From positions 19,662-83,661 of the forward strand of contig CAMBUO010000002.1 of the NCBI GenBank assembly GCA_945871105.1: a stretch of DNA of 64,000 nt, read 5' to 3'. Shown piece after piece: positions 1 through 64,000 of the stretch. Positions within the stretch are counted from its first letter, which is position 1, and every line of letters begins with the position of its first letter. The translations under genes and the position numbers were made by a program. This DNA is from an uncultured Clostridia bacterium (GTDB lineage: Bacteria; Bacillota_I; Bacilli_A; RF39; UBA660). Below the pieces are notes generated by a model. It had not been told where the DNA came from, searched no databases, and saw only the letters and a list, made by a program, of their open reading frames with translations.

Positions 1-532
1 TAATTAAAAAACGATCAAGTTGGGCTTCAGCTAATGGATAAGTACCTTCTTGTTCAATCGGATTTTGGGTCGCAATAACAATAAAAATAGGAGGTAAAGG
101 ATATAAAACTCCACCAATAGTAACTTGTCTTTCTTGCATGGCTTCAAGCATAGCACTTTGCGTTTTAGCACTCGAACGATTTATTTCATCTAATAAAACA
201 AAGTTTGCATAAACCGGTCCCATTTTCGTTTCAAAAGTACTTTTAGCTGAATTAAAAGTCTGAGTTCCTATAATATCACTAGGTAATAAATCAGGGGTAC
301 ATTGAATTCTCGAAAAAGAACCACCAATAGCATTTGTTAAAACCTTAGCTGCCGTTGTTTTGGCTAAACCAGGAACTGATTCTAATAAAATATGTCCATT
401 AGCAATTAAAGTTGTTAATAAAGACATTCGTAAATTAGTTTGACCAACAATTCTTTCGCTAAAATAAGAATTTAACATGGTAACTATATTAGTAGCTTTC
501 TGTAAAGTAGCATTATCAATTTCTTCGTTCAT
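1..532 (-). CDS. MoxR-like AAA+ ATPase, N-terminal part (3' end outside window)
   Basis: Not in the ORF track because it runs off the window. Own translation from the ATG at 530-532 gives [59 protein letters not shown]..., which carries a MoxR-type Walker A (GxPGxAKT). The frame stays open to position 1. Confidence 0.8.
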
Positions 533-637
533 ATAAAACCTCACTATTTTAATTATAACATTTTTTTTTAATTATTCAATAACGAAACAAAATAATAATG
601 ATAATTTTATTTCATAAAAAAATAGGAAAATTAATTC

Positions 638-1615
638 CTATTCCATACTTTCTAACATTTTTATAATACTAATTCCATATCCTTTGGTATTATCACTTAT
701 AACCGTATGGGTAACAGCTCCAATTATTTTATTATCTTGAATAATAGGTGATCCACTCATACCTCGAACGATTCCTCCCGTTTTTTGAATTAATTCTTGA
801 TCAGTTATTTGAAATAAAATATTTTTAGTTTCACTTTGTTTATCAACACTTATAACTTCTATTTCAAATTCTTCAATCTTACTCTTAGTTAAAGTTGTTC
901 TAATATAAGCCTTACCTATTTTAATATCATCCATACTACCTACTTCAAGCAGGTTACTAGTACTATAATCTTCATTATAAGTACCATAGATACCTGTTTC
1001 TAAGTTTTTATCAATGGTTCCATATACAGTTTCAAAGTAAAACTTAGCATTTTTTTCACCTGCATAGCCATCTCTTGATTTATCAATACCAGTTATCTCG
1101 GATTTAAAAATTTGTCCATTTTTTACATCAAAACGAATATTAGTTTTACTATCGGTAATAGAATGACCTAAAGCTCCATAACGATTACTACTAGGATCGA
1201 TAAAAGTTAAAGTACCAATACCAGTTACACTATCTTTAACATATAAACCTGTTTTAAAAACACCATTATTATCTTTAGTTAATTTTAAAGTAGTATATTT
1301 AAGCTGATTATTTCTTTTATAACCAACTTCTAAAGTAATTGTATCATCATCAGTATCAATAATTTTTATCATATCATTAATAGAAGAAATGGAAGTATCA
1401 TTAATTGAAACAATTAAATCCCCTAATTTTAAATCACTTTGAGGATTATTAGTTTCATAAAATCCTACAACTAAAATACCATCACTTCTAATCGTAATAC
1501 CTAAATTCTCACCACCTGGAACTAAATATTTACTTAAAGCAAAAGTATTTAAAGGACCTAATAAAAACATTAAAAAAAGTATTAGTAGTTTTCTTTTAAA
1601 ATTCATCTTTATCAC
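638..1615 (-). CDS. spoIVB: SpoIVB stage IV sporulation signalling serine peptidase (S55)
   Basis: N-terminal signal anchor and a PDZ-like segment. GTLTFIDPSSNRYGALGH and GMSGSPIIQDNKIIGAVTH closely match the SpoIVB catalytic His/Ser regions. Confidence 0.9.
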   Translation of the reverse strand: MIKMNFKRKLLILFLMFLLGPLNTFALSKYLVPGGENLGITIRSDGILVVGFYETNNPQSDLKLGDLIVSINDTSISSINDMIKIIDTDDDTITLEVGYKRNNQLKYTTLKLTKDNNGVFKTGLYVKDSVTGIGTLTFIDPSSNRYGALGHSITDSKTNIRFDVKNGQIFKSEITGIDKSRDGYAGEKNAKFYFETVYGTIDKNLETGIYGTYNEDYSTSNLLEVGSMDDIKIGKAYIRTTLTKSKIEEFEIEVISVDKQSETKNILFQITDQELIQKTGGIVRGMSGSPIIQDNKIIGAVTHTVISDNTKGYGISIIKMLESME

Positions 1616-1673
1616 TCCTTTTAAAATTAACTACAATACTATTATTTACAAAATATAATTATTCATAACAAAA

Positions 1674-3602
1674 TTACTTATTTAGATATTCCAATATTTT
1701 ACTTTCTAATTCTTCTACTGTAAAACCAAAATGTTTTAATAATTCTTCTTTTGCTCCACATAAACTAAAGTTATTTAATCCTATTACTTTATTCGTAATT
1801 TCATAATAATAATTAGGTGCTCCAAAATTAATAGCAATCGAAGTTTCTTCTTGTAATTGCTTAATTAATTTATGTTTACTATTTTTCATACATGGACAAC
1901 TATATACTTTAGTATGAATACCAATTGTTTCTAAATTAGTACTAACTTTTAAAACTAAACCTAATTCTTCACCATTAGCAAGTAAATTAATATAATCAGG
2001 ATACTCTGTATCTTTAATTAAATAAATTCCTTCTTTAATACCACTTGTTTTAGTTAAATCAGATATTTCTTTATTATCTCTTGGTAAGATTAAAGCACTT
2101 GGATTAGTATTTTGAAATATTTCTTGATAACAACCAATTAATTCATTAAAATCATATGGACGATATACTTTTAAATTCGGTATTAATTCTAAAGATAATA
2201 ATTGTTCAATTGGATGATGAGTTGGTCCATCTTCACCAACCGTAAAGGAATCATGAGTAAAGATATATAAAACAGGTAAATTCATTAAAGCTGACATTCT
2301 AATACTTGGTTTCATATAATCGGAAAATGTTAAAAAAGTACTACCAAATGGTCTTAATCCAGCTAAAGCCAACCCATTTAAAATACCAGCCATAGCATGT
2401 TCTCTAATTCCAAAATAAATATTACGACCTAAATAATTATCACGACTAAATATTTCCTCTTCTTTTAAATTAGTTTTACAACTAGAAGATAAATCAGCAC
2501 TTCCCCCAATTAAAAGAGGAAAACCAGTAGCTATTTTATTTAAAACTTCACCTGATAAATCTCTTAAAGATTTATTTGCATAATCGATTTCTAAATCCGT
2601 TAAATTATAAGTATTTTCCTCTTGAATTATTTTTTTAACTATAGCATTTTCTTGTTTTTTTGCTTTATTCATATCTAAATATTCTTGAAAACGATTTTTA
2701 ACATTTGTTTTTAAATCTTCAACAACTTCTAAACTAGCTGTAAAAGGAGTTTGGTATAAACCTAATTTCTCTTTAATTTGATAAATATCTTCATCATCTA
2801 AAGGTTTACCATGAACTAAATTAGTTCCTTGATTTTTGGAATATAGACCAATAGTTGTTTTACAGATAATAATACTTGGTAAATCACTTTTTTTAGCTTC
2901 TTTAATAGCATTATCAATATTATTTACTTGATCATCAGTTTCAATTACTTGAAAATTAATACTTTCGAATCTTTTTTTAATATCTTCTCTTGATGATACT
3001 TCTAATTTATTATCTAATGTTACATCGTTACTATCGTATAAAACTATTAATTTATTTAATTTTAAAGTACCGGCTAAACTTAAAGCTTCATAAGTAATTC
3101 CTTCTTCTAGTTCGCCATCACCACATAAAACATAAGTATAATAATCAATTTCTTGATTACTCAATTTATTTAAATAAGCCTCGGCTATTGCATAACCAAC
3201 ACTAGTTGCAACACCTTGACCAAGTGGACCTGTTGACATTTCTATAAAAGGTGTCACTTTATATTCGGGATGACCTGGGGTTAAAGAATTTAATTTTCTT
3301 AATTTTTTTAAATCATCTAAAGAAAGAATACCTAATAAATAATAAATTCCATATAAAAGTGGAACACCATGACCAGCTGACAAAATAAAGCGATCACGAT
3401 TATAAAACTTATCATCTTCTAAATTAATTAATAAATGTCTTTTAAATAAAGTATAAACAATACTACTAGCACCTAAACAAATACCAGGATGACCTGAATT
3501 AGCTTCATGAATCATATCAATAGTTAATCCTCTTAAACAATTAACACCTAATTTATCAATTTCATAATCTTCTCTATTCTTATTTAATATGTTATCTAAC
3601 AT
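1674..3602 (-). CDS. tkt: Transketolase
   Basis: 642 aa. Contains GHPGICLGASS, the ThDP-binding GDGELEEG motif, and full-length three-domain transketolase architecture. Confidence 0.93.
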   Translation of the reverse strand: MLDNILNKNREDYEIDKLGVNCLRGLTIDMIHEANSGHPGICLGASSIVYTLFKRHLLINLEDDKFYNRDRFILSAGHGVPLLYGIYYLLGILSLDDLKKLRKLNSLTPGHPEYKVTPFIEMSTGPLGQGVATSVGYAIAEAYLNKLSNQEIDYYTYVLCGDGELEEGITYEALSLAGTLKLNKLIVLYDSNDVTLDNKLEVSSREDIKKRFESINFQVIETDDQVNNIDNAIKEAKKSDLPSIIICKTTIGLYSKNQGTNLVHGKPLDDEDIYQIKEKLGLYQTPFTASLEVVEDLKTNVKNRFQEYLDMNKAKKQENAIVKKIIQEENTYNLTDLEIDYANKSLRDLSGEVLNKIATGFPLLIGGSADLSSSCKTNLKEEEIFSRDNYLGRNIYFGIREHAMAGILNGLALAGLRPFGSTFLTFSDYMKPSIRMSALMNLPVLYIFTHDSFTVGEDGPTHHPIEQLLSLELIPNLKVYRPYDFNELIGCYQEIFQNTNPSALILPRDNKEISDLTKTSGIKEGIYLIKDTEYPDYINLLANGEELGLVLKVSTNLETIGIHTKVYSCPCMKNSKHKLIKQLQEETSIAINFGAPNYYYEITNKVIGLNNFSLCGAKEELLKHFGFTVEELESKILEYLNK

Positions 3603-3703
3603 AATACCTCCTATTTATATTATAATTATAACTAATTTTAATCCTTTTTAAAAGAAATTTGACAAAAAAATATTTATTATTATAATATACATCAGGTGGG
3701 GTT

Positions 3704-4276
3704 ATGAACAACTTTATAACTAATATAGAATTAAAAGATAAATATATTATTATTACTTATCGAAACGATGAAACTAGAAAAATAATATACAATGAATTAA
3801 ATCGTTTAGAAATATTAAGACATATCAAATTAGAAAAAGATAAATTACTAAAAGAAAAAGAGTATTTTAAACATGCTAAACTAATTACTGTCATTGTAAA
3901 TATTTCACAATTAACTCTATATTTATTAACTAACTTTTTAATTAATAATTTAGTATTTACTATTATAAGTTCTTTTTTAGCTTTAGAAATGACTTTTTTT
4001 AATTATTTATTTTATATTTATTATAAACGAGAATTAAATGGTATTAATAATTTATTAAATAGTTTAGAAACTAATCAATTACCAAATGAAAAAGAATTTT
4101 TAGAAAAAAGAAAGATAATTAATGTAGAAGAACATTTAAATTTAAAAGAACAAATGAATATTTATAATCAATATGACTATGATTATCCAGGAAGAATTAA
4201 TTATCAAAATGATTTTAAATTTCAAGATAATACTTATGGTAAAATATTAGAATTTAAGTTAAAAGACGAAAAATAG
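3704..4276 (+). CDS. Hypothetical membrane protein
   Basis: 190-aa ORF preceded by GGTGGGG 3 nt upstream of the ATG (short spacing). Has two central hydrophobic helices and is followed by a hairpin terminator. No recognisable domain. Confidence 0.6.
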   Translation: MNNFITNIELKDKYIIITYRNDETRKIIYNELNRLEILRHIKLEKDKLLKEKEYFKHAKLITVIVNISQLTLYLLTNFLINNLVFTIISSFLALEMTFFNYLFYIYYKRELNGINNLLNSLETNQLPNEKEFLEKRKIINVEEHLNLKEQMNIYNQYDYDYPGRINYQNDFKFQDNTYGKILEFKLKDEK

Positions 4277-4300
4277 AAAGAAAAACTCTTTCTATTTTTT
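4273..4300 (+). terminator. Rho-independent terminator (flanked by A and T runs, possibly bidirectional)
   Basis: Stem ATAGAAAG / CTTTCTAT followed by TTTTT, immediately after the stop of the 3704-4276 gene. Confidence 0.6.
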
Positions 4301-4457
4301 AAATCATATTTTCAAAGTCATCACACATGTCTTTTTCTAAACGACACATTTCTTTTTTCGTTTTAGGACTTAAAACAAAGTTATACATTAAAACTCCAGC
4401 TCCTATAAAAGCAGCACTAGTAAGACCTAAAATCATTCCTTTTTTCATACATTTCAT
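4299..4457 (-). CDS. Small (52 aa) single-pass membrane protein, hypothetical
   Basis: Own translation: MKCMKKGMILGLTSAAFIGAGVLMYNFVLSPKTKKEMCRLEKDMCDDFENMI. GGTGA Shine-Dalgarno lies 4 nt upstream of the ATG. More plausible than the overlapping plus-strand track ORF 4327-4509. Confidence 0.45.
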   Translation of the reverse strand: MKCMKKGMILGLTSAAFIGAGVLMYNFVLSPKTKKEMCRLEKDMCDDFENMI

Positions 4458-4519
4458 TTTATCACCTACTAAAAATATGATTAGTACTTTCGTACCATTT
4501 ATATTATAGTTATTTTTTT

Positions 4520-6700
4520 TTATTTTATACTATATCTATTTTTAATTTTTAAACTTAAATTAGTTTTTCTGTTATCTTCTTTGGTATTTTTAACTCCATA
4601 GTCAAGGGCTTTAGCATCACCAAGTAATATTAATTTTGATTTAGCTCGAGTTACTCCTGTATAAATTAACTTTTTATAAAGCATTCTTCCATATTCTTTT
4701 AGAATAGGTATAATAACCGTTTTAAATTCACTTCCCTGGGATTTATGAATACTTATAACATAACCTAAAGTAAAATTTTGAAAATTAGAACTATTAAAAG
4801 TTACTATATTTGAATCAAAATCAATAGTTACTTCTTTTAAAATATTATTAATTTCTAAAATAATACCAATATCACCATTATAAATATTATCATCTGGCAT
4901 ATTAACTAGTTGTAAAACTTTATCACCTTCTCGATATAAAACATCATAAATTACTATTTCATTTTTATTACTACTTTTAGGATTTAATAATTCTTGCATC
5001 ATTTTATTTAAATTATTAATACCATTTAAAGTTTTATACATAGGAGCCATAACTTGATAATCTAAGTAATCTAAATTTCTATATCTATTTAAAATAGTTA
5101 CTAAATTATCTTTTAAATTTAGAGAATCAGCTTTATAAAATAATAAATCATCATCTTTATTAAATAATTTATAATTAATATCTTCAATATTAATATCATA
5201 AGCTAGTTCAATAATATTTGATTTTTCACTTTGTCGATATAATTTATTTAATTTAATAACCGGAAAAATATCAGAATCAATCAAATCTTTTAAAACATTT
5301 CCAGGAGAAACACTTGGTAATTGATTACTATCGCCTACTAATATTAGTTTGATATCATATTTTAAACCATTTAAAAGAGAGGAAAATAAAGTTGTATCTA
5401 ACATACTAGCTTCATCTACGATAACTAATTTAACTAAACTTTTATTTCTTTCATTAACTTGAAAACGATTAGTATCTTTATTCCATTTTAAGAAACGATG
5501 AATTGTACTAGCTTTATATAAAGTTGCTTCCATGATTCTTTTACTAGCCCGACCAGTTGGAGCCAGTAAAGCAATATCATCCTCATAGACATGAAAAATA
5601 TCTTGATACATTGAAACAATACTTTTAATAATTGTTGTTTTTCCAGTTCCAGGTCCACCGGTAATAATTAAAAAATTCTTTAAAAATGCTGTTTTAATAG
5701 CTTCAATTTGACAAGTATCATATTTAATATGATATTCCTTTTCTAACTTTAGAATTTTTTTATCTAATTCATCTTTTTTATAAACTAAATCATTTTTATT
5801 TTGTAAATAAGTTAAACGTTTAACAATATTATCATCAGCTTCATAATAAGTCATTAATTGATAATTATCAGCAAACTTAATTATTTTTAAACTACTAACT
5901 AATTCCTCTAAACATTTGAAAAATAAAGATTCAGATACTTCATAATTAATAATAATTTTTAACATATTACTAATTTCTAAAATATTAGAATATGTATCTC
6001 CTCTTTCAAAAGCAAGTGTTTCCATAGAAGCAATAATACCAGCTTTAACTCTTCTTTTATCATCTCTTAAATAACCATTTTTTTTAGCAATTAAATCAAC
6101 TTTAGAAAAGCTTATTTTATCAAGATCATAATATAAATTATATAAATCAGAATCAATAATATTTAAAGTTTCTTCTTTATAATTTTTATAAATTAGACCA
6201 CTATCTTTAACCGAAAAACCTAAATCTGTTAATTTTAAAATAATATCCGAACTACCAGATAATTCAGTTAATTTATTTTTAATAGTTTCAATATTTTTTA
6301 AACTTAAAGATTCTATTTCTTTTAAAACACTAGGATTTTCTTTAATAATTTTTACAGCATCATCACCTAATTTTTCATAGATTTTTAAAGCTTTTGCCTC
6401 ACCTATTCCTTTAAATAAATCACTTGAAAAAAACTTGATAATACTATTTTTATCCTCAGGAATTATTCTTTGATAACTAGAAACATTTAATTGTTCTCCG
6501 TATTTAGCATGTTTTTGCATTTCTCCTACTACTTCTAAATTAAGTTCTTCAGATATATCATAAAAATAACCTGTGATGGTTATAGTTTTATTATTATACT
6601 TATTATCTAAATCATTTTTTAAAACTTTAAATAAAAGGACCATGTAATTATTATCAGATTTAAAAATAATTTTACTAATACTTCCTTGAAATTTATTCAT
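4520..6700 (-). CDS. recD2: RecD2-type SF1B ATP-dependent DNA helicase
   Basis: Walker A GGPGTGKTT, Walker B VIVDEASM, C-terminal SIHKSQGSEF, N-terminal HhH (GIGEAKALKIYEKLG). Start moved to MNKFQGS (6700); it overlaps the mutM stop by 8 nt. Confidence 0.88.
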   Translation of the reverse strand: MNKFQGSISKIIFKSDNNYMVLLFKVLKNDLDNKYNNKTITITGYFYDISEELNLEVVGEMQKHAKYGEQLNVSSYQRIIPEDKNSIIKFFSSDLFKGIGEAKALKIYEKLGDDAVKIIKENPSVLKEIESLSLKNIETIKNKLTELSGSSDIILKLTDLGFSVKDSGLIYKNYKEETLNIIDSDLYNLYYDLDKISFSKVDLIAKKNGYLRDDKRRVKAGIIASMETLAFERGDTYSNILEISNMLKIIINYEVSESLFFKCLEELVSSLKIIKFADNYQLMTYYEADDNIVKRLTYLQNKNDLVYKKDELDKKILKLEKEYHIKYDTCQIEAIKTAFLKNFLIITGGPGTGKTTIIKSIVSMYQDIFHVYEDDIALLAPTGRASKRIMEATLYKASTIHRFLKWNKDTNRFQVNERNKSLVKLVIVDEASMLDTTLFSSLLNGLKYDIKLILVGDSNQLPSVSPGNVLKDLIDSDIFPVIKLNKLYRQSEKSNIIELAYDINIEDINYKLFNKDDDLLFYKADSLNLKDNLVTILNRYRNLDYLDYQVMAPMYKTLNGINNLNKMMQELLNPKSSNKNEIVIYDVLYREGDKVLQLVNMPDDNIYNGDIGIILEINNILKEVTIDFDSNIVTFNSSNFQNFTLGYVISIHKSQGSEFKTVIIPILKEYGRMLYKKLIYTGVTRAKSKLILLGDAKALDYGVKNTKEDNRKTNLSLKIKNRYSIK

Positions 6701-7508
6701 CTTGCACCTGACAATTGGAACAATAATAAGTACTACGTCCACCTATTTTAATAACTTCTAATTTTTTATTACACAAAGGACAATTAGTCTTTGTATGAAC
6801 TAATAATTTAGTTTGATAACTACCTTTAACACCTAAACTTGATGTATAACTTCGAATCGTTGTTCCCCCTAAAGAAATAGCTTCTTCTAAGATTTCTTTC
6901 GTGTTATTAATTATTTTTAAACATTCAGATTCATTTAATAAATTGGCTTTTTTTAAAGGAAAAATTTTACTTTTAAAAAGTATTTCATCAGCATAAATAT
7001 TACCAATTCCTGTAATAATACTTTGATCAAGTAAAATAGTTTTAATCGGAGTTTTTTTAATTTTAAATTTACTAAGTAAATAAGAACTAGTTAAATCCTT
7101 AGAAAAAGGTTCCAAACCAAGATCTTTTAAAGGTGTATCTATAAATAGTTTATCCGGTTTAACTAAATACATAACTCCAAATTTACGAACATCATTATAT
7201 TTTAAATAATAACCATTATTAAGTTTAAAAACTATTTGATCATGTTTATTCATATCTAAAATAGGAACATAAAAATATTTACCTTCCATTCTTAAATGAC
7301 TAACAAGACAATAATTAGTTGTTATAAATACTAACCATTTACCATATCTTTTAATATCCTTTACTTCTTCTCCTATTAAATTATTAAATTCAGTTAAATC
7401 TGTTTTTATCATTGAAGGATAATTAACAATAAGAGAATCTATTTTTAAACCAATTAAATTTTTCTTTAATACTTTTCTAACAGTTTCTACTTCTGGTAAT
7501 TCAGGCAT
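6693..7508 (-). CDS. mutM: Formamidopyrimidine-DNA glycosylase
   Basis: N-terminus MPELPEVETV (catalytic Pro2/Glu3), H2TH region, C-terminal zinc finger CPLCNKK...YYCSNCQ. Confidence 0.93.
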   Translation of the reverse strand: MPELPEVETVRKVLKKNLIGLKIDSLIVNYPSMIKTDLTEFNNLIGEEVKDIKRYGKWLVFITTNYCLVSHLRMEGKYFYVPILDMNKHDQIVFKLNNGYYLKYNDVRKFGVMYLVKPDKLFIDTPLKDLGLEPFSKDLTSSYLLSKFKIKKTPIKTILLDQSIITGIGNIYADEILFKSKIFPLKKANLLNESECLKIINNTKEILEEAISLGGTTIRSYTSSLGVKGSYQTKLLVHTKTNCPLCNKKLEVIKIGGRSTYYCSNCQVQDE

Positions 7509-7738
7509 ACTATCACCTCTTAAATTATTTTATAGTTATTTCCCTATTTTGTAAAGAAGATTTTTTCTAACACGATCAAAAAATGAAAAATGATTAATTT
7601 TTTCACTTTTTTAATATTCATGTAATTCAGATACTATAATGAGCTATTTTTAACTAATCTTTTTTAGTATCATATATAATTATCCCGTTTCTGTACTAGT
7701 TTCTTGATAACTTAAAATATTGCATAGTAATAGTTCTT

Positions 7739-8311
7739 TTAATCATTTTCTAAAACTTGTTTAGAATCAATATTAATACTAATATTTTCTACCATGTTTT
7801 GATATTCATAAGTATCATATCCTGTTGGATAGTATATATATAATTGATAAATATCCGTTTCATCACTTGTATAACCAAATTCATATTCAGCAGTTTCTAT
7901 ATTTCTTAAATACATTCCATCACTATCCTGATTAATAGTTTCACCTAAAGATACATTATTTAATTCAGTTCCGTCTTGCTTATAAAGTTCATAAGTAAAT
8001 GGTAAATTAGTTGTTGTTGTTATTTTAATCTTATATCTAGCCATAGTTTCTAATCTTTTTTCATCCTTAAAATTAGAAACAGAAAAAGTATAAATATATG
8101 GTTCAGTACTAGGACCTATATCCCTCATGACTAAATTTTCTGTTTGCATACTAGAAGATATAATATAAAAAGCAATATCAACATTAGCATTACTACTAGC
8201 AATTGATTGGTATCTTGCTAAAGCATTAGGAACAATCAACAATACTAAAAATAAAAAAGAAAAAGCAATAATAATTTTAAATGATATTTTAAGTCTTCTC
8301 TTTGAAAACAT
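7739..8311 (-). CDS. Secreted TasA/camelysin-like small protein with SipW-type signal peptide (module A, last gene)
   Basis: Start refined to MFSKRRLK, with a GAGGT SD upstream. The signal anchor ends in ...NALARYQSIASS. About 190 aa and beta-rich. Directly downstream of a SipW-type peptidase gene. Confidence 0.55.
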   Translation of the reverse strand: MFSKRRLKISFKIIIAFSFLFLVLLIVPNALARYQSIASSNANVDIAFYIISSSMQTENLVMRDIGPSTEPYIYTFSVSNFKDEKRLETMARYKIKITTTTNLPFTYELYKQDGTELNNVSLGETINQDSDGMYLRNIETAEYEFGYTSDETDIYQLYIYYPTGYDTYEYQNMVENISINIDSKQVLEND

Positions 8312-8318
8312 CTTTACC

Positions 8319-9197
8319 TCATTTCTTTTTTTGTTGATTAAAAGCAAAAACATATTCACAAGTTGCATCTAAATCAATTTTTTTCTTTGTTTTTGATTTT
8401 ACTTCTTCAACTGTTTTATTATTTAAATTATCTACTAAACTATTTCTACGTTTTTTCTCTTCTAATTTATTTTTAATAACTTTTTCTTCTTCTTCTAAAC
8501 TCTTTAAATTTAAAAATAATTCAGCTGTTTCCCCTAAATCAATTTCTTTTTTTGTCTGTTTATCTAATTGAATATTAGAAATTAAATTTTCTATGTCCTT
8601 ATTATTATTTCTTCCTTCTTGAACAATTTTAACCTCAAGATTATCATCATCTTTCACATTTATTTTTCTAAATAAATTTATTTTTTTAGATTTACTATTC
8701 TTTACTTCACTTGGAACATAAGAAAAACATAAACTAAAAAGAAATAAAGTTATAAAAACTGATACAAAAACTTTAGGCGTTAATAAAATGTCCCCAAGCA
8801 ATCCAAAACTAGGTATTTTACATACTAATTTCCCAACAATTTTCGATGTATCAATTGGATTATCTTCCGTATTATTATAATCACCTTTAGTAACAAAAGT
8901 TTCTTTATTGTTTGATATTACTCGATGGGTTATAAATTCATTTTCTTCACTATAGGTAATTATATCTCCTACTTTAACATCATCAGTAATTTTAACAATT
9001 ATTATATCGTTTACATTTAAAGTTGGCTGCATACTACCTGTAGCAACTGAAAATAAGGTATAGCCAAAAATATCAACATATGGTTTTTTTAAAACTTTTA
9101 ATTGCATAAATCCAGCTATGCAAAAAACAATAACAACTAGTGAAAATACTAAAAAAACATTAACAATAATTTGTACTATTTTTTCTAATTTTTTCAT
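8319..9197 (-). CDS. sipW: SipW-type (ER/archaeal-type) signal peptidase I with a long C-terminal extension
   Basis: N-terminal TM helix, catalytic Ser box VATGSMQPTLNVNDIIIVK, His box FITHRV, and KGDYNNTEDNP. A second TM helix is followed by a ~130-aa Lys/Glu-rich tail. Confidence 0.8.
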   Translation of the reverse strand: MKKLEKIVQIIVNVFLVFSLVVIVFCIAGFMQLKVLKKPYVDIFGYTLFSVATGSMQPTLNVNDIIIVKITDDVKVGDIITYSEENEFITHRVISNNKETFVTKGDYNNTEDNPIDTSKIVGKLVCKIPSFGLLGDILLTPKVFVSVFITLFLFSLCFSYVPSEVKNSKSKKINLFRKINVKDDDNLEVKIVQEGRNNNKDIENLISNIQLDKQTKKEIDLGETAELFLNLKSLEEEEKVIKNKLEEKKRRNSLVDNLNNKTVEEVKSKTKKKIDLDATCEYVFAFNQQKKK

Positions 9198-9209
9198 CTA
9201 ATCACCACA

Positions 9210-9818
9210 CTATCCTTCAAATTCTGTTATTTCTTCTCCTAAATATTGAGTAACTGTAAGAGTAACAGGTATATCTAATTTATTGTTATAAATTGATCCT
9301 AATTGAGAATCTTCTTCATTATTTTCTTCAATATTATTCCAGACAACATTTACCCGAATATTATTTTTTTTCCCCTCTTTTATTTCACTTAAAGTTAAAA
9401 CATTTGTATATGTATTAAGATTAGTCTTAATTAAATTAGCTCCCGTTGTTTCTTGAATACTTAAAACATTAATACTATTTGATAAAGATGAAAAATCAAA
9501 ACTTATATCATAACGAATAGAAACATCAGTATCAGTTGGATCAATTTCAATATCAAAGTACCCTGTTGTCCCTGGTGCTAATTTATTATCTTTAGTATAG
9601 GTGTTTTCATCTACTTTAATCTTATCAACTAAAAAATTAGTTGTTTCTCCTGATAAAGACGTATTATTAACATTTATATTCCATTTAGCTGTATTCAAAT
9701 CATTAACAACCGATATATTTGTTTCTAATAAAGCATAAGTATCATAAATAGAATAAATTGTATAAAGTATAGCCAAAGAAAAAACTAATATAAGTAAAGT
9801 TTTAATCTTACTTCTCAT
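9210..9818 (-). CDS. Secreted TasA/camelysin-like protein with SipW-type signal peptide
   Basis: Signal anchor then DTYALLETNISVVNDLNTAKWNINVNN. C-terminal alternating strand LDIPVTLTVTQ. Paralogous to 22135-22707 (ARWRILVNN ... LDVNLHFVQ). Overlaps the upstream gene by 11 nt. Confidence 0.6.
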   Translation of the reverse strand: MRSKIKTLLILVFSLAILYTIYSIYDTYALLETNISVVNDLNTAKWNINVNNTSLSGETTNFLVDKIKVDENTYTKDNKLAPGTTGYFDIEIDPTDTDVSIRYDISFDFSSLSNSINVLSIQETTGANLIKTNLNTYTNVLTLSEIKEGKKNNIRVNVVWNNIEENNEEDSQLGSIYNNKLDIPVTLTVTQYLGEEITEFEG

Positions 9819-10341
9819 CTAATGGCCTTTTCATTTCAACAATAACAGCATAAATTTGATAAATAAATAATATTAAAATTGGAAAAATAATAACAAATAA
9901 AAATCCCCATTTTGATTCTAATATGCTTAAAATTTTACCAACACCAGGATAAGTTTTACTAGTTTCCATTTTTCCTACAACATATTGACTAGAAACTGGT
10001 AAATCTCCTTCCATAATATATGTATATTCACTATCATTAATTCTTTGCACACCAACAACTTTACCTAAATTAACAGAAACCTTATTTTGATAGGCGTTAT
10101 AAAAAAATATTTTATCTCCATTATAAATATCTTCATTATTATTTTTATAAACAACAACTAAGTCATTTTTCTTATAATCAGGTTCTAAATCATTATCAGA
10201 TACTATTATCAAAGAATTTTTACCTAATTCTGTTATATTATAATCATTATAATTTAATAAACAAACGGTTAAAAAGATAGCTACAGCCATATAAACAGCT
10301 ATTACTATTACTCCTAAAATTTTTACTACTTTCTTCATCAT
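9808..10341 (-). CDS. Catalytically degenerate SipW-like pseudo-peptidase (bitopic membrane protein)
   Basis: Same N-TM / beta-core / C-TM layout as SipW. The Ser box reads VSDNDLEPDYKKNDLVVV, against VLSGSMEPEFNTGDLILV as I recall B. subtilis SipW, so the nucleophile Ser is Asp. The His box reads VGVQRI (His to Gln). The exact start is uncertain (10338, 10341 or 10365). Confidence 0.6.
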   Translation of the reverse strand: MMKKVVKILGVIVIAVYMAVAIFLTVCLLNYNDYNITELGKNSLIIVSDNDLEPDYKKNDLVVVYKNNNEDIYNGDKIFFYNAYQNKVSVNLGKVVGVQRINDSEYTYIMEGDLPVSSQYVVGKMETSKTYPGVGKILSILESKWGFLFVIIFPILILFIYQIYAVIVEMKRPLDEK

Positions 10342-10396
10342 ACCACCAATTGAAGTATACCACATCAAGTATCAAGATGCAATAACTTTTCCTTTC

Positions 10397-11923
10397 CTAT
10401 TTTTTTATTTTTTCATATTCTAATAAATAATTAATATTATCAAGATTTATTTTTTCAGAAATTGGATAATACATTAAAATAATCAGCGCATTTTGTAATA
10501 AATTATCCAAATTATTTTTTACATCATCTCTATTTAAATTAAGACCAAGTAAATTATATTTATCAATTATAATATAATCTAAATCCTTATCATCAAGAAA
10601 TCTTATATGATTTATCATGGTAAACCTTGTCTCTCTAATAAAACGAGTAAATTTCTCAATTTCTAAATTAATAGCATCTATTTCTAAAGATTCATCTTGA
10701 CTTTTAAACATTTTAAGTAAATAATTATAACTTTCCAGACATAAATTAAACATATCAAATAAAGTTGAATTTTCATCCAAATTAAGAAATTTTTCTAAGA
10801 ATAAATTATCTTCATATTCTAGATATAACTTCTCTAATTCTTCAGTTATTTCTAAAGAAGAAGTAACTAAAGTATTAATTTTCGTTTTATTAATTGTTTT
10901 TTTCTTTAACAAATAATTAATTTTACGATTAATTTTAAATAAATTATTTTGTTTTTTATTTAATTCTTTATATTTACTATTACTAATATTTTTATACTTA
11001 TCTTTATCTTGATATAATTTTTTCATATCATCAATTAAAAAATGATATTTTAAGTATCCCTGATATTCATTTAAAGATCTATATAATTTAAGAATAACAT
11101 CTCTTAAATAATTTATATCATCATCAGTTAAATCTTTATTTATAAATATTTTAAAAATTTTAATTATTTCTTCTTTGGTATAATTTTTAGAATTTATTTC
11201 TCCCGTTAAAAATTTATTTAATAAAACTTTTTCATCTTGAAGATAGAAATCAAAATATTTTTCGTTTAAATTAAAATAATGATTATATATTTCTTTTGGT
11301 GTTTGCTTATCTAAAAATTGATTTTTTAATTCATTATAATAATTTTGAAATTTTTTAATATTTTTATAATATAAATATTTAAAATTTAAACTTATTTGTT
11401 TAAATAAAGTTGGTGATTTAAAATAAATATCTTCAAAACAAAGTCTTAACTTTTCAGCATTACTATTTTCAAAAAATTGTTTCATATAAATAGAAACATA
11501 ATAAGTATAACAAAAATCGTTGGCAGTTAAAATAATTCCAATTTCTAAAAACTTATCAATTATTTTTTTTATAATTTTATTAACTTCATCAAGATCATTA
11601 TCAAAAAAAACTAATAATTGATAAAGTAATTGGGATAATCCACTTTTTTCATAAGGACTACTATCATCTAACAAATATAAATTATTATAAGCTTCTTCTT
11701 TTTCTTTTTGAATATTATCTAATTCTTTGTTTTCTTCATAACTTTGATATTTATTAAAACGTGAATCCATTTCTTTAATTATATCTTGTAGTGTAGTTTG
11801 ATAATCATTTTGTAATTCTAAAATTTTTTCTAAAACTTTTTTCGCATTTTTAACATTATTTCTTGGTAAATTAGTAATTAATTCTTTATTTACCTCAATA
11901 TCTTCTTGAATCTTATTTATCAT
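10397..11923 (-). CDS. Hypothetical cytoplasmic helical protein (508 aa)
   Basis: Long ORF with AGGTGA SD 5 nt upstream of the ATG at 11923. No TM helix or signal peptide. Lys/Glu/Asn/Tyr-rich helical composition. No recognisable motif. Confidence 0.6.
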   Translation of the reverse strand: MINKIQEDIEVNKELITNLPRNNVKNAKKVLEKILELQNDYQTTLQDIIKEMDSRFNKYQSYEENKELDNIQKEKEEAYNNLYLLDDSSPYEKSGLSQLLYQLLVFFDNDLDEVNKIIKKIIDKFLEIGIILTANDFCYTYYVSIYMKQFFENSNAEKLRLCFEDIYFKSPTLFKQISLNFKYLYYKNIKKFQNYYNELKNQFLDKQTPKEIYNHYFNLNEKYFDFYLQDEKVLLNKFLTGEINSKNYTKEEIIKIFKIFINKDLTDDDINYLRDVILKLYRSLNEYQGYLKYHFLIDDMKKLYQDKDKYKNISNSKYKELNKKQNNLFKINRKINYLLKKKTINKTKINTLVTSSLEITEELEKLYLEYEDNLFLEKFLNLDENSTLFDMFNLCLESYNYLLKMFKSQDESLEIDAINLEIEKFTRFIRETRFTMINHIRFLDDKDLDYIIIDKYNLLGLNLNRDDVKNNLDNLLQNALIILMYYPISEKINLDNINYLLEYEKIKK

Positions 11924-12041
11924 CTTCTTCACCTATTTTTTCTATATTTTTTTGTTCAGTTTCTAAATATTTCAAAAAATCATTAATTGTTTTATATAAA
12001 TCCAAGAGTTCTTGATTAGAAATATTATTTAAATCTTGCAT
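11913..12041 (-). CDS. Small (42 aa) acidic ORF, hypothetical
   Basis: Own translation: MQDLNNISNQELLDLYKTINDFLKYLETEQKNIEKIGEEDDK. AGAGGTG SD upstream. Its stop overlaps the next gene's start by 11 nt. Too short for the ORF track. Confidence 0.4.
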   Translation of the reverse strand: MQDLNNISNQELLDLYKTINDFLKYLETEQKNIEKIGEEDDK

Positions 12042-12059
12042 ACTCACACCTCTACTTTA

Positions 12060-12088
12060 ATTATAGATTATATTAAAAAAAAAGTCTA
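12060..12088 (-). promoter_or_regulatory. Putative sigma-A promoter for the 12041->7739 operon
   Basis: On the minus strand: TAGACT, 17-nt spacer, TATAAT. The spacer contains a T8 run that, together with the last T of the -35 hexamer, forms a continuous T9 tract (A9 on the plus strand, 12075-12083). About 15 nt upstream of the SD. Confidence 0.4.
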
Positions 12089-12210
12089 GTTATTAGAATT
12101 ACTATTTACGTTTTTTTAAGTTAATCATAATAACTATAAATGGTAAAGTAAAAATTTATAATTAATTTTAAACTATTTTTGAATTATAAAATTTAAACTT
12201 TAAATAATAA

Positions 12211-12235
12211 AATAGAGATTTTAATCATCTCTATT
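12211..12235 (-). terminator. Hairpin terminator overlapping the stop codon of the giant gene
   Basis: Stem AATAGAGAT / ATCTCTATT with a 7-nt loop, followed on the minus strand by a T-rich tract. Confidence 0.5.
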
Positions 12236-15200
12236 TTATAATTAAATATTGATAAACACTTCCTACATAAGTATCTTTATCATAAAGTAATATTTCTAGT
12301 TTATAAGTACCAGACTTTAAATTATCTTTTTGATATAAGAAATAGTTAACTTCCGATACAGGGTTTTTATCCAAATAATATTCATTTTCATTTATTTTTA
12401 CTAAATTATTACTAAAATAATTAGCTAAATCAACTTCTTCATAACTAGTTGAATAAATACTATCATATAATCGTCTATATAATTTTATTCTTAAATTTGG
12501 ATTTTCTAAACCTGATTCATATTTTACATTTAAATTTAAAGTAGAACTATCTAGTAAATTTTTACCAGTTGTTTTATCAATAAAGAAAGCTTTTTCATTA
12601 ATAGTCATTTTTAGACCATATAAAGTATCCATAACATGTAAATTTAAATTCAAGGTATCACTTGATTCTAGTCCATAATAGATACCATCTGGAGAACCAA
12701 ATGATTCGATTACAATTTTATAATTACCTCCAGCTAAATTACTATTTTTAGCATTTACTTTAATCTTGGTTGAAACATTTGCAACACGAGGGGCTATATT
12801 AATTCTTGTTGTTCCATCATAACGTGGATAATAAGTTATATCATTATAGGTATAAGAAATACCCATTAAACTAGAACCGGTTAATAAATTATTATTTTCA
12901 TCATAGATAGATATTTTTAAACCTAATTTTAAATCATAATAATTAGTATCATAAATAGTATTACTACCGATTGTTTGTTGAATAAAATTCGTGCTTAAAT
13001 TTAAATTTAAATCATTTCCATTATAAAATTCTAAAGTATCTATATCACTTGTTAAATCAATAACAGCATGTTTATCATAATACAAGTTATAAGTCATAGT
13101 TTCTTGTTGAATACCTAAAACAGAGATTAAAGTTTGATTACCTTGATTTCTTAATTCAAGTAATAGTCTTTTATCTGTTACATCTTCTTGAATATTACTT
13201 TCTTTAAAATCAACAATAAAGATAAATTCTTCTTCGGCTGTTTTAGCTTCTGCATCATAGTAGGAATTATTAGCCGAGGCATCATCATAGTTATTGGTAC
13301 TAGTAACACTTCCCATTTTAATAAATTTACTTAACTCATAGGATACTTCATTATGAATTTGATATTCTTGTAAAGATGCTTCATAATCAGTTTGATTTAC
13401 AACATAGTAATAGTATACTGGTAAACTTGGGTTAACATAGTCAATCATCGTAATTTTTGTGTTAACTGGCAAGACATAACTTGAAGTTAAAACGCGATGA
13501 TAACCTTCTTTATAAGGATTAGTATTTTTTTCCATATATAAAGAATAATAAGCACTAAAACTTGAATCATTTGTAATATTAACTGGAGATGAAGCGAACA
13601 TTTTATATTGTTTTCCAGGTGTCATAGAAGCTTCGTATTCATCAGTTGTATATAAAGCTCTGGAAATTTCAACATTAAAGTTAATTCTTTCAACTTCATT
13701 AGTTAATTCATCAATTGGCGTAATTGCTACTAAAGAAATAGTAACACTTCCCATTTGACCTGCGGATTGTAAATTCTTAGAGTGATATAAATAGAAAACA
13801 AAACTTCGAATAGCATTAGTATTTTCACTTTCATAAGTAGTTGTACCTAAAATAGGATTAGTTTCATTTGATGCAAATTCGGTTTCGCCAACCGTAATCC
13901 AACCAGTTGGTCCAGTTTTAATAGCAAGGCCCATAACATTGTCGGCATCACTTGGATTTTCAGCAATTCTTGGTATATCACTTGAAGGAACTAAACTAAC
14001 ACCATCAGCTAAATTAGCATAGTTAAAACCTAAAATTGAAAATTTGGTATTAGCATTTGAAAAGTTTAAGAAACTGAATTCTTCAATACCTAAAGTAGAA
14101 TATTTTGAGGCAGTTAAATGAACATCATAGGAAATAACTTGCTCACCAATAACCCACATATAAAAGTCAGAATCAGCTGGAGTCGGTTCGATATATTTAA
14201 CATCTAATAAACTAGTATTTTCTTCGTTGGCAAAGTTAGAATAGAACCCATCAACTTCAATATTATGATTAGTCATGTGGGATCCTAAAACATAACTCCC
14301 TGAGGTAAAGTAATATAAATCCCCACTGGCTGGAGTATCTCCGTAGTCATATTTAGCATCATATAAAGCTGTAATAGGATTTTTATTTTGATCACGTAAA
14401 TACATTCCAAAGAAAGTCATTCCGGAAACGTCACCATATAAAGTAACCGCTTGATTTCTAGCAATATTAAAGTTTTTGCCCTCTAGCATATATAAACGAT
14501 TATTAACATTCTTAGTAACTGTTTTTGTTTCATCATTAATTTCTACACTGGCTTTAACTTCACTTCCATCTATATCAACTAAACTAGAGAATTTTTTAAC
14601 TAAGTTAGCACCTGTATCTAGATATAAACTCGAATTATTTTTTAATTTTAATTCATCAATTCGGCTTAAAGTAAATAAGACATCAGAAAATTCATTAGTT
14701 CTATCGGTTGCCCCACTTAAGATAATATGAGAATTACTAATTGAAAACATATCAGCTCTTTGCAAAGAAATATTTTTTTGAATATTAGTAGCTGTTCCAT
14801 AATTACTTATGTAAACATTACTATAACCTTGAGTCATCGAAGCATTTCCGGAACCAAAGATAGATCCCTTTATCGTAAATGTATTGTGATTTAAACCATC
14901 TATATTAATAGTTATTCCCTTGGTAACACTGATGAAACTAAAGTCGATTACTTCAGAACCTTCTTCGTTAGCTTCTCCTCCACCAAAGACTGTTCCACCA
15001 ATAGTAATATCACCTTTAATTAAGGTATTATCGGTAACAACATTAGAACCAATATTTAAAGTTGTAATTCCATATAAAACAGAAGTATTAGCACCACCAT
15101 AAACATTACCAGAAATATTAGCACCAGCAATATTTACTAAACTTTTAGAATTATTTACTTCACTTGTTCCGGTTGGAGCTGCATTTCCTCCACCAAAGAC

Positions 15201-18200
15201 ATGTTTTAAAACAGTCGTTGTTCCCTCAATATTTAAATTAGTATTTCCAACAACATTAGCTGTTGTTCCGTTTCCTCCAGCATAAACGCTTTTTTTAACC
15301 ATCGGATTAGTTAATTTTAAATTCGTATTTTGTAAAACTTTAGCGGCATTTCCACCACCATAAACACTATCTTCAATGGTAGCTTCTTTGATGATAACAT
15401 TGGTATTTTGATTAACAAAACCAAGATTACCCCCACCATAGATAGAATTTCCAACAGTAGTATTATTATCAACTAATAAGTTAGTATTACCAATTACTTT
15501 AGCGGGATTTTGTTCTCCATTTGTATCACCGGTAACAACTGATTCTAAACCATTACCTCCACCATAAATAGAACCTGAGATATTAGAACTTGAAACCGTA
15601 ACATTGGTACTACCATTAATACCAGCTGACCTTCCTCCACCATAAATATCTTCGGAAGTCGTATTAGTAATTTTTAAAGTAGTTACCACATCAGATGTAG
15701 AGTTACCAACTGAAGCTTTATTTCCTCCACCATAAATACTATTAGTAATAGAAGAATCAGAAACCGATAAATTTACTGTTCCATTAATAGCTCCTAAATT
15801 ACCACCGGCATATAAGTTTCCTTTGATTGTGGTATTATTTAAAACTTTAGCAGTTACAGTATCTAAGATAGCTGCTTTATTACCACCACCATAAACACTA
15901 CCTTCCGTTTCATCATTACCAACCGTTACTTTATCTAAATTTAAATTAACCGTTGTAACACTAGCTTCATTACCACCACCGTAAATTGCTTCATTTACTA
16001 AAGCATTTTGAATATTAACATTAGTAGTTGTTGTAATTGCTTTATTACCTCCACCATAAATAACATCAATTAAACCACTAGTCATATTTAAATTAGTTGT
16101 TATGGTTGTTCCACCTTGATTATTTCCACCATACAAATTATAAACACGTAAATCGTCTTGTAAAGTTTTAAAATATTTATTACCCGATGCATCATAACCA
16201 ATAAAGACATAATTATAAATTTTATAATCTTCCAAAGGAACATAAGCATGAACATTAAAATTAAAGGAATAAGAAGAACCACTACTTAAAGGATTAGTTC
16301 CATAGTACTGATCAATTTCATCAATATGATAAATGCCATGACTTCCACTAACGTTAGCATCAGACCAGTTAGAATCAAATAAGCCATCACTCGTGTATAA
16401 ATATAAATCCCAAGTTGTTAAAGTTACGCCTGTTTTATTTAAAATACTAACATCGATTTGTTCACTGGAAGTAATACCGGTAGCTCCCGATTGATTTTGG
16501 TAAGACAGAGTATAACTAGTAGTAATTTCAATATCATTATTAGTTGTATTAGTTAAATTAGAAATTTGACTAGTAGTAACATCACCTAATATATTTGATC
16601 CACCAAAAACATTTTCAATTAAAGCATTTCCTAAACGAACATTAGTGGTATCAACACCAGCTTCACTTCCACCACCGTATAAATTGTTAATATAACCATA
16701 ATAAGCATTGATATTAGAAGTAGTCGTACTAGCCTTTAACCCTCCACCATATAGATTTGTTATATTTGATCCTTTAATATCAATATTGGATGTTGTAGTC
16801 GTTCCACCTTGATTATTTCCACCATAAACATTTAAAGCTCCCCCATTTGTGACAATAATATTGGAAACAGGAATTGTTCCATTTAAATTAGATCCGCCAA
16901 AAACATTCGTGGCATAAGAATTTAAGTTAACATTAGTATTAGTCGTAACACTAGTTTGTTCACCACCACCATAAACATTAGTAATGTTACCTCCATTAAT
17001 CGTTACATTGGTTACATCAGTAGTTCCCCCTTGATTGTTACCTCCATAAACATTAATAGATGTTCCTCCGGTTGTAATAACATTAGAAGTTGTAACTTCA
17101 CCTGTTAAATTAGAACCACCATAGATATTATCAGAAGAACCACCAATTAAATAAACATTGGTCGTATTAGCTGAGGTTTGATTTCCTCCACCAAAGGTAT
17201 TAGTGATAGTACCATTGTTAATATAAACTTCAATATTACCATTTGGCTTACCATTAGCATCATTTCCCCCATACACATTAGTGATAGTTCCTCCATTAAT
17301 TTGAACTTTAATATCTCCTTCCACATAAGGAACATAAGTATCATTTCCTTGGCCACCACCAAAAACATTGGTAATTAATCCTTTATTAACTATAACATTA
17401 GTATTACTTGATGATAAATTAGTGGTTTGAATAGTACCATTGACACTTCCATAAGCACTTCCACCATAAACAGTTTGATTAATAATTGGTACTTTATCAC
17501 TATCAGTTGATCCAATAGTTACTAAAATGTCATCACGAACAAAGGTACCAGGATTATTAGTATTCGAATAACCTCCTCTACCTCCTCCGTAAACCGAATT
17601 AGTTATTTCACCACCTATAACCGTGACATTTGTACTACCATAAATTGTTCCTTCTTCATTAGCACCACCATAAATAGAACCTAAAACATTTCCCCCATCC
17701 ATGTTAATTTCAATGGTAGATGTTTTCGATGCAGATCCTGATCCATTGTTGTTTCCACCACCATATACAGATCCTTCAACTAATCCATCATGAATAAATA
17801 TTTTAGAATAAGAAGTATTATTTTGGCTACTAACACCGGTAGCTCCAAAGTTTCCGCCACCATAAACATTTCTTTTAACAGTTGCTTTTTCATCAATAAT
17901 AATAATTGAATTATCAGCTGATCCGATGGTTGAATAACCTGATCTTCCATTACCAATTCCAAAGACGCTTCCAGCTTCCGAACCATGAATCGTGTTATTA
18001 TTTTCTACATAACTGGCGTTACCAATCGTAGCTGTTCCGCCTATATAAACATAAGGAGTTCCATTTAAAGTACCATCACCTTCACTACCATCAGCACCAT
18101 TTGATCCTCCAAAAACACTATAATTGACTGTACCACCTGTCACTTGAATAATACGATTTCCGTAAGTAGCAGTTGTTCCAGCTCCACCAATAATAGCATC

Positions 18201-20234
18201 AACGTCACCACCGGTCATATAAATATAAGTATCGTTTACCCCTGATCTTCCCGAAGATGTTAAAGGTCCCCCATTAATATTATATATATGTCCACCTTCA
18301 ACTTTAATTTGTCTAGCTGCATAATGCGTACCATCATAACGTCCTCCAACATAAATCCCCGTTGATAAATCATGTTCGCTACTTCCAAACGTTCCACTTT
18401 TAACTATTAAATCTAAAGCTATTTCATTAGTTGTTGTTGTATTAGTAGTAGCATAAATATTTCCACTCCAACTTCCTGAAGCACAATAATAAACATCTAA
18501 AAGATTATTATTACCACTTACCCTATCATAATCTGATCCATAAACACTTTTATTTTTTATATATAGCCTTGGTGTACTTTCTTGTGTTGCAATATTTGTT
18601 AAAGAAATCGAATTATATATACCACTTTCAACTTGAAAACGATAATAAGTTGGACTACCATTAGAACCTGTTGTTGTATTATAACCAGCTATTAAAGCCC
18701 GAAAATTAGGGTAATTCCCATTTTGGGTTATTCCTCTTCCAATTTTAACATTGTTATAACGTCCCAGTAAAACACCACCAGCTGTAGCAGATGTAGGCGT
18801 ATAAATATCATATATCATTCGATTATAATAAATCTCTAAATTTTCAATCGTAGTATCATTATAACAATTAATAGCACTGGAAACCCTCCATCTAGCATTG
18901 TAATCTGTACCATTATTAATACCCGTTAAAGTAAATGGTTTATTTTGACCACTTGCCCAACCACCTGTAACATTACCATTTAAAACAATAATATTCGTAT
19001 CTCTTGTAACTAAATAATAATAATCATTATCTACAGAAAACAAATTAGGTTGATTATTTTCATCATAATATTGTAATAATTCATAATAAGTACAAGAATT
19101 ACTACCACAAGTACCACTTAGTAAAGAACCATTCGAACTATAATAACCATTTATATCATCACCCCTAGTAAAATCTTTCGTTTTATAAAAACCAGCCATA
19201 TTACTAGTATCATATAATTCATCAACCGTATAATCAATAATTGGTATCTCAATCGTTGAATTATCTACTCGTTGCATATAACCATTTTTTAATTCATAAT
19301 ATGTTTCTGTATCTGAAAAATTTTCTTCCTCAATTAAATCATAATAAGTACATCCTCGAAAAGAAGTACATGTACAATTATTTTGATAAACACCATTTTG
19401 ATTATAATACCCACTACATGGTTGATACCAACCGATACTAACTGAATGAAAATAACCAGCCATATCAACTGTTCCATATACAAATTCAACCGCTTCTATT
19501 TTTTTCATACCTGCTTGATCTAAAGGAGAAAAAGCATTAGCCCAACTAGTATTATTATTCATATAAGAAGTATTAGCATAAACATAACTACTATAAAAAG
19601 TAATATCAATTTTATTAGGCTTTGTTCCATCATAAGTTACGGGAACTTTCGCATAACGCAAATGATATTTATTATCATAACTAATTGTAACTCCTTCATA
19701 AGAAGTTATCCAATTATTAAATGCTACATTATCATCCCTATTTATAAAAGGACTATCAATTAATTCAATATCAATGTAATCATCACTTGGATCACTGGTT
19801 CCATTATCATTAACTGGATAAGCTTTAAAATAAATATACTCATCTTGATTCTCCGTTAAAGAAACTGTACTATTACGATTATTTAATTCATTTTTACCTA
19901 AATAAGTTATTTTAACTTGAACTAAATTAGAATCATTATAAATATTTTTATTAATTGTTGTTGGTAAAGTACCATCATTATCGGTATAATTAAGTCCTTT
20001 ATAATAATATAAATCATTCTCTAAATCATTTACTAAAACAATGTTATTATAAATACCACTAGCTTTATAATTAGTATCCGTTGTAAAATCAATAACTAAG
20101 TCACTATAAGTTAAAATATATGATACAACACTAAATCCTAATAAAATCACGATGAAAAAAATTAATAAAATACGTAATTTTAAAGACAAATTTAAATTAA
20201 TAAATTTATTAAATATTTTTTTTATTTTTTTCAT
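12231..20234 (-). CDS. Giant (~2,667 aa) surface protein: N-terminal signal anchor, Cys-containing head, dozens of (Y/F)GG(G/S)N beta-helix repeats, ~1,000-aa beta-rich C-terminal region
   Basis: Uninterrupted 8-kb ORF with start refined to MKKIKK (20234). It has a hydrophobic N-terminal anchor. VYGGGN, VFGGSN and IYGGNNQGGTT recur every ~20-25 aa, like polymorphic-membrane-protein or parallel beta-helix repeats. No LPXTG. Confidence 0.75.
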   Translation of the reverse strand: MKKIKKIFNKFINLNLSLKLRILLIFFIVILLGFSVVSYILTYSDLVIDFTTDTNYKASGIYNNIVLVNDLENDLYYYKGLNYTDNDGTLPTTINKNIYNDSNLVQVKITYLGKNELNNRNSTVSLTENQDEYIYFKAYPVNDNGTSDPSDDYIDIELIDSPFINRDDNVAFNNWITSYEGVTISYDNKYHLRYAKVPVTYDGTKPNKIDITFYSSYVYANTSYMNNNTSWANAFSPLDQAGMKKIEAVEFVYGTVDMAGYFHSVSIGWYQPCSGYYNQNGVYQNNCTCTSFRGCTYYDLIEEENFSDTETYYELKNGYMQRVDNSTIEIPIIDYTVDELYDTSNMAGFYKTKDFTRGDDINGYYSSNGSLLSGTCGSNSCTYYELLQYYDENNQPNLFSVDNDYYYLVTRDTNIIVLNGNVTGGWASGQNKPFTLTGINNGTDYNARWRVSSAINCYNDTTIENLEIYYNRMIYDIYTPTSATAGGVLLGRYNNVKIGRGITQNGNYPNFRALIAGYNTTTGSNGSPTYYRFQVESGIYNSISLTNIATQESTPRLYIKNKSVYGSDYDRVSGNNNLLDVYYCASGSWSGNIYATTNTTTTNEIALDLIVKSGTFGSSEHDLSTGIYVGGRYDGTHYAARQIKVEGGHIYNINGGPLTSSGRSGVNDTYIYMTGGDVDAIIGGAGTTATYGNRIIQVTGGTVNYSVFGGSNGADGSEGDGTLNGTPYVYIGGTATIGNASYVENNNTIHGSEAGSVFGIGNGRSGYSTIGSADNSIIIIDEKATVKRNVYGGGNFGATGVSSQNNTSYSKIFIHDGLVEGSVYGGGNNNGSGSASKTSTIEINMDGGNVLGSIYGGANEEGTIYGSTNVTVIGGEITNSVYGGGRGGYSNTNNPGTFVRDDILVTIGSTDSDKVPIINQTVYGGSAYGSVNGTIQTTNLSSSNTNVIVNKGLITNVFGGGQGNDTYVPYVEGDIKVQINGGTITNVYGGNDANGKPNGNIEVYINNGTITNTFGGGNQTSANTTNVYLIGGSSDNIYGGSNLTGEVTTSNVITTGGTSINVYGGNNQGGTTDVTNVTINGGNITNVYGGGEQTSVTTNTNVNLNSYATNVFGGSNLNGTIPVSNIIVTNGGALNVYGGNNQGGTTTTSNIDIKGSNITNLYGGGLKASTTTSNINAYYGYINNLYGGGSEAGVDTTNVRLGNALIENVFGGSNILGDVTTSQISNLTNTTNNDIEITTSYTLSYQNQSGATGITSSEQIDVSILNKTGVTLTTWDLYLYTSDGLFDSNWSDANVSGSHGIYHIDEIDQYYGTNPLSSGSSYSFNFNVHAYVPLEDYKIYNYVFIGYDASGNKYFKTLQDDLRVYNLYGGNNQGGTTITTNLNMTSGLIDVIYGGGNKAITTTTNVNIQNALVNEAIYGGGNEASVTTVNLNLDKVTVGNDETEGSVYGGGNKAAILDTVTAKVLNNTTIKGNLYAGGNLGAINGTVNLSVSDSSITNSIYGGGNKASVGNSTSDVVTTLKITNTTSEDIYGGGRSAGINGSTNVTVSSSNISGSIYGGGNGLESVVTGDTNGEQNPAKVIGNTNLLVDNNTTVGNSIYGGGNLGFVNQNTNVIIKEATIEDSVYGGGNAAKVLQNTNLKLTNPMVKKSVYAGGNGTTANVVGNTNLNIEGTTTVLKHVFGGGNAAPTGTSEVNNSKSLVNIAGANISGNVYGGANTSVLYGITTLNIGSNVVTDNTLIKGDITIGGTVFGGGEANEEGSEVIDFSFISVTKGITINIDGLNHNTFTIKGSIFGSGNASMTQGYSNVYISNYGTATNIQKNISLQRADMFSISNSHIILSGATDRTNEFSDVLFTLSRIDELKLKNNSSLYLDTGANLVKKFSSLVDIDGSEVKASVEINDETKTVTKNVNNRLYMLEGKNFNIARNQAVTLYGDVSGMTFFGMYLRDQNKNPITALYDAKYDYGDTPASGDLYYFTSGSYVLGSHMTNHNIEVDGFYSNFANEENTSLLDVKYIEPTPADSDFYMWVIGEQVISYDVHLTASKYSTLGIEEFSFLNFSNANTKFSILGFNYANLADGVSLVPSSDIPRIAENPSDADNVMGLAIKTGPTGWITVGETEFASNETNPILGTTTYESENTNAIRSFVFYLYHSKNLQSAGQMGSVTISLVAITPIDELTNEVERINFNVEISRALYTTDEYEASMTPGKQYKMFASSPVNITNDSSFSAYYSLYMEKNTNPYKEGYHRVLTSSYVLPVNTKITMIDYVNPSLPVYYYYVVNQTDYEASLQEYQIHNEVSYELSKFIKMGSVTSTNNYDDASANNSYYDAEAKTAEEEFIFIVDFKESNIQEDVTDKRLLLELRNQGNQTLISVLGIQQETMTYNLYYDKHAVIDLTSDIDTLEFYNGNDLNLNLSTNFIQQTIGSNTIYDTNYYDLKLGLKISIYDENNNLLTGSSLMGISYTYNDITYYPRYDGTTRINIAPRVANVSTKIKVNAKNSNLAGGNYKIVIESFGSPDGIYYGLESSDTLNLNLHVMDTLYGLKMTINEKAFFIDKTTGKNLLDSSTLNLNVKYESGLENPNLRIKLYRRLYDSIYSTSYEEVDLANYFSNNLVKINENEYYLDKNPVSEVNYFLYQKDNLKSGTYKLEILLYDKDTYVGSVYQYLIIK
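15150..17910 (-). repeat. Degenerate tandem coding repeats (~60-75 nt period) encoding the xxVYGGGNxxxxxxTNVxIxGGxIxN units
   Basis: The plus-strand motif CCACCACCATAAAC / CCTCCACCATA recurs many times. The repeats are divergent, not identical. Confidence 0.6.
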
Positions 20235-20277
20235 TATTACTACCAACTTTCTTTCTAATTTTAATACTTTCTTTATA

Positions 20278-21267
20278 TTAATTTGGATTAGTAGATAATT
20301 GTAAATTTAAAGATATTTCTCCAACGGACGCATTATTTTCACAATCAACATCTTGACCTTCTAACCACATATAAACTCTTATTTTTGTTACTCCTTGATT
20401 AATAGAAAATACTTCTATATTTTCTTGAAAATTATTTTTCGTATAATAAGCTACGTTTACATTATCAAAATAAGTAGGATAATTATTCTTATTAGCTTTA
20501 TTAATTGATATTTTCAAATTATTTGGTATTTCTTGTTTAATACCATCATAAGGAACTGGATTAGAATTATTGGTAATATCAATTCCATACACATCTCTAG
20601 CATTACTAATTCCATATTCTGTATGGGTATCATAATTTGGTTCCCAAATGTAAACATCTTGATTATTATTAGTTTTCATTCCTTGCATCGTTTGAAGATC
20701 AGTACTTTGGGTACTACCTTCAATAACAAAGGCAAAACGAGTGGCATTTTCAATACCAACAGATCTATCTTTATAAGTTGCTCCAGAATCAGTTGTTAAA
20801 TATAAACTAGTTGGAGCATAAGTTTTAAGAAAAATATCAAAAGCTAAATATTTTTTATCACTATATTCAAATAAACTTCTTTCTTCTATTGTTTTAGTAG
20901 CCGTTAAATTATATTTATCGTTATAAATAGGATCATTTTCTGCTACTCCATAAAACATATCTAATAAGCCATTTGAAACATTACCAACTGTTGAAACCGG
21001 TTCTAAAACATTAGGTAATTGATTAATATTTTGGGGGTATTCATCAATAGCATTAGCTAAATCTAAAATACTTAAAACTGATTTCCAATTAGTTGCATCA
21101 CTTGATATCGATATACCATTTTGAGCTCTTATTTCAACATCCATTAAACCAATTGATACTAATCTATTAGATGTAAACCAAGCATAAGAAGAAGTACCTA
21201 AACTAATACCCAATACAAATAACCAAATTAAGAGAAAAAATAAACGATATTTTTTATTTTTATTCAT
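20278..21267 (-). CDS. Secreted protein with SipW-type signal peptide (AWFTSN family, W-x-EGxDxDCEN C-terminal motif)
   Basis: Start refined to MNKNKKYRLFF. The signal peptide ends in GTSSYAWFTSN. C-terminal motif VYMWLEGQDVDCENNASVGEISLNLQLS. About 45% identical by eye to 29177-30223. Confidence 0.65.
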   Translation of the reverse strand: MNKNKKYRLFFLLIWLFVLGISLGTSSYAWFTSNRLVSIGLMDVEIRAQNGISISSDATNWKSVLSILDLANAIDEYPQNINQLPNVLEPVSTVGNVSNGLLDMFYGVAENDPIYNDKYNLTATKTIEERSLFEYSDKKYLAFDIFLKTYAPTSLYLTTDSGATYKDRSVGIENATRFAFVIEGSTQSTDLQTMQGMKTNNNQDVYIWEPNYDTHTEYGISNARDVYGIDITNNSNPVPYDGIKQEIPNNLKISINKANKNNYPTYFDNVNVAYYTKNNFQENIEVFSINQGVTKIRVYMWLEGQDVDCENNASVGEISLNLQLSTNPN

Positions 21268-21982
21268 TTTTAACACCTTCTTGTTCTTTATGTTCTTCAC
21301 GAATTTCCATATGCATTTTAATTTCTCCACCAATTAAAGCATCAACACAATCTGGATCATCACCTTCTAACCAAATAACAACTGTAAATTTATCCTTATC
21401 ACTTGGTTTAAAATCTTTTCTTTGTTCTAAAATAATTTCTTTTTCTTTATTATCTAAAAAAACTTTTGTATCTTTCTCAGCTTCTTTAGTAGATGAGTTT
21501 ACTTTGGCATATATTTCTTTTTCTCCATTTAAATAAATCATTACTCGAACTGCTTCATCAACATTTTTAATAACATCATCAATAATAATTGAATACCAGT
21601 AATTAATATTTCTTTCACCTTTATTTTCTAGATAAAAAGTATAAGCAATATAATTTTCTCCATTATGTGATCCATCTTTTTCATTATCAATATCTTTTGG
21701 TAACCAATCAATTGAAATATTATCTAAAAAATCAATATTTTCAGCGTATAATTTACGAGTCTGATCATTTTGAAACTCTTCTGTTTCATATAAAATTATT
21801 CCACTTTTAAGAGCAAAATTATTATCCAAAGTTACTGTAAAACGACCACCATTATAAACTATACTTAAAATAATAAAAGAAAATATTAAAATTAATAAAA
21901 TAATAAATACTATTAATTTAGTTCTTTTATAAAACTTTTTACGTTTTTTAATCTTATCAGCTGTTATAACTACTTCTTTCAT
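21260..21982 (-). CDS. Membrane-anchored/secreted protein, distant member of the W-x-EGxDxDC family (first gene of module A)
   Basis: N-terminal basic stretch plus a TM helix (LIVFIILLILIFSFIILSIV). C-terminal VVIWLEGDDPDCVDALIGGEIKMHMEI parallels the motif in 20278-21267 and 29177-30223. Confidence 0.6.
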   Translation of the reverse strand: MKEVVITADKIKKRKKFYKRTKLIVFIILLILIFSFIILSIVYNGGRFTVTLDNNFALKSGIILYETEEFQNDQTRKLYAENIDFLDNISIDWLPKDIDNEKDGSHNGENYIAYTFYLENKGERNINYWYSIIIDDVIKNVDEAVRVMIYLNGEKEIYAKVNSSTKEAEKDTKVFLDNKEKEIILEQRKDFKPSDKDKFTVVIWLEGDDPDCVDALIGGEIKMHMEIREEHKEQEGVKNE

Positions 21983-22087
21983 ATCTTCTCCTTACTATAA
22001 TTCTATCATAGGTAATAATTATCTTCAATTAGTTTTAAAAAAATAATCTAAATAAGTGTCAAGTGTTAAAAAAATATTTTTCTTTTA

Positions 22088-22116
22088 TTGTTTACAACTA
22101 ACCTTTATGCTATAAT
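22088..22116 (+). promoter_or_regulatory. Putative sigma-A promoter with extended -10
   Basis: TTGTTT, 17-nt spacer, (TGc)TATAAT, located 19 nt upstream of the ATG at 22135. GGTGG SD in between. Confidence 0.5.
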
Positions 22117-22134
22117 TTTTATAGTAGGTGGATT

Positions 22135-22707
22135 ATGAAAAAGAAAATAATTATGGTATTAGCATTTACTTCTTTATTAATATCCTTTTGTTTTATAGGA
22201 GAATCATATGCTAAATATGTTACAACCATAGATAATGTTGCGTCGATGTCGGTTGCTAGATGGCGAATTTTAGTTAATAACAAAGATATTTTAAATGAAA
22301 GTGAAGCTAGGCAAATAATTACTCCTGTTTTTTATGAAAATGAACATATTAATGCAAATGTTATAGCTCCTACTAGTAAAGGATATTTTGATTTAATTTT
22401 AGATGCAACCGGAGCTGATGTTTCTTTTAATTATACAATTTCAACTTCTTTAAATGCTGATAGTGCTGTTTCAGATTTAAAAATAACTGGTTATACCTTA
22501 AATGAAGGTGAAGTTATAGCTATAACTGACGGTACTTTAATTACTGGTCAAATTTTATATACTGATAATAAGATTCATAATTTAAGAGTTTTTATTGAAT
22601 GGAGTGATACAGAAACAGATACAATGGATAATCAAGCTGATACCAATGCTAGAAATAAGCTTGCAAAATTAGATGTTAATTTACACTTTGTTCAAATTGC
22701 TAATTGA
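22135..22707 (+). CDS. Secreted TasA/camelysin-like protein with SipW-type signal peptide (only plus-strand gene of the cluster)
   Basis: Signal peptide ends in ...GESYAKYVTTID, then ARWRILVNN. C-terminal strand LDVNLHFVQIAN. Paralogue of 9210-9818. Confidence 0.6.
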   Translation: MKKKIIMVLAFTSLLISFCFIGESYAKYVTTIDNVASMSVARWRILVNNKDILNESEARQIITPVFYENEHINANVIAPTSKGYFDLILDATGADVSFNYTISTSLNADSAVSDLKITGYTLNEGEVIAITDGTLITGQILYTDNKIHNLRVFIEWSDTETDTMDNQADTNARNKLAKLDVNLHFVQIAN

Positions 22708-22729
22708 TTAGTTAAACTAATCTTTTTTT
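22706..22729 (+). terminator. Rho-independent terminator
   Basis: GATTAG-ttaaa-CTAATC followed by T7, overlapping the stop codon. Confidence 0.55.
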
Positions 22730-22732
22730 ATA

Positions 22733-22762
22733 AAAAGATTCAAATGAAAATTGAATCTTTTT
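22733..22762 (-). terminator. Hairpin terminator for module B (A/T flanked, could act in both directions)
   Basis: AAGATTCAA-atgaaaa-TTGAATCTT flanked by an A-run and a T-run, 3 nt downstream of the stop of the 22765-23388 gene. Confidence 0.55.
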
Positions 22763-22764
22763 AC

Positions 22765-23388
22765 TTAATTATTAGCTTGAATAGCTGTAACTTTAATAAC
22801 TAAAGTTATACTTTTACTATCTGGATTATTCTCGTGATAGATATAAGCTTTATGACCCCATTCAGTATCCAATTCATCATTACCTGACTCATAAGGCCAA
22901 ACTAAACTAAAATTAATTTGAGCAGTTCCACCATTTGCTACCATGTTACCATTTTCAATTGTTACTTTTAGTTTAAATGGATAATCATTTTCAATTTTTC
23001 TAGTAAGTTCATCGCTAGTTAAAGTATCAGAAACGACAAATTCTTCCCCTAAAATTGAAGCACTTACTATTTCATAACTTAAAGTAGCTGGAGTATCACT
23101 ATTATTAGTAGCTTTAATAGTTTGAAAAGAATCAGTCATACCTGGATAAACTGATTCAACATCAAAAGTTAAGGTTTCCTCAATATTATTATCACCAACG
23201 ATAAAATTAACATTCCATGACCTGACATGAGCTGTAATATTATTAGAAACTTTCGTAGCATAAATAAACCAAGCAAAAGAATTGCAAGACATTAAAATAG
23301 CTAAGAACAAAAGATTTCTTAATTTAATTCTTTTAAATAATTTTTGAAAGAAAATCCAAATATAAGACAATTTATTTTTTGGTTTCAA
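22765..23388 (-). CDS. Secreted TasA/camelysin-like protein with SipW-type signal peptide (module B, last gene)
   Basis: Signal anchor ends in ...SCNSFAWFIYATKV, then RSWNVNFIVGDNN. C-terminal strand ITLVIKVTAIQANN. Confidence 0.6.
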   Translation of the reverse strand: MKPKNKLSYIWIFFQKLFKRIKLRNLLFLAILMSCNSFAWFIYATKVSNNITAHVRSWNVNFIVGDNNIEETLTFDVESVYPGMTDSFQTIKATNNSDTPATLSYEIVSASILGEEFVVSDTLTSDELTRKIENDYPFKLKVTIENGNMVANGGTAQINFSLVWPYESGNDELDTEWGHKAYIYHENNPDSKSITLVIKVTAIQANN

Positions 23389-23412
23389 AAAATCACCCCT
23401 TTTTATAAAATA

Positions 23413-24060
23413 TTATTTCTTTTTTGGTATTGGTTCATCATCACATAGTATTTTTTTTTCTTTGGTATCTTCTTTTTTTTCTTTAGCTTCTTTTATTAAT
23501 TTTTTTTCTTTCATAATATCATTTATTTCAAAAAATAAAAGAATTGCAAAAGGAACAAAAATGATAAAATAAAACCCATAAGCATTATTTACAACATGAC
23601 TTAATAAACTAAGTAGAGTACTTTTTTTTAAAACTTTTCCTAAAATTTGATCATATTCTATTTCAGGATCTTCTACTTCATTAGCTAAACCTTTAGTTTG
23701 AAAAATATACTTACCATTTTTATATTCTTTTTTTATAACTTGGTGAGTAACAATTTTACCATTTAAATTAGACTCTTCACCTAAATAAACAACATCATCG
23801 CCAATTTTTATATCTTCTGCAACAACTTTTTTTGCAATTACCATATCTCTTATTTCATACTTTGGCACCATACTTTCACTGACAATAGTAAACATACTAT
23901 AACCAAATAAAGTTACTTTATTATCTGAAACCCTTTGAATAAAAATAATGGAAATAACAATTATTATTAAAGTAGATGTAATTGCTTTTAAACCAACAGC
24001 TATACCCTTAAATACTTTATTATTTATTATTTTTTCTATTCTTTTCACTTTAATCACCAC
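23413..24060 (-). CDS. sipW: SipW-type (ER/archaeal-type) signal peptidase I
   Basis: TM helix, Ser box FTIVSESMVPKYEIRDMVIAKK, His box IVTHQV, TKGLANEVEDPE, C-terminal TM helix and a short Lys/Glu tail. GTG start; the exact start is ambiguous (24060 or 24048). Overlaps the stop of the upstream gene. Confidence 0.75.
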   Translation of the reverse strand: MVIKVKRIEKIINNKVFKGIAVGLKAITSTLIIIVISIIFIQRVSDNKVTLFGYSMFTIVSESMVPKYEIRDMVIAKKVVAEDIKIGDDVVYLGEESNLNGKIVTHQVIKKEYKNGKYIFQTKGLANEVEDPEIEYDQILGKVLKKSTLLSLLSHVVNNAYGFYFIIFVPFAILLFFEINDIMKEKKLIKEAKEKKEDTKEKKILCDDEPIPKKK

Positions 24061-25178
24061 TACAATTTTATACTTCGAATTAAATTCAAGTATTCATCCA
24101 TATTCTTTTTAAATATTTTATATATTTCTTTATCATTAACAACTGTTTTATATTTAACAATACTATATTGTTTAGAGACAATATCTTTTAACTCTTCTTC
24201 TTTTAAATTACCTCCACTTAAATCCATAATTTTGGAAACCATATTAGAAACAATTTTTTCTGTTATCTCTTTTTTATCAGTTGTTTTTTCTTCATTACTT
24301 AAGGTATCTAAAACTAAATAATTTAAAAGAAAAGATTCATCCATGTATTTTTTTAAAGTACCAGTATCGTTATAATCTTTAGAATCATGACTTTTCTTAA
24401 TACCATCATCCATATTTTCTTGCATATAATTCCATAGCTTAACTGCATATTGAAAGTTAACATTTTTTAAAATAACATTAGTTTTTTTAATAGGAGAAGT
24501 TACTAGAGCAATATGTAATTTATGAATATCTTGATATACTTGCGAACAAGTTAAATCAGATATTTGTAATTCTAATCTTTCTATTCTTTTTAAAACATCT
24601 AAACCAGCTTCATTTTTATTAGCATTTTTTTCTTCTCTTTTACTATCTAACATAAGTTGTAGATTAACATGCTCAGATCCCATTTTACAATTTGCTGTAT
24701 AATTTATGCTTTTATTATCTTTTAAACTTGATTCAGTTATTAAATTTCTTTTTTTACGAGCTATATAAAATTTCATATTTTGAATTAAACTATAAATAAA
24801 ACGATTTTCATAAGTATTATAACTTTCTTCTTTATTTATATTTAATATTTTTGAAGGTTTAACATCTCCTGTTTTTTTATTATAATCTTGGATTAAATTA
24901 GTATTTCTTGATAAATGTTTAATACTTTCAACTGTAACTCTTCTAGCTAATTCTATTTTTACAACATCTTCTTCATTGACAATAAAACGATTCGGATTTC
25001 TTAAAATATTATCAATATAACGAATAGTATCTTCCATAATATCTAACCATTCATAGTTGCATTCAACTTTATCGTATTTACTAGTTACGTGTACATTTGA
25101 ATCTATTTTATTACTAAAAGAATCAATTGTTTTGCTGTTAGTTTGTTGATATAAATCAAATATTGTTAAATCATCCAT
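24060..25178 (-). CDS. McrC N-terminal/DUF2357-like protein with no recognisable nuclease domain
   Basis: 372 aa and cytoplasmic. The YNTYENRFIYSLIQNM motif resembles the conserved block of DUF2357/McrC-like partners of McrB ATPases. I found no PD-(D/E)xK-like D...(D/E)xK block in the C-terminal half. Confidence 0.45.
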   Translation of the reverse strand: MDDLTIFDLYQQTNSKTIDSFSNKIDSNVHVTSKYDKVECNYEWLDIMEDTIRYIDNILRNPNRFIVNEEDVVKIELARRVTVESIKHLSRNTNLIQDYNKKTGDVKPSKILNINKEESYNTYENRFIYSLIQNMKFYIARKKRNLITESSLKDNKSINYTANCKMGSEHVNLQLMLDSKREEKNANKNEAGLDVLKRIERLELQISDLTCSQVYQDIHKLHIALVTSPIKKTNVILKNVNFQYAVKLWNYMQENMDDGIKKSHDSKDYNDTGTLKKYMDESFLLNYLVLDTLSNEEKTTDKKEITEKIVSNMVSKIMDLSGGNLKEEELKDIVSKQYSIVKYKTVVNDKEIYKIFKKNMDEYLNLIRSIKL

Positions 25179-25190
25179 ATTTATCCCTTT

Positions 25191-26717
25191 CTATGTTAAT
25201 TTCTTAAGTCTTAGTAAGTATTCTTCACATTCTTTCATTTTTCCTTTTCCAAATAACTTATCTAAGAATTCAATATAACCATCTATTTCATCACGAATAT
25301 AGGAAATATTTAATTGTTCAAATTTTCTTAAGACTTTTCTAGCTAAGAAATAATCGACGCCATCAACTTCATCACCACCACAGGCAACATAAATAGGAAC
25401 AAATTTTTTCATATGCATAACAATACGGTTACCAAAGGCAATTCTAAAGTGTTTAATAACATAATTATCCATTTCTTCTATTTTATTTAAAACGTCTTCA
25501 GACATAGGATGTTCTTTAAAAGCTTCTTGAAATAATTTATCAAGATAAGAATAGTTAATATCTTGAGCTTCGGTTTCTATTGGTTCAAAGACTTGACCTT
25601 TATCGTTGATATCAATAGGCATAGCTCTATCGTATACTTTATCGGTTACCATGAAAGTTGAATCATCGTTATTGATAGTTCCAATATACCAAACATTAGG
25701 TGGTATTTTTATTTTACCTTCGATAATATGTTTAGGATCGTTTTTCCAAGAAGAAGATACAAGTTCAACAATCCATTCATCTTTATTAGGCATTTCAAGA
25801 ATTGATAACATTTCAGCAAAGTAATACTCAACACGAGAAATGTTCATTTCATCTAAAATAATAGTATAAACATCATCGGTATAACCAGCTAAATATAACT
25901 CTTTTAATACTTCCGTTTCATTAAATTTCTTTGTAAATTCATTAAAATAACCAAATAATTCGGTACGATCTCTCCACGATGGTTGAACAGAAGCAACACA
26001 AGAATCATGCTTTAAAAATTTTCCCCAAGCATAAGCAAGTGAAGTTTTACCAGTACCAGAAATACCTTGTAAAATAACCAGTTTTGTTGAAGCTAAAGCC
26101 GAGATAAATATTCTTATCATTTCTGTTTTATAATAAAGATGTAATTTACTAGCAGCAAAGTTTCTAAATAATTCTACTAATTCAGCCAAAGTAAAATTAT
26201 TATTATAGTTTTGAATTTTATAGTTTTTATAAGCTTCATCAATACTTGTAAGTTTAGAAAATCTTGAATCACTAGTATCAACTTTTTCTTCTTGTTCACC
26301 ACTTGCTTCTTCTACATCTTCTTCTCCTGGTTTAAGTCCTAAATGAGAAACTTTCATAGCTAAAATATCTTGCTTTTCTTTCATTAAATTAGCAACTTCT
26401 TGATTTAAAGTAGAAACTTCTTCTAATAAAGATTCTTGTTCGACTAAAGTCTTACGAAAACGTATATATTTTCTGATAATAAAATACCCTAAGAAAATAA
26501 TACCGGCTAGAACTAATACAATCAAAAGAATTGCTAAAGCAACAAACACCCATTCAGCTCCATTAAAATCATCTTTATAGAAATTAACAATAGAAATGTA
26601 TTCAGATACATTAAACATCTTTGTAATTCCTATAAATAAAGCTTTAAAAACATCAATTAAAGGTGAAAAAAATTGTAATAAAAATTCATATATAAATCTA
26701 AAAAATGTATCCATCAT
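25191..26717 (-). CDS. Membrane-anchored McrB-family AAA+ (AAA_5) NTPase
   Basis: N-terminal ~85 aa contain hydrophobic helices (FSPLIDVFKALFIGI; WVFVALAILLIVLVLAGIIFLGYFII), followed by a coiled coil and an acidic linker. The AAA+ core has Walker A LQGISGTGKTS, Walker B TIILDEMN, and WYIGTINNDDS...VYDRAMPI, as in McrB-type GTPases. Confidence 0.7.
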   Translation of the reverse strand: MMDTFFRFIYEFLLQFFSPLIDVFKALFIGITKMFNVSEYISIVNFYKDDFNGAEWVFVALAILLIVLVLAGIIFLGYFIIRKYIRFRKTLVEQESLLEEVSTLNQEVANLMKEKQDILAMKVSHLGLKPGEEDVEEASGEQEEKVDTSDSRFSKLTSIDEAYKNYKIQNYNNNFTLAELVELFRNFAASKLHLYYKTEMIRIFISALASTKLVILQGISGTGKTSLAYAWGKFLKHDSCVASVQPSWRDRTELFGYFNEFTKKFNETEVLKELYLAGYTDDVYTIILDEMNISRVEYYFAEMLSILEMPNKDEWIVELVSSSWKNDPKHIIEGKIKIPPNVWYIGTINNDDSTFMVTDKVYDRAMPIDINDKGQVFEPIETEAQDINYSYLDKLFQEAFKEHPMSEDVLNKIEEMDNYVIKHFRIAFGNRIVMHMKKFVPIYVACGGDEVDGVDYFLARKVLRKFEQLNISYIRDEIDGYIEFLDKLFGKGKMKECEEYLLRLKKLT

Positions 26718-27235
26718 TTACTCCTTAACAAAACATTACAATTCAAAGAATTATAATAAGTAAATAATTCTTGATTAGTAACTAATATAGCATCAAATAA
26801 TTCAAATCTTTTAATTTCTATATCATCAAATTCATATTTATCTTGAAAACAGATAACAAAATGAAAACCATCTTGAATTAAATCAATAATGTAATCTTTA
26901 TATTCTAAATAAAGATTATAATCAAATTCAATTAAAAACCTATCTTTTAAAATATCATTATCAATTAAATTTAAAAAACGTTTATTCTTATCTTCTTTAC
27001 TTAATAAAGTTATAGGATAAGTAACAATATATTTATTTTTAAAATCATAATTAATAAGACCATTTAAAACTTTTAAAGTAATTAAATTATAAAGAATAAA
27101 CATCTTCTGTTCATTAATAACTTCTGAGTTATAAACTCTTTTAATAGCAAAATTACTATAAATACTTGGAAAATTTATATTATATTCTAAAGTAGTATAA
27201 TAAATTTTATTATTAAGTTTTTCATATTTAACCAT
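26714..27235 (-). CDS. Hypothetical cytoplasmic protein (173 aa)
   Basis: ORF whose stop overlaps the start of the McrB-like gene by 4 nt. No SD before the ATG, and the frame stays open 40 codons upstream. No reliable domain call. Confidence 0.45.
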   Translation of the reverse strand: MVKYEKLNNKIYYTTLEYNINFPSIYSNFAIKRVYNSEVINEQKMFILYNLITLKVLNGLINYDFKNKYIVTYPITLLSKEDKNKRFLNLIDNDILKDRFLIEFDYNLYLEYKDYIIDLIQDGFHFVICFQDKYEFDDIEIKRFELFDAILVTNQELFTYYNSLNCNVLLRSK

Positions 27236-27321
27236 GAATTTATTAGTTTTAAAACTTTTTAAATAATTAATTCTTCTTTTTTTATTATCATGAACTAAAG
27301 TAATTAATTCTTCTTTAGTAT

Positions 27322-27657
27322 CTAGTTCTTTGTTATATAACTTATAATATATATTTCATCTTGAATATTATCAAGAATTAAAATATTATAAACTAAATTA
27401 TTTAATAACTTAAATTGTTTTTGATCATATTTAGAAAAACTAATAAATTCTTTTAAATTATTTTTTAAATTATTATTAATTGATTGTTTAATTTGTAAAT
27501 TATTTTCATTATAATAGTTATAATATCTAATCTCATGATATTTTTTTATAATAACTTGGATATCTTTGATTTTTAACTTATTTTTAAAGATTAATTTAAA
27601 ATATTTTGTTAAAGTTTTGGAAGAAAAATCAAGATATTTTTCAATTATATTATTCAT
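27322..27657 (-). CDS. Hypothetical cytoplasmic protein (111 aa)
   Basis: ORF starting 8 nt after the stop of 27666-28574, with GGAGG SD. Lys/Asn-rich. No domain recognised. Confidence 0.45.
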   Translation of the reverse strand: MNNIIEKYLDFSSKTLTKYFKLIFKNKLKIKDIQVIIKKYHEIRYYNYYNENNLQIKQSINNNLKNNLKEFISFSKYDQKQFKLLNNLVYNILILDNIQDEIYIISYITKN

Positions 27658-27665
27658 GGAACCTC

Positions 27666-28574
27666 CTAACTTTGGAATGTTATAATCGATGTTGGATTAG
27701 TAATTGGATAAGTATAATTTTGACTAGTATCTACTTTATAAAATTTTACTACTTCACTGGATATAGCATCTATTTTAAAAGTAATACTATTAACGTATTG
27801 ATAATTATTAATAGTTGTTAATGTTTCATTTGTCTTTTTTAAATAAGCAGGACTAGTCATATCAAGAGCAACAATAGTTGGATCAAAAGTTAAAGTAATT
27901 AGAGCCGACGTACATTTATTTTTTTGCTCGTCTGTTAAAGTTAGATAAGTATCTACATTTATTTTATCTCCTACTTGATAAGTATCAAAAGCTTCATCAA
28001 CTAAATAATAATCTAAAGTATTAGTTATATTAAAATTTAAATAAGGACTACCTACTTCATCATCAATTGCATAAGATAAGCCACTATAACCTACATTTAA
28101 TATAAAACGAGCACTTATTTCTTTTTTATAAGGACTAGTTGATTTAGCTTTAACTTCTAAAAAAGCACTATCACCTTCAGATAAAGTTCCATTAGGAGTA
28201 ATTACAGCTTGAAATGAATCATGATTAGTTGAAGATAAAACTGTACCAGAAGACTTAGATAATTGACATGTAACATTACTAGAACATACATAAGTTAATT
28301 CATAAGCAATATCATATGGACAAGTTTCATAATTATTTAAATAACTATTTAAATCTATTAGAATGCTATATTCTGAAACTGCTGACCAGTTCTCAATTTG
28401 ATAAATTGGCCTGTTAAGATCTAATTTATCACTATTAAAATAAAACTTTTTGGTTAATAAATAACGCTCATTAATAGCATTATAAATATATCTACCATAA
28501 GTAACGCCAATTAAAAGAAAAGTTAAAGAAATAGAAATAATAATAGGAACAATAATTTTTTTATTTTTTTTCAT
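27666..28574 (-). CDS. Secreted beta-rich protein with SipW-type signal peptide (302 aa)
   Basis: Signal anchor IIVPIIISISLTFLLIGVTYGRYIYNAI. Overlaps the upstream pseudo-peptidase gene by 14 nt, the same coupling seen in module A. Confidence 0.6.
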   Translation of the reverse strand: MKKNKKIIVPIIISISLTFLLIGVTYGRYIYNAINERYLLTKKFYFNSDKLDLNRPIYQIENWSAVSEYSILIDLNSYLNNYETCPYDIAYELTYVCSSNVTCQLSKSSGTVLSSTNHDSFQAVITPNGTLSEGDSAFLEVKAKSTSPYKKEISARFILNVGYSGLSYAIDDEVGSPYLNFNITNTLDYYLVDEAFDTYQVGDKINVDTYLTLTDEQKNKCTSALITLTFDPTIVALDMTSPAYLKKTNETLTTINNYQYVNSITFKIDAISSEVVKFYKVDTSQNYTYPITNPTSIITFQS

Positions 28575-29073
28575 GTTTCTTTTTCCTAACTTCCGTAATA
28601 AATAAATATAATTCTAAGATAAATAATATTAAAATAGGTAAAATAATTAAAAATAAGTATCCCCATTTAGAAGTTAAAACACTAATAATTCCACCTAGAA
28701 AAGCAATACTTTTTACATCTTTTTGATTACCAATAACATAGTTATCTAAAATATGATAACTAGAACTACCTACAATAAAAGTTTTAGGATTATCAATAAT
28801 ATCAGCTACTTTATTACTTTCTATTACAATATCACTGGAATAAGTATTATAATAAATTATTTTATCCCCTACTTTTATGTTATCAATATTTTTTTTAACA
28901 ATTAATAAACTATTCCTTGAATAACCTGATAAATCAGTTTTTTTAGGAACTAATAAAGTATTATTACCAATAACGGTTACTCCATAATCATTATAATTAA
29001 TCAATAAAATTGTAATTGGAATTGTAATTATTACATAAAATACAATCAAAATATTAACTATCATTCTCTTCAT
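28561..29073 (-). CDS. Catalytically degenerate SipW-like pseudo-peptidase (paralogue of 9808-10341)
   Basis: N-TM and C-TM layout. NYNDYG and SKWGYLFLIILPILILF are shared with 9808-10341. The Ser-box position reads VPKKTDLSGYSRNSLLIV (no GSMxP), and the His box is absent (KVADIID). Confidence 0.6.
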   Translation of the reverse strand: MKRMIVNILIVFYVIITIPITILLINYNDYGVTVIGNNTLLVPKKTDLSGYSRNSLLIVKKNIDNIKVGDKIIYYNTYSSDIVIESNKVADIIDNPKTFIVGSSSYHILDNYVIGNQKDVKSIAFLGGIISVLTSKWGYLFLIILPILILFILELYLFITEVRKKKHEKK

Positions 29074-29137
29074 ACTACCACCATTATAAGTATAACATAG
29101 GAAATATTTAAAGTAAATAAATGATATCTAATAATGT

Positions 29138-29164
29138 AAAAAAAAAGATGTTTTTTGACATCTT
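29138..29164 (-). terminator. Rho-independent terminator after the 29177-30223 gene
   Basis: On the minus strand: AAGATGT-caaaaa-ACATCTT followed by T9. Confidence 0.6.
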
Positions 29165-29176
29165 TTAATGACTTGT

Positions 29177-30223
29177 CTAAGGAGTTGGAAGAGTTGTTGT
29201 GAATTGAAGATCGTAATTAATATTTCCACCAGAAGCAGTATTTTCACAATCAACATCTTGACCTTCTACCCACATATAAATTCTTACTTTAGTTACTCCA
29301 GCTGTTAAACCAAATATTTGAGTATAATCAGCATTTGCAGCCTTAGTTTTATAAGTAGAAGTTACAGCTTTAAATTTTTCACTATGTTGAGTAGCATTAG
29401 CTTCTCCTACTTTAACGGTATCAACATCTATTGGAGCTAGTATACCATCGTAATCAACACGTGCAGCATCAGGACCTTCAGTAATAGTTAATGTATAAGT
29501 ATCACGTGCATGACTAATTGCATTTTTTGTATGAACATCATAGTTTGGTTCCCATAAATATACAGGAGATGAAGCAGCACCAGTTGTTCCCAAAGCTTGA
29601 ATTTTATCAACGGTATCATCAAGTGTTGTATTCCCTAACATAACAAAGGCAACACGACTAGCATTTTTAATACCTGTATCATTGGCATCAGCAGTAACAG
29701 CTGAACTTGGAGTCATATATAAATTTGTTGATGTATCAGATTTAACAAATAAATCAAAAGCAATAAATTTACCATCCGTTCCATTAGTTTCAGTAGACTT
29801 AGTAGCACTTAAATACCAATCACCGGTAGCATTAGCAGCAACTTGTCCATAGAACATTTCCATAAGACCATCATTTCCTACAGTTAAAGCAGATGAAACC
29901 GGTTCCAAAGAACTTGGCAATTGATTTTTAGCTCCAGTATATTTACCAGATGCAGTTTTAATATCAGTTGTTTGAATAATTGATTTCCAATTAGTACCAT
30001 CTACTGAAACTTGAATACCATTTTGAGCAGCAATATTAACAGTAATTGTATTAACTGCTACTGTTTGATTTGATGTAAACCATGCATAGGTTGATGTTGT
30101 TAACATAATACCTGTTCCAAATAACAATAGTAATAGGAACATTAAATGTCTTTTTCTTTTTTTCTTATTTTTTTCAATAACTAAAGTAATTTCATCACGA
30201 TCTTTGTTTTCATTTTCTTTCAT
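29177..30223 (-). CDS. Secreted protein with SipW-type signal peptide (AWFTSN family); apparently monocistronic, candidate major subunit
   Basis: Start refined to MKENENK, with AGAGGTG SD. The signal ends in TTSTYAWFTSNQ. C-terminus VRIYMWVEGQDVDCENTASGGNINYDLQFTT. Has its own promoter and terminator. Richer in Ala/Gly/Thr than its neighbours. Confidence 0.7.
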   Translation of the reverse strand: MKENENKDRDEITLVIEKNKKKRKRHLMFLLLLLFGTGIMLTTSTYAWFTSNQTVAVNTITVNIAAQNGIQVSVDGTNWKSIIQTTDIKTASGKYTGAKNQLPSSLEPVSSALTVGNDGLMEMFYGQVAANATGDWYLSATKSTETNGTDGKFIAFDLFVKSDTSTNLYMTPSSAVTADANDTGIKNASRVAFVMLGNTTLDDTVDKIQALGTTGAASSPVYLWEPNYDVHTKNAISHARDTYTLTITEGPDAARVDYDGILAPIDVDTVKVGEANATQHSEKFKAVTSTYKTKAANADYTQIFGLTAGVTKVRIYMWVEGQDVDCENTASGGNINYDLQFTTTLPTP

Positions 30224-30251
30224 TTTAAACACCTCTCTTATTTTCAATTTA

Positions 30252-30280
30252 ATAATAGCATAAAAAAAAAATGCTTTCAA
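30252..30280 (-). promoter_or_regulatory. Putative sigma-A promoter of 29177-30223 with a T10 tract in the spacer
   Basis: On the minus strand: TTGAAA, 17-nt spacer (gcaT10atgc), TATTAT. The final tgc of the spacer gives an extended -10 (TGnTATTAT). Confidence 0.5.
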
Positions 30281-30309
30281 CAATTTACAACATATTTTTT
30301 TTACTTTAC

Positions 30310-30334
30310 AAAAAAAATTGACACTTAGTGTCAA
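30310..30334 (-). terminator. Terminator of htpG-hsp20 (perfect palindrome TTGACACT-T-AGTGTCAA plus T8)
   Basis: The hairpin lies 6 nt after the hsp20 stop and is followed by a T8 run on the minus strand. Confidence 0.6.
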
Positions 30335-30339
30335 TTAAT

Positions 30340-30705
30340 TTAATCAATAGTAATTTGTTTTTTATTTGATTCAACTTTTTCTGGAATAATTAAATGTAAT
30401 GTTCCATTTTTAAAATCAGCTTTAATATTATCTTCGTCAATATCTCCAAAATAGAAAGATCTTTCTAATTTACGATATCTTCTTTCATGACGAATATATT
30501 TTTTATTTTCATCATGAGCTTCTTTAGATTCAGCTTTAATGGTAATTGTTCCTTTATGACATTCTATTTTAATATCTTCTTTTTCAAATCCAGGAACATC
30601 AACATCAACATGATATTTATCATCTTTTAAATAAACATCACAATTCATTCCTCTAACTTCACTTTCATCAAATAAATCATCTAACATAAATTTTCTTGGT
30701 AACAT
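30340..30705 (-). CDS. Hsp20/alpha-crystallin family small heat-shock protein
   Basis: 121 aa. Alpha-crystallin core DVDVPGFEKEDIKIECHKGTITIKAE ... FKNGTLHLIIPE. Confidence 0.88.
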   Translation of the reverse strand: MLPRKFMLDDLFDESEVRGMNCDVYLKDDKYHVDVDVPGFEKEDIKIECHKGTITIKAESKEAHDENKKYIRHERRYRKLERSFYFGDIDEDNIKADFKNGTLHLIIPEKVESNKKQITID

Positions 30706-30753
30706 ATTATCATCTCCTTTTATTAATATTACCTAATTTATTATTAAAATTCA

Positions 30754-32634
30754 CTATTTACTCATTATTTCACAAATTAAAGATGTTAACTCAGTTGGAT
30801 TTTCAACAGATAATCCTTCAATTAAACGAGCTTGATTATATAAAATCTTCGTATATTTTTCTAATTCATCAGTTTTTCCATCTTTATATAATTCTTTAAT
30901 TTTCTTAGCAACACTAGCATTTTCATTTATTTCTAAAATCTTATTAGCTTTAACATTATCACCATTTGGCATAGCATTTAAAACTTTTTCCATTTCAAGT
31001 GATACATCACCTTCAGATATTAAACAAACTGGATGATTTTTTAATCTATTGGTAAAACGAACACCTTTTACTTGATTATTTAAAACATCTTCCATCGTTT
31101 TAAACATATCTTTATTATCTTCATTTACTTTTTTTATTGCTTCTTTTTCATCATCAGTTGATAAATCAAAATTAGTATCACTAACATTCATAAATTTTTT
31201 ATCTTTGAATGTTCCAATAGTTTTTAAAACAAATTCATCTAAATAATTAGTTAAGAATAAAATTTCTTTATCTTTACTAATAGCATCTTCAACATTTGGA
31301 AGCATTTTAATTTTATCAACCGTTTCACCACTTGCATAATAGATAGTATCTCCATCCATTCTATTTACATACTCGTCTAAAGTAACTAATTTTTCTTCTT
31401 TAGATGAATAGAAAAGTAATAAATCTTGAAGTAATTCTTTATTCATACCATAACTAGAATAAATACCATATTTTAATTGTTCACCAAATGCTTCATAGAA
31501 TTTAAGATAGTTATCACGATCATCTTTTAACATACTTTGAAGTTCTTTTTTAATCTTTGTTTCAAGACTTCTAGCAATTAATTTAACTTGCTTATCTTCT
31601 TGCATTGTTTCTCTTGATATATTTAAAGAAATATCTTCACTATCAACAATACCTTTAACAAAACTAAAATAATCAGGTAGTAAATCAGCACATTTATCCA
31701 TAATCATAACACCTTTAGAATAAAGCATTAAACCTTTTTCATATTCTTTCGTGTAATAATTATAAGGTGCATGAGATGGAATAAATAATAATCCTTGATA
31801 ACTTGTCATTCCTTCTACTTCCGTTTTAATTACTTTTAATGGCTTTTCATAATCATAGAACTTATCTGTATAAAAATCATTATATTCACTATCTTTAACA
31901 TCTTTTTGTTTCTTTTTCCAAATAGGAATCATACTATTTAAAGTTCTTGTTTCAACTTCTGTAATCTTTTTTTCTTTATCCTTAGGATCTTCTTTTTCAA
32001 CACTAACATCCATTTTAATTGGATACTTTATATAATCAGAATATTTTTTAACAATTCTTTCAATTGTGTAAGTTTCTAAGAATTCATCATAATTATCATC
32101 ATCTGTATTATCTTTTAAATATAAAGTAATCTCTGTCCCAAAATCATTCTTTTCACTTTTAGTGATCGTGAATCCATCTTCTCCATCACTTTCCCATAAA
32201 TAAGCATCACCAGAATTAATACTTTTACTTAAAACACTTACTTTTTTAGCAATCATGAAACTTGAATAAAATCCAACACCAAATTGACCAATTATTTCTA
32301 AATTCTTTTTATCCGAATTTTCTTCTTTAAATAATTCTGAACCACTTTTAGCAATTGTTCCTAAATTACTTTCAAGTTCACTTTCAGTCATACCAATACC
32401 ATTATCAATTATTTTAATAGTACGATTTTCTTTATCTAATTCAATTTTAATTCCTAATTCATCCCGATTAACTTTAAGTTCCCCATTAGTAGCACTTAAG
32501 TATACAAGTTTATCAATGGCATCACTACTATTAGAAATAAGTTCTCTTAAAGCTATCTCTTTATTAGTATAAATTGAATGAATCATCATATTTAATATTT
32601 TTTTTGATTCTGCTTTAAATTCTTTTTTCTTCAT
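30754..32634 (-). CDS. htpG: Molecular chaperone HtpG (Hsp90)
   Basis: 626 aa. N-terminal GHKL ATPase motifs ELISNSSDAIDKL and GQFGVGFYSSF. Full Hsp90 length. Confidence 0.93.
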   Translation of the reverse strand: MKKKEFKAESKKILNMMIHSIYTNKEIALRELISNSSDAIDKLVYLSATNGELKVNRDELGIKIELDKENRTIKIIDNGIGMTESELESNLGTIAKSGSELFKEENSDKKNLEIIGQFGVGFYSSFMIAKKVSVLSKSINSGDAYLWESDGEDGFTITKSEKNDFGTEITLYLKDNTDDDNYDEFLETYTIERIVKKYSDYIKYPIKMDVSVEKEDPKDKEKKITEVETRTLNSMIPIWKKKQKDVKDSEYNDFYTDKFYDYEKPLKVIKTEVEGMTSYQGLLFIPSHAPYNYYTKEYEKGLMLYSKGVMIMDKCADLLPDYFSFVKGIVDSEDISLNISRETMQEDKQVKLIARSLETKIKKELQSMLKDDRDNYLKFYEAFGEQLKYGIYSSYGMNKELLQDLLLFYSSKEEKLVTLDEYVNRMDGDTIYYASGETVDKIKMLPNVEDAISKDKEILFLTNYLDEFVLKTIGTFKDKKFMNVSDTNFDLSTDDEKEAIKKVNEDNKDMFKTMEDVLNNQVKGVRFTNRLKNHPVCLISEGDVSLEMEKVLNAMPNGDNVKANKILEINENASVAKKIKELYKDGKTDELEKYTKILYNQARLIEGLSVENPTELTSLICEIMSK

Positions 32635-32670
32635 ATTTTCCTCCAGTACATGATAATCATAACACTACTA

Positions 32671-32697
32671 GTAGCACTTGTCAATAGAGAGTGCTAA
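32671..32697 (-). promoter_or_regulatory. CIRCE (HrcA operator) upstream of htpG
   Basis: GTAGCACTT-N9-GAGTGCTAA against the consensus TTAGCACTC-N9-GAGTGCTAA (16/18 arm positions), 37 nt upstream of the htpG ATG. Confidence 0.7.
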
Positions 32698-32732
32698 AAT
32701 ATTTTAAATTTTTTTTAAAAGAAAAAGATTTG

Positions 32733-33563
32733 CTAAAAACTAATTTTTAACAAATCAAATATAATACCAACTAACACTCCAATTAAATATATACTTATTA
32801 ATATAAAGAAATTTTCTTTTTTATCTTTATTAACTTTAAATAAAACCAATAAACCAATTCCTGATCCCGTTAATAAGCCACCTATTAACATACCAGTTGT
32901 TATAACTTTACTAAGATATAACTCAGTTAGAATAATACTAGCTGAACAATTTGGTATTAAACCAACAAGACTAGCTAAGAAAGGACCAAAAAAATTATTT
33001 TTAAGTAAAATCTTACTAATAGTATCTTCTCCTAAATAATAAATTAAAGTATTTAATAAAAATGTTGTTATTAAAATATAAGAACTTATTTTTAAAGTAT
33101 GAATAAGACTTGATTTAAATATCCCTTTTTCACAGTGACAATGATCATCATCACAAATTGAAAAATCTTTCGTTTCTTTCTTTTTCCAAAAAAAATCAAT
33201 TATATAACCAAAGATAATACCAATTATTATTTTAATTAATAAAATAATAAGAATTAATTTAAAACTAACTTTATTAGTAATTAAAATTGGTAACATCTCA
33301 TCACTTGTTGATAAATAAATAGCTATTAGAGTTCCAATAGTAATAACACGAGAAGAAAACAAATTAGTAGCCATAACCGAAAAACCACATTGAGGAATAA
33401 CACCTAGTAAACTACCAACAATAGGACCTACTTTTTTATTTTTTAAAATATCTTTTTTCTTACTCAAACTATGTTCAAAATATTCCATAATTAAAAAAGC
33501 AACAAATAAAAAAGGAATAATTTTTAGTAAATCAATTAAAGTATCAAGAATAATATCTAACAT
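32733..33563 (-). CDS. Polytopic membrane protein, putative metal transporter (ArsP_2/DUF2899-like)
   Basis: Internal two-fold repeat (GSLLGVIPQCGFSVMATNLFSSRVIT / ASLVGLIPNCSASIILTELYLSKVIT). Cys/His-rich central loop CDDDHCHCEKG. The family assignment is from memory. Confidence 0.5.
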   Translation of the reverse strand: MLDIILDTLIDLLKIIPFLFVAFLIMEYFEHSLSKKKDILKNKKVGPIVGSLLGVIPQCGFSVMATNLFSSRVITIGTLIAIYLSTSDEMLPILITNKVSFKLILIILLIKIIIGIIFGYIIDFFWKKKETKDFSICDDDHCHCEKGIFKSSLIHTLKISSYILITTFLLNTLIYYLGEDTISKILLKNNFFGPFLASLVGLIPNCSASIILTELYLSKVITTGMLIGGLLTGSGIGLLVLFKVNKDKKENFFILISIYLIGVLVGIIFDLLKISF

Positions 33564-33596
33564 AAAATCACCTAGACAATAATAACATAAATAAAA

Positions 33597-34058
33597 TTAA
33601 ATAACAATAAGAGAACCTTGATAATTAGTATTACCATCATAAGTATCACTTATCCATATTTTTAAATTAATTTCTTCTTCTTTATCTTTTGTTAAATAAT
33701 TTAAATACAATAAACCATCCATATTTAAAGAATTAACTGGTAAATCATTTATTTGATATTTAATATAATTATTTGTTAAAGTACTATTATAATTATTATT
33801 AATAAGAAAGATTTTATATTCATGATCTTCTTCATTTTTTAAATTTATTTTATAACTTTTAATGTTATTTATATTTTGACTATTTACTTTTTCTAAATCA
33901 CTTACTTGAATAGTTAAAACATCATTATATAAATCATTATAAGTTAAAGAATAGCTATCCTTTATATTATAATACCAATAAATAGTAGTTGTTATTAAAA
34001 ATAAACTTGTATAAATAATTGATATCAGATAATGAATAATCATTCTTTTATATGACAT
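33597..34058 (-). CDS. Small signal-anchored protein with a camelysin-like C-terminus
   Basis: N-terminal TM helix, then SYSLTYNDLYND. C-terminal NTNYQGSLIVI resembles the NxYQG...strand ending of TasA/camelysin proteins. Confidence 0.4.
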   Translation of the reverse strand: MSYKRMIIHYLISIIYTSLFLITTTIYWYYNIKDSYSLTYNDLYNDVLTIQVSDLEKVNSQNINNIKSYKINLKNEEDHEYKIFLINNNYNSTLTNNYIKYQINDLPVNSLNMDGLLYLNYLTKDKEEEINLKIWISDTYDGNTNYQGSLIVI

Positions 34059-34099
34059 AAAAATACCCCCTAAAATTCGGGAGTATTATACCATATTTT

Positions 34100-34630
34100 T
34101 TAATTTTTTTCAAGTTTGATAGTAATTTCAGGAGTATCAATTTCAACAGGATAATATTTTACCCCACATTCATCAAACATTAATTTACTAGCTTTAACTG
34201 AATCGGTTTCTTCTAAATTGCCATCTTTGTTCTTGAATTTATCAGATAAATAAATAACTTCTTTAATTCCAGATTGAATAATTAACTTAGCACATTCATG
34301 ACAAGGAAATAAATCAACATAGATTTTCGCTCCTTCTAATTCTTTTCTTGAACCACGATAATTTAAAATAGCATTCATCTCGCCATGACAAACAAAAGCA
34401 TATTTGGTATTTAACATATCTCCTTGTCTTTCCCATGGAAAATAATCATCTTTAAAACCATTTGGAGCCCCATTATAACCAATTGATAAAATACGATTAT
34501 CTGATCCGACAATACAAGCCCCAACTTGAGTAGATGGATCTTTACTACGCATTGCTGAAAGTTTAGCAATAGCCATAAAATATTCATTCCAATTTAAATA
34601 GTTTTTTCTTTGTTTTTTTATTTTTTTCAT
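34100..34630 (-). CDS. comEB: dCMP deaminase
   Basis: Zinc motifs HGEMNAI and PCHECAKLIIQSGIKEV. 176 aa. Confidence 0.88.
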   Translation of the reverse strand: MKKIKKQRKNYLNWNEYFMAIAKLSAMRSKDPSTQVGACIVGSDNRILSIGYNGAPNGFKDDYFPWERQGDMLNTKYAFVCHGEMNAILNYRGSRKELEGAKIYVDLFPCHECAKLIIQSGIKEVIYLSDKFKNKDGNLEETDSVKASKLMFDECGVKYYPVEIDTPEITIKLEKN

Positions 34631-35892
34631 ACTTCACCTATTAACATTAAATCCTCTCGTTTAATTATTTTAACTTTAATTAATTCATTACTTTTAAAAG
34701 GTTTTAAAACTTTTACTTTCAAATAATTACCAGTATGACCAAGAGAATAATCAGGATATTCTTCTTCAATTAAAACTTCTACTTCTTTATTTAAAAATAA
34801 ATCTAAATATTCTTTTTCTAATTTATTACTTAAATTAATTAAACGTTTAACTCTTTCTTTTTTTATATTTTCCGGTATTTGATTAGGCATGATATCAGCT
34901 TTTGTGCCTTTTCTCCTAGAATATGGAAAGACATGAACTTTGGTAAATTTAATTTTGGAAACAAAATCTAATGTTTCTTGAAATTCTTCTTCTGTTTCAC
35001 CAGGAAATCCTACAATAACATCAGTTGTTAAACTAATATCTGGTCTTATTTCTCTTATTTTTTTAACTTTATTTTCAAAATAATTAGTTAAATATTTCCG
35101 ATTCATAGCTTGTAAAACTGTATCAGATCCTGCTTGAAGAGGAATATGTAAATGTGAAACAATAATAGGATTAGCTTTTAAAACTTCAAAGAATTCATCA
35201 TTTAACTCCGTTATTTCAATAGAAGAAATTCTTAATCTTTCTAAACCATTTATTTTCACAATTCTTTTTAATAGATCAGGAAAAGTTGTTTGTAAATCAC
35301 TTCCATAATGACCCGTATGAATACCCGTTAATACTATTTCCTTATAACCATTAGAAACTAAAGTTTCTATTTCTTTTATTACTAAATCAGGATCTTTACT
35401 TCTTTGTTTACCTCTTGTATAAGGAATAATACAATAAGAACAAAAGTTTTCACAACCATCTTGAATTTTTACAAAAGCTCTCGTATGACTTGTCATATTC
35501 GTTATAAACATATCTTCAAAAGTATCATCAAAATTATCATAAAGAATTTTTCTCACTTGTTTATCTTTTAAATAATTTTCAACTAAATCTACTACTTTAT
35601 TTTTATCCTTATTACCAATTATTAAACTAACACCAGGTATCTCCATATCTTTATTAGCTTCAATCATACATCCCATAACAACGATTATACTATTTGGATT
35701 TTCTCTTATTAATCGATTAATAACTTTTCTACTTTTAGCATCACTAGTATTAGTAACACTACAAGTATTAACAATATAAATATCAGCTATATCATTAGTT
35801 ATTTCATAACCTCGATCTTTAAAACTTGATAATATATATTCCGATTCATAGGCATTAACCTTACAACCTAATGTAACTGCTTTAACCTTCAT
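34627..35892 (-). CDS. mtaB: tRNA t6A37 methylthiotransferase MtaB (radical SAM MiaB family)
   Basis: N-terminal TLGCKVNAYESEY, radical-SAM CENFCSYCIIP, C-terminal TRAM domain. 421 aa. Lies near rsmE, as in Bacillus yqeU-yqeV. Confidence 0.8.
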   Translation of the reverse strand: MKVKAVTLGCKVNAYESEYILSSFKDRGYEITNDIADIYIVNTCSVTNTSDAKSRKVINRLIRENPNSIIVVMGCMIEANKDMEIPGVSLIIGNKDKNKVVDLVENYLKDKQVRKILYDNFDDTFEDMFITNMTSHTRAFVKIQDGCENFCSYCIIPYTRGKQRSKDPDLVIKEIETLVSNGYKEIVLTGIHTGHYGSDLQTTFPDLLKRIVKINGLERLRISSIEITELNDEFFEVLKANPIIVSHLHIPLQAGSDTVLQAMNRKYLTNYFENKVKKIREIRPDISLTTDVIVGFPGETEEEFQETLDFVSKIKFTKVHVFPYSRRKGTKADIMPNQIPENIKKERVKRLINLSNKLEKEYLDLFLNKEVEVLIEEEYPDYSLGHTGNYLKVKVLKPFKSNELIKVKIIKREDLMLIGEV

Positions 35893-36232
35893 AATTTTTA
35901 TTACCTATTTTTTTAGTTTTAGAATCATTGGTTAAATCTTCATAATATTCATTACTAATGTTTTTCATTTCATTAAAAAGCCACGTTAAATTATCTTGAA
36001 CAAAAGGTGCAATATCTTCTAGTTTTGCTCCCTCTTTCAAACAAAAATTAGCCCCATCAAATATAAAGAAACGATCTAATTCCTTAAATCTTAAATCCTC
36101 GCGATGATAAACATATCCTAAATTTTTCATATATATTAAAAAATTAATTATTATATTAGGATTCAATTCACTTCGAAAAACATAATAAGCACTAGCTATA
36201 ATTTCATCATAAGTATATTTTTTTTCACTCAT
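35882..36232 (-). CDS. Hypothetical protein
   Basis: ORF with start refined to MSEKKYTY. No recognisable domain. Confidence 0.5.
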   Translation of the reverse strand: MSEKKYTYDEIIASAYYVFRSELNPNIIINFLIYMKNLGYVYHREDLRFKELDRFFIFDGANFCLKEGAKLEDIAPFVQDNLTWLFNEMKNISNEYYEDLTNDSKTKKIGNKNYEG

Positions 36233-36273
36233 AGAAACCCTCCTCAATAAATATTATAAAATAAAAAGAAAAA

Positions 36274-37071
36274 TCATTCAAGATTCTTCTTTAATTCATT
36301 TAAAATATTTAAGAATTGATTAGTTTTTCTAATTTCTTTATCAAGTTTTTCTAAGTTAGCTGTATTTTCTAATTGGATATCAGCTAAGTTCTCTCCTTCA
36401 ACTCCATTTATAGGTGAAAGATAAGGACTACTATTAAATTCTCCTTGATAAGCTTCTTCAATTGGTAAAGCTTCAAGAGATTCATTAATAACTATACCAT
36501 CATCATTATTACCATTAAATAACTTAAATACTTCATCTAAAGTAATTGGTTCATCTCCATCATCTTCCATAACAGTTGTAAGTTCATTAGTATTTTCAAG
36601 TAATTCCTGATAACTAATAATAGCATTTTCTTCTTCAATAGTTTCTAAATTAGTTAAAGTATCTTCTAAACTAACTTGATGTTCTAAAGTATCTTCTATT
36701 TTAGCTAATTCAACTAAAGCTTTTTCTTTATTATCAAGATTAGTTTCAACAGTTTCAATTTTTTTAATCATTGGTGGTTCTAAATCCAATGCTTCTATTT
36801 CTTCATCAGTAACAACTTCTTCTACTTCTTGAATTTCAATATTATTATTTTCAAGAACTTCTTCTTGTACTTGAGTAGTCATTTCTATCATTTCTTCTTT
36901 TTGAATAGAAGAAAGTTTTTCTTGTTCTTCTTCAAGTATAATCTCTTTCTTACGATTTAAAATATCACTAATAGTTAAAATAATAACTATCAATAACAAA
37001 AAACAAACTACACTTAACATAATTATTAATTCTTTTTCCGTAAATAAATTAAGGAAATCCATAAAATTCAC
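36274..37071 (-). CDS. Hypothetical membrane-anchored, highly acidic protein
   Basis: One N-terminal TM helix followed by a Glu-rich low-complexity region. Overlaps the rsmE stop by 4 nt. Confidence 0.5.
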   Translation of the reverse strand: MNFMDFLNLFTEKELIIMLSVVCFLLLIVIILTISDILNRKKEIILEEEQEKLSSIQKEEMIEMTTQVQEEVLENNNIEIQEVEEVVTDEEIEALDLEPPMIKKIETVETNLDNKEKALVELAKIEDTLEHQVSLEDTLTNLETIEEENAIISYQELLENTNELTTVMEDDGDEPITLDEVFKLFNGNNDDGIVINESLEALPIEEAYQGEFNSSPYLSPINGVEGENLADIQLENTANLEKLDKEIRKTNQFLNILNELKKNLE

Positions 37072-37778
37072 CTCGTATATTCGTAATTTATCATACTAAG
37101 AGCAACAATACTAGCTGTTTCGGTCCTTAAAACAAAATCTAAAAGTCTCGTACTTATAAAACCATGACTAATTAAATAGTCTTCTTCATCTTTTTTAAAT
37201 CCGCCTTCAGGACCTATTACTATAATCATAGTACCACACTTTTTATTATTTTGCAAAATATTTTTTAGACTCATTGACAATTCATTTACAGTACAAAGTA
37301 TTTTTAAATCATAATCTAGTTTAGTAATATCTTCTAAATTCATAATATTAAAAACTTTCGGAATAACATTTCTTTTGGCTTGACGACTAGCATCATTAAC
37401 TATTTTTTGCCATCTAAGAATCTTCTTACTATCATCACTAATTTTAATAACACTGTTTTTAGTTCTTAAAGGAATAAAACTATAAGCACCTAATTCTACT
37501 CCCTTTTGTAAAACTAAATCCATTTTTTCTTCTTTAACTAAACTTTGACAAATCGTTACCTTAGTATCTAATTCATTATACTCATCTTTTTCTTTAATTA
37601 GACGTACTTTTACTATTTCATCAAGTGAAATAATTTCCCCTAAATAACAAACATCTTGATAAACTACTTCTACTCTTGATCCTAATTTCATTCGCATAAC
37701 TGTTTTTGCATGATAACTATTTTCCTTGTTTAATTCAAAAATATCTAAATCTTTTTTAACACAGAAATAACGTTGCAT
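37068..37778 (-). CDS. rsmE: 16S rRNA (uracil1498-N3)-methyltransferase RsmE
   Basis: Starts MQRYF. C-terminal SPOUT knot motifs IVIGPEGGF and LRTETA. Confidence 0.85.
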   Translation of the reverse strand: MQRYFCVKKDLDIFELNKENSYHAKTVMRMKLGSRVEVVYQDVCYLGEIISLDEIVKVRLIKEKDEYNELDTKVTICQSLVKEEKMDLVLQKGVELGAYSFIPLRTKNSVIKISDDSKKILRWQKIVNDASRQAKRNVIPKVFNIMNLEDITKLDYDLKILCTVNELSMSLKNILQNNKKCGTMIIVIGPEGGFKKDEEDYLISHGFISTRLLDFVLRTETASIVALSMINYEYTR

Positions 37779-37783
37779 ACTAC

Positions 37784-38353
37784 CTACCTTATATATTCTA
37801 ATAATTCTTTTAAATCAGAAATTTTTATAACTTCAGAAGAAATACTTTTATAAAGACCTATATCTAAACAAAAAACTTTAATATTCAAAGTTGCTACATT
37901 TAAACAATTAGCTAAATTATCATCAATAAAATAACTAATATTTTCTTCTTCACATACTTTTCTTTTATCCAAACTATTAACAATTAATTTATCAAAAGGA
38001 ATTTTCTTTTGAACTAAATAATCATAAGAAATTTGATAAGGATTACTATAATATTTATCACTTCTAGCTGTTATAATAACTATTTCATAACCTCTTCTTT
38101 TTAATTCATTAAGTGTTTCAAGAGCATTAATTCTTAATCTAGCTTTTTTAACTACTTCTAATCGATAATTTTTCAAAAAATAATCTCTTTCCTCACTAGA
38201 CCAATCAAACTTTTCACCAAGTAAAGCTTTATCAAAATTAACAATTCCCTTTCCTCTTAAAGTTTTATCATATTTAAAAGCTAATTTTAGTAAATCATCT
38301 TGAATATCTGTTAAAGTATCATCTAAATCTATTCCTATTTTCATAATCACCAC
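37784..38353 (-). CDS. HAD-superfamily 5'(3')-nucleotidase-like hydrolase
   Basis: Motif I IGIDLDDTLTD, motif II VIITARS, motif IV FIDDN. The start is ambiguous (GTG at 38353 or ATG at 38344). Confidence 0.65.
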   Translation of the reverse strand: MVIMKIGIDLDDTLTDIQDDLLKLAFKYDKTLRGKGIVNFDKALLGEKFDWSSEERDYFLKNYRLEVVKKARLRINALETLNELKRRGYEIVIITARSDKYYSNPYQISYDYLVQKKIPFDKLIVNSLDKRKVCEEENISYFIDDNLANCLNVATLNIKVFCLDIGLYKSISSEVIKISDLKELLEYIR

Positions 38354-38375
38354 AAGATTATTCTATCATAAAAAA

Positions 38376-39215
38376 TTATTTATTAAAATCTTCAATAATT
38401 TTTAAAATCTTCTTAATTTCTAGAATACTTTCTTTATCTTGATACTTAACTTTAATTAATTCTAAAGTATTACAATCTTTTTTTAAATGATGATATTTCT
38501 TAACTAACTTATCTTTCACAATAACAATTGATTCTTCATCAGTTATAAAATGATTACTATTAACATTCATAATTCCATAAATATTAACCTGATTAATTCT
38601 ATTTCTAATTCTTTTAAGATATTTATTTAATCCAGAATTTACTAAACTTTCATAGATAAGCATACTATATAAAACATTCTCGATATCTTTATTCTTAACC
38701 TTAATTAAATAACTATATCTATTTTTAAACTTAGCATAGTTTAAAATAACATATTCTTTAAAATGCTTATCATAATTATTTTTAATTATCTTTTTATCTT
38801 TAATATTACTATTTTTAAATAATTGATATAAATAAAGAATAACTAAAACCCAAATAAAGTTTTTAAACTCATTAATATTAAAAAAAGCATTATCAACCGG
38901 TAATAAATAAAAATTATAAATAATTAAACCTATAATAAAAGTAATTAAAATATTTTTAAAATAAATGCTATCTTCTATTAAACTTTCTTTTTGAGATAAA
39001 ACATAAGTATTAATAATATCAAATAATAAATATAAAATAAGAATAATTAAAGTATAGTTTTTTAAACTAGTAAATACTGATGCAACAAGAATTAGATAAA
39101 TATTTGGAAATAAATAAATTAAACTATCTTCCTTAGTTTTATTTTTAATCACTTCCATCATAATAAATAATAATAAAGCTAATAATATTTCATAAATAAC
39201 AATAAAAAAATTCAT
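38376..39215 (-). CDS. Hypothetical polytopic membrane protein
   Basis: 279 aa. Four or five hydrophobic helices in the N-terminal half and a soluble C-terminal half. No motif recognised. Confidence 0.5.
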   Translation of the reverse strand: MNFFIVIYEILLALLLFIMMEVIKNKTKEDSLIYLFPNIYLILVASVFTSLKNYTLIILILYLLFDIINTYVLSQKESLIEDSIYFKNILITFIIGLIIYNFYLLPVDNAFFNINEFKNFIWVLVILYLYQLFKNSNIKDKKIIKNNYDKHFKEYVILNYAKFKNRYSYLIKVKNKDIENVLYSMLIYESLVNSGLNKYLKRIRNRINQVNIYGIMNVNSNHFITDEESIVIVKDKLVKKYHHLKKDCNTLELIKVKYQDKESILEIKKILKIIEDFNK

Positions 39216-39302
39216 AATAACCCCCTTAAGAATAGTTATTATTCTATCATAATTTAAAAAAAATACAAGTCAATAATTTATAATTATATTTTTTTCCTTT
39301 TA

Positions 39303-39309
39303 TTCGACA
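39303..39309 (-). promoter_or_regulatory. Spo0A box upstream of spoIIGA
   Basis: TTCGACA on the plus strand is the reverse complement of the consensus 0A box TGTCGAA. It sits ~45 nt upstream of the spoIIGA ATG. The B. subtilis spoIIG promoter depends on Spo0A. Confidence 0.45.
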
Positions 39310-39352
39310 AAATAATCCTTAGTAATGAGATAAACTAAATGAGGTGATTAAA

Positions 39353-40126
39353 ATGAAACTATATCTTGATTTAATTTTTATTATCAATATCTGGTTTGAT
39401 TTTTTAATCCTTTTAACAGTAGCAATATTACTAAAAAGAAATATTAAAATTAAAAGAATAATACTAGGTAGTTTATTCGGTGGTTTAACTTTCTTTATTT
39501 TATTTTTCAAACTTAATACTCTAGAGTTAATGATATACAAAGTAATAATTAGTATTTTCATGTGTTTAATTACTTTTTCTTTTAAAAATATTAAATATAG
39601 TTTTAGTAATTTAAGTTACTTTTATTTAGTTAGTATTATCTTAGGAGGTGGTATGTATTTATTAAATGATTCTTTTGTTACTAGTAATGGTTTAGTTTTT
39701 AAAAATAACTTTAACTTTAATTATTTATTTTTATTTATTTTCAGTCCGATAATTATTTTTATTTATATAAAACAAAGTTTAAAATTAAAAAATAATTATA
39801 GTAATTATCATAAAGTAGATATTTTATATAAAAATAAATTATATCATTTAAATGGTTATTTAGATACTGGTAATAATTTATTTGATCCTTATAAAAAAAG
39901 AAATATTATTTTAGTTAAATTAAATCTTAATTATTCTTTAGAAGATGTTATTTATACTCCTTATGAAAGTTTAAATAATGTTGGGGTTATTAAATGTTTA
40001 TGTGTAGATAAAATATTTGTTGATCAAAAAGAATTTAAGAATTATTTAATTGGTCTTAGTAATGATAAGTTTAGACTTGAAGGAATTAATTGTATTTTAC
40101 ATAATAGTATGAAAGGAGAATTATGA
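39353..40126 (+). CDS. spoIIGA: Sigma-E processing aspartic peptidase SpoIIGA
   Basis: Start refined to MKLYLDLIFIINIWFDFLILL, with GAGGTGA SD 5 nt upstream. Five TM helices. Catalytic GYLDTGNNLFDP. Confidence 0.9.
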   Translation: MKLYLDLIFIINIWFDFLILLTVAILLKRNIKIKRIILGSLFGGLTFFILFFKLNTLELMIYKVIISIFMCLITFSFKNIKYSFSNLSYFYLVSIILGGGMYLLNDSFVTSNGLVFKNNFNFNYLFLFIFSPIIIFIYIKQSLKLKNNYSNYHKVDILYKNKLYHLNGYLDTGNNLFDPYKKRNIILVKLNLNYSLEDVIYTPYESLNNVGVIKCLCVDKIFVDQKEFKNYLIGLSNDKFRLEGINCILHNSMKGEL

Positions 40127-40818
40127 TAGGAATACTTAATTTAATTGGTTTAATTAGTTGTTTTATTGAAAAGAAAGGTAGTTTATTTTATGTAGGTGCA
40201 ACGGATAAATTACCTCCCCCACTAACAAGAGAAGAAGAAGAATATTATTTGGTGTTAGCAAGTGATGGCGATAGTTTTGCCAGGGATAAGTTAATTGAAC
40301 ATAATTTAAGATTAGTTGTATTTTTAGCTAAAAAATATGAAAATACTGGAGTTGATTTAGAAGATTTAGTTAGTATTGGAACCATTGGTTTAATGAAAGG
40401 TGTTAAAACTTTTAGTATGGATAAAAATATTAAATTAGCAACTTATGCTTCACGTTGTATTGATAATGAAATATTAATGTTTTTAAGAAAAAATAAAAAA
40501 ATTAAAACTGAGATTAGTTTTGATGAAAGTTTAAGTTTTGATGCTGATGGAAATGAACTACATTTAGAAGATGTTTTAGGTACTGCTCCAGATTTAGTTA
40601 CTAAACCTTTAGAAGATGAAGTAAATAAAAAGTTAATGTTAGATGAAATTGAAAAATTATCCGAGAGAGACAAAGAAATAATTACTCTTCGTTATGGTTT
40701 AAATGGTAGAATGGAAAAAACACAAAAAGAAGTAGCTGAATTATTAGGAATTAGTCAGTCTTATATATCAAGAATTGAAAAAAAAGTTATAAAAAGATTA
40801 AAAAATATTGTTAAGTAA
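40123..40818 (+). CDS. sigE: Sporulation sigma factor pro-sigma-E
   Basis: Pro-sequence followed by YVGATDKLPPPLTREEE, ERNLRLVV-like region 2, KLATYASRCIDNEILMFLR, and GISQSYISRIEKKVIKRL. Translationally coupled to spoIIGA. Confidence 0.92.
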   Translation: MIGILNLIGLISCFIEKKGSLFYVGATDKLPPPLTREEEEYYLVLASDGDSFARDKLIEHNLRLVVFLAKKYENTGVDLEDLVSIGTIGLMKGVKTFSMDKNIKLATYASRCIDNEILMFLRKNKKIKTEISFDESLSFDADGNELHLEDVLGTAPDLVTKPLEDEVNKKLMLDEIEKLSERDKEIITLRYGLNGRMEKTQKEVAELLGISQSYISRIEKKVIKRLKNIVK

Positions 40819-40866
40819 TTGACAATATCTTTTTTTACGTATAAGATATTATTGGTTGGTGTTCTT

Positions 40867-41202
40867 ATGAGTCTTGATAAAATAGTCTTTATTTTAGAAA
40901 ATAAATTTAGGTATTTAAGTTCAGAAGAATTAGTTTATAAAGCCCTTCAAGATAATTTTTTAGTATCTAAATTAGCTATTCAAGAGTTAGTGAGAAGAAA
41001 TCCAATGGTTATAGATGTTGATGATTCATTAATTATTAAAGTAATTAATAAAATGACTATTGAAGATATTTGGTCTATTGCTTCTTTAAAAAGAAATACT
41101 AAGTTATTTACTTTTGCTTACCAAAAATTAAATTCTATTTTAGAATACTATGATGAAATATATAAAAAAGATGAAATTAGAAGTAAATTAAAATTATTAT
41201 AA
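40867..41202 (+). CDS. Hypothetical protein (112 aa) in the position usually occupied by sigG
   Basis: ORF with start refined to MSLDKIV (the track starts at a TTG at 40819). No sigma-factor motifs. Confidence 0.45.
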   Translation: MSLDKIVFILENKFRYLSSEELVYKALQDNFLVSKLAIQELVRRNPMVIDVDDSLIIKVINKMTIEDIWSIASLKRNTKLFTFAYQKLNSILEYYDEIYKKDEIRSKLKLL

Positions 41203-41203
41203 T

Positions 41204-41277
41204 GCCGATATAGTTTAGTGGTAAAACAGGTCCTTGGTAAGGATCAGCGGTAAGTTCAATTCTTACTTTCGGCACCA
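41204..41277 (+). tRNA. tRNA-Thr (anticodon GGT)
   Basis: Hand-folded cloverleaf. Acceptor GCCGATA/TTTCGGC with one T-T mismatch. D arm GTTT-AGTGGTA-AAAC. Anticodon stem GGTCC/GGATC with loop TTGGTAA. T arm GTAAG-TTCAATT-CTTAC. Encoded ACCA 3' end. Confidence 0.8.
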
Positions 41278-41316
41278 GATTGATTGTTACTCGAACTTTT
41301 CGAGCTAAATAAAAAT

Positions 41317-41352
41317 ACTACTTTCAAATTAAATTGAAAGTAGTTTTATTTT
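41317..41352 (+). terminator. Rho-independent terminator after tRNA-Thr
   Basis: ACTACTTTCAA-attaaa-TTGAAAGTAGT followed by TTTATTTT. Confidence 0.7.
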
Positions 41353-41656
41353 ACAACTTATAACATTTGCAAATTAACATAGCAATTAACTTTTATATAC
41401 ACGAATAACTTAAGATTTTTAATAATAGTTTTTTAAAACTATAATTTTTTTTGATCAAATTTTATGATTGCAATAGTTCTATTTGGTATGTATTATCAAA
41501 CTTTATACTAATTTCAAATCTATTTTAATTAAATCTATAATTAAATTATAACTAACAACTTCTTGATTTATATGACAATTATTTTTCTTTAAAAATTTAT
41601 TCAAACGTATTCTACTAATTGAATATGGAGAATAACTATATTTAATTTCACTCCCA

Positions 41657-43566
<1,910 letters not shown>

Positions 43567-43571
43567 TCATA

Positions 43572-43600
43572 ATTATACATGAATAATTATTTTAAAACAA
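43572..43600 (-). promoter_or_regulatory. Putative sigma-A promoter of purA
   Basis: On the minus strand: TTGTTT, 17-nt spacer, (TG)TATAAT. Confidence 0.4.
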
Positions 43601-43662
43601 TTAAGTGGACAAATAAATTTATTTTTTTTATCGAAATAATTATAACTTATTTTTAATAAACA

Positions 43663-43693
43663 CCAAAAAATCTCGTTTAATAGACGAGATTTT
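43663..43693 (-). terminator. Rho-independent terminator after the 43706-45631 gene
   Basis: AAAATCTCG / CGAGATTTT stem with a 9-nt loop, followed by a T-run on the minus strand. Confidence 0.6.
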
Positions 43694-43705
43694 AACTATT
43701 ATTTT

Positions 43706-45631
43706 TTAAAGATTATTTCTTTTTTTTAAATACATAACTATTGCTATAAACATTATTGAACTAACTAAAACAGCAATTAAATAAATAGTTAAGTTATCTA
43801 ATGTTTGTGGGTTATTAATACTTGTCGGTGTATAGAAATTAAGTTCAAAAGTTGAAAAACTTTCAGTTTCTATTTCAACATATTTTTGACCATTTTCTTC
43901 TTTAATTTCATATTCTTTTGTATCAACAATGGTATCACCTGATTTATGAATTACTTTAACATGAGTATCTGTTATTTCGTTTAGAACAGGTAATTTAATT
44001 TTTATTTTTCCTTTAATTGCTGAATTTGGAACTACACCTACTTCATCATTATCAACTAGATATACTGGTTTAATATCAAATACTAAAGTTTTATTATCTT
44101 TATCATAAGATTTTAGAGTAGTATTTAATTTAACTTCAACTAAATAAGCATTGGCTGCATATTCAAGTTCAGATACTTCAATTGCTTCTAGAAGACCAGT
44201 TTTAGAATTATCTAGTTTTGCTTCTGTTAATTCTTTTTTAACATCAGTTTCAATGCTTTCATCTACTTCTGGAGTAATTGGAAGTAAAACAAGTTTATCT
44301 TCTTGGCTTTCACATTTTGCTATCTCTAAAACAATCGTAACTGGTTTTGCTGGCATAGTAAATTGATTACCAATTATTCTATATTCCGTTTCTTCTCCAA
44401 CTATTTTATAACTAGCTGATTTAAGATAATAACCACTTTCTATTGTATTTTCGATAACTACAGTTTCACCTTCAAGAGCAATTTTTGTTTCTTTTCCACC
44501 TACTAGTACTTTTGTTGTCACATTTTCTTTTTCTTCAACAAAGATATTTTCAACAGAATAAGTTTTATCGCTATTTTGAACTACTTTGTAATTATCTTTT
44601 ACATAATCATCAATTTTAGCAGTGAAAGTACCTTTATTAATTAAGATATCATTTACTCCTAAAGTATCAATTGTTCCTTTGAATGTTCCACCGTTAATAA
44701 TCAAACTTTCAAGTTTAGAATTTACTACTTCACTTTCCGTTTTTCTTACTATATAATGTTCAATGGCATGATTGTTAACACTTTCATAAGTACCACCGGT
44801 AATAGTAATATTAATTCCCCCAGCATAAGCATTATTCGATTCGATTTGGAACGCTGATCCATCTGATTGAATACCATTACCATCATATATTGGATTCTTT
44901 GCTTCGCCATCTGTTTTAACGATTGTATCTTTTATCTTGAAAACTCCTGCTTTAATAGCAAATCCAGTTGATCCCCCATAGAAAGTTGCTCCTTCAATAT
45001 TCCAAATACCATATCCTGCAGCATAAATAGCATCACCTTCTGATGTTATCTTAGCACTTTTATAGACATTAATAACGGGAGCATTTTCTGTATTTTGGAT
45101 ATCTCCATTAATATAAATACCATGACCTTTATCACCACCGGAATCAGGCATAGATATTAAAGTACCATAAACATTTAAAGTAACACCATAACCAACTTTT
45201 TGATCATTACTTACTTTGTTAATAAAAGCCCCAGACCAACCTTTAATTGTAACATTTTCACCTATCGTTAAAGTAGTATAATTAATATCTTCTTTATTTT
45301 CAGAACCATATAACATAATTGGTGAGTAATCGGCTATATCTTCATACAAAGTACCTGTACCAATTATGTTTAAATTTCCACCCTTAACTGAAAAACATTT
45401 TTTACAAGCAACATTAATATTTTTATCATTTAAATCAATAGTTACTTTTTTATCAACTGTAATAATATCAGTTATTTTAATATTATCAGTTAATTTTACA
45501 TCATTTCCATCAGTAATTGCTGTTTTAAATTCTTCTTCATTTTTAACTTCTTTTACTTCTGCTAATACTTTTGATGGGAAAATAATAGCAAATCCTAGTA
45601 ATAAAGTTAATAATATTTTCTTTATTTTCAT
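43706..45631 (-). CDS. Surface protein with signal peptide, beta-helix-like N-terminal domain and C-terminal NPQT-type anchor
   Basis: Start refined to MKIKKILLTLLLGFAIIFPSKVLAE. Gly/Asn-rich repeats (VYGTLISM..., GIYINGD..., AIYAAGYGIW). C-terminus NNPQTLDNLTIYLIAVLVSSIMFIAIVMYLKKRNNL. Confidence 0.65.
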   Translation of the reverse strand: MKIKKILLTLLLGFAIIFPSKVLAEVKEVKNEEEFKTAITDGNDVKLTDNIKITDIITVDKKVTIDLNDKNINVACKKCFSVKGGNLNIIGTGTLYEDIADYSPIMLYGSENKEDINYTTLTIGENVTIKGWSGAFINKVSNDQKVGYGVTLNVYGTLISMPDSGGDKGHGIYINGDIQNTENAPVINVYKSAKITSEGDAIYAAGYGIWNIEGATFYGGSTGFAIKAGVFKIKDTIVKTDGEAKNPIYDGNGIQSDGSAFQIESNNAYAGGINITITGGTYESVNNHAIEHYIVRKTESEVVNSKLESLIINGGTFKGTIDTLGVNDILINKGTFTAKIDDYVKDNYKVVQNSDKTYSVENIFVEEKENVTTKVLVGGKETKIALEGETVVIENTIESGYYLKSASYKIVGEETEYRIIGNQFTMPAKPVTIVLEIAKCESQEDKLVLLPITPEVDESIETDVKKELTEAKLDNSKTGLLEAIEVSELEYAANAYLVEVKLNTTLKSYDKDNKTLVFDIKPVYLVDNDEVGVVPNSAIKGKIKIKLPVLNEITDTHVKVIHKSGDTIVDTKEYEIKEENGQKYVEIETESFSTFELNFYTPTSINNPQTLDNLTIYLIAVLVSSIMFIAIVMYLKKRNNL

Positions 45632-45720
45632 CTCTCCTCCTATTATCTTAATAATAGCACTTATAAGAAAAAAAATCAATAGAATTATGAAAATAAATAT
45701 TAAAAAAATAGTAACTAGTA

Positions 45721-46137
45721 CTATTTATTTTGCATCATATTTAATAAATTAATTTTAAACATATCTTTTTCAGGATTAGCTTTACTTATCATAACTCCTT
45801 TATAAGCAGTTAATTCAGCGCGATGTCCTTCTTCTAAGATACCTTCAGGTGTAATATTTGTTAATAAAACAATATTTTTATCTTCATAAACTGTATAATG
45901 TAATTTAATTTCTCCATGAACTTTTACAAACATTTCATCAGTAGGTAAAACTAATTCATAACTTTTAGTATTTTTATCTTGACTAACTAACTCTCCTAAA
46001 AATTCGCCATTACGAATACTTGGATAATATTCAAACGTTAACTTTTTATAAGCTAACATATTATATTTACGTACTGATCTTTCTTTTTTACGAAAATCAT
46101 TTTCATTTTGGTATTCAAATATATAACCTTGTTTCAT
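45721..46137 (-). CDS. Hypothetical protein (138 aa)
   Basis: ORF with start refined to MKQGYIFEY. No recognisable domain. Confidence 0.45.
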   Translation of the reverse strand: MKQGYIFEYQNENDFRKKERSVRKYNMLAYKKLTFEYYPSIRNGEFLGELVSQDKNTKSYELVLPTDEMFVKVHGEIKLHYTVYEDKNIVLLTNITPEGILEEGHRAELTAYKGVMISKANPEKDMFKINLLNMMQNK

Positions 46138-46235
46138 ATTATTCAACCCCTTTAAACCCCATATTTTTACTAAATTCTTGGTAATACCCCTATCTACCAA
46201 GTTCTCGATAATTATACTATAAAGGAGTTAAAAAG

Positions 46236-47132
46236 TCAAACTTTTTTCAAATTTTCACCATATTTTTGTACCATAGAAACAATTTTTCGAAGATAAACTA
46301 AATAATTATTAATATTATAACAATCTTGATAAGTATTTTTACTAAATTCTATCTTTTTTAACATAGCTAAATTTATTAAGAAAAATAAGTATTCATTATT
46401 ATTAATTCTATTTTCTCTTTCATATTCTCTTAAAAAATCTTCTAAGTTTAAATCATAATAATTATCTTGATATAATTTTAACATATCAATAATAGGCATA
46501 TCTAATCTTGACTTAGACCAACTAATTAAATATTTATTATCCGATTCTAGAATATGACTTAAATCTAAGTTATTATGAATCATACTATATCTAATCGTTT
46601 TATGTTCTTTTACTTCTTTATACCAATTATCTATTTCTATATGGACAAAATCTAATAAATAATAAATTATATCAATATTTGAAACTAATAAATATTCACT
46701 TGGAGACATAAATACTTTAGTATCAATATAATTATTTAAATCTTCATAATAACTTCGTAAATAATTATTTTTTTTAACAATATCTTCATATATTTTTTTA
46801 ATCTCATCCATATCTATTTCTTTATTAAAACTAGTTTGTCTATGTAAAATACCACTTAAATGAATTAAATCATTTAATCTTTGTTCATCCGGTACTTCTT
46901 TTTCTTCTATGTATTCAACTAATTCTAACTTACTATTTTTAGTATTAACTGTTCTTGGAAAATATTTAAAATCCCTTGTTTTTAGATATTCATAGATATC
47001 ATAGTTATTACTATTTTCTTTAAAAACTAATTTACCTTTATTAGTATCTAAAATAGTTACTTTTCCTAAAGCTTTAAAACTATTTAATTTAATATCATAT
47101 TCTTCTAAAATTTTTTTTAAGTTATTCATCAC
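46236..47132 (-). CDS. CotS/YsxE-family spore-coat kinase-like protein
   Basis: 298 aa. Kinase-like fold hints (IHNNLDLSHIL). Directly follows, and overlaps, a SpoVID-like gene as in the B. subtilis spoVID-ysxE pair. Confidence 0.55.
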   Translation of the reverse strand: MMNNLKKILEEYDIKLNSFKALGKVTILDTNKGKLVFKENSNNYDIYEYLKTRDFKYFPRTVNTKNSKLELVEYIEEKEVPDEQRLNDLIHLSGILHRQTSFNKEIDMDEIKKIYEDIVKKNNYLRSYYEDLNNYIDTKVFMSPSEYLLVSNIDIIYYLLDFVHIEIDNWYKEVKEHKTIRYSMIHNNLDLSHILESDNKYLISWSKSRLDMPIIDMLKLYQDNYYDLNLEDFLREYERENRINNNEYLFFLINLAMLKKIEFSKNTYQDCYNINNYLVYLRKIVSMVQKYGENLKKV

Positions 47133-47769
47133 TACTTGGAATAATTAACTTAGATCCTATTTTTAAATTATCTAAATCATTATAATCAGCTAATATTTCT
47201 TTGTTAACATTAAATTTTTCATAAATTAATTCTAAAGTATCATCTTGTTTCATGGTATAAACCCGGTAAATTGAATATTCTTTAGTATCATCGATTTTAA
47301 ATAGATTACTCTCTTCGTAAGTTTTAGTTTCTTCTTTTACAACAGGTATTTCTTTAATAACTTCATCTAATTCTTGATCTAACATCGTAAATTCTTTAGG
47401 AGTCCTATCATCACTTGCTTCTACTTCAATTGTTTCAATAGGATCTTCTTTTATATCTAAGTCATCTAACATAACACTGATATTAACTTTTAATTTTTCT
47501 TCATTGATTATTTCATAAGAAAAATCATCAATACTAATTAAACAATTAGTTGTATCGTACTTAGTATCAATTGTAATATCAACTGGAACACTATATTTAA
47601 ATTCTTCTTCGGTTTCTCCTCCTAACATTTTATAAGTACCACTTATAATAAATTCTCCATAGACATTATTATTTTCAAGTTTTAAAGTATTATCTAAAGC
47701 AATTGAAGTAATTTCTCCTATTCTTGTTTTAAACATCAAGTCTTTTGTAAAAGGTACTATTTTTTTCAT
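47122..47769 (-). CDS. spoVID: SpoVID-like spore-coat morphogenetic protein with C-terminal LysM
   Basis: C-terminal LysM (YRVYTMKQDDTLELIYEKFNVNKEILADYNDLDNLKIGSKLIIP). N-terminal domain resembles SpoVID-N (IVPFTKDLMFKTRIGEITSI). Acidic middle region. Confidence 0.55.
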   Translation of the reverse strand: MKKIVPFTKDLMFKTRIGEITSIALDNTLKLENNNVYGEFIISGTYKMLGGETEEEFKYSVPVDITIDTKYDTTNCLISIDDFSYEIINEEKLKVNISVMLDDLDIKEDPIETIEVEASDDRTPKEFTMLDQELDEVIKEIPVVKEETKTYEESNLFKIDDTKEYSIYRVYTMKQDDTLELIYEKFNVNKEILADYNDLDNLKIGSKLIIPSSDE

Positions 47770-47825
47770 ATATCCTCCATTTCAATTAATTATATGAAAT
47801 ATTTAATTATTTATAACAAAAAGTA

Positions 47826-48362
47826 TTAGTTATATAAATTATTGTTTTTTATATAAACTAATACTTCTTTAGGAATATTATTTAAAGATTTTCTTGAATC
47901 AGTTGAAGATCCTTTAAATTGTTTTTCTATAATAATAAATTTATCTAAGTAATTACTATAATTATTTTGTAAATAACTATTTATATCAAAGTTATCTCTT
48001 TTAATAATAATTAATATATAGTTATTTAAAATATCTAAATAATTAGAAAAAGTATTAAATTTAAAAAATAAATCACTTCCCATAACTAAATAAGTAATAT
48101 TTAAATTTATCTTGGTTAAAACATCATAGTTAAAGAAACCTTTTTCTTGATAAGTTAAAATATTTAAAACTTCTTCTTGTTTATTTTTAACTAAATTTAA
48201 CATGTTAATTCGCTTATCTAAACTAATAAGATTAGTTTTAGAACTATTAACTGGTAAGAAGTATAAATAATCAATTATCTTTTGTTTTAATAAGTAATTA
48301 GCAATTTCTATATGAGCATTGGTTGGAGGATTAAAGGATCCTACGTATAAACATTTTTTCAT
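47826..48362 (-). CDS. nadD: Nicotinate/nicotinamide mononucleotide adenylyltransferase
   Basis: N-terminal nucleotidyltransferase motif GSFNPPTNAHIEI. 178 aa. Confidence 0.6.
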   Translation of the reverse strand: MKKCLYVGSFNPPTNAHIEIANYLLKQKIIDYLYFLPVNSSKTNLISLDKRINMLNLVKNKQEEVLNILTYQEKGFFNYDVLTKINLNITYLVMGSDLFFKFNTFSNYLDILNNYILIIIKRDNFDINSYLQNNYSNYLDKFIIIEKQFKGSSTDSRKSLNNIPKEVLVYIKNNNLYN

Positions 48363-48380
48363 AGTTAATTAAAAAAGATA

Positions 48381-48563
48381 CTATTCAGCATCTTTCTTGA
48401 TAATTTCTTCTTTCTTATAATATCCACAGTTTTTACAAACACGATGTGGTTTAATCATTTCACCACAATTTGGACAAGAAGTAACTGTTTTTGCTTCTAA
48501 AGCATTGTGTGCTCTTCTCATTCTTTTTCTAGTTTTTGAAACTTTTCTAAATGGTACAGCCAT
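48381..48563 (-). CDS. rpmF: 50S ribosomal protein L32
   Basis: [19 protein letters not shown]... and the CPNCGE...CKNCG zinc ribbon. Confidence 0.95.
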
Positions 48564-48578
48564 GTTAACACTCCTTTC

Positions 48579-49013
48579 TTATTCTTTAAAGAAATCTTTA
48601 AATGGATTATTTACTTCCCGAACTTCCTCTTCCAGATAAACATTAGCATATTTATCTTTCAATTCTTGTGCATCACTAGTTGAATACCTAATAGGAATTT
48701 CCAATACAATATAATGCCATAAAAATTCAATTAAATCAAGTGTTTTTAATGAATTTTCTAAATTTTCTGCAATTTCAATCGTAAAATCATAAGGAACAGG
48801 GTCTGTTGTAATAGCATCTGTTAAAATCATTGTTCCTAATACATTTAACTCAATGACATTATTTTTTTCATAATCAACATAAATACTTCCTTGAACTTTA
48901 ACATTATTAAGCGATATAATATCTGTATTTTCAAGATATTCTTTTGCATAATCAATAGTTTCATCTATTAATATTTTATCTTGATAAATCAACTTATTTA
49001 AATCTATTTGCAT
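48579..49013 (-). CDS. YceD/DUF177 family protein
   Basis: Conserved position directly upstream of rpmF. Acidic, ~145 aa. Start refined to MQIDLNKL. Confidence 0.65.
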   Translation of the reverse strand: MQIDLNKLIYQDKILIDETIDYAKEYLENTDIISLNNVKVQGSIYVDYEKNNVIELNVLGTMILTDAITTDPVPYDFTIEIAENLENSLKTLDLIEFLWHYIVLEIPIRYSTSDAQELKDKYANVYLEEEVREVNNPFKDFFKE

Positions 49014-49382
49014 AATGCCTCCTGATACAAGTATTATAATATAAAAAGAAAAAGAAAGCAATCAATAAATGATTGCTAATAAAATACGGAGTCATTTCAA
49101 ATTTATTATTAATTATAAATTCATATTTAGTTAGGCAGGATATTTAAAATTAATATTTGACTCTACTATTATTTCTTCATAAGGATCCTTTTCTTTAATT
49201 GTATACTCATATACATATACTATATTATTGTTTTCATAAAAGTTTAATTTTAATTCTTGCTCTTTAAAATATTAAAATTTATTTTTACGATATTAGGTTT
49301 ATTAAGATTAATTTGAAAATTATTTATTCCTACTGTAAAGTTATCTTGAGTATTATTATTTTTAGTTTTATGATTTTTTCTC

Positions 49383-52300
49383 CTAAGTATGCCAACATTT
49401 TTTTCTTTGAGAACAAGAACCTGTTGAATATTTATATCCACAATATGATGAACCAAGTGAATTTTTACATTTAGTGCTACATGCTGAAGAGCAAGAAGAA
49501 CCAGTTGTGCTCTTGGAACTTTTACCGGTACAAAGGCCAGATCCGACTTCATATTTACAGGTACAACTACAATTATAAGTTTCACAACTACAAGCTGAAT
49601 CTCTAGAATATTCATAAATTTTATAAGTTGCCGTAGTACTTGCAGATTCACCATTTACTCCTGTACATGTTATTGTTATTTGCCATCCACTTGTTGATCC
49701 ATCATAGGTTGCAGTTGCCGTTTTTGTATAACTATCACCTGTTGTTGAAAATGTTTTACTCTTATTATTAGTAACATCAAATGAACTAATTCCATCAGCT
49801 GATGTACATGTTGCTGTTGCAACTGCTCCGGACTTATAACCTGATGAATAACTTTCACCGCTGATTGAAATACTAACAGTTGGCGGTTCAGGTTTGGTAA
49901 TAATTAATGTTCCATTTTGATAACTAATAGAATAATTACTTGTTACTTCAGTAGATCCTGATTTAATGACTGCTCCACTTGGCGTAATGGTTCCACTTGT
50001 TGTTACATTCGTGGTTGATTGATTCAAATTAATGCTTGTTACACTATGACCACTTACTAATCCAGTTGTTGTTATATAACTCGTTCCCGTTCCAATATTA
50101 TCTCCATAACTAATAGTTTGTGATTTAGCTGTAATAGTAACACTCTTTTTACTGATTGTAAAATCTTTTGTATTTCCTGTTAAGGTATAATTATTCTTGT
50201 TGGCTCTTCCTCCACTTACACTGGAAATACTAGCTGTTGATGTATAACTTCCGGCATTAGTTTCTGTTGTTCTTATGACATTTAATGTTTCCCCACTTAC
50301 ACCACTGGTTGCAGTTGCTGTTGGTCCTTGAGCTCCCCCATTGTAAGTAAAGGTTGTCGTACTACCCCAATTTACTGCTACTGTTTTTTTAGAGATTGCA
50401 CAATCTAAAGTTGTCGATGTTGACCCATTACTAAAGGTATAATTAGAATTAGCATTAACTGTTACAGTATATGTACCAGCATCCGTTTTTAAATTATTAC
50501 TATAAGTTACATTTGACCCACCACTAGCTATTGCTTGTTCTAATCCATTATAGGTTACATTCTGGCAACTTCCTATTGTTGCTGTTGGTGAACGATTAAT
50601 TACTAAAGTTCCACTTTTATAACTAATAGAATAATTACTCGTTACAACAGTGCTTCCTGATTTAATAACTGCTCCACTTGGAGTAATTGTTCCACTTGTT
50701 GTTACATTTGTGGTTGATTGACTCAAATTAATACTTGTTACACTATGACCACTTACTAATCCAGTTGTTGTTATATAACTTGTTGACATTCTAATGCTAC
50801 TTCCATAAGTAATGGTTTGATTATCGGCCTTAATGGTAACTGATTTTTTACTAATGCTACAGTTTAAAGTTTTATTGGCTGTCGTTCCATTACTCCAACG
50901 ATAGCCCGATTTTAAAGATACAGTTACAGTCTGCGATCCATAATTAGTTCTATTGTTATTACTATATTCTACCCCGGTTCCTCCACTAGCTAAGGTTTGA
51001 CTGCTTCCATTATATGTTTTATTTGGACATGTTCCAACGGAAGCTACTTTATAACCTGTTACAGTATATGTTGCCGTTTCTTGATTATAGTTTTTTGTAT
51101 CCGTTGGAGTAAATGTTACCGTTATAGTACTACTGCCATTGGATACTCCTGTTATGGTTACCGTTTTAGCCGTATTGGCTGCTACACTTGAATAACTAGT
51201 AGGACTAATAGTTGCAACACTTGTTGTTCCGGATACATTACTAAAACTTCCATCAATACTTGCTTTTTCGGTGAAAGTTATTGTTGAACCAGCATTAACA
51301 CTTCCACTAGTTGCACTTAAAGTTATAGTTGGATTTGCTTTATTAATGGTAAAATCTTTTGTGTTTCCTGTTAAAATATAATTGTTTTTATTGGCTCTTC
51401 CTCCACTTACACTGGAAATACTAGCCGTTGATGTGTAACTTCCGGCATTAGTTTCTGTTGTTCTTATGATATTTAATGTTTCACCACTTACACCACTGGT
51501 TGCAGTTACTGTTGGTCCTTGAGCTGAACCATTGTAAGTAAAGGTTGTCGTACTACCCCAATTTACTGATATTTCTTTTTTATTAAGCGTACAAGTCAAT
51601 GTTGGTGTTGATCCATCACTAAAAGCATAATTATCCTTTAAAACAATTATTATTTCATAACTACCAGCATCAATCTTTTTATTATTAGTAAATGTATAAC
51701 CTTCCCCTGGCGTTTTAGTTAAAGTTTGTTCATATCCGTTATAAGTTAAATCATTACAATAACTACTATCTGGTTTAGCCACACTTTTGTTAATTTGATA
51801 AGTAATTGTTCTTGTATTAACATTTCCTGCATAATCTTTTATTTCTATTTCTAATTTATATTTTCCTAGTTCTAAATTTTTCGTTATATTAAATTCTGTT
51901 AAGTTATTATCAATCGTGACATAATTTTTACTACTTCCTTGTTTTTCAAAAGAATATCTAATACTTTGAACTTTACTATCCAAATCAACGATATCTTTAA
52001 CTGTAGCATTTATATTTATACTATTACTAGTAATATTCTTAGTAATACTATCACTAGTAATTAGAGTTGTATCTTCATAAACATCAAAACGAGGATTCGT
52101 CGTATCAACTTTAATATTTATATGACCATGTTTAGTTTCTTTGTTACTACTTGAAATTCCATAATATTCATAGTTACCACTTTTATCAACATTAATACTA
52201 CAAGTTTTAATACTAGTTCCTGTCATAGTACAATTAAAACTTGTTCCTAAAATATTATCTTTGACATAAACTTTTTCAACGTTATTTAAAGTTTTAAAAG

Positions 52301-52799
52301 TTAATTTAACGTAACTATTAACCCAGTTATTAACTTGATATACTTTATTAGTATCATTAACTGTTGCTGTTACTTGTAAAGAATAACCAATATTTCCAGA
52401 ACACTCTGGTTTATCCGATGTATAACTGTCTCCATCACAGGTTAAGCAAACATAGTAATTAGTTTTATCGTAACTATCCTTATAAGCTCCAACATAACTA
52501 GTATCCAAGTTACATTGATTCCCTTTCCGATCAACTATATCTGTTGAATATTTATTTTCAACTAAATCTTTTAAACTTACGCTTTTTTCATCACCAAACA
52601 TTACAGGTCTATCACTAGTATAAGCATAATATTCTCCACCTGATACTAAAATTGATTCTTCTAAAGTTTTATAAAATGATGCTTTTAAATGTTTTGTAAT
52701 TCCAACATAGGCAGCACTAACAATACCTAAAACTATTGCTAAAATAGCTATCGTTGATAATAATTCTACTAATGTAAAACCTTTTTTATTTTTAAACAT
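49383..52799 (-). CDS. Giant modular type IV pilin-like adhesin (1,138 aa)
   Basis: Class III signal MFKNKKG|FTLVELLSTIAILAIVLGI, with Glu at +5. Followed by tandem Ig-like / MBG-like modules (TYNG..Q motifs) and a Cys-rich 75-aa tail. Start overlaps the preceding pilin stop by 8 nt. Confidence 0.75.
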   Translation of the reverse strand: MFKNKKGFTLVELLSTIAILAIVLGIVSAAYVGITKHLKASFYKTLEESILVSGGEYYAYTSDRPVMFGDEKSVSLKDLVENKYSTDIVDRKGNQCNLDTSYVGAYKDSYDKTNYYVCLTCDGDSYTSDKPECSGNIGYSLQVTATVNDTNKVYQVNNWVNSYVKLTFKTLNNVEKVYVKDNILGTSFNCTMTGTSIKTCSINVDKSGNYEYYGISSSNKETKHGHINIKVDTTNPRFDVYEDTTLITSDSITKNITSNSININATVKDIVDLDSKVQSIRYSFEKQGSSKNYVTIDNNLTEFNITKNLELGKYKLEIEIKDYAGNVNTRTITYQINKSVAKPDSSYCNDLTYNGYEQTLTKTPGEGYTFTNNKKIDAGSYEIIIVLKDNYAFSDGSTPTLTCTLNKKEISVNWGSTTTFTYNGSAQGPTVTATSGVSGETLNIIRTTETNAGSYTSTASISSVSGGRANKNNYILTGNTKDFTINKANPTITLSATSGSVNAGSTITFTEKASIDGSFSNVSGTTSVATISPTSYSSVAANTAKTVTITGVSNGSSTITVTFTPTDTKNYNQETATYTVTGYKVASVGTCPNKTYNGSSQTLASGGTGVEYSNNNRTNYGSQTVTVSLKSGYRWSNGTTANKTLNCSISKKSVTIKADNQTITYGSSIRMSTSYITTTGLVSGHSVTSINLSQSTTNVTTSGTITPSGAVIKSGSTVVTSNYSISYKSGTLVINRSPTATIGSCQNVTYNGLEQAIASGGSNVTYSNNLKTDAGTYTVTVNANSNYTFSNGSTSTTLDCAISKKTVAVNWGSTTTFTYNGGAQGPTATATSGVSGETLNVIRTTETNAGSYTSTASISSVSGGRANKNNYTLTGNTKDFTISKKSVTITAKSQTISYGDNIGTGTSYITTTGLVSGHSVTSINLNQSTTNVTTSGTITPSGAVIKSGSTEVTSNYSISYQNGTLIITKPEPPTVSISISGESYSSGYKSGAVATATCTSADGISSFDVTNNKSKTFSTTGDSYTKTATATYDGSTSGWQITITCTGVNGESASTTATYKIYEYSRDSACSCETYNCSCTCKYEVGSGLCTGKSSKSTTGSSCSSACSTKCKNSLGSSYCGYKYSTGSCSQRKKCWHT
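49910..50083 (-). repeat. Intragenic repeat R2, copy 1 (~174 bp)
   Basis: About 90% identical by eye to 50609-50782. Encodes ITTTGLVSGHSVTSINL(N/S)QSTTNVTTSGTITPSGAVIKSGST. Confidence 0.8.
50161..50378 (-). repeat. Intragenic repeat R1, copy 1 (~218 bp)
   Basis: About 92% identical by eye to 51352-51568. Encodes NWGSTTTFTYNG.AQGPT.TATSGVSGETLN.IRTTETNAGSYTSTASISSVSGGRANKNNY.LTGNTKDFTI. Confidence 0.8.
50609..50782 (-). repeat. Intragenic repeat R2, copy 2
   Basis: See 49910-50083. Confidence 0.8.
51352..51568 (-). repeat. Intragenic repeat R1, copy 2
   Basis: See 50161-50378. Confidence 0.8.
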
Positions 52800-53142
52800 T
52801 ACTACAACCTCCTGGTACACTTATACCACTATCCTGAAAAACATTATTAGAGCCATTGCTACAAGTTAAATAAGCTTTCATTTCACTAATATTAACATAA
52901 CCATTACAAGTAAGCTTTTCATTAATCTTAGGCATACCTAAATCACTTAAGCAAATATAAGTTTTACTTTTATAATCAGGAATAGTTTTAACATATTTAA
53001 TCATCATATCTTTATAAGTTTCATATTGTTTATTCGTATTTGAACTATAAATCTTTCTAACACTTGGAAATATTAACATCATAACTAAAGACATTAACAC
53101 AATAACAGCTAATAATTCTACTAATGTAAAACCTTTCTTCAT
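52792..53142 (-). CDS. Type IV pilin/pseudopilin (116 aa)
   Basis: MKKG|FTLVELLAVIVLMSLV prepilin leader with Glu at +5. Two Cys pairs in the C-terminal globular part. Confidence 0.8.
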   Translation of the reverse strand: MKKGFTLVELLAVIVLMSLVMMLIFPSVRKIYSSNTNKQYETYKDMMIKYVKTIPDYKSKTYICLSDLGMPKINEKLTCNGYVNISEMKAYLTCSNGSNNVFQDSGISVPGGCSNV

Positions 53143-53258
53143 TTTATCACTCCTACTATTTAATTAAATTATAGCATATAATTAGAAATTTTTAATATTT
53201 TTATTTTAATTTTTAAAAAAAATATAAAACTTTCATAGTTTTATATATTTACAAAGAA

Positions 53259-55058
53259 TTAATATTTATTAATTATTCTTTTAAAGTCTTCATTTAAATT
53301 GTTAACTAAAAGATAATCAGTAAAACCATCTTTTATATAGTGTTTACCTATTTTGTCTTGATTATCATTTAAAATGATAATAATAGGTGTTTTAATATTT
53401 AAACTTTTTATATTTTGAAAAGTTTCATAACCATTCATTTCTTTCATTTCCCTAGATACTAAAATTAAATCATAACATTTACCTGATTTTAATAAATCAA
53501 TTGCATCATATCCATAATATATATTTGTATAACTTATATTATTACTTTGACATAATCTTTTTAAACTACTAATTAATTCTTTGTCTTGAGAAATTATTAA
53601 TATTTTTTTCGATTTATAAATTTCATGAATATATTTTTCTAAGATATCTTCTTTATTATCTTGATATATTCTTTGATCAATTACTAATTTAGTTTCTGTT
53701 CCTTGGGAATTAGATTGAATAAGCATACTTCCACCCATGATTTTTACAACTTTTTGACATAATTTCATATTTATTTCTTTTTGTTCTAATTCTTCTAATT
53801 CTTCTTTACTAAATTCTCCTGTTGCACTTAAAATTTCATTTATAGTTTCAATTGATACCCTATTTCCATTATCACTTATCGTGAATATTATTCGACAAAA
53901 ATCATATTTTTCTAAGATATCTACTTTAAATAATAAATAACCTTCTTTTAATCTTTCTAAACTATTTACTAAAATTGAATATAATATTTGTTTTAATTTA
54001 ATATAATCACCATATAATATTGGAATATTCTTAGGTATCTTTTGTTCAAATTTAACCTGAGGATTCTTTTCTTTCATAATTCTTTTTAAAATATCTTCTA
54101 AAATATTTTCTAAAGAATACTTTGTATCAATTATTTTTAATTTATTAACATCAATTACAGATATATCTAAGACATTATTAATAGTAAAATCTAAATGTTT
54201 AGTAATACTTTTTACTAATTCTAAAGATCCTTTTACACTTTCTTTATTATCTATATCCACATTATTACAAATATCTTTTATTTCTTTTAAAGGACTTCTA
54301 ACTTCAGCTGCTGTTTCAAACAAAAAGTTATATTTATCAACATAGTTTTGTTCAGCTAACTCTTTACTTTTATATAGTTCATTTAACATTTTAATATCGG
54401 GGTTTTCAATTGTAAAATACATTAAAAAAGTAATAAATGTTTGCATAGGAATCATTAAAGTTAATTCAGGATAAATAGATTGAATAATCATAACAATAAA
54501 ACCTAAAGCAATAAAAGTAAAAACCGGAGTATATTTCTTTGATTTAATATAATGAATATTTCTAATTAATAAATAAAACCAACTAGCAATTAAAATACCA
54601 CTTACTATATAAACAAAATTGACACTAGCACCATAAGTATAATTAAAACCATGTATTTTCATAGGTAAAATAGTTATAACAATAAAAGATATTAAGACAA
54701 GTATTTTTAAACATTTTTTCATTTTATTTAATTTTTTATTTAAAATATCTTCTTTCGAAACTCTATCTTTCGTGCATATTAAATAAATATAATAAGTAAA
54801 TAAAGATATCCAAATAATAAAGTAATAAAGAATAAATTTTAAAATAAAAACAGCTAGATTTAAATTAATATCTACTAAAAAATGAATAGCAAAAGTTGCT
54901 AAAAAGACTTCGATGATTAAGCCAAAGAAATTACAAATAATTAAATATTTATATACTTTATTTTCTTCGTTAGGAAGTCTATTTTTGGAAAAATAAATAA
55001 TCATTATCATGATACTATAAAGTAAACTAATAACTGAAAATAAAATATTATTAAGCAT
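53259..55058 (-). CDS. Degenerate hybrid sensor histidine kinase (multi-TM sensor, HisKA-like without His, HATPase, pseudo-receiver)
   Basis: Six or seven N-terminal TM helices. The H-box reads ETAAEVRSPL where SHELRTPL is expected. N-box LVNSLE, DNGNR, GGSMLIQSNSQGTE. In the receiver, the acceptor position reads DLILVSREM (Asp to Ser). Confidence 0.7.
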   Translation of the reverse strand: MLNNILFSVISLLYSIMIMIIYFSKNRLPNEENKVYKYLIICNFFGLIIEVFLATFAIHFLVDINLNLAVFILKFILYYFIIWISLFTYYIYLICTKDRVSKEDILNKKLNKMKKCLKILVLISFIVITILPMKIHGFNYTYGASVNFVYIVSGILIASWFYLLIRNIHYIKSKKYTPVFTFIALGFIVMIIQSIYPELTLMIPMQTFITFLMYFTIENPDIKMLNELYKSKELAEQNYVDKYNFLFETAAEVRSPLKEIKDICNNVDIDNKESVKGSLELVKSITKHLDFTINNVLDISVIDVNKLKIIDTKYSLENILEDILKRIMKEKNPQVKFEQKIPKNIPILYGDYIKLKQILYSILVNSLERLKEGYLLFKVDILEKYDFCRIIFTISDNGNRVSIETINEILSATGEFSKEELEELEQKEINMKLCQKVVKIMGGSMLIQSNSQGTETKLVIDQRIYQDNKEDILEKYIHEIYKSKKILIISQDKELISSLKRLCQSNNISYTNIYYGYDAIDLLKSGKCYDLILVSREMKEMNGYETFQNIKSLNIKTPIIIILNDNQDKIGKHYIKDGFTDYLLVNNLNEDFKRIINKY

Positions 55059-55131
55059 ATTCCACCTCTATATTAAGTATAGCATAATTAATTTTAAGAA
55101 AAAAGAGAAAATAAAAAAATAAGTAAAATAC

Positions 55132-56928
55132 TTATTTTCTTAAAACTTTAATTTTTTCTCCATCTATTGCTTCTTTAGAGAATAACTTAGCATTTTCATT
55201 TAATTTTTGATAATCGACTTTTCCAACAGGTGTTCTTGGTAAACTATCTTGAATTGATAAGATATCTGGTTTTTCAAAGTCTTTAAAATTATTATTAATG
55301 TAATCAATTAATTCTTGTTCACATTCTTCTTTTGTTTTTTTGGAAAATTCATCAAATGATACTTGGAAAATCATTTTACCATTAGTATAATTTACTTTAC
55401 ATAATTTAACAACTTCACATTGTTTTACTTTTTCAGCTATATCGATTAATTGAATACTTAAACTATTAATATTAACAGGTTCTTGATAGCGATCTAAAAC
55501 AAATAAAGTTCCGGTTTTATCAACATAACCATAATCTTTGGTATCATACCAAAGAGTTCCTTTAGAATCACGAATTAAAACTTGATTGGTAAGTTCTTTA
55601 TTATTTAAATATCCATTCATCATAGCTGGACCAGTTATATATAAGTGTCCTGGTTGATTATAAGTTAAATCATTGCCGTTTTCATCTTTGACCATAACAT
55701 TATTAAATGGTAAAGGAAGACCAGCGGATCCAATTAAATTACATCTTGGGTTAGCTACACTAAAACATGAATCCATTTCACTAGCTCCATAACCTGCTTC
55801 TTGACGAATACCAGTTATCTCTTGAAAACGATTAGCTTGATTAACATCAGCTCTTTCTCCTCCTACGACAACTTTTTTTAAATGACTACTAATTTTCTTT
55901 AAATCTTCTTTTGGTAAATGTAAAATGGAATCCCATAGATATTGAGACCAAATACCATAGTTTGGTAAATGTTTTTTCAAGTATTCAGGAATATTATCAT
56001 AAGTTAATTTTAACTCTAAGATGTTTTCAATTCCAAGACACATAGCCATATGAATAATATCAGCATCCCAAAAGGCTAAAAATGGCGGAACAAGAGCTAA
56101 ATTAGTTTCTCCTCTTTGAAGTCCTAAATCAGCTATTTCATGTTGTTTAGCTAAAGCATTATTAGCATCATGGGATAATATAATGGCTTTACTTTTACCA
56201 GTTGTTCCACTAGTAAGAGCAATATTTGATGGTAACTTTTCAGAATAAACACTATCAGGAAGATGACCATATAAAGAATATTCTCTAAATTGTTTATAAG
56301 TTAAAGCATCTTTAACAACCTTTTTTTGCATTTTATTACTTGTTTCTAAAAGATTAATTTTAAATCTTTCCGTATTAAAAATTGGAGTACTAACTGATAA
56401 AGGTAAACGTACTTTAAGAGAACTTCTAAATTCTTGATTATTTAAAACTTCATAAACTTGATTTTCAAAAATATCTAAAAAGAAAATCATGGCTGGATTA
56501 ATCATTTTTAATTGTTCATACATTTTTTGATTACTAGCATCATTAAAATTTAAATTAGCTGTAATAGCTCCTAAGTAAGCAGCTGCATATTTTAAAGCTA
56601 ATAATTCAGGAGTTGATAAAGCAATAGTTGCAATAACATCACCTCTTTTGATCCCTAAAGCCGTTAAAGAACTAATAAATTTATTACGTAAATTAGTAAA
56701 TTCTTGATTAGTTAATTTTTTTAAACCACGATTATTGATAATAGTTTGATTAGGATAATCTTGATTACATTTAAAAACATAATCTGCTTGATTCATCTTC
56801 GGTAATGCTTCTTGCATTTTCTTTTGATCATACCATTGTTCCCAAATACGATCTTCTTGAATAATACCTGTAATTGGTCTTTTTAATTCTTGTTTTTCAT
56901 TTTCTTTTATAATATCATTTCTTGTCAT
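55132..56928 (-). CDS. AMP-dependent synthetase/ligase (acyl-CoA synthetase-like adenylating enzyme)
   Basis: AMP-binding signature LTSGTTGKSKAI, YGASE, and C-terminal PRTPVGKVDY. Confidence 0.75.
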   Translation of the reverse strand: MTRNDIIKENEKQELKRPITGIIQEDRIWEQWYDQKKMQEALPKMNQADYVFKCNQDYPNQTIINNRGLKKLTNQEFTNLRNKFISSLTALGIKRGDVIATIALSTPELLALKYAAAYLGAITANLNFNDASNQKMYEQLKMINPAMIFFLDIFENQVYEVLNNQEFRSSLKVRLPLSVSTPIFNTERFKINLLETSNKMQKKVVKDALTYKQFREYSLYGHLPDSVYSEKLPSNIALTSGTTGKSKAIILSHDANNALAKQHEIADLGLQRGETNLALVPPFLAFWDADIIHMAMCLGIENILELKLTYDNIPEYLKKHLPNYGIWSQYLWDSILHLPKEDLKKISSHLKKVVVGGERADVNQANRFQEITGIRQEAGYGASEMDSCFSVANPRCNLIGSAGLPLPFNNVMVKDENGNDLTYNQPGHLYITGPAMMNGYLNNKELTNQVLIRDSKGTLWYDTKDYGYVDKTGTLFVLDRYQEPVNINSLSIQLIDIAEKVKQCEVVKLCKVNYTNGKMIFQVSFDEFSKKTKEECEQELIDYINNNFKDFEKPDILSIQDSLPRTPVGKVDYQKLNENAKLFSKEAIDGEKIKVLRK

Positions 56929-56987
56929 ATAACCTCCAAATCACGTTTATTTTAACATATATACATAAAAAAGCAAGATAAAACTTG

Positions 56988-57581
56988 CTAATCTCTTTTA
57001 GAAAACTCACATCCACAATAATCCTGACGATATAAATTATATTCATGTGATAAAACAATACTTCTTTTATAACCTTCTTTTTTCTTAAAATCAGAATATA
57101 AATAATTAATGTGATAAATATTTTCTAACTCTGATCCTATTTTATTAATAACTTGACTATTTTTTAAAGGACTTATAGTTAAAGTTGTTGTTACATAATC
57201 AAAGTTATATTGTTTAGCATATTCAAAAGTTTTCTCTATTCGAAGTCGATAACATTTTAAACAACGACTTCCTCCCTCTTTTTCCTCTTCTAATCCCAAA
57301 ACTGTTTGTAAATATTCATCATGATTATAACCAAGAGAAATTACTTTAACTGGATTATTAGTTTTAAATTCTTTAACAAATCTTTCTAATTCCTGAAGTC
57401 TTTTATTATATTCTGTCTCATTATTAATATTTGGATTATAAAATAGAATGGTAATATCAAAATAATTACTTAAATATTCTATTACATAACTAGAACATGG
57501 AGCACAACAAGCATGGAGTAATAAAGTTTTCTTTTCTTTTAAATTTTTTAAAGTATTTTCTAAAACTATTTGATAATTCAT
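56988..57581 (-). CDS. queH: Epoxyqueuosine reductase QueH (DUF208)
   Basis: HACCAPCSS and C-terminal YCGCEFS Cys motifs. 197 aa. Confidence 0.8.
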   Translation of the reverse strand: MNYQIVLENTLKNLKEKKTLLLHACCAPCSSYVIEYLSNYFDITILFYNPNINNETEYNKRLQELERFVKEFKTNNPVKVISLGYNHDEYLQTVLGLEEEKEGGSRCLKCYRLRIEKTFEYAKQYNFDYVTTTLTISPLKNSQVINKIGSELENIYHINYLYSDFKKKEGYKRSIVLSHEYNLYRQDYCGCEFSKRD

Positions 57582-58297
57582 TAGATATCTAAATTATGAT
57601 AAACATCTGATACATCATCGATATCTTCTAAAGCTTCAATTAAATTCATAACTTTTTCTGTATCTTCATCATTTAAAGCTATTTTATTAGATGCTACATA
57701 AGTAACTTCACTTTTTAAGAACTCAGTAATACCATTATTTTCAAAAGCTTCTTTAACACTTAAAAATTTATCAGGTTCTGTTAAAATAGTATAACAATCA
57801 CCATTATCAACAACATCTAAACAATCTGCACCAATAGCTATATCCATAATCGTGTCAAAATTATTGTTAGCTTCAATTTCAATAACTCCTAAACGTTTAA
57901 ATAAATAACTAACTGATCCATCCGTTCCTAAATTACCACCACGTTTGGTTAGAGTAGAACGAACTAACATAGCTGTTCTATTTTTATTATCGGTTAAACA
58001 ATCAATCATAATAGCAATACCATGAGGTGCATATCCTTCATAACGAATACTTTCAAAATTAACATCACTATTATTACCAATGGCTTTATCAATAGCTTTT
58101 TGAATATTATCTTTTGGCATATTGTTACTTCTAGCTTTTTCAATAACCATACGAAGTCCGGGATTCATATCCGGATCTCCATTAGTACCTTTAGCTGCTA
58201 CTTGAATTTCTTTAGCTATCTTTTGAAATATTTTACCCCTTTCAGCATCAATTAAACCTTTTTTACGATGAATGGTTGCCCATTTAGAATGTCCACT
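57581..58297 (-). CDS. YebC/PmpR family DNA-binding regulator
   Basis: Start refined to MSGHSKWATIHRKK. Full-length YebC architecture. Confidence 0.9.
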   Translation of the reverse strand, partial: SGHSKWATIHRKKGLIDAERGKIFQKIAKEIQVAAKGTNGDPDMNPGLRMVIEKARSNNMPKDNIQKAIDKAIGNNSDVNFESIRYEGYAPHGIAIMIDCLTDNKNRTAMLVRSTLTKRGGNLGTDGSVSYLFKRLGVIEIEANNNFDTIMDIAIGADCLDVVDNGDCYTILTEPDKFLSVKEAFENNGITEFLKSEVTYVASNKIALNDEDTEKVMNLIEALEDIDDVSDVYHNLDI

Positions 58298-58398
58298 CAT
58301 AAATCCTCCCTTCAAACTCCATTATTGTATCAAATTTTTCGTAAATAGTCTATAAATTTAAAATATAATAATATGAAAAATTTATTAAATAGTAATTT

Positions 58399-59835
58399 TT
58401 ATTCCAGTTCGGTTGGACTTGTAAATTTGTGGTATGGGTTATTAGGATCTGGATCAGTTGGATCCCAACCGCGAAAACTACTATTACCATCAATTTTTAT
58501 AGCTGTAGGTTTTGAAACACCTGTTGGTAGTTCACCATCATATATTTTTACTTTCATACCACTTGGACAATTATCAAATATCCATTTAGCATCAGCAACA
58601 GAAAGTCTTACACAACCAGCACTGGCTTCACTTCCAAGTTTATTATATTCTTCCCACTCCAAATTATCTTTTGACTTTGTATAATATGGAACTGAATGAA
58701 ATAATATATTACCTGTAATAACGGTATAATATTGTCCCCATACACCACCTAAAAGTGGTCCCCAAGCCGATCCTTTTCTTGTATAAAATATACCTGTTGG
58801 AGTTTTTCCATTTCTTCCTGTAGAACAAGGAAATACTTTAGCAATTTTAGTATATTCTTTATTTTCATCTAATTCATAGACTATTACAGTATTATAATTT
58901 CTTATTATTTCGGTATAATACTTTAATTTAGCTTTTTCAATAATATTAACATATATTGTTTTTTGGCTGGTAATACCTGATTTATCAGTAGCCGAAATTT
59001 TAATAGGATAAGAACCAATTTTATTTTTATCAAATGAACCTTCTATAACACAGGGAACATTTCCATCAATTTCATCAACACAAGTAATTTTACTATTTAA
59101 ATTAACACCAATACCTTCATATAATGTTATATTAGAAGCATTAATATAAGGTCCATCATTATCAGATGTTAAAATATAATTAAAAATATTTAAAGACATC
59201 ATATCCATTTGATTAATTATTTTACTTAGTTCTTCATAACTATTTCTTTTAAAAAAAACCATATTATTATCTTCTATTTTATAGTCTTGATTATTTTTTA
59301 AAAACTCAAGTATTTTTTCCAAATTATCAATTAATTGTAAATTCATTGTTATTTTCTTTTTATAATTTTCTATATTAATACTTTCAATTAATTGCTTATA
59401 AAACTTATTAGAATTATTATTTTTACTATCTTCAACATCTTGTATTTCTTCACTTGATTTATTTAATTTAGATTTTGTTAATTCTAAGTAATCAGAAATT
59501 GTTGATAATTCATTACTTTTTATAGTATTAATACTAAGTGCATTATTAAGGTTATCATGTTTATTAATATTATCAATATATGTAGCTATAGTTATAATTT
59601 TTTTTAAATTTGTTTCTAACTCTATTTCTAATTTTTTATTAGATACAGTAATATTTTCATCTAAAGATTTAATATTTATTTTACCAATACTTTCTCTTTT
59701 AAGAAAATCATTAATATACATAACTTCTTTTTTCAATTTTCCGATTTCTATAACTCTAACAATATCGAAAGTAACACCTAATACCACAAGAATAACTCCA
59801 ATCGAAAATAAACAAATTGTTAATATTCTTTTCAT
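58399..59835 (-). CDS. Membrane-anchored L,D-transpeptidase (YkuD domain) with coiled-coil and Ig-like regions
   Basis: N-terminal TM helix. C-terminal HSVPY...GSEASAGCVRLSVADAKWIFDN carries the YkuD catalytic His/Cys motif. Confidence 0.8.
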   Translation of the reverse strand: MKRILTICLFSIGVILVVLGVTFDIVRVIEIGKLKKEVMYINDFLKRESIGKINIKSLDENITVSNKKLEIELETNLKKIITIATYIDNINKHDNLNNALSINTIKSNELSTISDYLELTKSKLNKSSEEIQDVEDSKNNNSNKFYKQLIESINIENYKKKITMNLQLIDNLEKILEFLKNNQDYKIEDNNMVFFKRNSYEELSKIINQMDMMSLNIFNYILTSDNDGPYINASNITLYEGIGVNLNSKITCVDEIDGNVPCVIEGSFDKNKIGSYPIKISATDKSGITSQKTIYVNIIEKAKLKYYTEIIRNYNTVIVYELDENKEYTKIAKVFPCSTGRNGKTPTGIFYTRKGSAWGPLLGGVWGQYYTVITGNILFHSVPYYTKSKDNLEWEEYNKLGSEASAGCVRLSVADAKWIFDNCPSGMKVKIYDGELPTGVSKPTAIKIDGNSSFRGWDPTDPDPNNPYHKFTSPTELE

Positions 59836-59910
59836 TTCATATTACCACTTTCTTAAATATTTTTTTATAATTTTTGCTATATCTCCTTTATTCTATTTTT
59901 AAAGAACCAT

Positions 59911-60615
59911 TTATCCAAAATAATTAAGGATAACTGGTCCAAGAATTAATAATAACAAAAGAGGTAAAAAGAAGACAACCGAAATAATACTAATTTTTAA
60001 AGGTAATTTAGCAATTCTAGCTCTATTTTCTAATAAAATTCTTTCTCTTATATAATCTATTTGATAATATAAAGTATCAATGATATTATTACCAAATAAA
60101 TTAGATTCTTTAATATTTAAAATAACATTATTAATACTATCACTTGGTATACGTTCTTTCATATCAGTTAAAGCTTCATCTAAATTTTTACCCATTTTTA
60201 CTTCTTTGATTGTTTCTCTAAATTCTAAAGCTAACTCTGTATTAATACTATTACTAGTTACTTCTAAAGCATTGATTAAGTTATTACCAGATTCAATTGA
60301 TAAAGCTAATATTTCAAAAAAATACATAGCATCATAATCTAACTGACGACTTCTTTTTCTAATCATTGGATTAAAATAAAGATCAGGTAATAAATAATAA
60401 TAAACAAAAGTAATAATAGGAGATAAAATATAACCAAAGTTATTAACATTTAAAATAACAATAAACAATATAACACTAGTTAGAATTCTAAAACTCATAA
60501 ATCGATAAGCATTATATTTACTATTAGTTCCTAATAATTTAATCTTTTTATTTAAACCTTTAATCGTTTTATCACGATAAATTAAACTTAAAACCGAATT
60601 ATTCACTATAATCAC
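59911..60615 (-). CDS. tadC: Tad/Flp pilus inner-membrane platform protein TadC-like (T2SSF family)
   Basis: TM helix, cytoplasmic helical domain, two TM helices. Directly follows tadB and tadA homologues. Confidence 0.65.
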   Translation of the reverse strand: MIIVNNSVLSLIYRDKTIKGLNKKIKLLGTNSKYNAYRFMSFRILTSVILFIVILNVNNFGYILSPIITFVYYYLLPDLYFNPMIRKRSRQLDYDAMYFFEILALSIESGNNLINALEVTSNSINTELALEFRETIKEVKMGKNLDEALTDMKERIPSDSINNVILNIKESNLFGNNIIDTLYYQIDYIRERILLENRARIAKLPLKISIISVVFFLPLLLLLILGPVILNYFG

Positions 60616-61612
60616 CTAATTTCATTACTTTTTTAACTACAATAATATAAGTTATATATAAAACTAAACAAGTAATCATAATTAAAATACCTAGAGTAGA
60701 TTCAAATAAAGGATTAAAATAAGTATTATCTAAAATATAAATTAAAATAATAAAAATAATAGGAATAAACAATAAAACATAATATAAAAATTTACTAGAA
60801 GCTGTTAAATTATTTAATTCATCACTTAATTTCTTATTATTAAAGAAAGTTTTTTCAACACTTTCAAATACTTTAACGATATTACCACCTGTATTATTTA
60901 AAATAGTTAAAGAAGTTGTTATATACTTAACATCATTTAATTTAACTCTATCCTCAAATCTTTGAAAAACAACATCTAAACTAAGTCCATAAGTTAAATC
61001 AACATACATTTTTTTAAATTCTAAACCAAGAGGAGAATCAAGTTCTTTGGAAACTAATTCAATTGATTGCATAATACTTCTTCCACTTTTAAAAGAGTTA
61101 TTCATAATAGTAATAGCTTTTAATAAATCATTTTCTCGTTCTCGTTTCAATAATTTATTTTTAGAAATTAAAAAGATATCAACCGTATAAAAACCTATTA
61201 AAAAAGACATAATCATTTGTAAATAAGATACATTTTGATTTTTAATAATTTCAAAGACAAATATTATTAATAAAAAGATAATACTAATAATTAATTTTAA
61301 ACTTACATAATCCATTTTATCAATATAATCTTTATTTTCTTTATTAATATATTTTTGATATTTTAAAGAATATTTAGTTAAAAATTTACTTTTATATAAC
61401 AATTTAGATATTTTTTGAATAAATTTAGTAATTAATGAACCAATATTATCAAATAATTTAGGACTATTATCTTCATGATAAATACTATATTTTAATAATC
61501 TTTTATTAATTGATATTTTTCTTCTTAATAGTAAATAGTAATAGAACATTAAAGCTAACATAAATAGTAATATTAATATTAATACATAATAACCTATTAA
61601 ACGAATATTCAT
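60599..61612 (-). CDS. tadB: Tad/Flp pilus platform protein TadB-like (T2SSF family)
   Basis: Same T2SSF topology. Overlaps tadC by 17 nt. Confidence 0.65.
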   Translation of the reverse strand: MNIRLIGYYVLILILLFMLALMFYYYLLLRRKISINKRLLKYSIYHEDNSPKLFDNIGSLITKFIQKISKLLYKSKFLTKYSLKYQKYINKENKDYIDKMDYVSLKLIISIIFLLIIFVFEIIKNQNVSYLQMIMSFLIGFYTVDIFLISKNKLLKRERENDLLKAITIMNNSFKSGRSIMQSIELVSKELDSPLGLEFKKMYVDLTYGLSLDVVFQRFEDRVKLNDVKYITTSLTILNNTGGNIVKVFESVEKTFFNNKKLSDELNNLTASSKFLYYVLLFIPIIFIILIYILDNTYFNPLFESTLGILIMITCLVLYITYIIVVKKVMKLGDYSE

Positions 61613-61627
61613 ACTACTACCTCCTTT

Positions 61628-62953
61628 TTATTTTAATATTTTATCAAGTGTTTTTATACCTTTGTTTTTAATTCTTTTTAAGCATTTTATATCTTTCGTT
61701 ACTAGTTTAAATTCTCCATCTACTTCTAGATTATCCGTTAAACCAGTTTGTTCAAATTTAAATATCGGATTAATAGTTATTTCTCCATCTTTAATACCGG
61801 TTATTTCAGCAATTTCAGTGATTTTTCTTCGACCATCACTTAATCTTGCAATATTAACAATAATATTAATAGCATCTTGAATATAATCACGAATAGCTTT
61901 AACAGGTATTTCAATTCCATTCATTAAAACCATTGTTTCTAAACGATTCAAGGCATCTAAACAACCATTAGCATGAAGAGTGGTTAAACTTCCTTCATGA
62001 CCAGTATTCATAGCTTGTAACATATCAAAAGCTTCAGCTCCACGAACTTCGCCAACAATTATTCGATCAGGACGCATGCGTAAAGAATTACGAACTAAAT
62101 CTCTAATCGTAACTTCACTTTTACTATCATAATTATCAACTCTTGTTTCAAGAGAAATAACATGAGATTGTTTTAAACGAAGTTCAGCTGCATCTTCAAT
62201 TGTAATAATTCTTTCATCATTAGAAATAAAACTAGATAAAATATTTAAAATAGTTGTTTTACCTGAACCTGTTCCCCCACATACTAAAATATTTAATTTA
62301 GATTCAACACAAGCTTCCAAAAACAAAGCCATATCATTAGTCATGGTTCCATTTCTTAGTAAATCTTCAATACTATTTAAATCTTCCTTAAACTTACGAA
62401 TGGTTAAAACCGGTCCTTTTAAAGATAAAGGAGGAATAATAGCATTAATACGGGATCCATCTTTAAGTCTCGCATCAACCATAGGACTTGAAGAATCAAT
62501 CGTTCTTCCAAGTGGACCAACAATCTTTTGAATTGTTCTTAGAATATGATCAGAATTAATAAAAGAAATACTCTCATCACGAACAATTTTACCATCAATT
62601 TCTACATATATTTCATCAGGAGCATTAACCATAATCTCGGTTACATTTTTATCCTTTAATAACTCATTAATAGGTCCAAAACCATTTATTTCATTATCAA
62701 TTAAGTTAAAAACATAACTTCTTTTAAGATTAGAAATATCACTTCCTAAATATCTATCTATTTCATAATTAATATATTCATTTAAGTTATATCCCTTAGG
62801 AATATTATTATCAATAATATTTTGAATAATAATACTTCTAATTTCATCTAACTTATCTTTGTTTTCAAAGATTTCATAATCAGTTTTAATATCAGGAGAA
62901 GATGATTTTACATCAACAAAAAACTCACTAGAAAAACTTTTATTTTTTTTCAT
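61628..62953 (-). CDS. tadA: CpaF/TadA secretion ATPase
   Basis: Walker [10 protein letters not shown], Asp box ITIEDAAEL, Walker [10 protein letters not shown], His box [12 protein letters not shown]. Confidence 0.88.
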
Positions 62954-63704
62954 AACTTCCTCTTTCCTTTAATAAATCAAGAGCAATTTTTTCTAAAGTA
63001 CTATACTCTTTATCTTGATATACTTTAACTAAAGTTAAGATTTTACCAGCCAAAACATATTTATCAATAGTTTTAACAAAGTAACTTTCATTTAAACGAT
63101 AAGAAATATTATAGTCTAAAAAAGAACGTATATCATATAAAGAAAAATATTTTTCTTCTAAATTAACTCCTTCGTTTAAAAGAATTCTTAAATCTTTAAA
63201 ATTAACATCTTTACAAATATTAATAAACGATTTCGTATTAATTAAATCAATTGGATCATTTGAAGTAATATTTAAAATAGTATCTGAATAATCATAAATA
63301 ATAATATTTAAATCCATTAAAACATGAGAAGTATCAATTAAAACAACATCAAAATTATATTTCGCATAATTAATTATTTGTTCAATATATTTTAAATTAA
63401 TTAAACTTGCTTGTCTTGGATCTTTTGGACTGGCTAGAACTGAAATATTATCATTATAAGTAGTTGTATAATTAGTAAACTCTTTAAAACGATTATTACT
63501 AATATCATCAACTAAATTAAAAATATTTTTTTGGGGTTCTAAGTTTAAACTAGCCGAAATACTATTAGTATATAAATCAAAGTCTAAAATAATTACTTTT
63601 TTATCTAAATTACTATAACAACCAGCAAGATTTAAAAGCGTTGTTGTTTTTCCTACTCCACCTTTTCTTGACGTTATAGTTATTACTTTTCCAACACTAG
63701 TCAT
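62940..63704 (-). CDS. TadZ/CpaE-like ParA/MinD-family ATPase
   Basis: Start refined to MTSVGKV. Deviant Walker A SRKGGVGKTT. Confidence 0.75.
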   Translation of the reverse strand: MTSVGKVITITSRKGGVGKTTTLLNLAGCYSNLDKKVIILDFDLYTNSISASLNLEPQKNIFNLVDDISNNRFKEFTNYTTTYNDNISVLASPKDPRQASLINLKYIEQIINYAKYNFDVVLIDTSHVLMDLNIIIYDYSDTILNITSNDPIDLINTKSFINICKDVNFKDLRILLNEGVNLEEKYFSLYDIRSFLDYNISYRLNESYFVKTIDKYVLAGKILTLVKVYQDKEYSTLEKIALDLLKERGSYEKK

Positions 63705-63711
63705 ATTTACC

Positions 63712-64000
63712 TCAACAATCAATGATATCAAAACGAGTTCGATAATCACTTAAAACTTTTTTGGTTTCTTTATCTAAAATAATATAATCTTTATATTTAT
63801 TTTCACCTTCAACCATAATAACGATTACTTCGGTACCTTTTTTAACTTTAGTATTAATAGGATAGCGATAATCAATAAATACATCTTCACGATTATTTAT
63901 TTCACATACATAATAATATAAATAATGTTCTTTAACAGAAACAACTACACTATCATAACATTTTATATTAGGATCTAAATAATTATTTTTTTCAAATTTA
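63712..64000 (-). CDS. C-terminal part of an upstream Tad-operon gene (possibly CpaB/RcpC-like); 5' end outside window
   Basis: Own translation, open to the window edge: ...NIKCYDSVVVSVKEHYLYYYVCEINNREDVFIDYRYPINTKVKKGTEVIVIMVEGENKYKDYIILDKETKKVLSDYRTRFDIIDC, with the TGA stop at 63712-63714. The function is guessed from gene order only. Confidence 0.35.
   Translation of the reverse strand, partial: KFEKNNYLDPNIKCYDSVVVSVKEHYLYYYVCEINNREDVFIDYRYPINTKVKKGTEVIVIMVEGENKYKDYIILDKETKKVLSDYRTRFDIIDC

Follow-up and report, generated by a model that had tools for sequence, protein, structure and literature searches.

Gene content and conservation of the cluster

We analysed a cluster of 18 genes without annotation, covering 22.5 kb of a 64,000-nucleotide stretch of DNA (the window) from a gut bacterium of the class Bacilli that is uncultured and AT-rich (Table 1). 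All open reading frames listed in the first-pass annotation are present where it had placed them, and related loci encode a conserved protein counterpart of each. The cluster occurs in hundreds of uncultured gut Bacilli, with at least 538 matching loci in species-representative genomes, and the same gene order is retained in 83 related loci from MAGs of uncultured gut Bacilli. By synteny count, adjacency per gene pair amounts to 43-59 loci, and the synteny holds though the identity of the anchor protein is only 41-77%. Conservation of the neighbourhood, named beforehand as a point on which the proposal of a joint surface structure could fail, is therefore strong across related loci.

BLASTP and hhalign confirm paralogous pairs within the cluster. 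Nevertheless, the two modules into which it had been divided, A and B, are neither simple duplicates nor natural units, since B9 lies after A1 in 17 loci and before B8 in only 5. Gene overlaps suggest translational coupling. The genes neighbouring the cluster are htpG, hsp20, mutM and a recD2-like gene. The window also carries a YkuD L,D-transpeptidase gene, indicating that a cell wall is probably present.

Table 1 Genes of the cluster, with positions in the window
Gene	Product	Position	Strand	Evidence
A1	Small exported beta-rich protein, junction ALARYQS	7739..8368	-	hhalign to M and A3
A2	Predicted catalytic SipW-type signal peptidase I with long Lys/Glu-rich C-terminal tail	8319..9197	-	TIGR02228
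A3	Small exported beta-rich protein, junction DTYALLET	9210..9818	-	Paralogue of M
A4	Predicted non-catalytic SipW paralogue (pseudo-peptidase)	9808..10368	-	hhalign; catalytic residues lost
A5	Conserved cytoplasmic helical protein, ~510 aa	10397..11932	-	Homologues in related loci
A6	Acidic helical cytoplasmic peptide, 42-44 aa	11913..12047	-	Conserved ORF
A7	Giant N-terminally anchored beta-solenoid, 2,667-2,671 aa	12231..20246	-	Translation; repeats
A8	AWFTSN-type exported protein, 329 aa	20278..21267	-	Invariant motifs; AF2 model
A9	N-terminally anchored protein without junction motif, 240 aa	21260..21982	-	TM segment; C-terminus match
M	Small exported beta-sandwich protein, junction ESYAKYV	22135..22707	+	hhalign to A3; AF2 model
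B1	Small exported beta-rich protein, junction NSFAWFIYA	22765..23388	-	hhalign to A3
B2	Predicted catalytic SipW-type (archaeal/ER-type) signal peptidase I	23413..24060	-	TIGR02228
B3	DUF2357 (McrC N-terminal-like) protein, 372 aa	24060..25178	-	PF09823
B4	Membrane-tethered McrB-type AAA+ NTPase	25191..26717	-	McrB match; NTPase motifs
B5/B6	One cytoplasmic gene, ~320 aa, frameshifted in the window	26714..27657	-	tblastn; homologues
B7	Exported protein, 302 aa, junction GVTYGRYIYN	27666..28574	-	Conserved in related loci
B8	Predicted non-catalytic SipW paralogue with N- and C-terminal TM helices	28561..29073	-	hhalign; catalytic residues lost
B9	AWFTSN-type exported protein, ~350 aa with Met37 of the ORF as start	29177..30226	-	Paralogue of A8

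Signal peptidases and exported proteins

A2 and B2 are predicted to be active SipW-type (archaeal/ER-type) signal peptidases. They score 76.6 and 74 bits, respectively, against TIGR02228 (curated cut-off 51.85), A2 also matches Peptidase_S24 (24.7 bits), and the Ser, His and Asp residues are present in 15/15 members of the A2 family and 48/48 members of the B2 family. The two proteins align at an hhalign probability of 99.6%. A4 and B8 are predicted to be conserved SipW paralogues that lack catalytic residues family-wide. They align with each other at 100% and with B2 at 98.5% and 97.4%, respectively; A4 reaches only 25 bits against TIGR02228, the catalytic His is found in 0/52 A4-family and 0/16 B8-family members, and the catalytic Ser is missing in nearly all members of the B8 family. 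Both TM helices are kept in A4 and B8 (residues 5-23 and 141-159 in the latter). Each of the two genes runs into the beginning of the secreted-protein gene that follows it, A4 sharing 11 nt with A3 and B8 14 nt with B7. To each active peptidase there corresponds one inactive, conserved paralogue (A4 or B8). These results bear out the first-pass annotation, which had proposed dedicated SipW-type peptidases accompanied by conserved non-catalytic paralogues.

Nine products (A1, A3, A7, A8, A9, M, B1, B7 and B9) have one N-terminal hydrophobic segment. The best-conserved N-terminal feature is the motif [ST][YF][AGS]-x-[FY]-x-[ST], which is found in seven families with small residues at -3/-1, is weak in the giant A7 and is missing from A9. 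Alternatively, this motif could mark the membrane interface of anchors that stay uncleaved. The earlier description of many co-encoded, exported beta-rich proteins with a common junction motif holds, and with nine anchored products and seven motif families its count of at least ten anchored, aromatic-junction products was slightly generous.

The AWFTSN-type proteins A8 and B9 share 44% identity by BLASTP (hhalign 100%). YAWF..N and WxEGQDxDCE are invariant in the A8 family, whose 1,092 homologues include none that is named and none with a Pfam domain, and the junction TSTYAWFTSN is conserved in B9. B9, a candidate major subunit, looks like a separate transcription unit, with a promoter-like site at 30280-30252, beyond the hsp20 terminator (30336-30316), and a terminator-like AT-rich hairpin and T-run at 29166-29138. 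A9 (TM segment at residues 24-42) has no [ST][YF][AGS] junction and ends in the same W-EG-D-DC element as A8 and B9 (hhalign 92%), and it may serve as membrane anchor or base; the A9>A8 adjacency is found in 59 loci.

Among the smaller exported proteins, A3 and M are paralogues by BLASTP and hhalign (99.9%), and hhalign further connects A3 with B1 (89% across 158 columns) and A1 with M (85%) and A3 (78%). The A3 family has 2,886 homologues, with none annotated among 120 listed. B7, conserved in 47 loci, has no match in Pfam or NCBIfam and a weak hhalign link to A1 (58%). M lies on the strand opposite to the rest of the cluster. The true start of A1 is likely Met20, at 8311, because conservation starts near that residue. 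Adjacency was counted in 16 loci for A2>A1, 48 for B2>B1 and 58 for M->A9. AF2 models of A8 (pLDDT 85.4, pTM 0.83) and M (pLDDT 72.7, moderate confidence) are beta-rich beyond the signal helix, all-beta in the case of M, with low confidence in the segment right after the junction.

The giant A7 is a candidate adhesin. It has a TM segment at residues 26-44 and 30 [VIL][YF]GG[GSN] motifs recurring about every 25 residues, so that the beta-helix protein recognised earlier is confirmed as a 2,667-aa beta-solenoid. A7 has no match in Pfam, NCBIfam or PDB, and the A8>A7 adjacency is found in 53 loci.

Several subunits had been called TasA-like, which proved to be a label rather than an observation. 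The TasA/Peptidase_M73 profile PF12389 has no match among the window proteins, nor among 44 A3/M-family or 55 AWFTSN members. Comparison with TasA by hhalign gives a probability of 0.3%, and the eight secreted families reach at most 5% against a 111-sequence PF12389 profile. The family profile has no match in PDB. TIGR04088, the SipW-dependent signal model, finds 0/44 A3/M members and 1/55 AWFTSN members, below cut-off (B9 scores 14.5 bits, cut-off 19). With Foldseek, the M model returns generic jelly-roll/beta-sandwich folds, TasA being absent among the 50 matches listed, and no PDB entry matches the AWFTSN model (A8) at E<0.001. Thus, TasA/camelysin homology is unsupported by Pfam, NCBIfam, PDB profiles, profile-profile comparison and Foldseek, and the cluster subunits show no significant sequence or fold similarity to TasA, AbpA, CanA or other solved filament proteins. 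The top Foldseek match of the AWFTSN model, a weak one (E=0.025), is the Sulfolobus thread subunit 7pnb, a donor-strand filament subunit of an archaeal thread.

Cytoplasmic genes and the NTPase module

The stretch described earlier as a four-gene cassette holds three genes, as 26714-27235 and 27322-27657 are the halves of one gene, B5/B6, frameshifted within a ATATATAT run near 27352. By tblastn, an intact homologue from locus L005 spans both halves in two frames, and 47 related loci carry the gene unbroken (314-338 aa); it has no match in Pfam or PDB. The identity of the cassette, an McrB-like NTPase with a DUF2357 partner, had been overlooked.

B4 combines an N-terminal hydrophobic hairpin (TM segment at residues 57-75) with a coiled coil and an AAA+ domain in the cytoplasm. 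It matches E. coli McrB (6hz4, E=3.7e-4, residues 200-366) and the PADLOC defence-candidate ATPase PDC-M26A (116.6 bits), and its Walker A, Walker B and GTINNDDS/YDR motifs show no variation across 48/48 members. B3 matches PF09823 (DUF2357) with 50.7 bits (cut-off 23.3) and, at 72% mean column identity, is the most conserved among the families aligned. Pfam and PDB profile searches reveal no recognisable nuclease domain in B3, and its profile has no match in PDB; its homologues (1,438 representatives) fall into a short form of ~370 aa and a long one of 500-1,100 aa. The adjacency B7>B5>B4>B3>B2 is found in 44-48 loci and in all rotations of the cluster, the NTPase genes lie within the cluster in every locus covering that stretch, and neighbouring genes share 4 nt at B5/B4 and 1 nt at B3/B2. 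B3, B4 and B5 are conserved integral parts of the cluster, which most likely employs a GTPase of restriction-system origin.

A5 and A6 complete the cytoplasmic genes. A5 has no detected TM segment and no match in Pfam or PDB; 49 distinct homologues of similar length occur in related loci, and the A7>A5 adjacency is found in 56. The 42-aa ORF noticed earlier, A6, is a real conserved gene: nearly all loci examined have an ORF of 31-45 aa between the giant gene and A5, with the consensus ..EELSDxELLxLYKxLxxFIKYLE.., and it is called as a gene also in L001 and L003.

A candidate surface-structure apparatus and its alternatives

We propose, with a probability of about 0.5, that the cluster encodes dedicated machinery for exporting, processing and mounting a fibre or adhesin structure on the cell surface, and we infer polymerisation of its subunits. 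The nine exported products enter the membrane by their single N-terminal hydrophobic segment. Since the junction fits the -3/-1 rule, A2 and B2 probably cleave at the [ST][YF][AGS]-x-[FY] junction of the seven families, and cleavage would leave an aromatic-rich N-terminal strand exposed. A4 and B8 are probably non-cleaving substrate holders or peptidase partner subunits. Judged by sequence features and the fixed gene order, A8 and B9 would be the best candidates for repeating subunits, with A9 as the putative membrane anchor, A1, A3, M, B1 and B7 as minor or adapter subunits, and A7 as the adhesin. B4, B3, B5, A5 and A6 would form the conserved cytoplasmic side of the system, which may power or control export or assembly.

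McrB/DUF2357 pairs are usually restriction or defence systems. The stretch could accordingly hold two unrelated, co-inherited neighbours, a SipW-dependent secreted-protein locus and, embedded in it, a McrBC-like system for phage defence or restriction (B3-B5), as the matches of B4 to McrB and the defence-candidate ATPase, the DUF2357 of B3 (the McrC N-terminal domain) and the long-form B3 relatives elsewhere would suggest. However, defence islands are usually patchy in distribution, whereas the B7-to-B2 block persists through all rotations and contains the most conserved protein aligned; with no nuclease domain detected, a TM tether in B4 in place of the McrB DNA-binding domain, and overlapping genes, this arrangement is quite improbable. 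It is unlikely that the SipW-processed secreted or anchored proteins form an island of adhesins and binding proteins acting singly. The lack of detectable filament-protein homology and the Foldseek matches of M, which are carbohydrate-binding-module and receptor-binding-like beta-sandwiches, agree with such an island, but divergent genomes keep strictly to the same gene order and composition, C- and N-terminal elements are common to families, and the presence of conserved pseudo-peptidases together with cytoplasmic partners speaks for a fixed-stoichiometry machine.

Bacillus subtilis TasA and SipW are spore-associated. By analogy, the cluster might assemble a spore surface (coat, exosporium or appendage), given its SipW-type peptidases and the annotation of TasA also as spore coat-associated protein N. 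Sporulation is predicted for some related orders, but the clade also holds lineages predicted to be non-sporulating (PMC10868615); no sporulation gene or signal was found in the cluster or beside it, where htpG, hsp20, mutM and the recD2-like gene lie, and profile searches of the window proteins and Foldseek gave no Ena or coat family match, making this reading very unlikely. Instead of discrete fibres, the products might build a coat, a sheath or an S-layer-like envelope layer extending in two dimensions, which would make up for the sortase-anchored surface proteins that these reduced Bacilli lack. For the related orders RFN20 and ML615J-28, a lack of sortases has been reported (PMC10868615), lattice formation has been published for TasA-superfamily proteins, and the cluster is very widespread in the clade and encodes many different beta-sandwich subunits. 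Nonetheless, Pfam and NCBIfam profile searches detect no S-layer or SLH domain among the window proteins, the YkuD gene speaks for a wall, and one giant adhesin-like gene and one anchor-like gene fit a polar appendage better, so we regard such a layer as improbable.

The fibre or adhesin apparatus that we favour had been put forward as an organisation not yet described. This is not quite right, as similar Tafi/AbpX loci have been published, with a dedicated SPase I, accessory protein, minor subunits, tip and anchor (PMC11821415; bioRxiv 10.64898/2026.01.04.697558). The cluster resembles the TasA, Tafi and AbpX loci in its dedicated-peptidase logic, although its subunit families are unannotated, and unlike those loci it has a cytoplasmic NTPase module.

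Gene content and conserved order of the cluster

The cluster contains 18 genes, 17 of them on the minus strand, and just four of its proteins match a curated family: the two SipW-type peptidases A2 and B2, the DUF2357 protein B3 and the McrB-type ATPase B4. In order of transcription it comprises B9 (an AWFTSN-type protein), B8 (a pseudo-SipW), B7 (a small exported protein), B5/B6 (two open reading frames of one gene for a cytoplasmic protein, hereafter B5), B4, B3, B2 and B1 (small, exported); M (small, exported) on the opposite strand; and A9 (an anchored W-EG-D-DC protein), A8 (AWFTSN-type), A7 (a 2,667-aa giant), the cytoplasmic A6 and A5, A4 (a pseudo-SipW), A3 (small, exported), A2 and A1 (small, exported). 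Neighboring genes overlap at A9/A8 (8 nt), A6/A5 (20 nt), A4/A3 (11 nt), B8/B7 (14 nt), B5/B4 (4 nt) and B3/B2 (1 nt), indicating operon-style coupling. B9 looks like a transcription unit of its own, with a promoter-like site upstream and a hairpin followed by a T-run. The window is very AT-rich (G+C ~18-33% in 2-kb blocks), and a promoter scan found promoter-like matches to be no commoner in it than in shuffled sequence; we therefore draw operon boundaries from gene overlaps and a few hairpins.

Housekeeping genes flank the cluster, an Hsp20-type gene and htpG on one side and mutM/fpg and a recD2-like helicase gene on the other. A mobile-element origin was rejected given these flanks and the lack of any tblastn match for the AWFTSN protein in 72,556 plasmid and 50,697 phage records. 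G+C rises to 0.27-0.32 in the giant gene and B9, compared with 0.18-0.25 in their neighbors, which is probably a Gly/Thr codon effect of beta-solenoid repeats rather than a sign of foreign origin. An hmmsearch of the window with 12 family HMMs found no further paralogues outside the cluster. One 153-aa open reading frame, whose product starts with a hydrophobic segment and has a beta-rich body with many Asn and Tyr residues, looks superficially like the small cluster proteins and matches none of the 12 family HMMs, Pfam or NCBIfam.

Coordinates of the cluster, its features and other genes in the window
Feature	Position	Strand	Description
Cluster	7739-30334	17 genes -, 1 gene +	18 genes
A2	8319-9197	-	SipW-type peptidase; Lys/Glu-rich tail at residues ~165-292
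Blocks of raised G+C	12001-20000; 28001-30000		giant gene A7; B9
M	22135-22707	+	small exported protein
B5 open reading frames	27322-27657; 26714-27235	-	halves of one gene
B5 frameshift	near 27352
Hairpin and T-run	29166-29138
Promoter-like site	30280-30252		upstream of B9
153-aa open reading frame	33597-34058	-
Pilin-like protein	49383-52820	-	1,145 aa; N_methyl and MBG
Hybrid sensor	53259-55058	-	HATPase_c and response-regulator receiver
YkuD protein	58399-59835	-	L,D-transpeptidase domain
Secretion ATPase	61628-62953	-	T2SSE type

Relatives of the cluster are numerous. The AWFTSN family numbers 1,092 members when counted as clusters at 90% identity, and 2,886 clusters make up the A3/M family; scanning a single genome for each species yielded at least 538 encoding loci. 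The best 80 of these loci are all in metagenome-assembled genomes, from gut samples of human, pig, chicken, goat and deer. Their record titles name uncultured Bacilli, 'Tenericutes', Mycoplasmatota, Erysipelotrichaceae, Firmicutes CAG:884 and CAG:321, and Clostridium sp. CAG:914, CAG:628 and CAG:451, a few bin names being evidently mislabelled. Among 120 AWFTSN members listed, no Pfam domain was present and the sole source name was 'hypothetical protein'.

Using 83 fetched loci, we found that gene order is strongly maintained: A9 is followed by A8 in 59, M by A9 in 58, A7 by A5 in 56 and A8 by A7 in 53, while each step of the series B7, B5, B4, B3, B2, B1 recurs in 44-48 and B1 adjoins M in 43. 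These adjacencies are almost invariant although the anchor protein is only 41-77% identical across the loci. The neighborhood is thus conserved, as expected of the surface-structure locus proposed in the first-pass annotation. The B4/B3 pair is fixed inside the surface-protein cluster in 46 loci, and the NTPase genes belong to the cluster. The division into two tandem modules made by that annotation did not survive the comparison: related genomes show cyclic rotations of one circular order (B9, B8 to B1, M, A9 to A1, and back to B9), with B9 following A1 in 17 loci and preceding B8 in 5. Four rotations occur among L001-L083, with break points between A1 and B9, B9 and B8, B1 and M, and M and A9; orientation is kept and flanking genes differ. 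Tandem duplication with subsequent loss would be expected to leave such a pattern, as would a circular intermediate. The hosts, known from metagenome-assembled genomes alone, are reduced-genome, AT-rich Bacilli frequent in the guts of humans and animals, and may belong to RF39/RFN20-type orders. A 22.5-kb, 18-gene order maintained in dozens of species at the least is probably central to their attachment or interaction.

Signal peptidases, their degenerate paralogues and exported proteins

Both A2 (76.6 bits) and B2 (74 bits) pass the TIGR02228 cut-off of 51.85, and Ser, His and Asp are invariant in all 15 members of the A2 family and all 48 of the B2 family. We classify the two as true SipW-type (archaeal/ER-type) signal peptidases. 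Neither reaches the 190-bit cut-off of NF046067, the Bacillus SipW equivalog (62 and 61.7 bits), which makes them SipW-like in type and not SipW orthologues by the NCBI criterion. A4 (only 25 bits) and B8 (no match) fail the TIGR02228 cut-off, and hhalign relates them to B2 (98.5% and 97.4%, respectively) and to each other (100%). The catalytic His is kept in 0/52 A4-family and 0/16 B8-family members and the Ser is gone in nearly all, while both terminal TM helices are retained; A4 and B8 are thus conserved pseudo-peptidases rather than copies in decay. The SipW peptidases with pseudo-SipW paralogues described in the first-pass annotation hold up. A literature search on inactive SipW paralogues returned nothing usable. 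A2 has a Lys/Glu-rich tail of ~125 residues after its second TM helix that B2 lacks. A second, regulatory role that depends on its tail has been reported for B. subtilis SipW.

Nine products have one hydrophobic segment, located at the N-terminus. Seven families share, as the most conserved feature of their N-terminal region, the motif [ST][YF][AGS]-x-[FY]-x-[ST] at the end of this segment, in the forms SYA↓WFT.N, TYA↓KYL, SFA↓WFIY, TYG↓RYIY, SYG↓LFET and TYS↓RFQS, which fits the -3/-1 pattern of a signal-peptidase site. The motif is also similar to the TasA site TWA↓AFND, which likewise combines a hydrophobic leader with a small-x-small site followed by an aromatic residue, and cleavage of TasA there is borne out by the mature N-terminus in PDB 8AUR. 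The likeness to the SipW-dependent signal class that had been noted earlier is one of shape only: B9 scores 14.5 bits, short of the 19-bit cut-off of TIGR04088, and any match at all was found in 1/55 AWFTSN members (below cut-off) and 0/44 A3/M members.

A8 and B9 are 44% identical, and hhalign (92%) shows homology between their C-terminal W-EG-D-DC element and that of A9. Because Ca2+-dependent assembly has been reported for CanA and AbpX (AbpX: bioRxiv 10.64898/2026.01.04.697558), we regard the invariant acidic W-EG-D-D-C-E-N loop, by analogy, as a candidate cation site. The small exported proteins form a loose family by hhalign (A3/M 99.9%; A3/B1 89% over 158 columns; A1/M 85%; A1/A3 78%; A1/B7 58%). 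A7 contains 30 [VIL][YF]GG[GSN] motifs spaced ~25 residues apart, a periodicity that points to a beta-solenoid and bears out the giant beta-helix protein predicted at first reading; it has no match among PDB sequences, and neither has A5. The 42-aa open reading frame listed in the same reading proved to be a conserved gene: A6, an acidic helical peptide of 31-45 aa, is present in nearly all loci.

Comparison with TasA and other filament systems

We examined the relationship of the secreted proteins to TasA at the level of sequence, profile and structure. PF12389 (Peptidase_M73) has no match at E<=0.1 in any window protein, and none at E<=1 among 44 A3/M-family and 55 AWFTSN-family members scanned singly. 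DUF1102 and DUF5305 match neither the window proteins nor the A3/M and AWFTSN families, and the A3/M profile found nothing in the PDB. Alignment by hhalign to the TasA sequence alone gave a probability of 0.3%, and eight secreted-family profiles gave 0.1-5.1% against a TasA/CalY profile of 111 sequences, which was drawn from a homologue search with PF12389 in every hit listed. The best local segments lie at topologically equivalent places, junction on junction and last strand on last strand, which we do not count as evidence.

Structure models were built as monomers for two proteins, M and the AWFTSN protein, and the Foldseek queries included the signal helix, so that global TM-scores are depressed. 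In the AF2 model of M (pLDDT 72.7) the signal helix is followed by a beta-sandwich. Its PDB matches are generic jelly rolls, including a Cry11 domain, phiX174 capsid proteins, the EphA7 ligand-binding domain and carbohydrate-binding modules; Ena3A ranks 35th, and TM-scores are 0.25-0.31 (signal helix left on). Neither TasA nor any TasA-superfamily member is among the 50 matches listed. For the confident AWFTSN model (pLDDT 85.4, pTM 0.83) no PDB entry matches at E<0.001; the Sulfolobus thread subunit 7pnb comes first and is not significant (E=0.025, probability 0.69, TM 0.24/0.38). This thread subunit, a donor-strand filament protein, has been placed in a broad 'TasA superfamily' (bioRxiv 10.64898/2026.01.04.697558). 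Membership of the TasA family fails on Pfam, NCBIfam, PDB-profile and hhalign comparisons, the Foldseek matches are non-significant, and the TasA/camelysin homology assumed in the first-pass annotation was not recovered. That the proteins work like TasA is plausible.

Like the B. subtilis tapA-sipW-tasA operon for TasA donor-strand-exchange fibres (PDB 8AUR, 5OF1), the cluster encodes an ER/archaeal-type signal peptidase beside its presumed substrates and has more than one subunit type, and as in TasA the substrates have a C-terminal beta-strand, an acidic loop and a last strand ending in Q. However, it has 18 genes instead of 3 and no detectable homology, and it adds two peptidases with two pseudo-peptidases, the beta-solenoid giant, the NTPase module and three further cytoplasmic proteins. 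Haloarchaeal Tafi (tafA-G) and archaeal AbpX/ABP loci, grouped as 'TasA superfamily' clusters, contain major and minor or adapter subunits, a tip, an anchor, an SPase I and an accessory protein (PMC11821415; PMC9245690; bioRxiv 10.64898/2026.01.04.697558). Judged from gene content and synteny, the cluster follows the same logic, with a dedicated TIGR02228-type SPase I, an accessory, minor subunits, a tip and an anchor. Its accessory is a degenerate SipW paralogue and not DUF5305, export is of Sec type and not Tat, and the hosts are bacteria (gut Bacilli); Tafi and AbpX loci have no counterpart of the McrB-like NTPase, the DUF2357 protein, A5, A6 or B5. In the Saci_0406 thread (PDB 7PNB) the subunit is matured by SPase I and carries a donor strand at its N-terminus, and a cap-like paralogue is encoded at the locus (PMC9715654). 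This S. acidocaldarius thread is the best, though weak and non-significant, structural match of the AWFTSN model, but the AWFTSN protein is almost twice as long and shares neither sequence similarity nor gene neighborhood with it.

The McrB-like module and a proposed assembly mechanism

B4 matches E. coli McrB (6hz4, E=3.7e-4) over the AAA+ core and scores 116.6 bits against PADLOC PDC-M26A. No variation was seen in its Walker A, Walker B or GTINNDDS/YDR motifs across 48/48 relatives, and its N-terminus carries a hydrophobic membrane tether and a coiled coil. B3 contains DUF2357 (PF09823, the McrC N-terminal domain; 50.7 bits, cut-off 23.3) and is the most conserved of the families aligned, with 72% mean column identity. 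It has no match among PDB sequences, and no nuclease was found in it by Pfam, NCBIfam, PADLOC or PDB profile, searches that a divergent nuclease may escape. Its homologues, 1,438 representatives, comprise short forms of ~370 aa and long forms of 500-1,100 aa with DUF2357 alone recognized. The pair resembles the GTP-dependent McrBC restriction systems (E. coli McrB, PDB 6HZ4/6UT6) in its NTPase motifs, its DUF2357 domain and its adjacent genes, whereas B4 has a membrane tether in place of the McrB DNA-binding domain, B3 is a short form without a recognizable PD-(D/E)xK nuclease, and the pair is set within a surface-protein cluster. A literature search on DUF2357 or McrB at membranes found nothing usable.

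The supposed four-gene cassette around this pair consists of three genes, two of its open reading frames being halves of one ~320-aa gene, B5, with a frameshift in a ATATATAT run. B5 is intact, at 314-338 aa, in 47 related loci, and its break in the window may reflect misassembly, a pseudogene or phase variation by slippage. An initial guess from sequence that B5 is a degenerate EAL domain was dropped, with no Pfam match in 29 members and no PDB match.

A literature search found no paper describing this cluster. The claim that its organization is undescribed is right in part: the overall logic, in which a dedicated ER-type SPase I goes with several small beta-sandwich subunits plus a tip and an anchor, is already known from TasA, Tafi and AbpX. 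What is new is the large subunit families, with no Pfam domain or informative name in any hit listed; the AWFTSN fold, which as modelled has no significant match among solved structures; the occurrence of SipW paralogues in pairs of one active and one inactive member; the NTPase module of McrB-like and DUF2357 proteins, together with three more conserved cytoplasmic proteins; and the host clade.

One far-reaching reading, to which we give a probability of about 0.3, is that the cluster encodes an undescribed, NTP-driven class of Gram-positive surface appendage. In it, a membrane-tethered McrB-type AAA+ GTPase with a nuclease-less McrC-like partner would power assembly or anchoring from the cytoplasmic side, the subunits would have new folds, and they would be handled by heteromeric peptidase/pseudo-peptidase pairs like the eukaryotic signal peptidase complex. 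The likeliest mechanism, most of which we infer, is that of a surface fibre or adhesin system. In this mechanism the nine N-terminally anchored products would be exported by Sec, and A2 and B2 would cleave seven families at the conserved junction. The pseudo-peptidases may handle specific substrates, either holding them or serving as partner subunits of the active enzyme; the A4 gene overlaps A3 and the B8 gene overlaps B7, which we read as translational coupling. Such a role would parallel that of the peptidase-associated accessory membrane protein DUF5305, which has been likened to the eukaryotic SPase complex (PMC11821415; bioRxiv 10.64898/2026.01.04.697558). A8 and B9 would form the repeating subunit, assembled on the uncleaved anchor A9, with the small beta-sandwich proteins as adapters or minor subunits and A7 as adhesin. 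B4, B3, B5, A5 and A6 make up a cytoplasmic side that distinguishes the system, and may add a step, energy-dependent or regulated, that has no counterpart in TasA, Tafi and AbpX loci.

Several other readings were weighed against this mechanism. The McrBC likeness of B4 and B3 would also suit a fibre locus with an embedded defence system, a reading disfavored by the fixed synteny and very high conservation of the pair, the membrane tether of B4 and the missing nuclease. The proteins could instead be an island of secreted products acting independently, which is disfavored by the elements common to several families and by the strict gene order, and a spore-surface system finds no pointer to sporulation in or around the cluster within the window. 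A coat or sheath in place of fibres is possible: the related orders RFN20 and ML615J-28 are reported to lack sortases (PMC10868615), but the genome encodes a YkuD-type L,D-transpeptidase domain protein, suggesting a peptidoglycan wall in the host despite the 'Tenericutes' labels on related metagenome-assembled genomes.

If the appendage reading is true, a restriction-enzyme motor has found a new use, and the structure would be an organelle that is conserved in a large uncultured clade of gut Bacilli and defines its lifestyle. The cluster offers two testable leads, the pairing of inactive and active SipW proteins and an McrBC-derived NTPase apparently recruited away from DNA restriction.

The window also contains a gene whose 1,145-aa product has a prepilin methylation motif (N_methyl) at its N-terminus as well as an MBG domain, and another for a T2SSE-type secretion ATPase. 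Together these suggest a second, unrelated surface system: a locus for a type IV pilus or pseudopilus whose adhesin would be a giant pilin-like protein. The hybrid-sensor gene has the pilin-like gene on one side and a gene for an AMP-binding enzyme on the other, and its product might regulate one of the two surface systems.

What the first reader, a model, noticed from the sequence alone, without database searches (positions are those of the whole stretch)
24060..27657. Four-gene cassette with a membrane-anchored McrB-family AAA+ NTPase and a nuclease-less McrC/DUF2357-like partner, spliced into the sipW operon
Seen in sequence: in module A the four genes pseudo-SipW, TasA-like, SipW and TasA-like are contiguous. 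In module B the same series is interrupted, between 27666-28574 and sipW at 23413-24060, by four extra genes of 111, 173, 508 and 372 aa.

The 508-aa protein has an McrB-type AAA+ core (GISGTGKTS, IILDEMN, IGTINNDDS, VYDRAMPI). The DNA-reading N-terminal domain of classical McrB is replaced by 2-3 TM helices, a coiled coil and an acidic linker.

The 372-aa partner carries a YNTYENRFIYSLI block like DUF2357/McrC N-domains. I can find no PD-(D/E)xK nuclease motif in it.

Stop/start overlaps (26714-26717 and 24060) and 8-13 nt gaps link most of the cassette to its flanking fibre genes. The exception is an 86-nt gap between the 111-aa and 173-aa ORFs.

Inference, two competing readings: (a) an McrBC-derived AAA+ motor recruited for membrane extraction, secretion or assembly of the fibre; (b) a novel membrane-associated McrBC-like defence or abortive-infection cassette that landed inside a surface-structure operon. 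Either would be new.
Basis: partly seen in the sequence, partly recalled or inferred. Interest (0 to 1): 0.85.

Follow-up and report, generated by a model that had tools for sequence, protein, structure and literature searches.

The report
Membrane GTPase module in pilus locus
A restriction-enzyme-type (McrBC) GTPase pair that has lost its nuclease and gained a membrane anchor is a deeply conserved part of a signal-peptidase/surface-fibre gene cluster in small-genome gut Bacilli, a system type named "CoCoPALM" in 2024 but never characterised.

Summary
The 508-aa protein is a membrane-anchored McrB-family GTPase. The 372-aa protein is a DUF2357/McrC homolog with no detectable nuclease.

Three corrections:
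- The 111-aa and 173-aa ORFs are one ~325-aa gene broken here by a 34-bp deletion. It is intact in conspecific contigs and about 70 other species. The cassette therefore has three genes, and the third has a degenerate EAL-like fold.
- Nothing was "spliced in". The same gene order occurs in all 80 species loci examined. The GTPase is the best-conserved gene there (median 77% identity against 35-58% for its neighbours).
- It is not wholly new. Bell et al. (eLife 2024) named this architecture CoCoPALM, in two sentences.

Of 80 distant metagenomic relatives, 74 sit beside SipW-like peptidases and 38 beside true EAL proteins (some GGDEF-EAL). Two fuse SipW to the 325-aa homolog. No full-length relative was found in phage, plasmid or viral collections.

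Best reading: a non-defence GTPase module that powers or gates SipW-dependent fibre assembly, possibly under c-di-GMP-type control. The mechanism is inferred.

The parts
26714..27657 (-). Gene for a ~325-aa protein with an EAL-like fold, disrupted here. The fragments are 27322-27657 (111 aa, N-terminal helical domain) and 26714-27235 (173 aa, C-terminal alpha/beta domain). A 34-bp deletion at about 27356/27357 shifts the frame.
   Evidence: Single ~325-aa ORF in 70/78 species loci and in conspecific contigs L084-L087. Deletion mapped. AF2 model of the intact conspecific protein has pLDDT 89 and pTM 0.87. The top 21 Foldseek PDB hits are all EAL domains; the best is FimX EAL, E 7e-3, prob 1.0. 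There is no Pfam EAL hit and hhalign is not significant.
25191..26717 (-). Membrane-anchored McrB-family GTPase of the NxD type (508 aa; other gene callers start at the second Met, giving 507 aa).
   Evidence: PDB phmmer and profile searches hit only E. coli McrB. PADLOC PDC-M26A E 3e-34 over the AAA+ part. 71-89% identity across 80 species.
26472..26552 (-). Transmembrane helix (residues about 56-82), followed by a positively charged cytoplasmic flank.
   Evidence: Kyte-Doolittle maximum 3.39 over 19 residues. The sequence RKYIRFRK directly follows it.
26268..26471 (-). Heptad-like (coiled-coil) stalk, residues 83-122, and acidic linker, residues 123-150.
   Evidence: Sub-threshold FtsL hits at residues 57-132. 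Sequence read directly. Stalk mean column identity 0.81 in orthologs. No dedicated coiled-coil predictor was run.
25593..26117 (-). AAA+ GTPase core. Walker A is at 26040-26066, Walker B at 25842-25862, and the N349-x-D351 motif at 25665-25673.
   Evidence: Invariant in 80 orthologs. G218/G221/G223/K224/T225, D289, N349 and D351 are also invariant in a 30-sequence family alignment reaching down to 32% identity.
24060..25178 (-). McrC-like partner (372 aa). The DUF2357 N-domain lies at 24726-25097. The C-terminal half is helical and has no nuclease.
   Evidence: Pfam DUF2357 E 1.9e-13. AF2 pLDDT 70; residues 195-372 are mostly helices with one hairpin. No significant Foldseek or PDB hits. No conserved D...(D/E)xK among the invariant columns.
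23413..24060 (-). SipW-type signal peptidase. It carries the catalytic motifs SESM61 and THQ105 and a K/E-rich cytoplasmic tail. Its start overlaps the partner's stop.
   Evidence: TIGR02228 scores 74 bits against a cut-off of 51.85. Motifs found.
27666..30334 (-). Upstream genes of the same transcription unit: an AWF-motif secreted protein (29177-30334, whose true start is probably further downstream), a pseudo-SipW lacking the catalytic Ser/His (28561-29073), and a 302-aa secreted protein (27666-28574).
   Evidence: Synteny is conserved in the 80 loci. Motifs absent. No terminator-like site lies between 30316 and 14335 on the - strand.
12231..23388 (.). Downstream conserved genes of the locus: a 207-aa secreted protein (22765-23388, -), a 190-aa protein on the opposite strand (22135-22707, +), a 240-aa protein (21260-21982, -), a 351-aa AWF-motif protein (20278-21333, -), and a 2671-aa giant surface protein (12231-20246, -).
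   Evidence: The same order is seen in most of the 80 loci. The 240-, 351- and 385-aa proteins share the C-terminal WLEGxDxDC motif.

Best explanation
This is a CoCoPALM-type module: an McrBC restriction motor exapted as a cytoplasmic-face component of a SipW-dependent surface-fibre system. It is not a defence cassette.

Shown here:
- An NxD-type McrB GTPase with an N-terminal TM helix and stalk.
- A DUF2357 (McrC N-domain) partner without a nuclease.
- A third gene for a protein with a degenerate EAL-like fold.
- All three are tightly packed with sipW and AWF-motif secreted-protein genes. They are vertically conserved across at least 80 (probably 166) species and also in distant lineages.

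Inferred mechanism:
1. The GTPase forms a hexameric ring hung under the membrane by its TM and coiled-coil stalks.
2. The DUF2357 domain inserts into the ring pore and stimulates GTP hydrolysis, as in McrBC.
3. With no nuclease to drive, the GTPase cycle is transmitted mechanically to the co-encoded SipW peptidase and pseudo-peptidases. Transmission would run through the stalks or the partner's helical C-domain.
4. This powers or gates the processing, polymerisation or anchoring of the secreted fibre subunits.
5. The EAL-like protein supplies c-di-GMP-type regulation or scaffolding. In other lineages its place is taken by a true EAL or GGDEF-EAL protein, and in two loci it is fused to the cytoplasmic end of SipW.
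6. In this particular genome that third gene is broken by a 34-bp deletion.
For: - Family identity: McrB is the only PDB family hit. N349-x-D351 is invariant and position 352 is D/E/Q, which is the NxD clade of Bell et al.. DUF2357 is above the Pfam threshold.
- TM anchor and weak FtsL-like hits.
- Literature: CoCoPALM is defined as exactly this architecture plus a signal-peptidase association.
- Conservation: 166 species hits, and the best 80 all show the same gene order. Median identity is 76.7% for the GTPase against 35-58% for neighbours, and 88-89% against 80% for HtpG in the three closest species. Catalytic motifs are invariant.
- Distant relatives: DUF2357 in 75/80, SipW-like in 74/80, AWF-motif proteins in 50/80 and EAL in 38/80 (Pfam check). 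Individual loci L081, L083, L088, L091, L093 and L096 agree.
- Fusion of SipW with the 325-aa homolog immediately upstream of the GTPase in L130 and L173.
- EAL-like fold of the 325-aa protein.
- No full-length relative in the phage, plasmid or viral collections.
Against: - No experiment exists on any member. Hexamer formation, partner insertion and GTPase stimulation are extrapolated from E. coli and Thermococcus McrBC.
- The fibre nature of the neighbours is itself inferred. There is no sequence link to TasA.
- TasA-type fibres are known to assemble outside the cell without an NTPase, so the need for a motor is unexplained.
- The EAL assignment rests on weak Foldseek E-values (7e-3 and worse) plus context. 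Catalytic residues are absent, and profile comparison with true EALs is not significant.
- The third gene is inactivated in this genome, and the same split allele occurs elsewhere (P0271), so it is dispensable at least in some strains.
- The GTPase domain scores strongly against a PADLOC defence-candidate model.
Confidence: 0.6

Rival explanations
1. Regulatory switch rather than motor. The membrane-tethered GTPase and its partner act as a nucleotide-dependent checkpoint. For example, they might sense envelope or c-di-GMP state and license SipW activity or fibre-gene expression, without doing mechanical work on the fibre.
For: Recurrent EAL and GGDEF-EAL neighbours. EAL-like third gene. Fusion of SipW with the EAL-like domain. 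TasA-type fibres need no external energy for polymerisation (established knowledge; PMC9674648, listed).
Against: AAA+ rings of the McrB type are processive motors in every characterised case. The very strong conservation of the whole AAA+ core (0.93 mean column identity) and of the stalk suits a mechanical device at least as well. No DNA-binding or signalling output domain is present.
Confidence: 0.2
2. Membrane-associated McrBC-like defence or abortive-infection system that guards the fibre. The fibre would be a likely phage receptor, and the system would respond to phage attack at the membrane.
For: The GTPase belongs to the NxD clade shared with the predicted-defence CoCoNuT systems. PADLOC PDC-M26A hit, E 3e-34. 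One relative (L090) lies next to a prophage lysis cassette.
Against: No nuclease or other effector is present. The position is fixed and inheritance is vertical in 80/80 loci. Conservation is higher than for HtpG. The partner and third gene have no PADLOC hits. No full-length relative occurs on phages, plasmids or viral contigs. No defence genes are among the conserved neighbours.
Confidence: 0.1
3. Cell-division or envelope function unrelated to the fibre, suggested by the FtsB/FtsL-like TM and coiled-coil segment. Under this view the gene neighbourhood would be coincidental.
For: Sub-threshold FtsL hits at residues 57-132. Bell et al. call the domain FtsB-like.
Against: The coiled coil follows the TM helix on the same (cytoplasmic) side as the GTPase, whereas in FtsB/FtsL it is outside the cell. 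The SipW association holds in 74/80 distant loci, with translational coupling. No division genes are nearby.
Confidence: 0.05

Closest known systems
[quoted passage not shown]
   Same: NxD-type McrB-like GTPase fused to a TM plus coiled-coil (FtsB-like) N-terminus. An adjacent McrC/DUF2357 homolog. A tight association with signal-peptidase-family genes.
   Different: The McrC homolog here is short (372 aa) and lacks the long coiled coil the paper calls usual. Distant relatives of 620-670 aa do have one. The paper does not mention the EAL / EAL-like partner, the SipW-EAL-like fusion, the AWF-motif cargo proteins, or core-gene status in small-genome gut Bacilli. Its promised follow-up was not found in the library.
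Canonical McrBC type IV restriction (E. coli McrB/McrC; PDB 6hz4, 6ut6)
   Same: AAA+ GTPase core with Walker A/B and a sensor Asn motif. A partner with the DUF2357 N-domain, which in McrBC plugs the hexamer pore and stimulates GTP hydrolysis.
   Different: No DNA-binding N-domain; a TM anchor takes its place. NxD instead of NxxD. No PD-(D/E)xK nuclease. Vertically inherited inside a surface-structure locus rather than patchy and mobile.
CoCoNuT systems (CnuB/CnuC)
   Same: Same NxD GTPase clade. A coiled coil N-terminal to the GTPase. McrC homologs often lack an active nuclease.
   Different: CoCoNuTs are soluble, carry long coiled coils, and are always accompanied by separate nucleases (HEPN and others). 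Here there is a TM anchor and no nuclease gene in the conserved neighbourhood.
FimX-PilB control of type IV pilus assembly (degenerate EAL c-di-GMP receptor acting on an assembly ATPase)
   Same: The best structural matches of the 325-aa protein are FimX EAL domains. In both cases a degenerate EAL-fold protein is encoded or acts next to a hexameric NTPase of a surface-filament system.
   Different: This is an analogy only. There is no sequence homology, c-di-GMP binding is untested, and the NTPase and filament types are unrelated.
sipW-tasA-tapA (B. subtilis) and sipW-bsaABC (C. perfringens) fibre operons
   Same: A SipW-type peptidase is encoded with secreted proteins that carry the SipW-type signal-peptide motif, with several paralogous subunits in one locus.
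   Different: Those operons contain no NTPase. The subunits here show no detectable sequence similarity to TasA.

Membership tests
CoCoPALM (Bell et al. 2024) | McrB-like GTPase with the shortened NxD signature motif | tested here: met
   N349 and D351 are invariant. Position 352 varies D/E/Q across relatives down to 32% identity. NNDDST is invariant in 80 orthologs.
CoCoPALM (Bell et al. 2024) | GTPase fused N-terminally to an FtsB-like TM plus coiled-coil domain | tested here: inconclusive
   There is a strong TM helix at residues 56-82 and a heptad-like segment at 83-122. Only sub-threshold FtsL hits were found (E 0.009 and 0.02), and no dedicated coiled-coil or topology predictor was available. 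The architecture fits; homology to FtsB is not shown.
CoCoPALM (Bell et al. 2024) | Association with signal-peptidase-family genes | tested here: met
   sipW (TIGR02228, 74 bits, above the cut-off) overlaps the partner's stop. Found in 79/80 close loci and 74/80 distant loci.
CoCoPALM (Bell et al. 2024) | Adjacent McrC (DUF2357) homolog, usually also carrying a coiled coil | tested here: met
   DUF2357 E 1.9e-13, with a 12-nt gap to the GTPase gene. The 'usual' long coiled coil is absent from this 372-aa version but present in 620-670-aa relatives.
Canonical McrBC restriction system | McrC C-terminal PD-(D/E)xK nuclease | tested here: not met
   No nuclease Pfam, NCBIfam or PADLOC hit. No PDB hit. 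The AF2 C-half is helical and Foldseek finds nothing significant. No conserved D...(D/E)xK among the invariant columns.
Canonical McrBC restriction system | N-terminal DNA-binding specificity domain on McrB | tested here: not met
   Residues 1-150 consist of a hydrophobic helix, a TM helix, a stalk and an acidic linker. No DNA-binding family hit.
Canonical McrBC restriction system | AAA+ GTPase core homologous to McrB | tested here: met
   McrB is the only PDB family hit, at E 3.7e-4 and E 6.4e-5 with the profile. Pfam AAA_5 itself did not reach E 0.1.
Anti-phage defence system (generic: patchy, mobile, island-associated) | Sporadic distribution, variable context, presence on mobile elements | tested here: not met
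   Context is the same in 80/80 species loci. No full-length relatives in phages, plasmids or IMG/VR. Phage resistance itself cannot be tested with these tools.
CoCoNuT | Soluble coiled-coil GTPase plus tandem nuclease genes | tested here: not met
   A TM anchor is present. None of the conserved neighbours is a nuclease.
EAL domain (PF00563), for the 325-aa protein | Match to the EAL sequence profile and conserved catalytic residues | tested here: not met
   No Pfam hit in 7 orthologs of the 325-aa protein. hhalign probability 0.1. The invariant residues (F152, S179, E194, K196, Y221, G275, F299) do not include the metal-binding set.
EAL domain (PF00563), for the 325-aa protein | EAL-type barrel fold | tested here: inconclusive
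   The model is confident (pLDDT 89). The top 21 Foldseek hits are all EAL domains with probability 0.54-1.0, but E is only 7e-3 to 0.3 and TM only 0.25-0.49. Context supports the assignment: true EALs occupy equivalent positions in relatives.
TasA / camelysin family, for the flanking secreted proteins | Sequence homology to TasA or a SipW-cognate signal-peptide model | tested here: not met
   No Pfam hit. TIGR04088 scores only 14.5 bits against a cut-off of 19. The family profile finds nothing in PDB or NCBIfam. Only the ...YAWFT motif and the SipW linkage support the label.

The most novel reading that the evidence does not exclude
The locus encodes a previously uncharacterised class of filament-biogenesis machine. 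A GTP-driven hexameric ring derived from a restriction motor would be tethered under the membrane and wired to SipW-type peptidases and pseudo-peptidases. It would actively drive or gate the assembly (or retraction) of donor-strand-type surface fibres, under c-di-GMP control through EAL-derived partners. That would add a new energised pathway alongside the chaperone-usher, type IV, sortase and curli systems. It would also be the first demonstrated non-defence job for an McrBC module.
Probability: 0.35. Interest if true: 0.85.

Novelty: new member of a known kind. Interest (0 to 1): 0.6.

Why it matters
- McrBC-type motors are known only as nucleic-acid-directed immune devices. A nuclease-less, membrane-tethered version kept as one of the best-conserved genes of a surface-structure locus argues for exaptation into cell-surface biology.
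- SipW/TasA-type fibres are thought to self-assemble without energy. A dedicated GTPase plus c-di-GMP-type partners would change that picture for a large group of Bacillota.
- The carriers are abundant, uncultured, small-genome gut Bacilli whose surface structures are unknown.
- Practically, defence-annotation pipelines could mislabel this GTPase, because it hits a PADLOC candidate model.
- The published description is two sentences long. The features mapped here give concrete, testable hypotheses: core-gene status, the EAL link, the fusion of SipW with the EAL-like protein, the cargo-protein motifs, and a natural loss allele of the third gene.

Tried and rejected
- A homolog search with the 173-aa fragment returned only one near-identical 173-aa protein. 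It gave no alignment but showed that the split allele recurs.
I obtained accepted ids through exact cluster look-ups instead.
- The EAL hypothesis could not be confirmed at sequence level: Pfam, hhalign and a PDB profile search were all negative.
- The DUF2357 partner has no PDB sequence hit, even with a profile. Foldseek on its pLDDT-70 model gave only noise, such as CapZ and TolC. The only conclusion is 'no recognisable nuclease fold'.
- PHROGs gave nothing meaningful.
- The promoter scan found 144 sites against 145 expected, so it is uninformative in this AT-rich DNA. Only the absence of terminator-like sites inside the unit is noted.
- A literature search for PDC-M26 found nothing. The 'McrB' mention in the C. 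perfringens sipW paper is only an E. coli strain genotype.
- A motif search for GGDEF in the window found nothing. Whether this organism makes c-di-GMP is unknown.
- A profile of the AWF-motif proteins found no TasA or other structure or family.
- I rejected the idea of a decaying relic, because the catalytic motifs are invariant in 80 species.
- The multi-TM GTPase relatives (for example P0162, L097) occur as stand-alone pairs without SipW. I treat them as a separate subfamily.

Full report
**Observation**

The region 23.4-27.7 kb holds, on the - strand, ORFs of 111, 173, 508 and 372 aa followed by a 215-aa ORF, exactly as reported. The junctions are tight:
- a 4-nt overlap at 26714-26717;
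- a 12-nt gap between the 508-aa and 372-aa genes;
- a 1-nt overlap with the 215-aa gene at 24060;
- an 8-nt gap upstream of the 111-aa ORF.

The DNA is about 22-28% G+C here, so ORFs of 372 and 508 codons cannot arise by chance. All of them are conserved elsewhere.

**The 508-aa protein**

Among solved structures it matches only the AAA+ domain of E. coli McrB. The single sequence gives E 3.7e-4 over residues 194-366. A 30-member family profile gives E 6.4e-5, with no other family below 0.01. It also scores 3e-34 against the PADLOC candidate model PDC-M26A, over the AAA+ part only. Pfam AAA_5 did not reach E 0.1.

Walker A (GISGTGKTS, 218-226), Walker B (IILDEMN) and INNDDST are invariant in 80 orthologs. 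In relatives down to 32% identity the invariant residues are N349 and D351, and position 352 is D, E or Q (NNDDS, NHDES, NKDDS, NRDES, NSDQS). This is the shortened 'NxD followed by D/E' signature that Bell et al. use to define the CoCoNuT-like branch of McrB GTPases.

Hydropathy shows one strong TM helix (about residues 56-82) followed by RKYIRFRK. This places the stalk and the GTPase in the cytoplasm. There is also one weak amphipathic helix at residues 12-31. Residues 83-122 are heptad-like and draw sub-threshold FtsL hits. Residues 123-150 are acidic.

**The 372-aa protein**

It hits Pfam DUF2357, the McrC N-terminal domain, at E 1.9e-13 over residues 28-151. Nothing else was found:
- no nuclease family;
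- no PDB sequence hit, even with a 59-sequence profile.

The AF2 model has pLDDT 70. It is low-confidence at residues 67-118, where the McrC 'finger' would be (my reading). The C-terminal half is mostly helical with one hairpin. Foldseek finds nothing significant. The invariant columns of the family contain no D...(D/E)xK pattern. The 'nuclease-less McrC' description therefore holds, within the limits of a mediocre model.

**The 111-aa and 173-aa ORFs are one broken gene**

In 70 of 78 species loci the ortholog is a single ORF of about 325 aa that abuts the GTPase start. Four contigs of the same species, whose GTPase is 100% identical, carry an intact 325-aa gene. Orthologs align to the 111-aa frame and then to the 173-aa frame. 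A DNA alignment shows a 34-bp deletion in the window at about 27356/27357. A 99%-identical 173-aa product exists in two other contigs, so the allele is real and recurrent. The cassette has three genes, and in this genome the first is probably inactive or expressed in halves.

The intact protein models confidently (pLDDT 89, pTM 0.87). It has an N-terminal six-helix domain and a C-terminal alpha/beta domain. Its top 21 PDB fold matches are all EAL domains, led by the degenerate c-di-GMP receptor FimX (E 7e-3, prob 1.0, TM 0.36-0.49). Sequence-level tests for EAL are negative and the catalytic residues are not conserved. I call it a degenerate EAL-like fold, moderately supported.

**Not an insertion**

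A scan of one genome per GTDB species found 166 relatives. The best 80 are 71-89% identical and come from uncultured gut Bacilli, variously labelled Tenericutes, Mollicutes or Erysipelotrichaceae. One closed MAG among them is 1.26 Mb.

In all 80 loci the order is the same: pseudo-SipW, 302-aa protein, 325-aa gene, GTPase, DUF2357 partner, SipW, 207-aa protein. Where the contig allows, these are followed by the 190-aa gene on the opposite strand, the 240-aa protein, the 351-aa protein and the giant protein.

Median identity to the window:

| Gene | Median identity |
|---|---|
| GTPase | 76.7% |
| 240-aa protein | 57.8% |
| DUF2357 partner | 54.7% |
| SipW | 48.6% |
| 302-aa protein | 47.3% |
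| AWF-motif proteins | about 44% |
| 325-aa gene | 35% |

In the three closest species the GTPase (88-89%) is better conserved than HtpG (80%). This is the pattern of a core machine component, not of a mobile defence gene.

**Distant relatives**

Representatives with the same N-terminal architecture, at 34-51% identity, were looked up individually.
- L081: secreted protein, SipW, GTPase, true EAL (Pfam 3e-53), DUF2357.
- L083, L088, L091, L093 and L096: similar, with SipW-like peptidases and AWF-motif proteins.
- L093: also has GGDEF and EAL genes.

A metagenome scan with a family alignment returned 80 further loci at 33-48% identity to the alignment's first sequence. I classified them with HMMs built here:

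| Feature | Loci (of 80) |
|---|---|
| DUF2357 partner | 75 |
| SipW-like peptidase | 74 |
| AWF-motif proteins | 50 |
| 240-aa-like proteins | 48 |
| EAL | 38 |

Many of these loci are redundant, but several distinct gene orders are represented. Pfam confirmed EAL and GGDEF-EAL in a sample of the EAL calls.

In L130 and L173 a single ORF immediately upstream of the GTPase fuses two parts. The first is a complete SipW-type peptidase (TM, catalytic domain with the SxSM/THR motifs, TM). The second is a full-length homolog of the 325-aa protein (E 1e-42 and 1e-38). This fusion places the EAL-like domain on the cytoplasmic side of SipW and argues for a physical complex.

Full-length relatives are absent from 50,697 phage records, 72,556 plasmids and 2.9 million viral contigs. 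Only GTPase-domain matches appear there.

**What is known**

[quoted passage not shown] Coiled coils are usually present on both McrB and McrC homologs. They name these systems CoCoPALM and defer analysis to a future paper. A search for the name found only that paper and its preprint, and a related search found nothing further.

The window's module meets the defining features I could test. The exceptions are that FtsB homology is only sub-threshold and that its McrC homolog is the short form. It fails the defining features of canonical McrBC (DNA-binding domain, nuclease, NxxD) and of CoCoNuTs (soluble, tandem nucleases).

**Mechanism (inferred)**

By analogy with McrBC structures, I propose the following chain.
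1. The GTPase forms a hexamer.
2. The DUF2357 N-domain enters the hexamer pore and stimulates hydrolysis.
3. The ring hangs below the membrane on six TM/coiled-coil stalks. The partner has no nuclease and the system is welded to SipW peptidases and pseudo-peptidases. The most economical output is therefore a GTP-driven conformational cycle.
4. That cycle powers or gates the processing, polymerisation or anchoring of the co-encoded secreted subunits.
5. The SipW proteins here carry K/E-rich cytoplasmic tails. Together with the fusion of SipW with the EAL-like protein, these are candidate contact points.
6. The recurrent EAL and GGDEF-EAL genes suggest c-di-GMP control, in the manner of FimX acting on the type IV pilus ATPase. 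Ligand binding by the degenerate 325-aa protein is untested.

Caveats:
- The 'fibre' is inferred from the ...YAWFT signal-peptide motif, the shared C-terminal WLEGxDxDC motif and the SipW linkage. No homology to TasA could be shown.
- Known TasA fibres need no NTPase.

**Rivals**

| Rival | Confidence | Comment |
|---|---|---|
| Nucleotide-dependent regulatory switch rather than a motor | 0.2 | Cannot be excluded |
| Membrane defence system guarding a phage-receptor fibre | 0.1 | Fits the family's ancestry and the PADLOC hit, but not the distribution, the conservation or the lack of an effector |
| Division-related role | 0.05 | Fits only the weak FtsL resemblance |

**Verdict**

Interpretation (a) is favoured over (b). 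The thing is a new member of a named but uncharacterised kind.

Its interest lies in three points. It may be the first non-defence role for an McrBC module. It hints at an energised, c-di-GMP-linked pathway for SipW-dependent fibres.

Noticed in passing
window 28561-29073 (-) and 9808-10368 (-): Two SipW-like membrane proteins (170 and 186 aa) lack both the SxSM serine motif and the TH(R/Q) histidine motif. The 170-aa one is nevertheless found, in position, in 67 of the 80 species loci, and its 186-aa paralog recurs in many of them. They look like pseudo-peptidases kept for a structural role.
   Followed up: partly
window 8319-9197 (-): The module-A SipW (292 aa, TIGR02228 76.6 bits) has a C-terminal cytoplasmic tail of about 130 aa rich in Lys/Glu. 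The sipW next to the GTPase pair has a shorter tail of the same kind, and SipW-like proteins in distant CoCoPALM loci also have charged tails.
   Followed up: partly
L130:5095-6990 and L173:6051-7997: A single ORF fuses a complete SipW-type peptidase to a full-length homolog of the 325-aa EAL-like protein, immediately upstream of the McrB-like GTPase.
   Followed up: yes
L069:4-1725; L092:1170-11585: Some genomes carry extra copies. L069 has a second, diverged GTPase/DUF2357 pair about 8 kb upstream. L092 has two tandem pairs next to a 3176-aa protein. L092 also has a 1095-aa glycoside-hydrolase-3 protein whose C-terminus weakly resembles the GTPase.
   Followed up: no
L090:721-8267: One relative (40% identity, with a 380-aa homolog of the third gene and a 324-aa partner) lies directly downstream of a phage-like block: DUF859, a holin, and a 251-aa gene with no Pfam hit that reads like an endolysin. 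The contig ends before any SipW gene could be seen.
   Followed up: no
L097:2899-6741: A subfamily whose GTPase has a multi-pass membrane N-terminus (615 aa) occurs as a stand-alone pair with a 663-aa partner, among metabolic genes and without SipW.
   Followed up: no
window 20278-21333, 21260-21982, 29177-30334 (-): The 351-, 240- and 385-aa secreted proteins share a C-terminal motif, (V/I)(W/Y)(L/V)EGxDxDC. This motif recurs in the equivalent proteins of loci at only about 35% GTPase identity. The family has no Pfam, NCBIfam or PDB match.
   Followed up: partly
window 30316-30336 (-) and 29177-30334: A terminator-like hairpin with a T-run lies between the hsp20 gene and the 385-aa ORF, inside that ORF's annotated 5' end. 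The TTG start at 30334 is therefore probably over-extended. The transcription unit likely starts near 30250; a promoter-like site with a TG extension lies at 30280-30252.
   Followed up: no
window 12231-20246 (-): The 2671-aa ORF has many Gly/Asn-rich repeats (GGxN type) and a single N-terminal hydrophobic segment. Its DNA is richer in G+C (0.29-0.34) than the surroundings (0.20-0.25). It is conserved downstream of the locus in many species.
   Followed up: no
window 22135-22707 (+): A 190-aa gene with an N-terminal signal-like segment sits on the opposite strand in the middle of the locus. It keeps that position and orientation in nearly all of the species loci where it is seen (L062 is an exception), and it splits the cluster into two transcription units.
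   Followed up: no
L012:11538-12690; L080:11856-12686: In two species representatives (Clostridium sp. CAG:628 and a Clostridiales MAG) the DUF2357 partner appears split or truncated while the GTPase is intact.
   Followed up: no
window 39000-41300: GC skew flips sign for about 2 kb, where three + strand genes (39344-41202) interrupt an otherwise almost uniformly - strand window.
   Followed up: no
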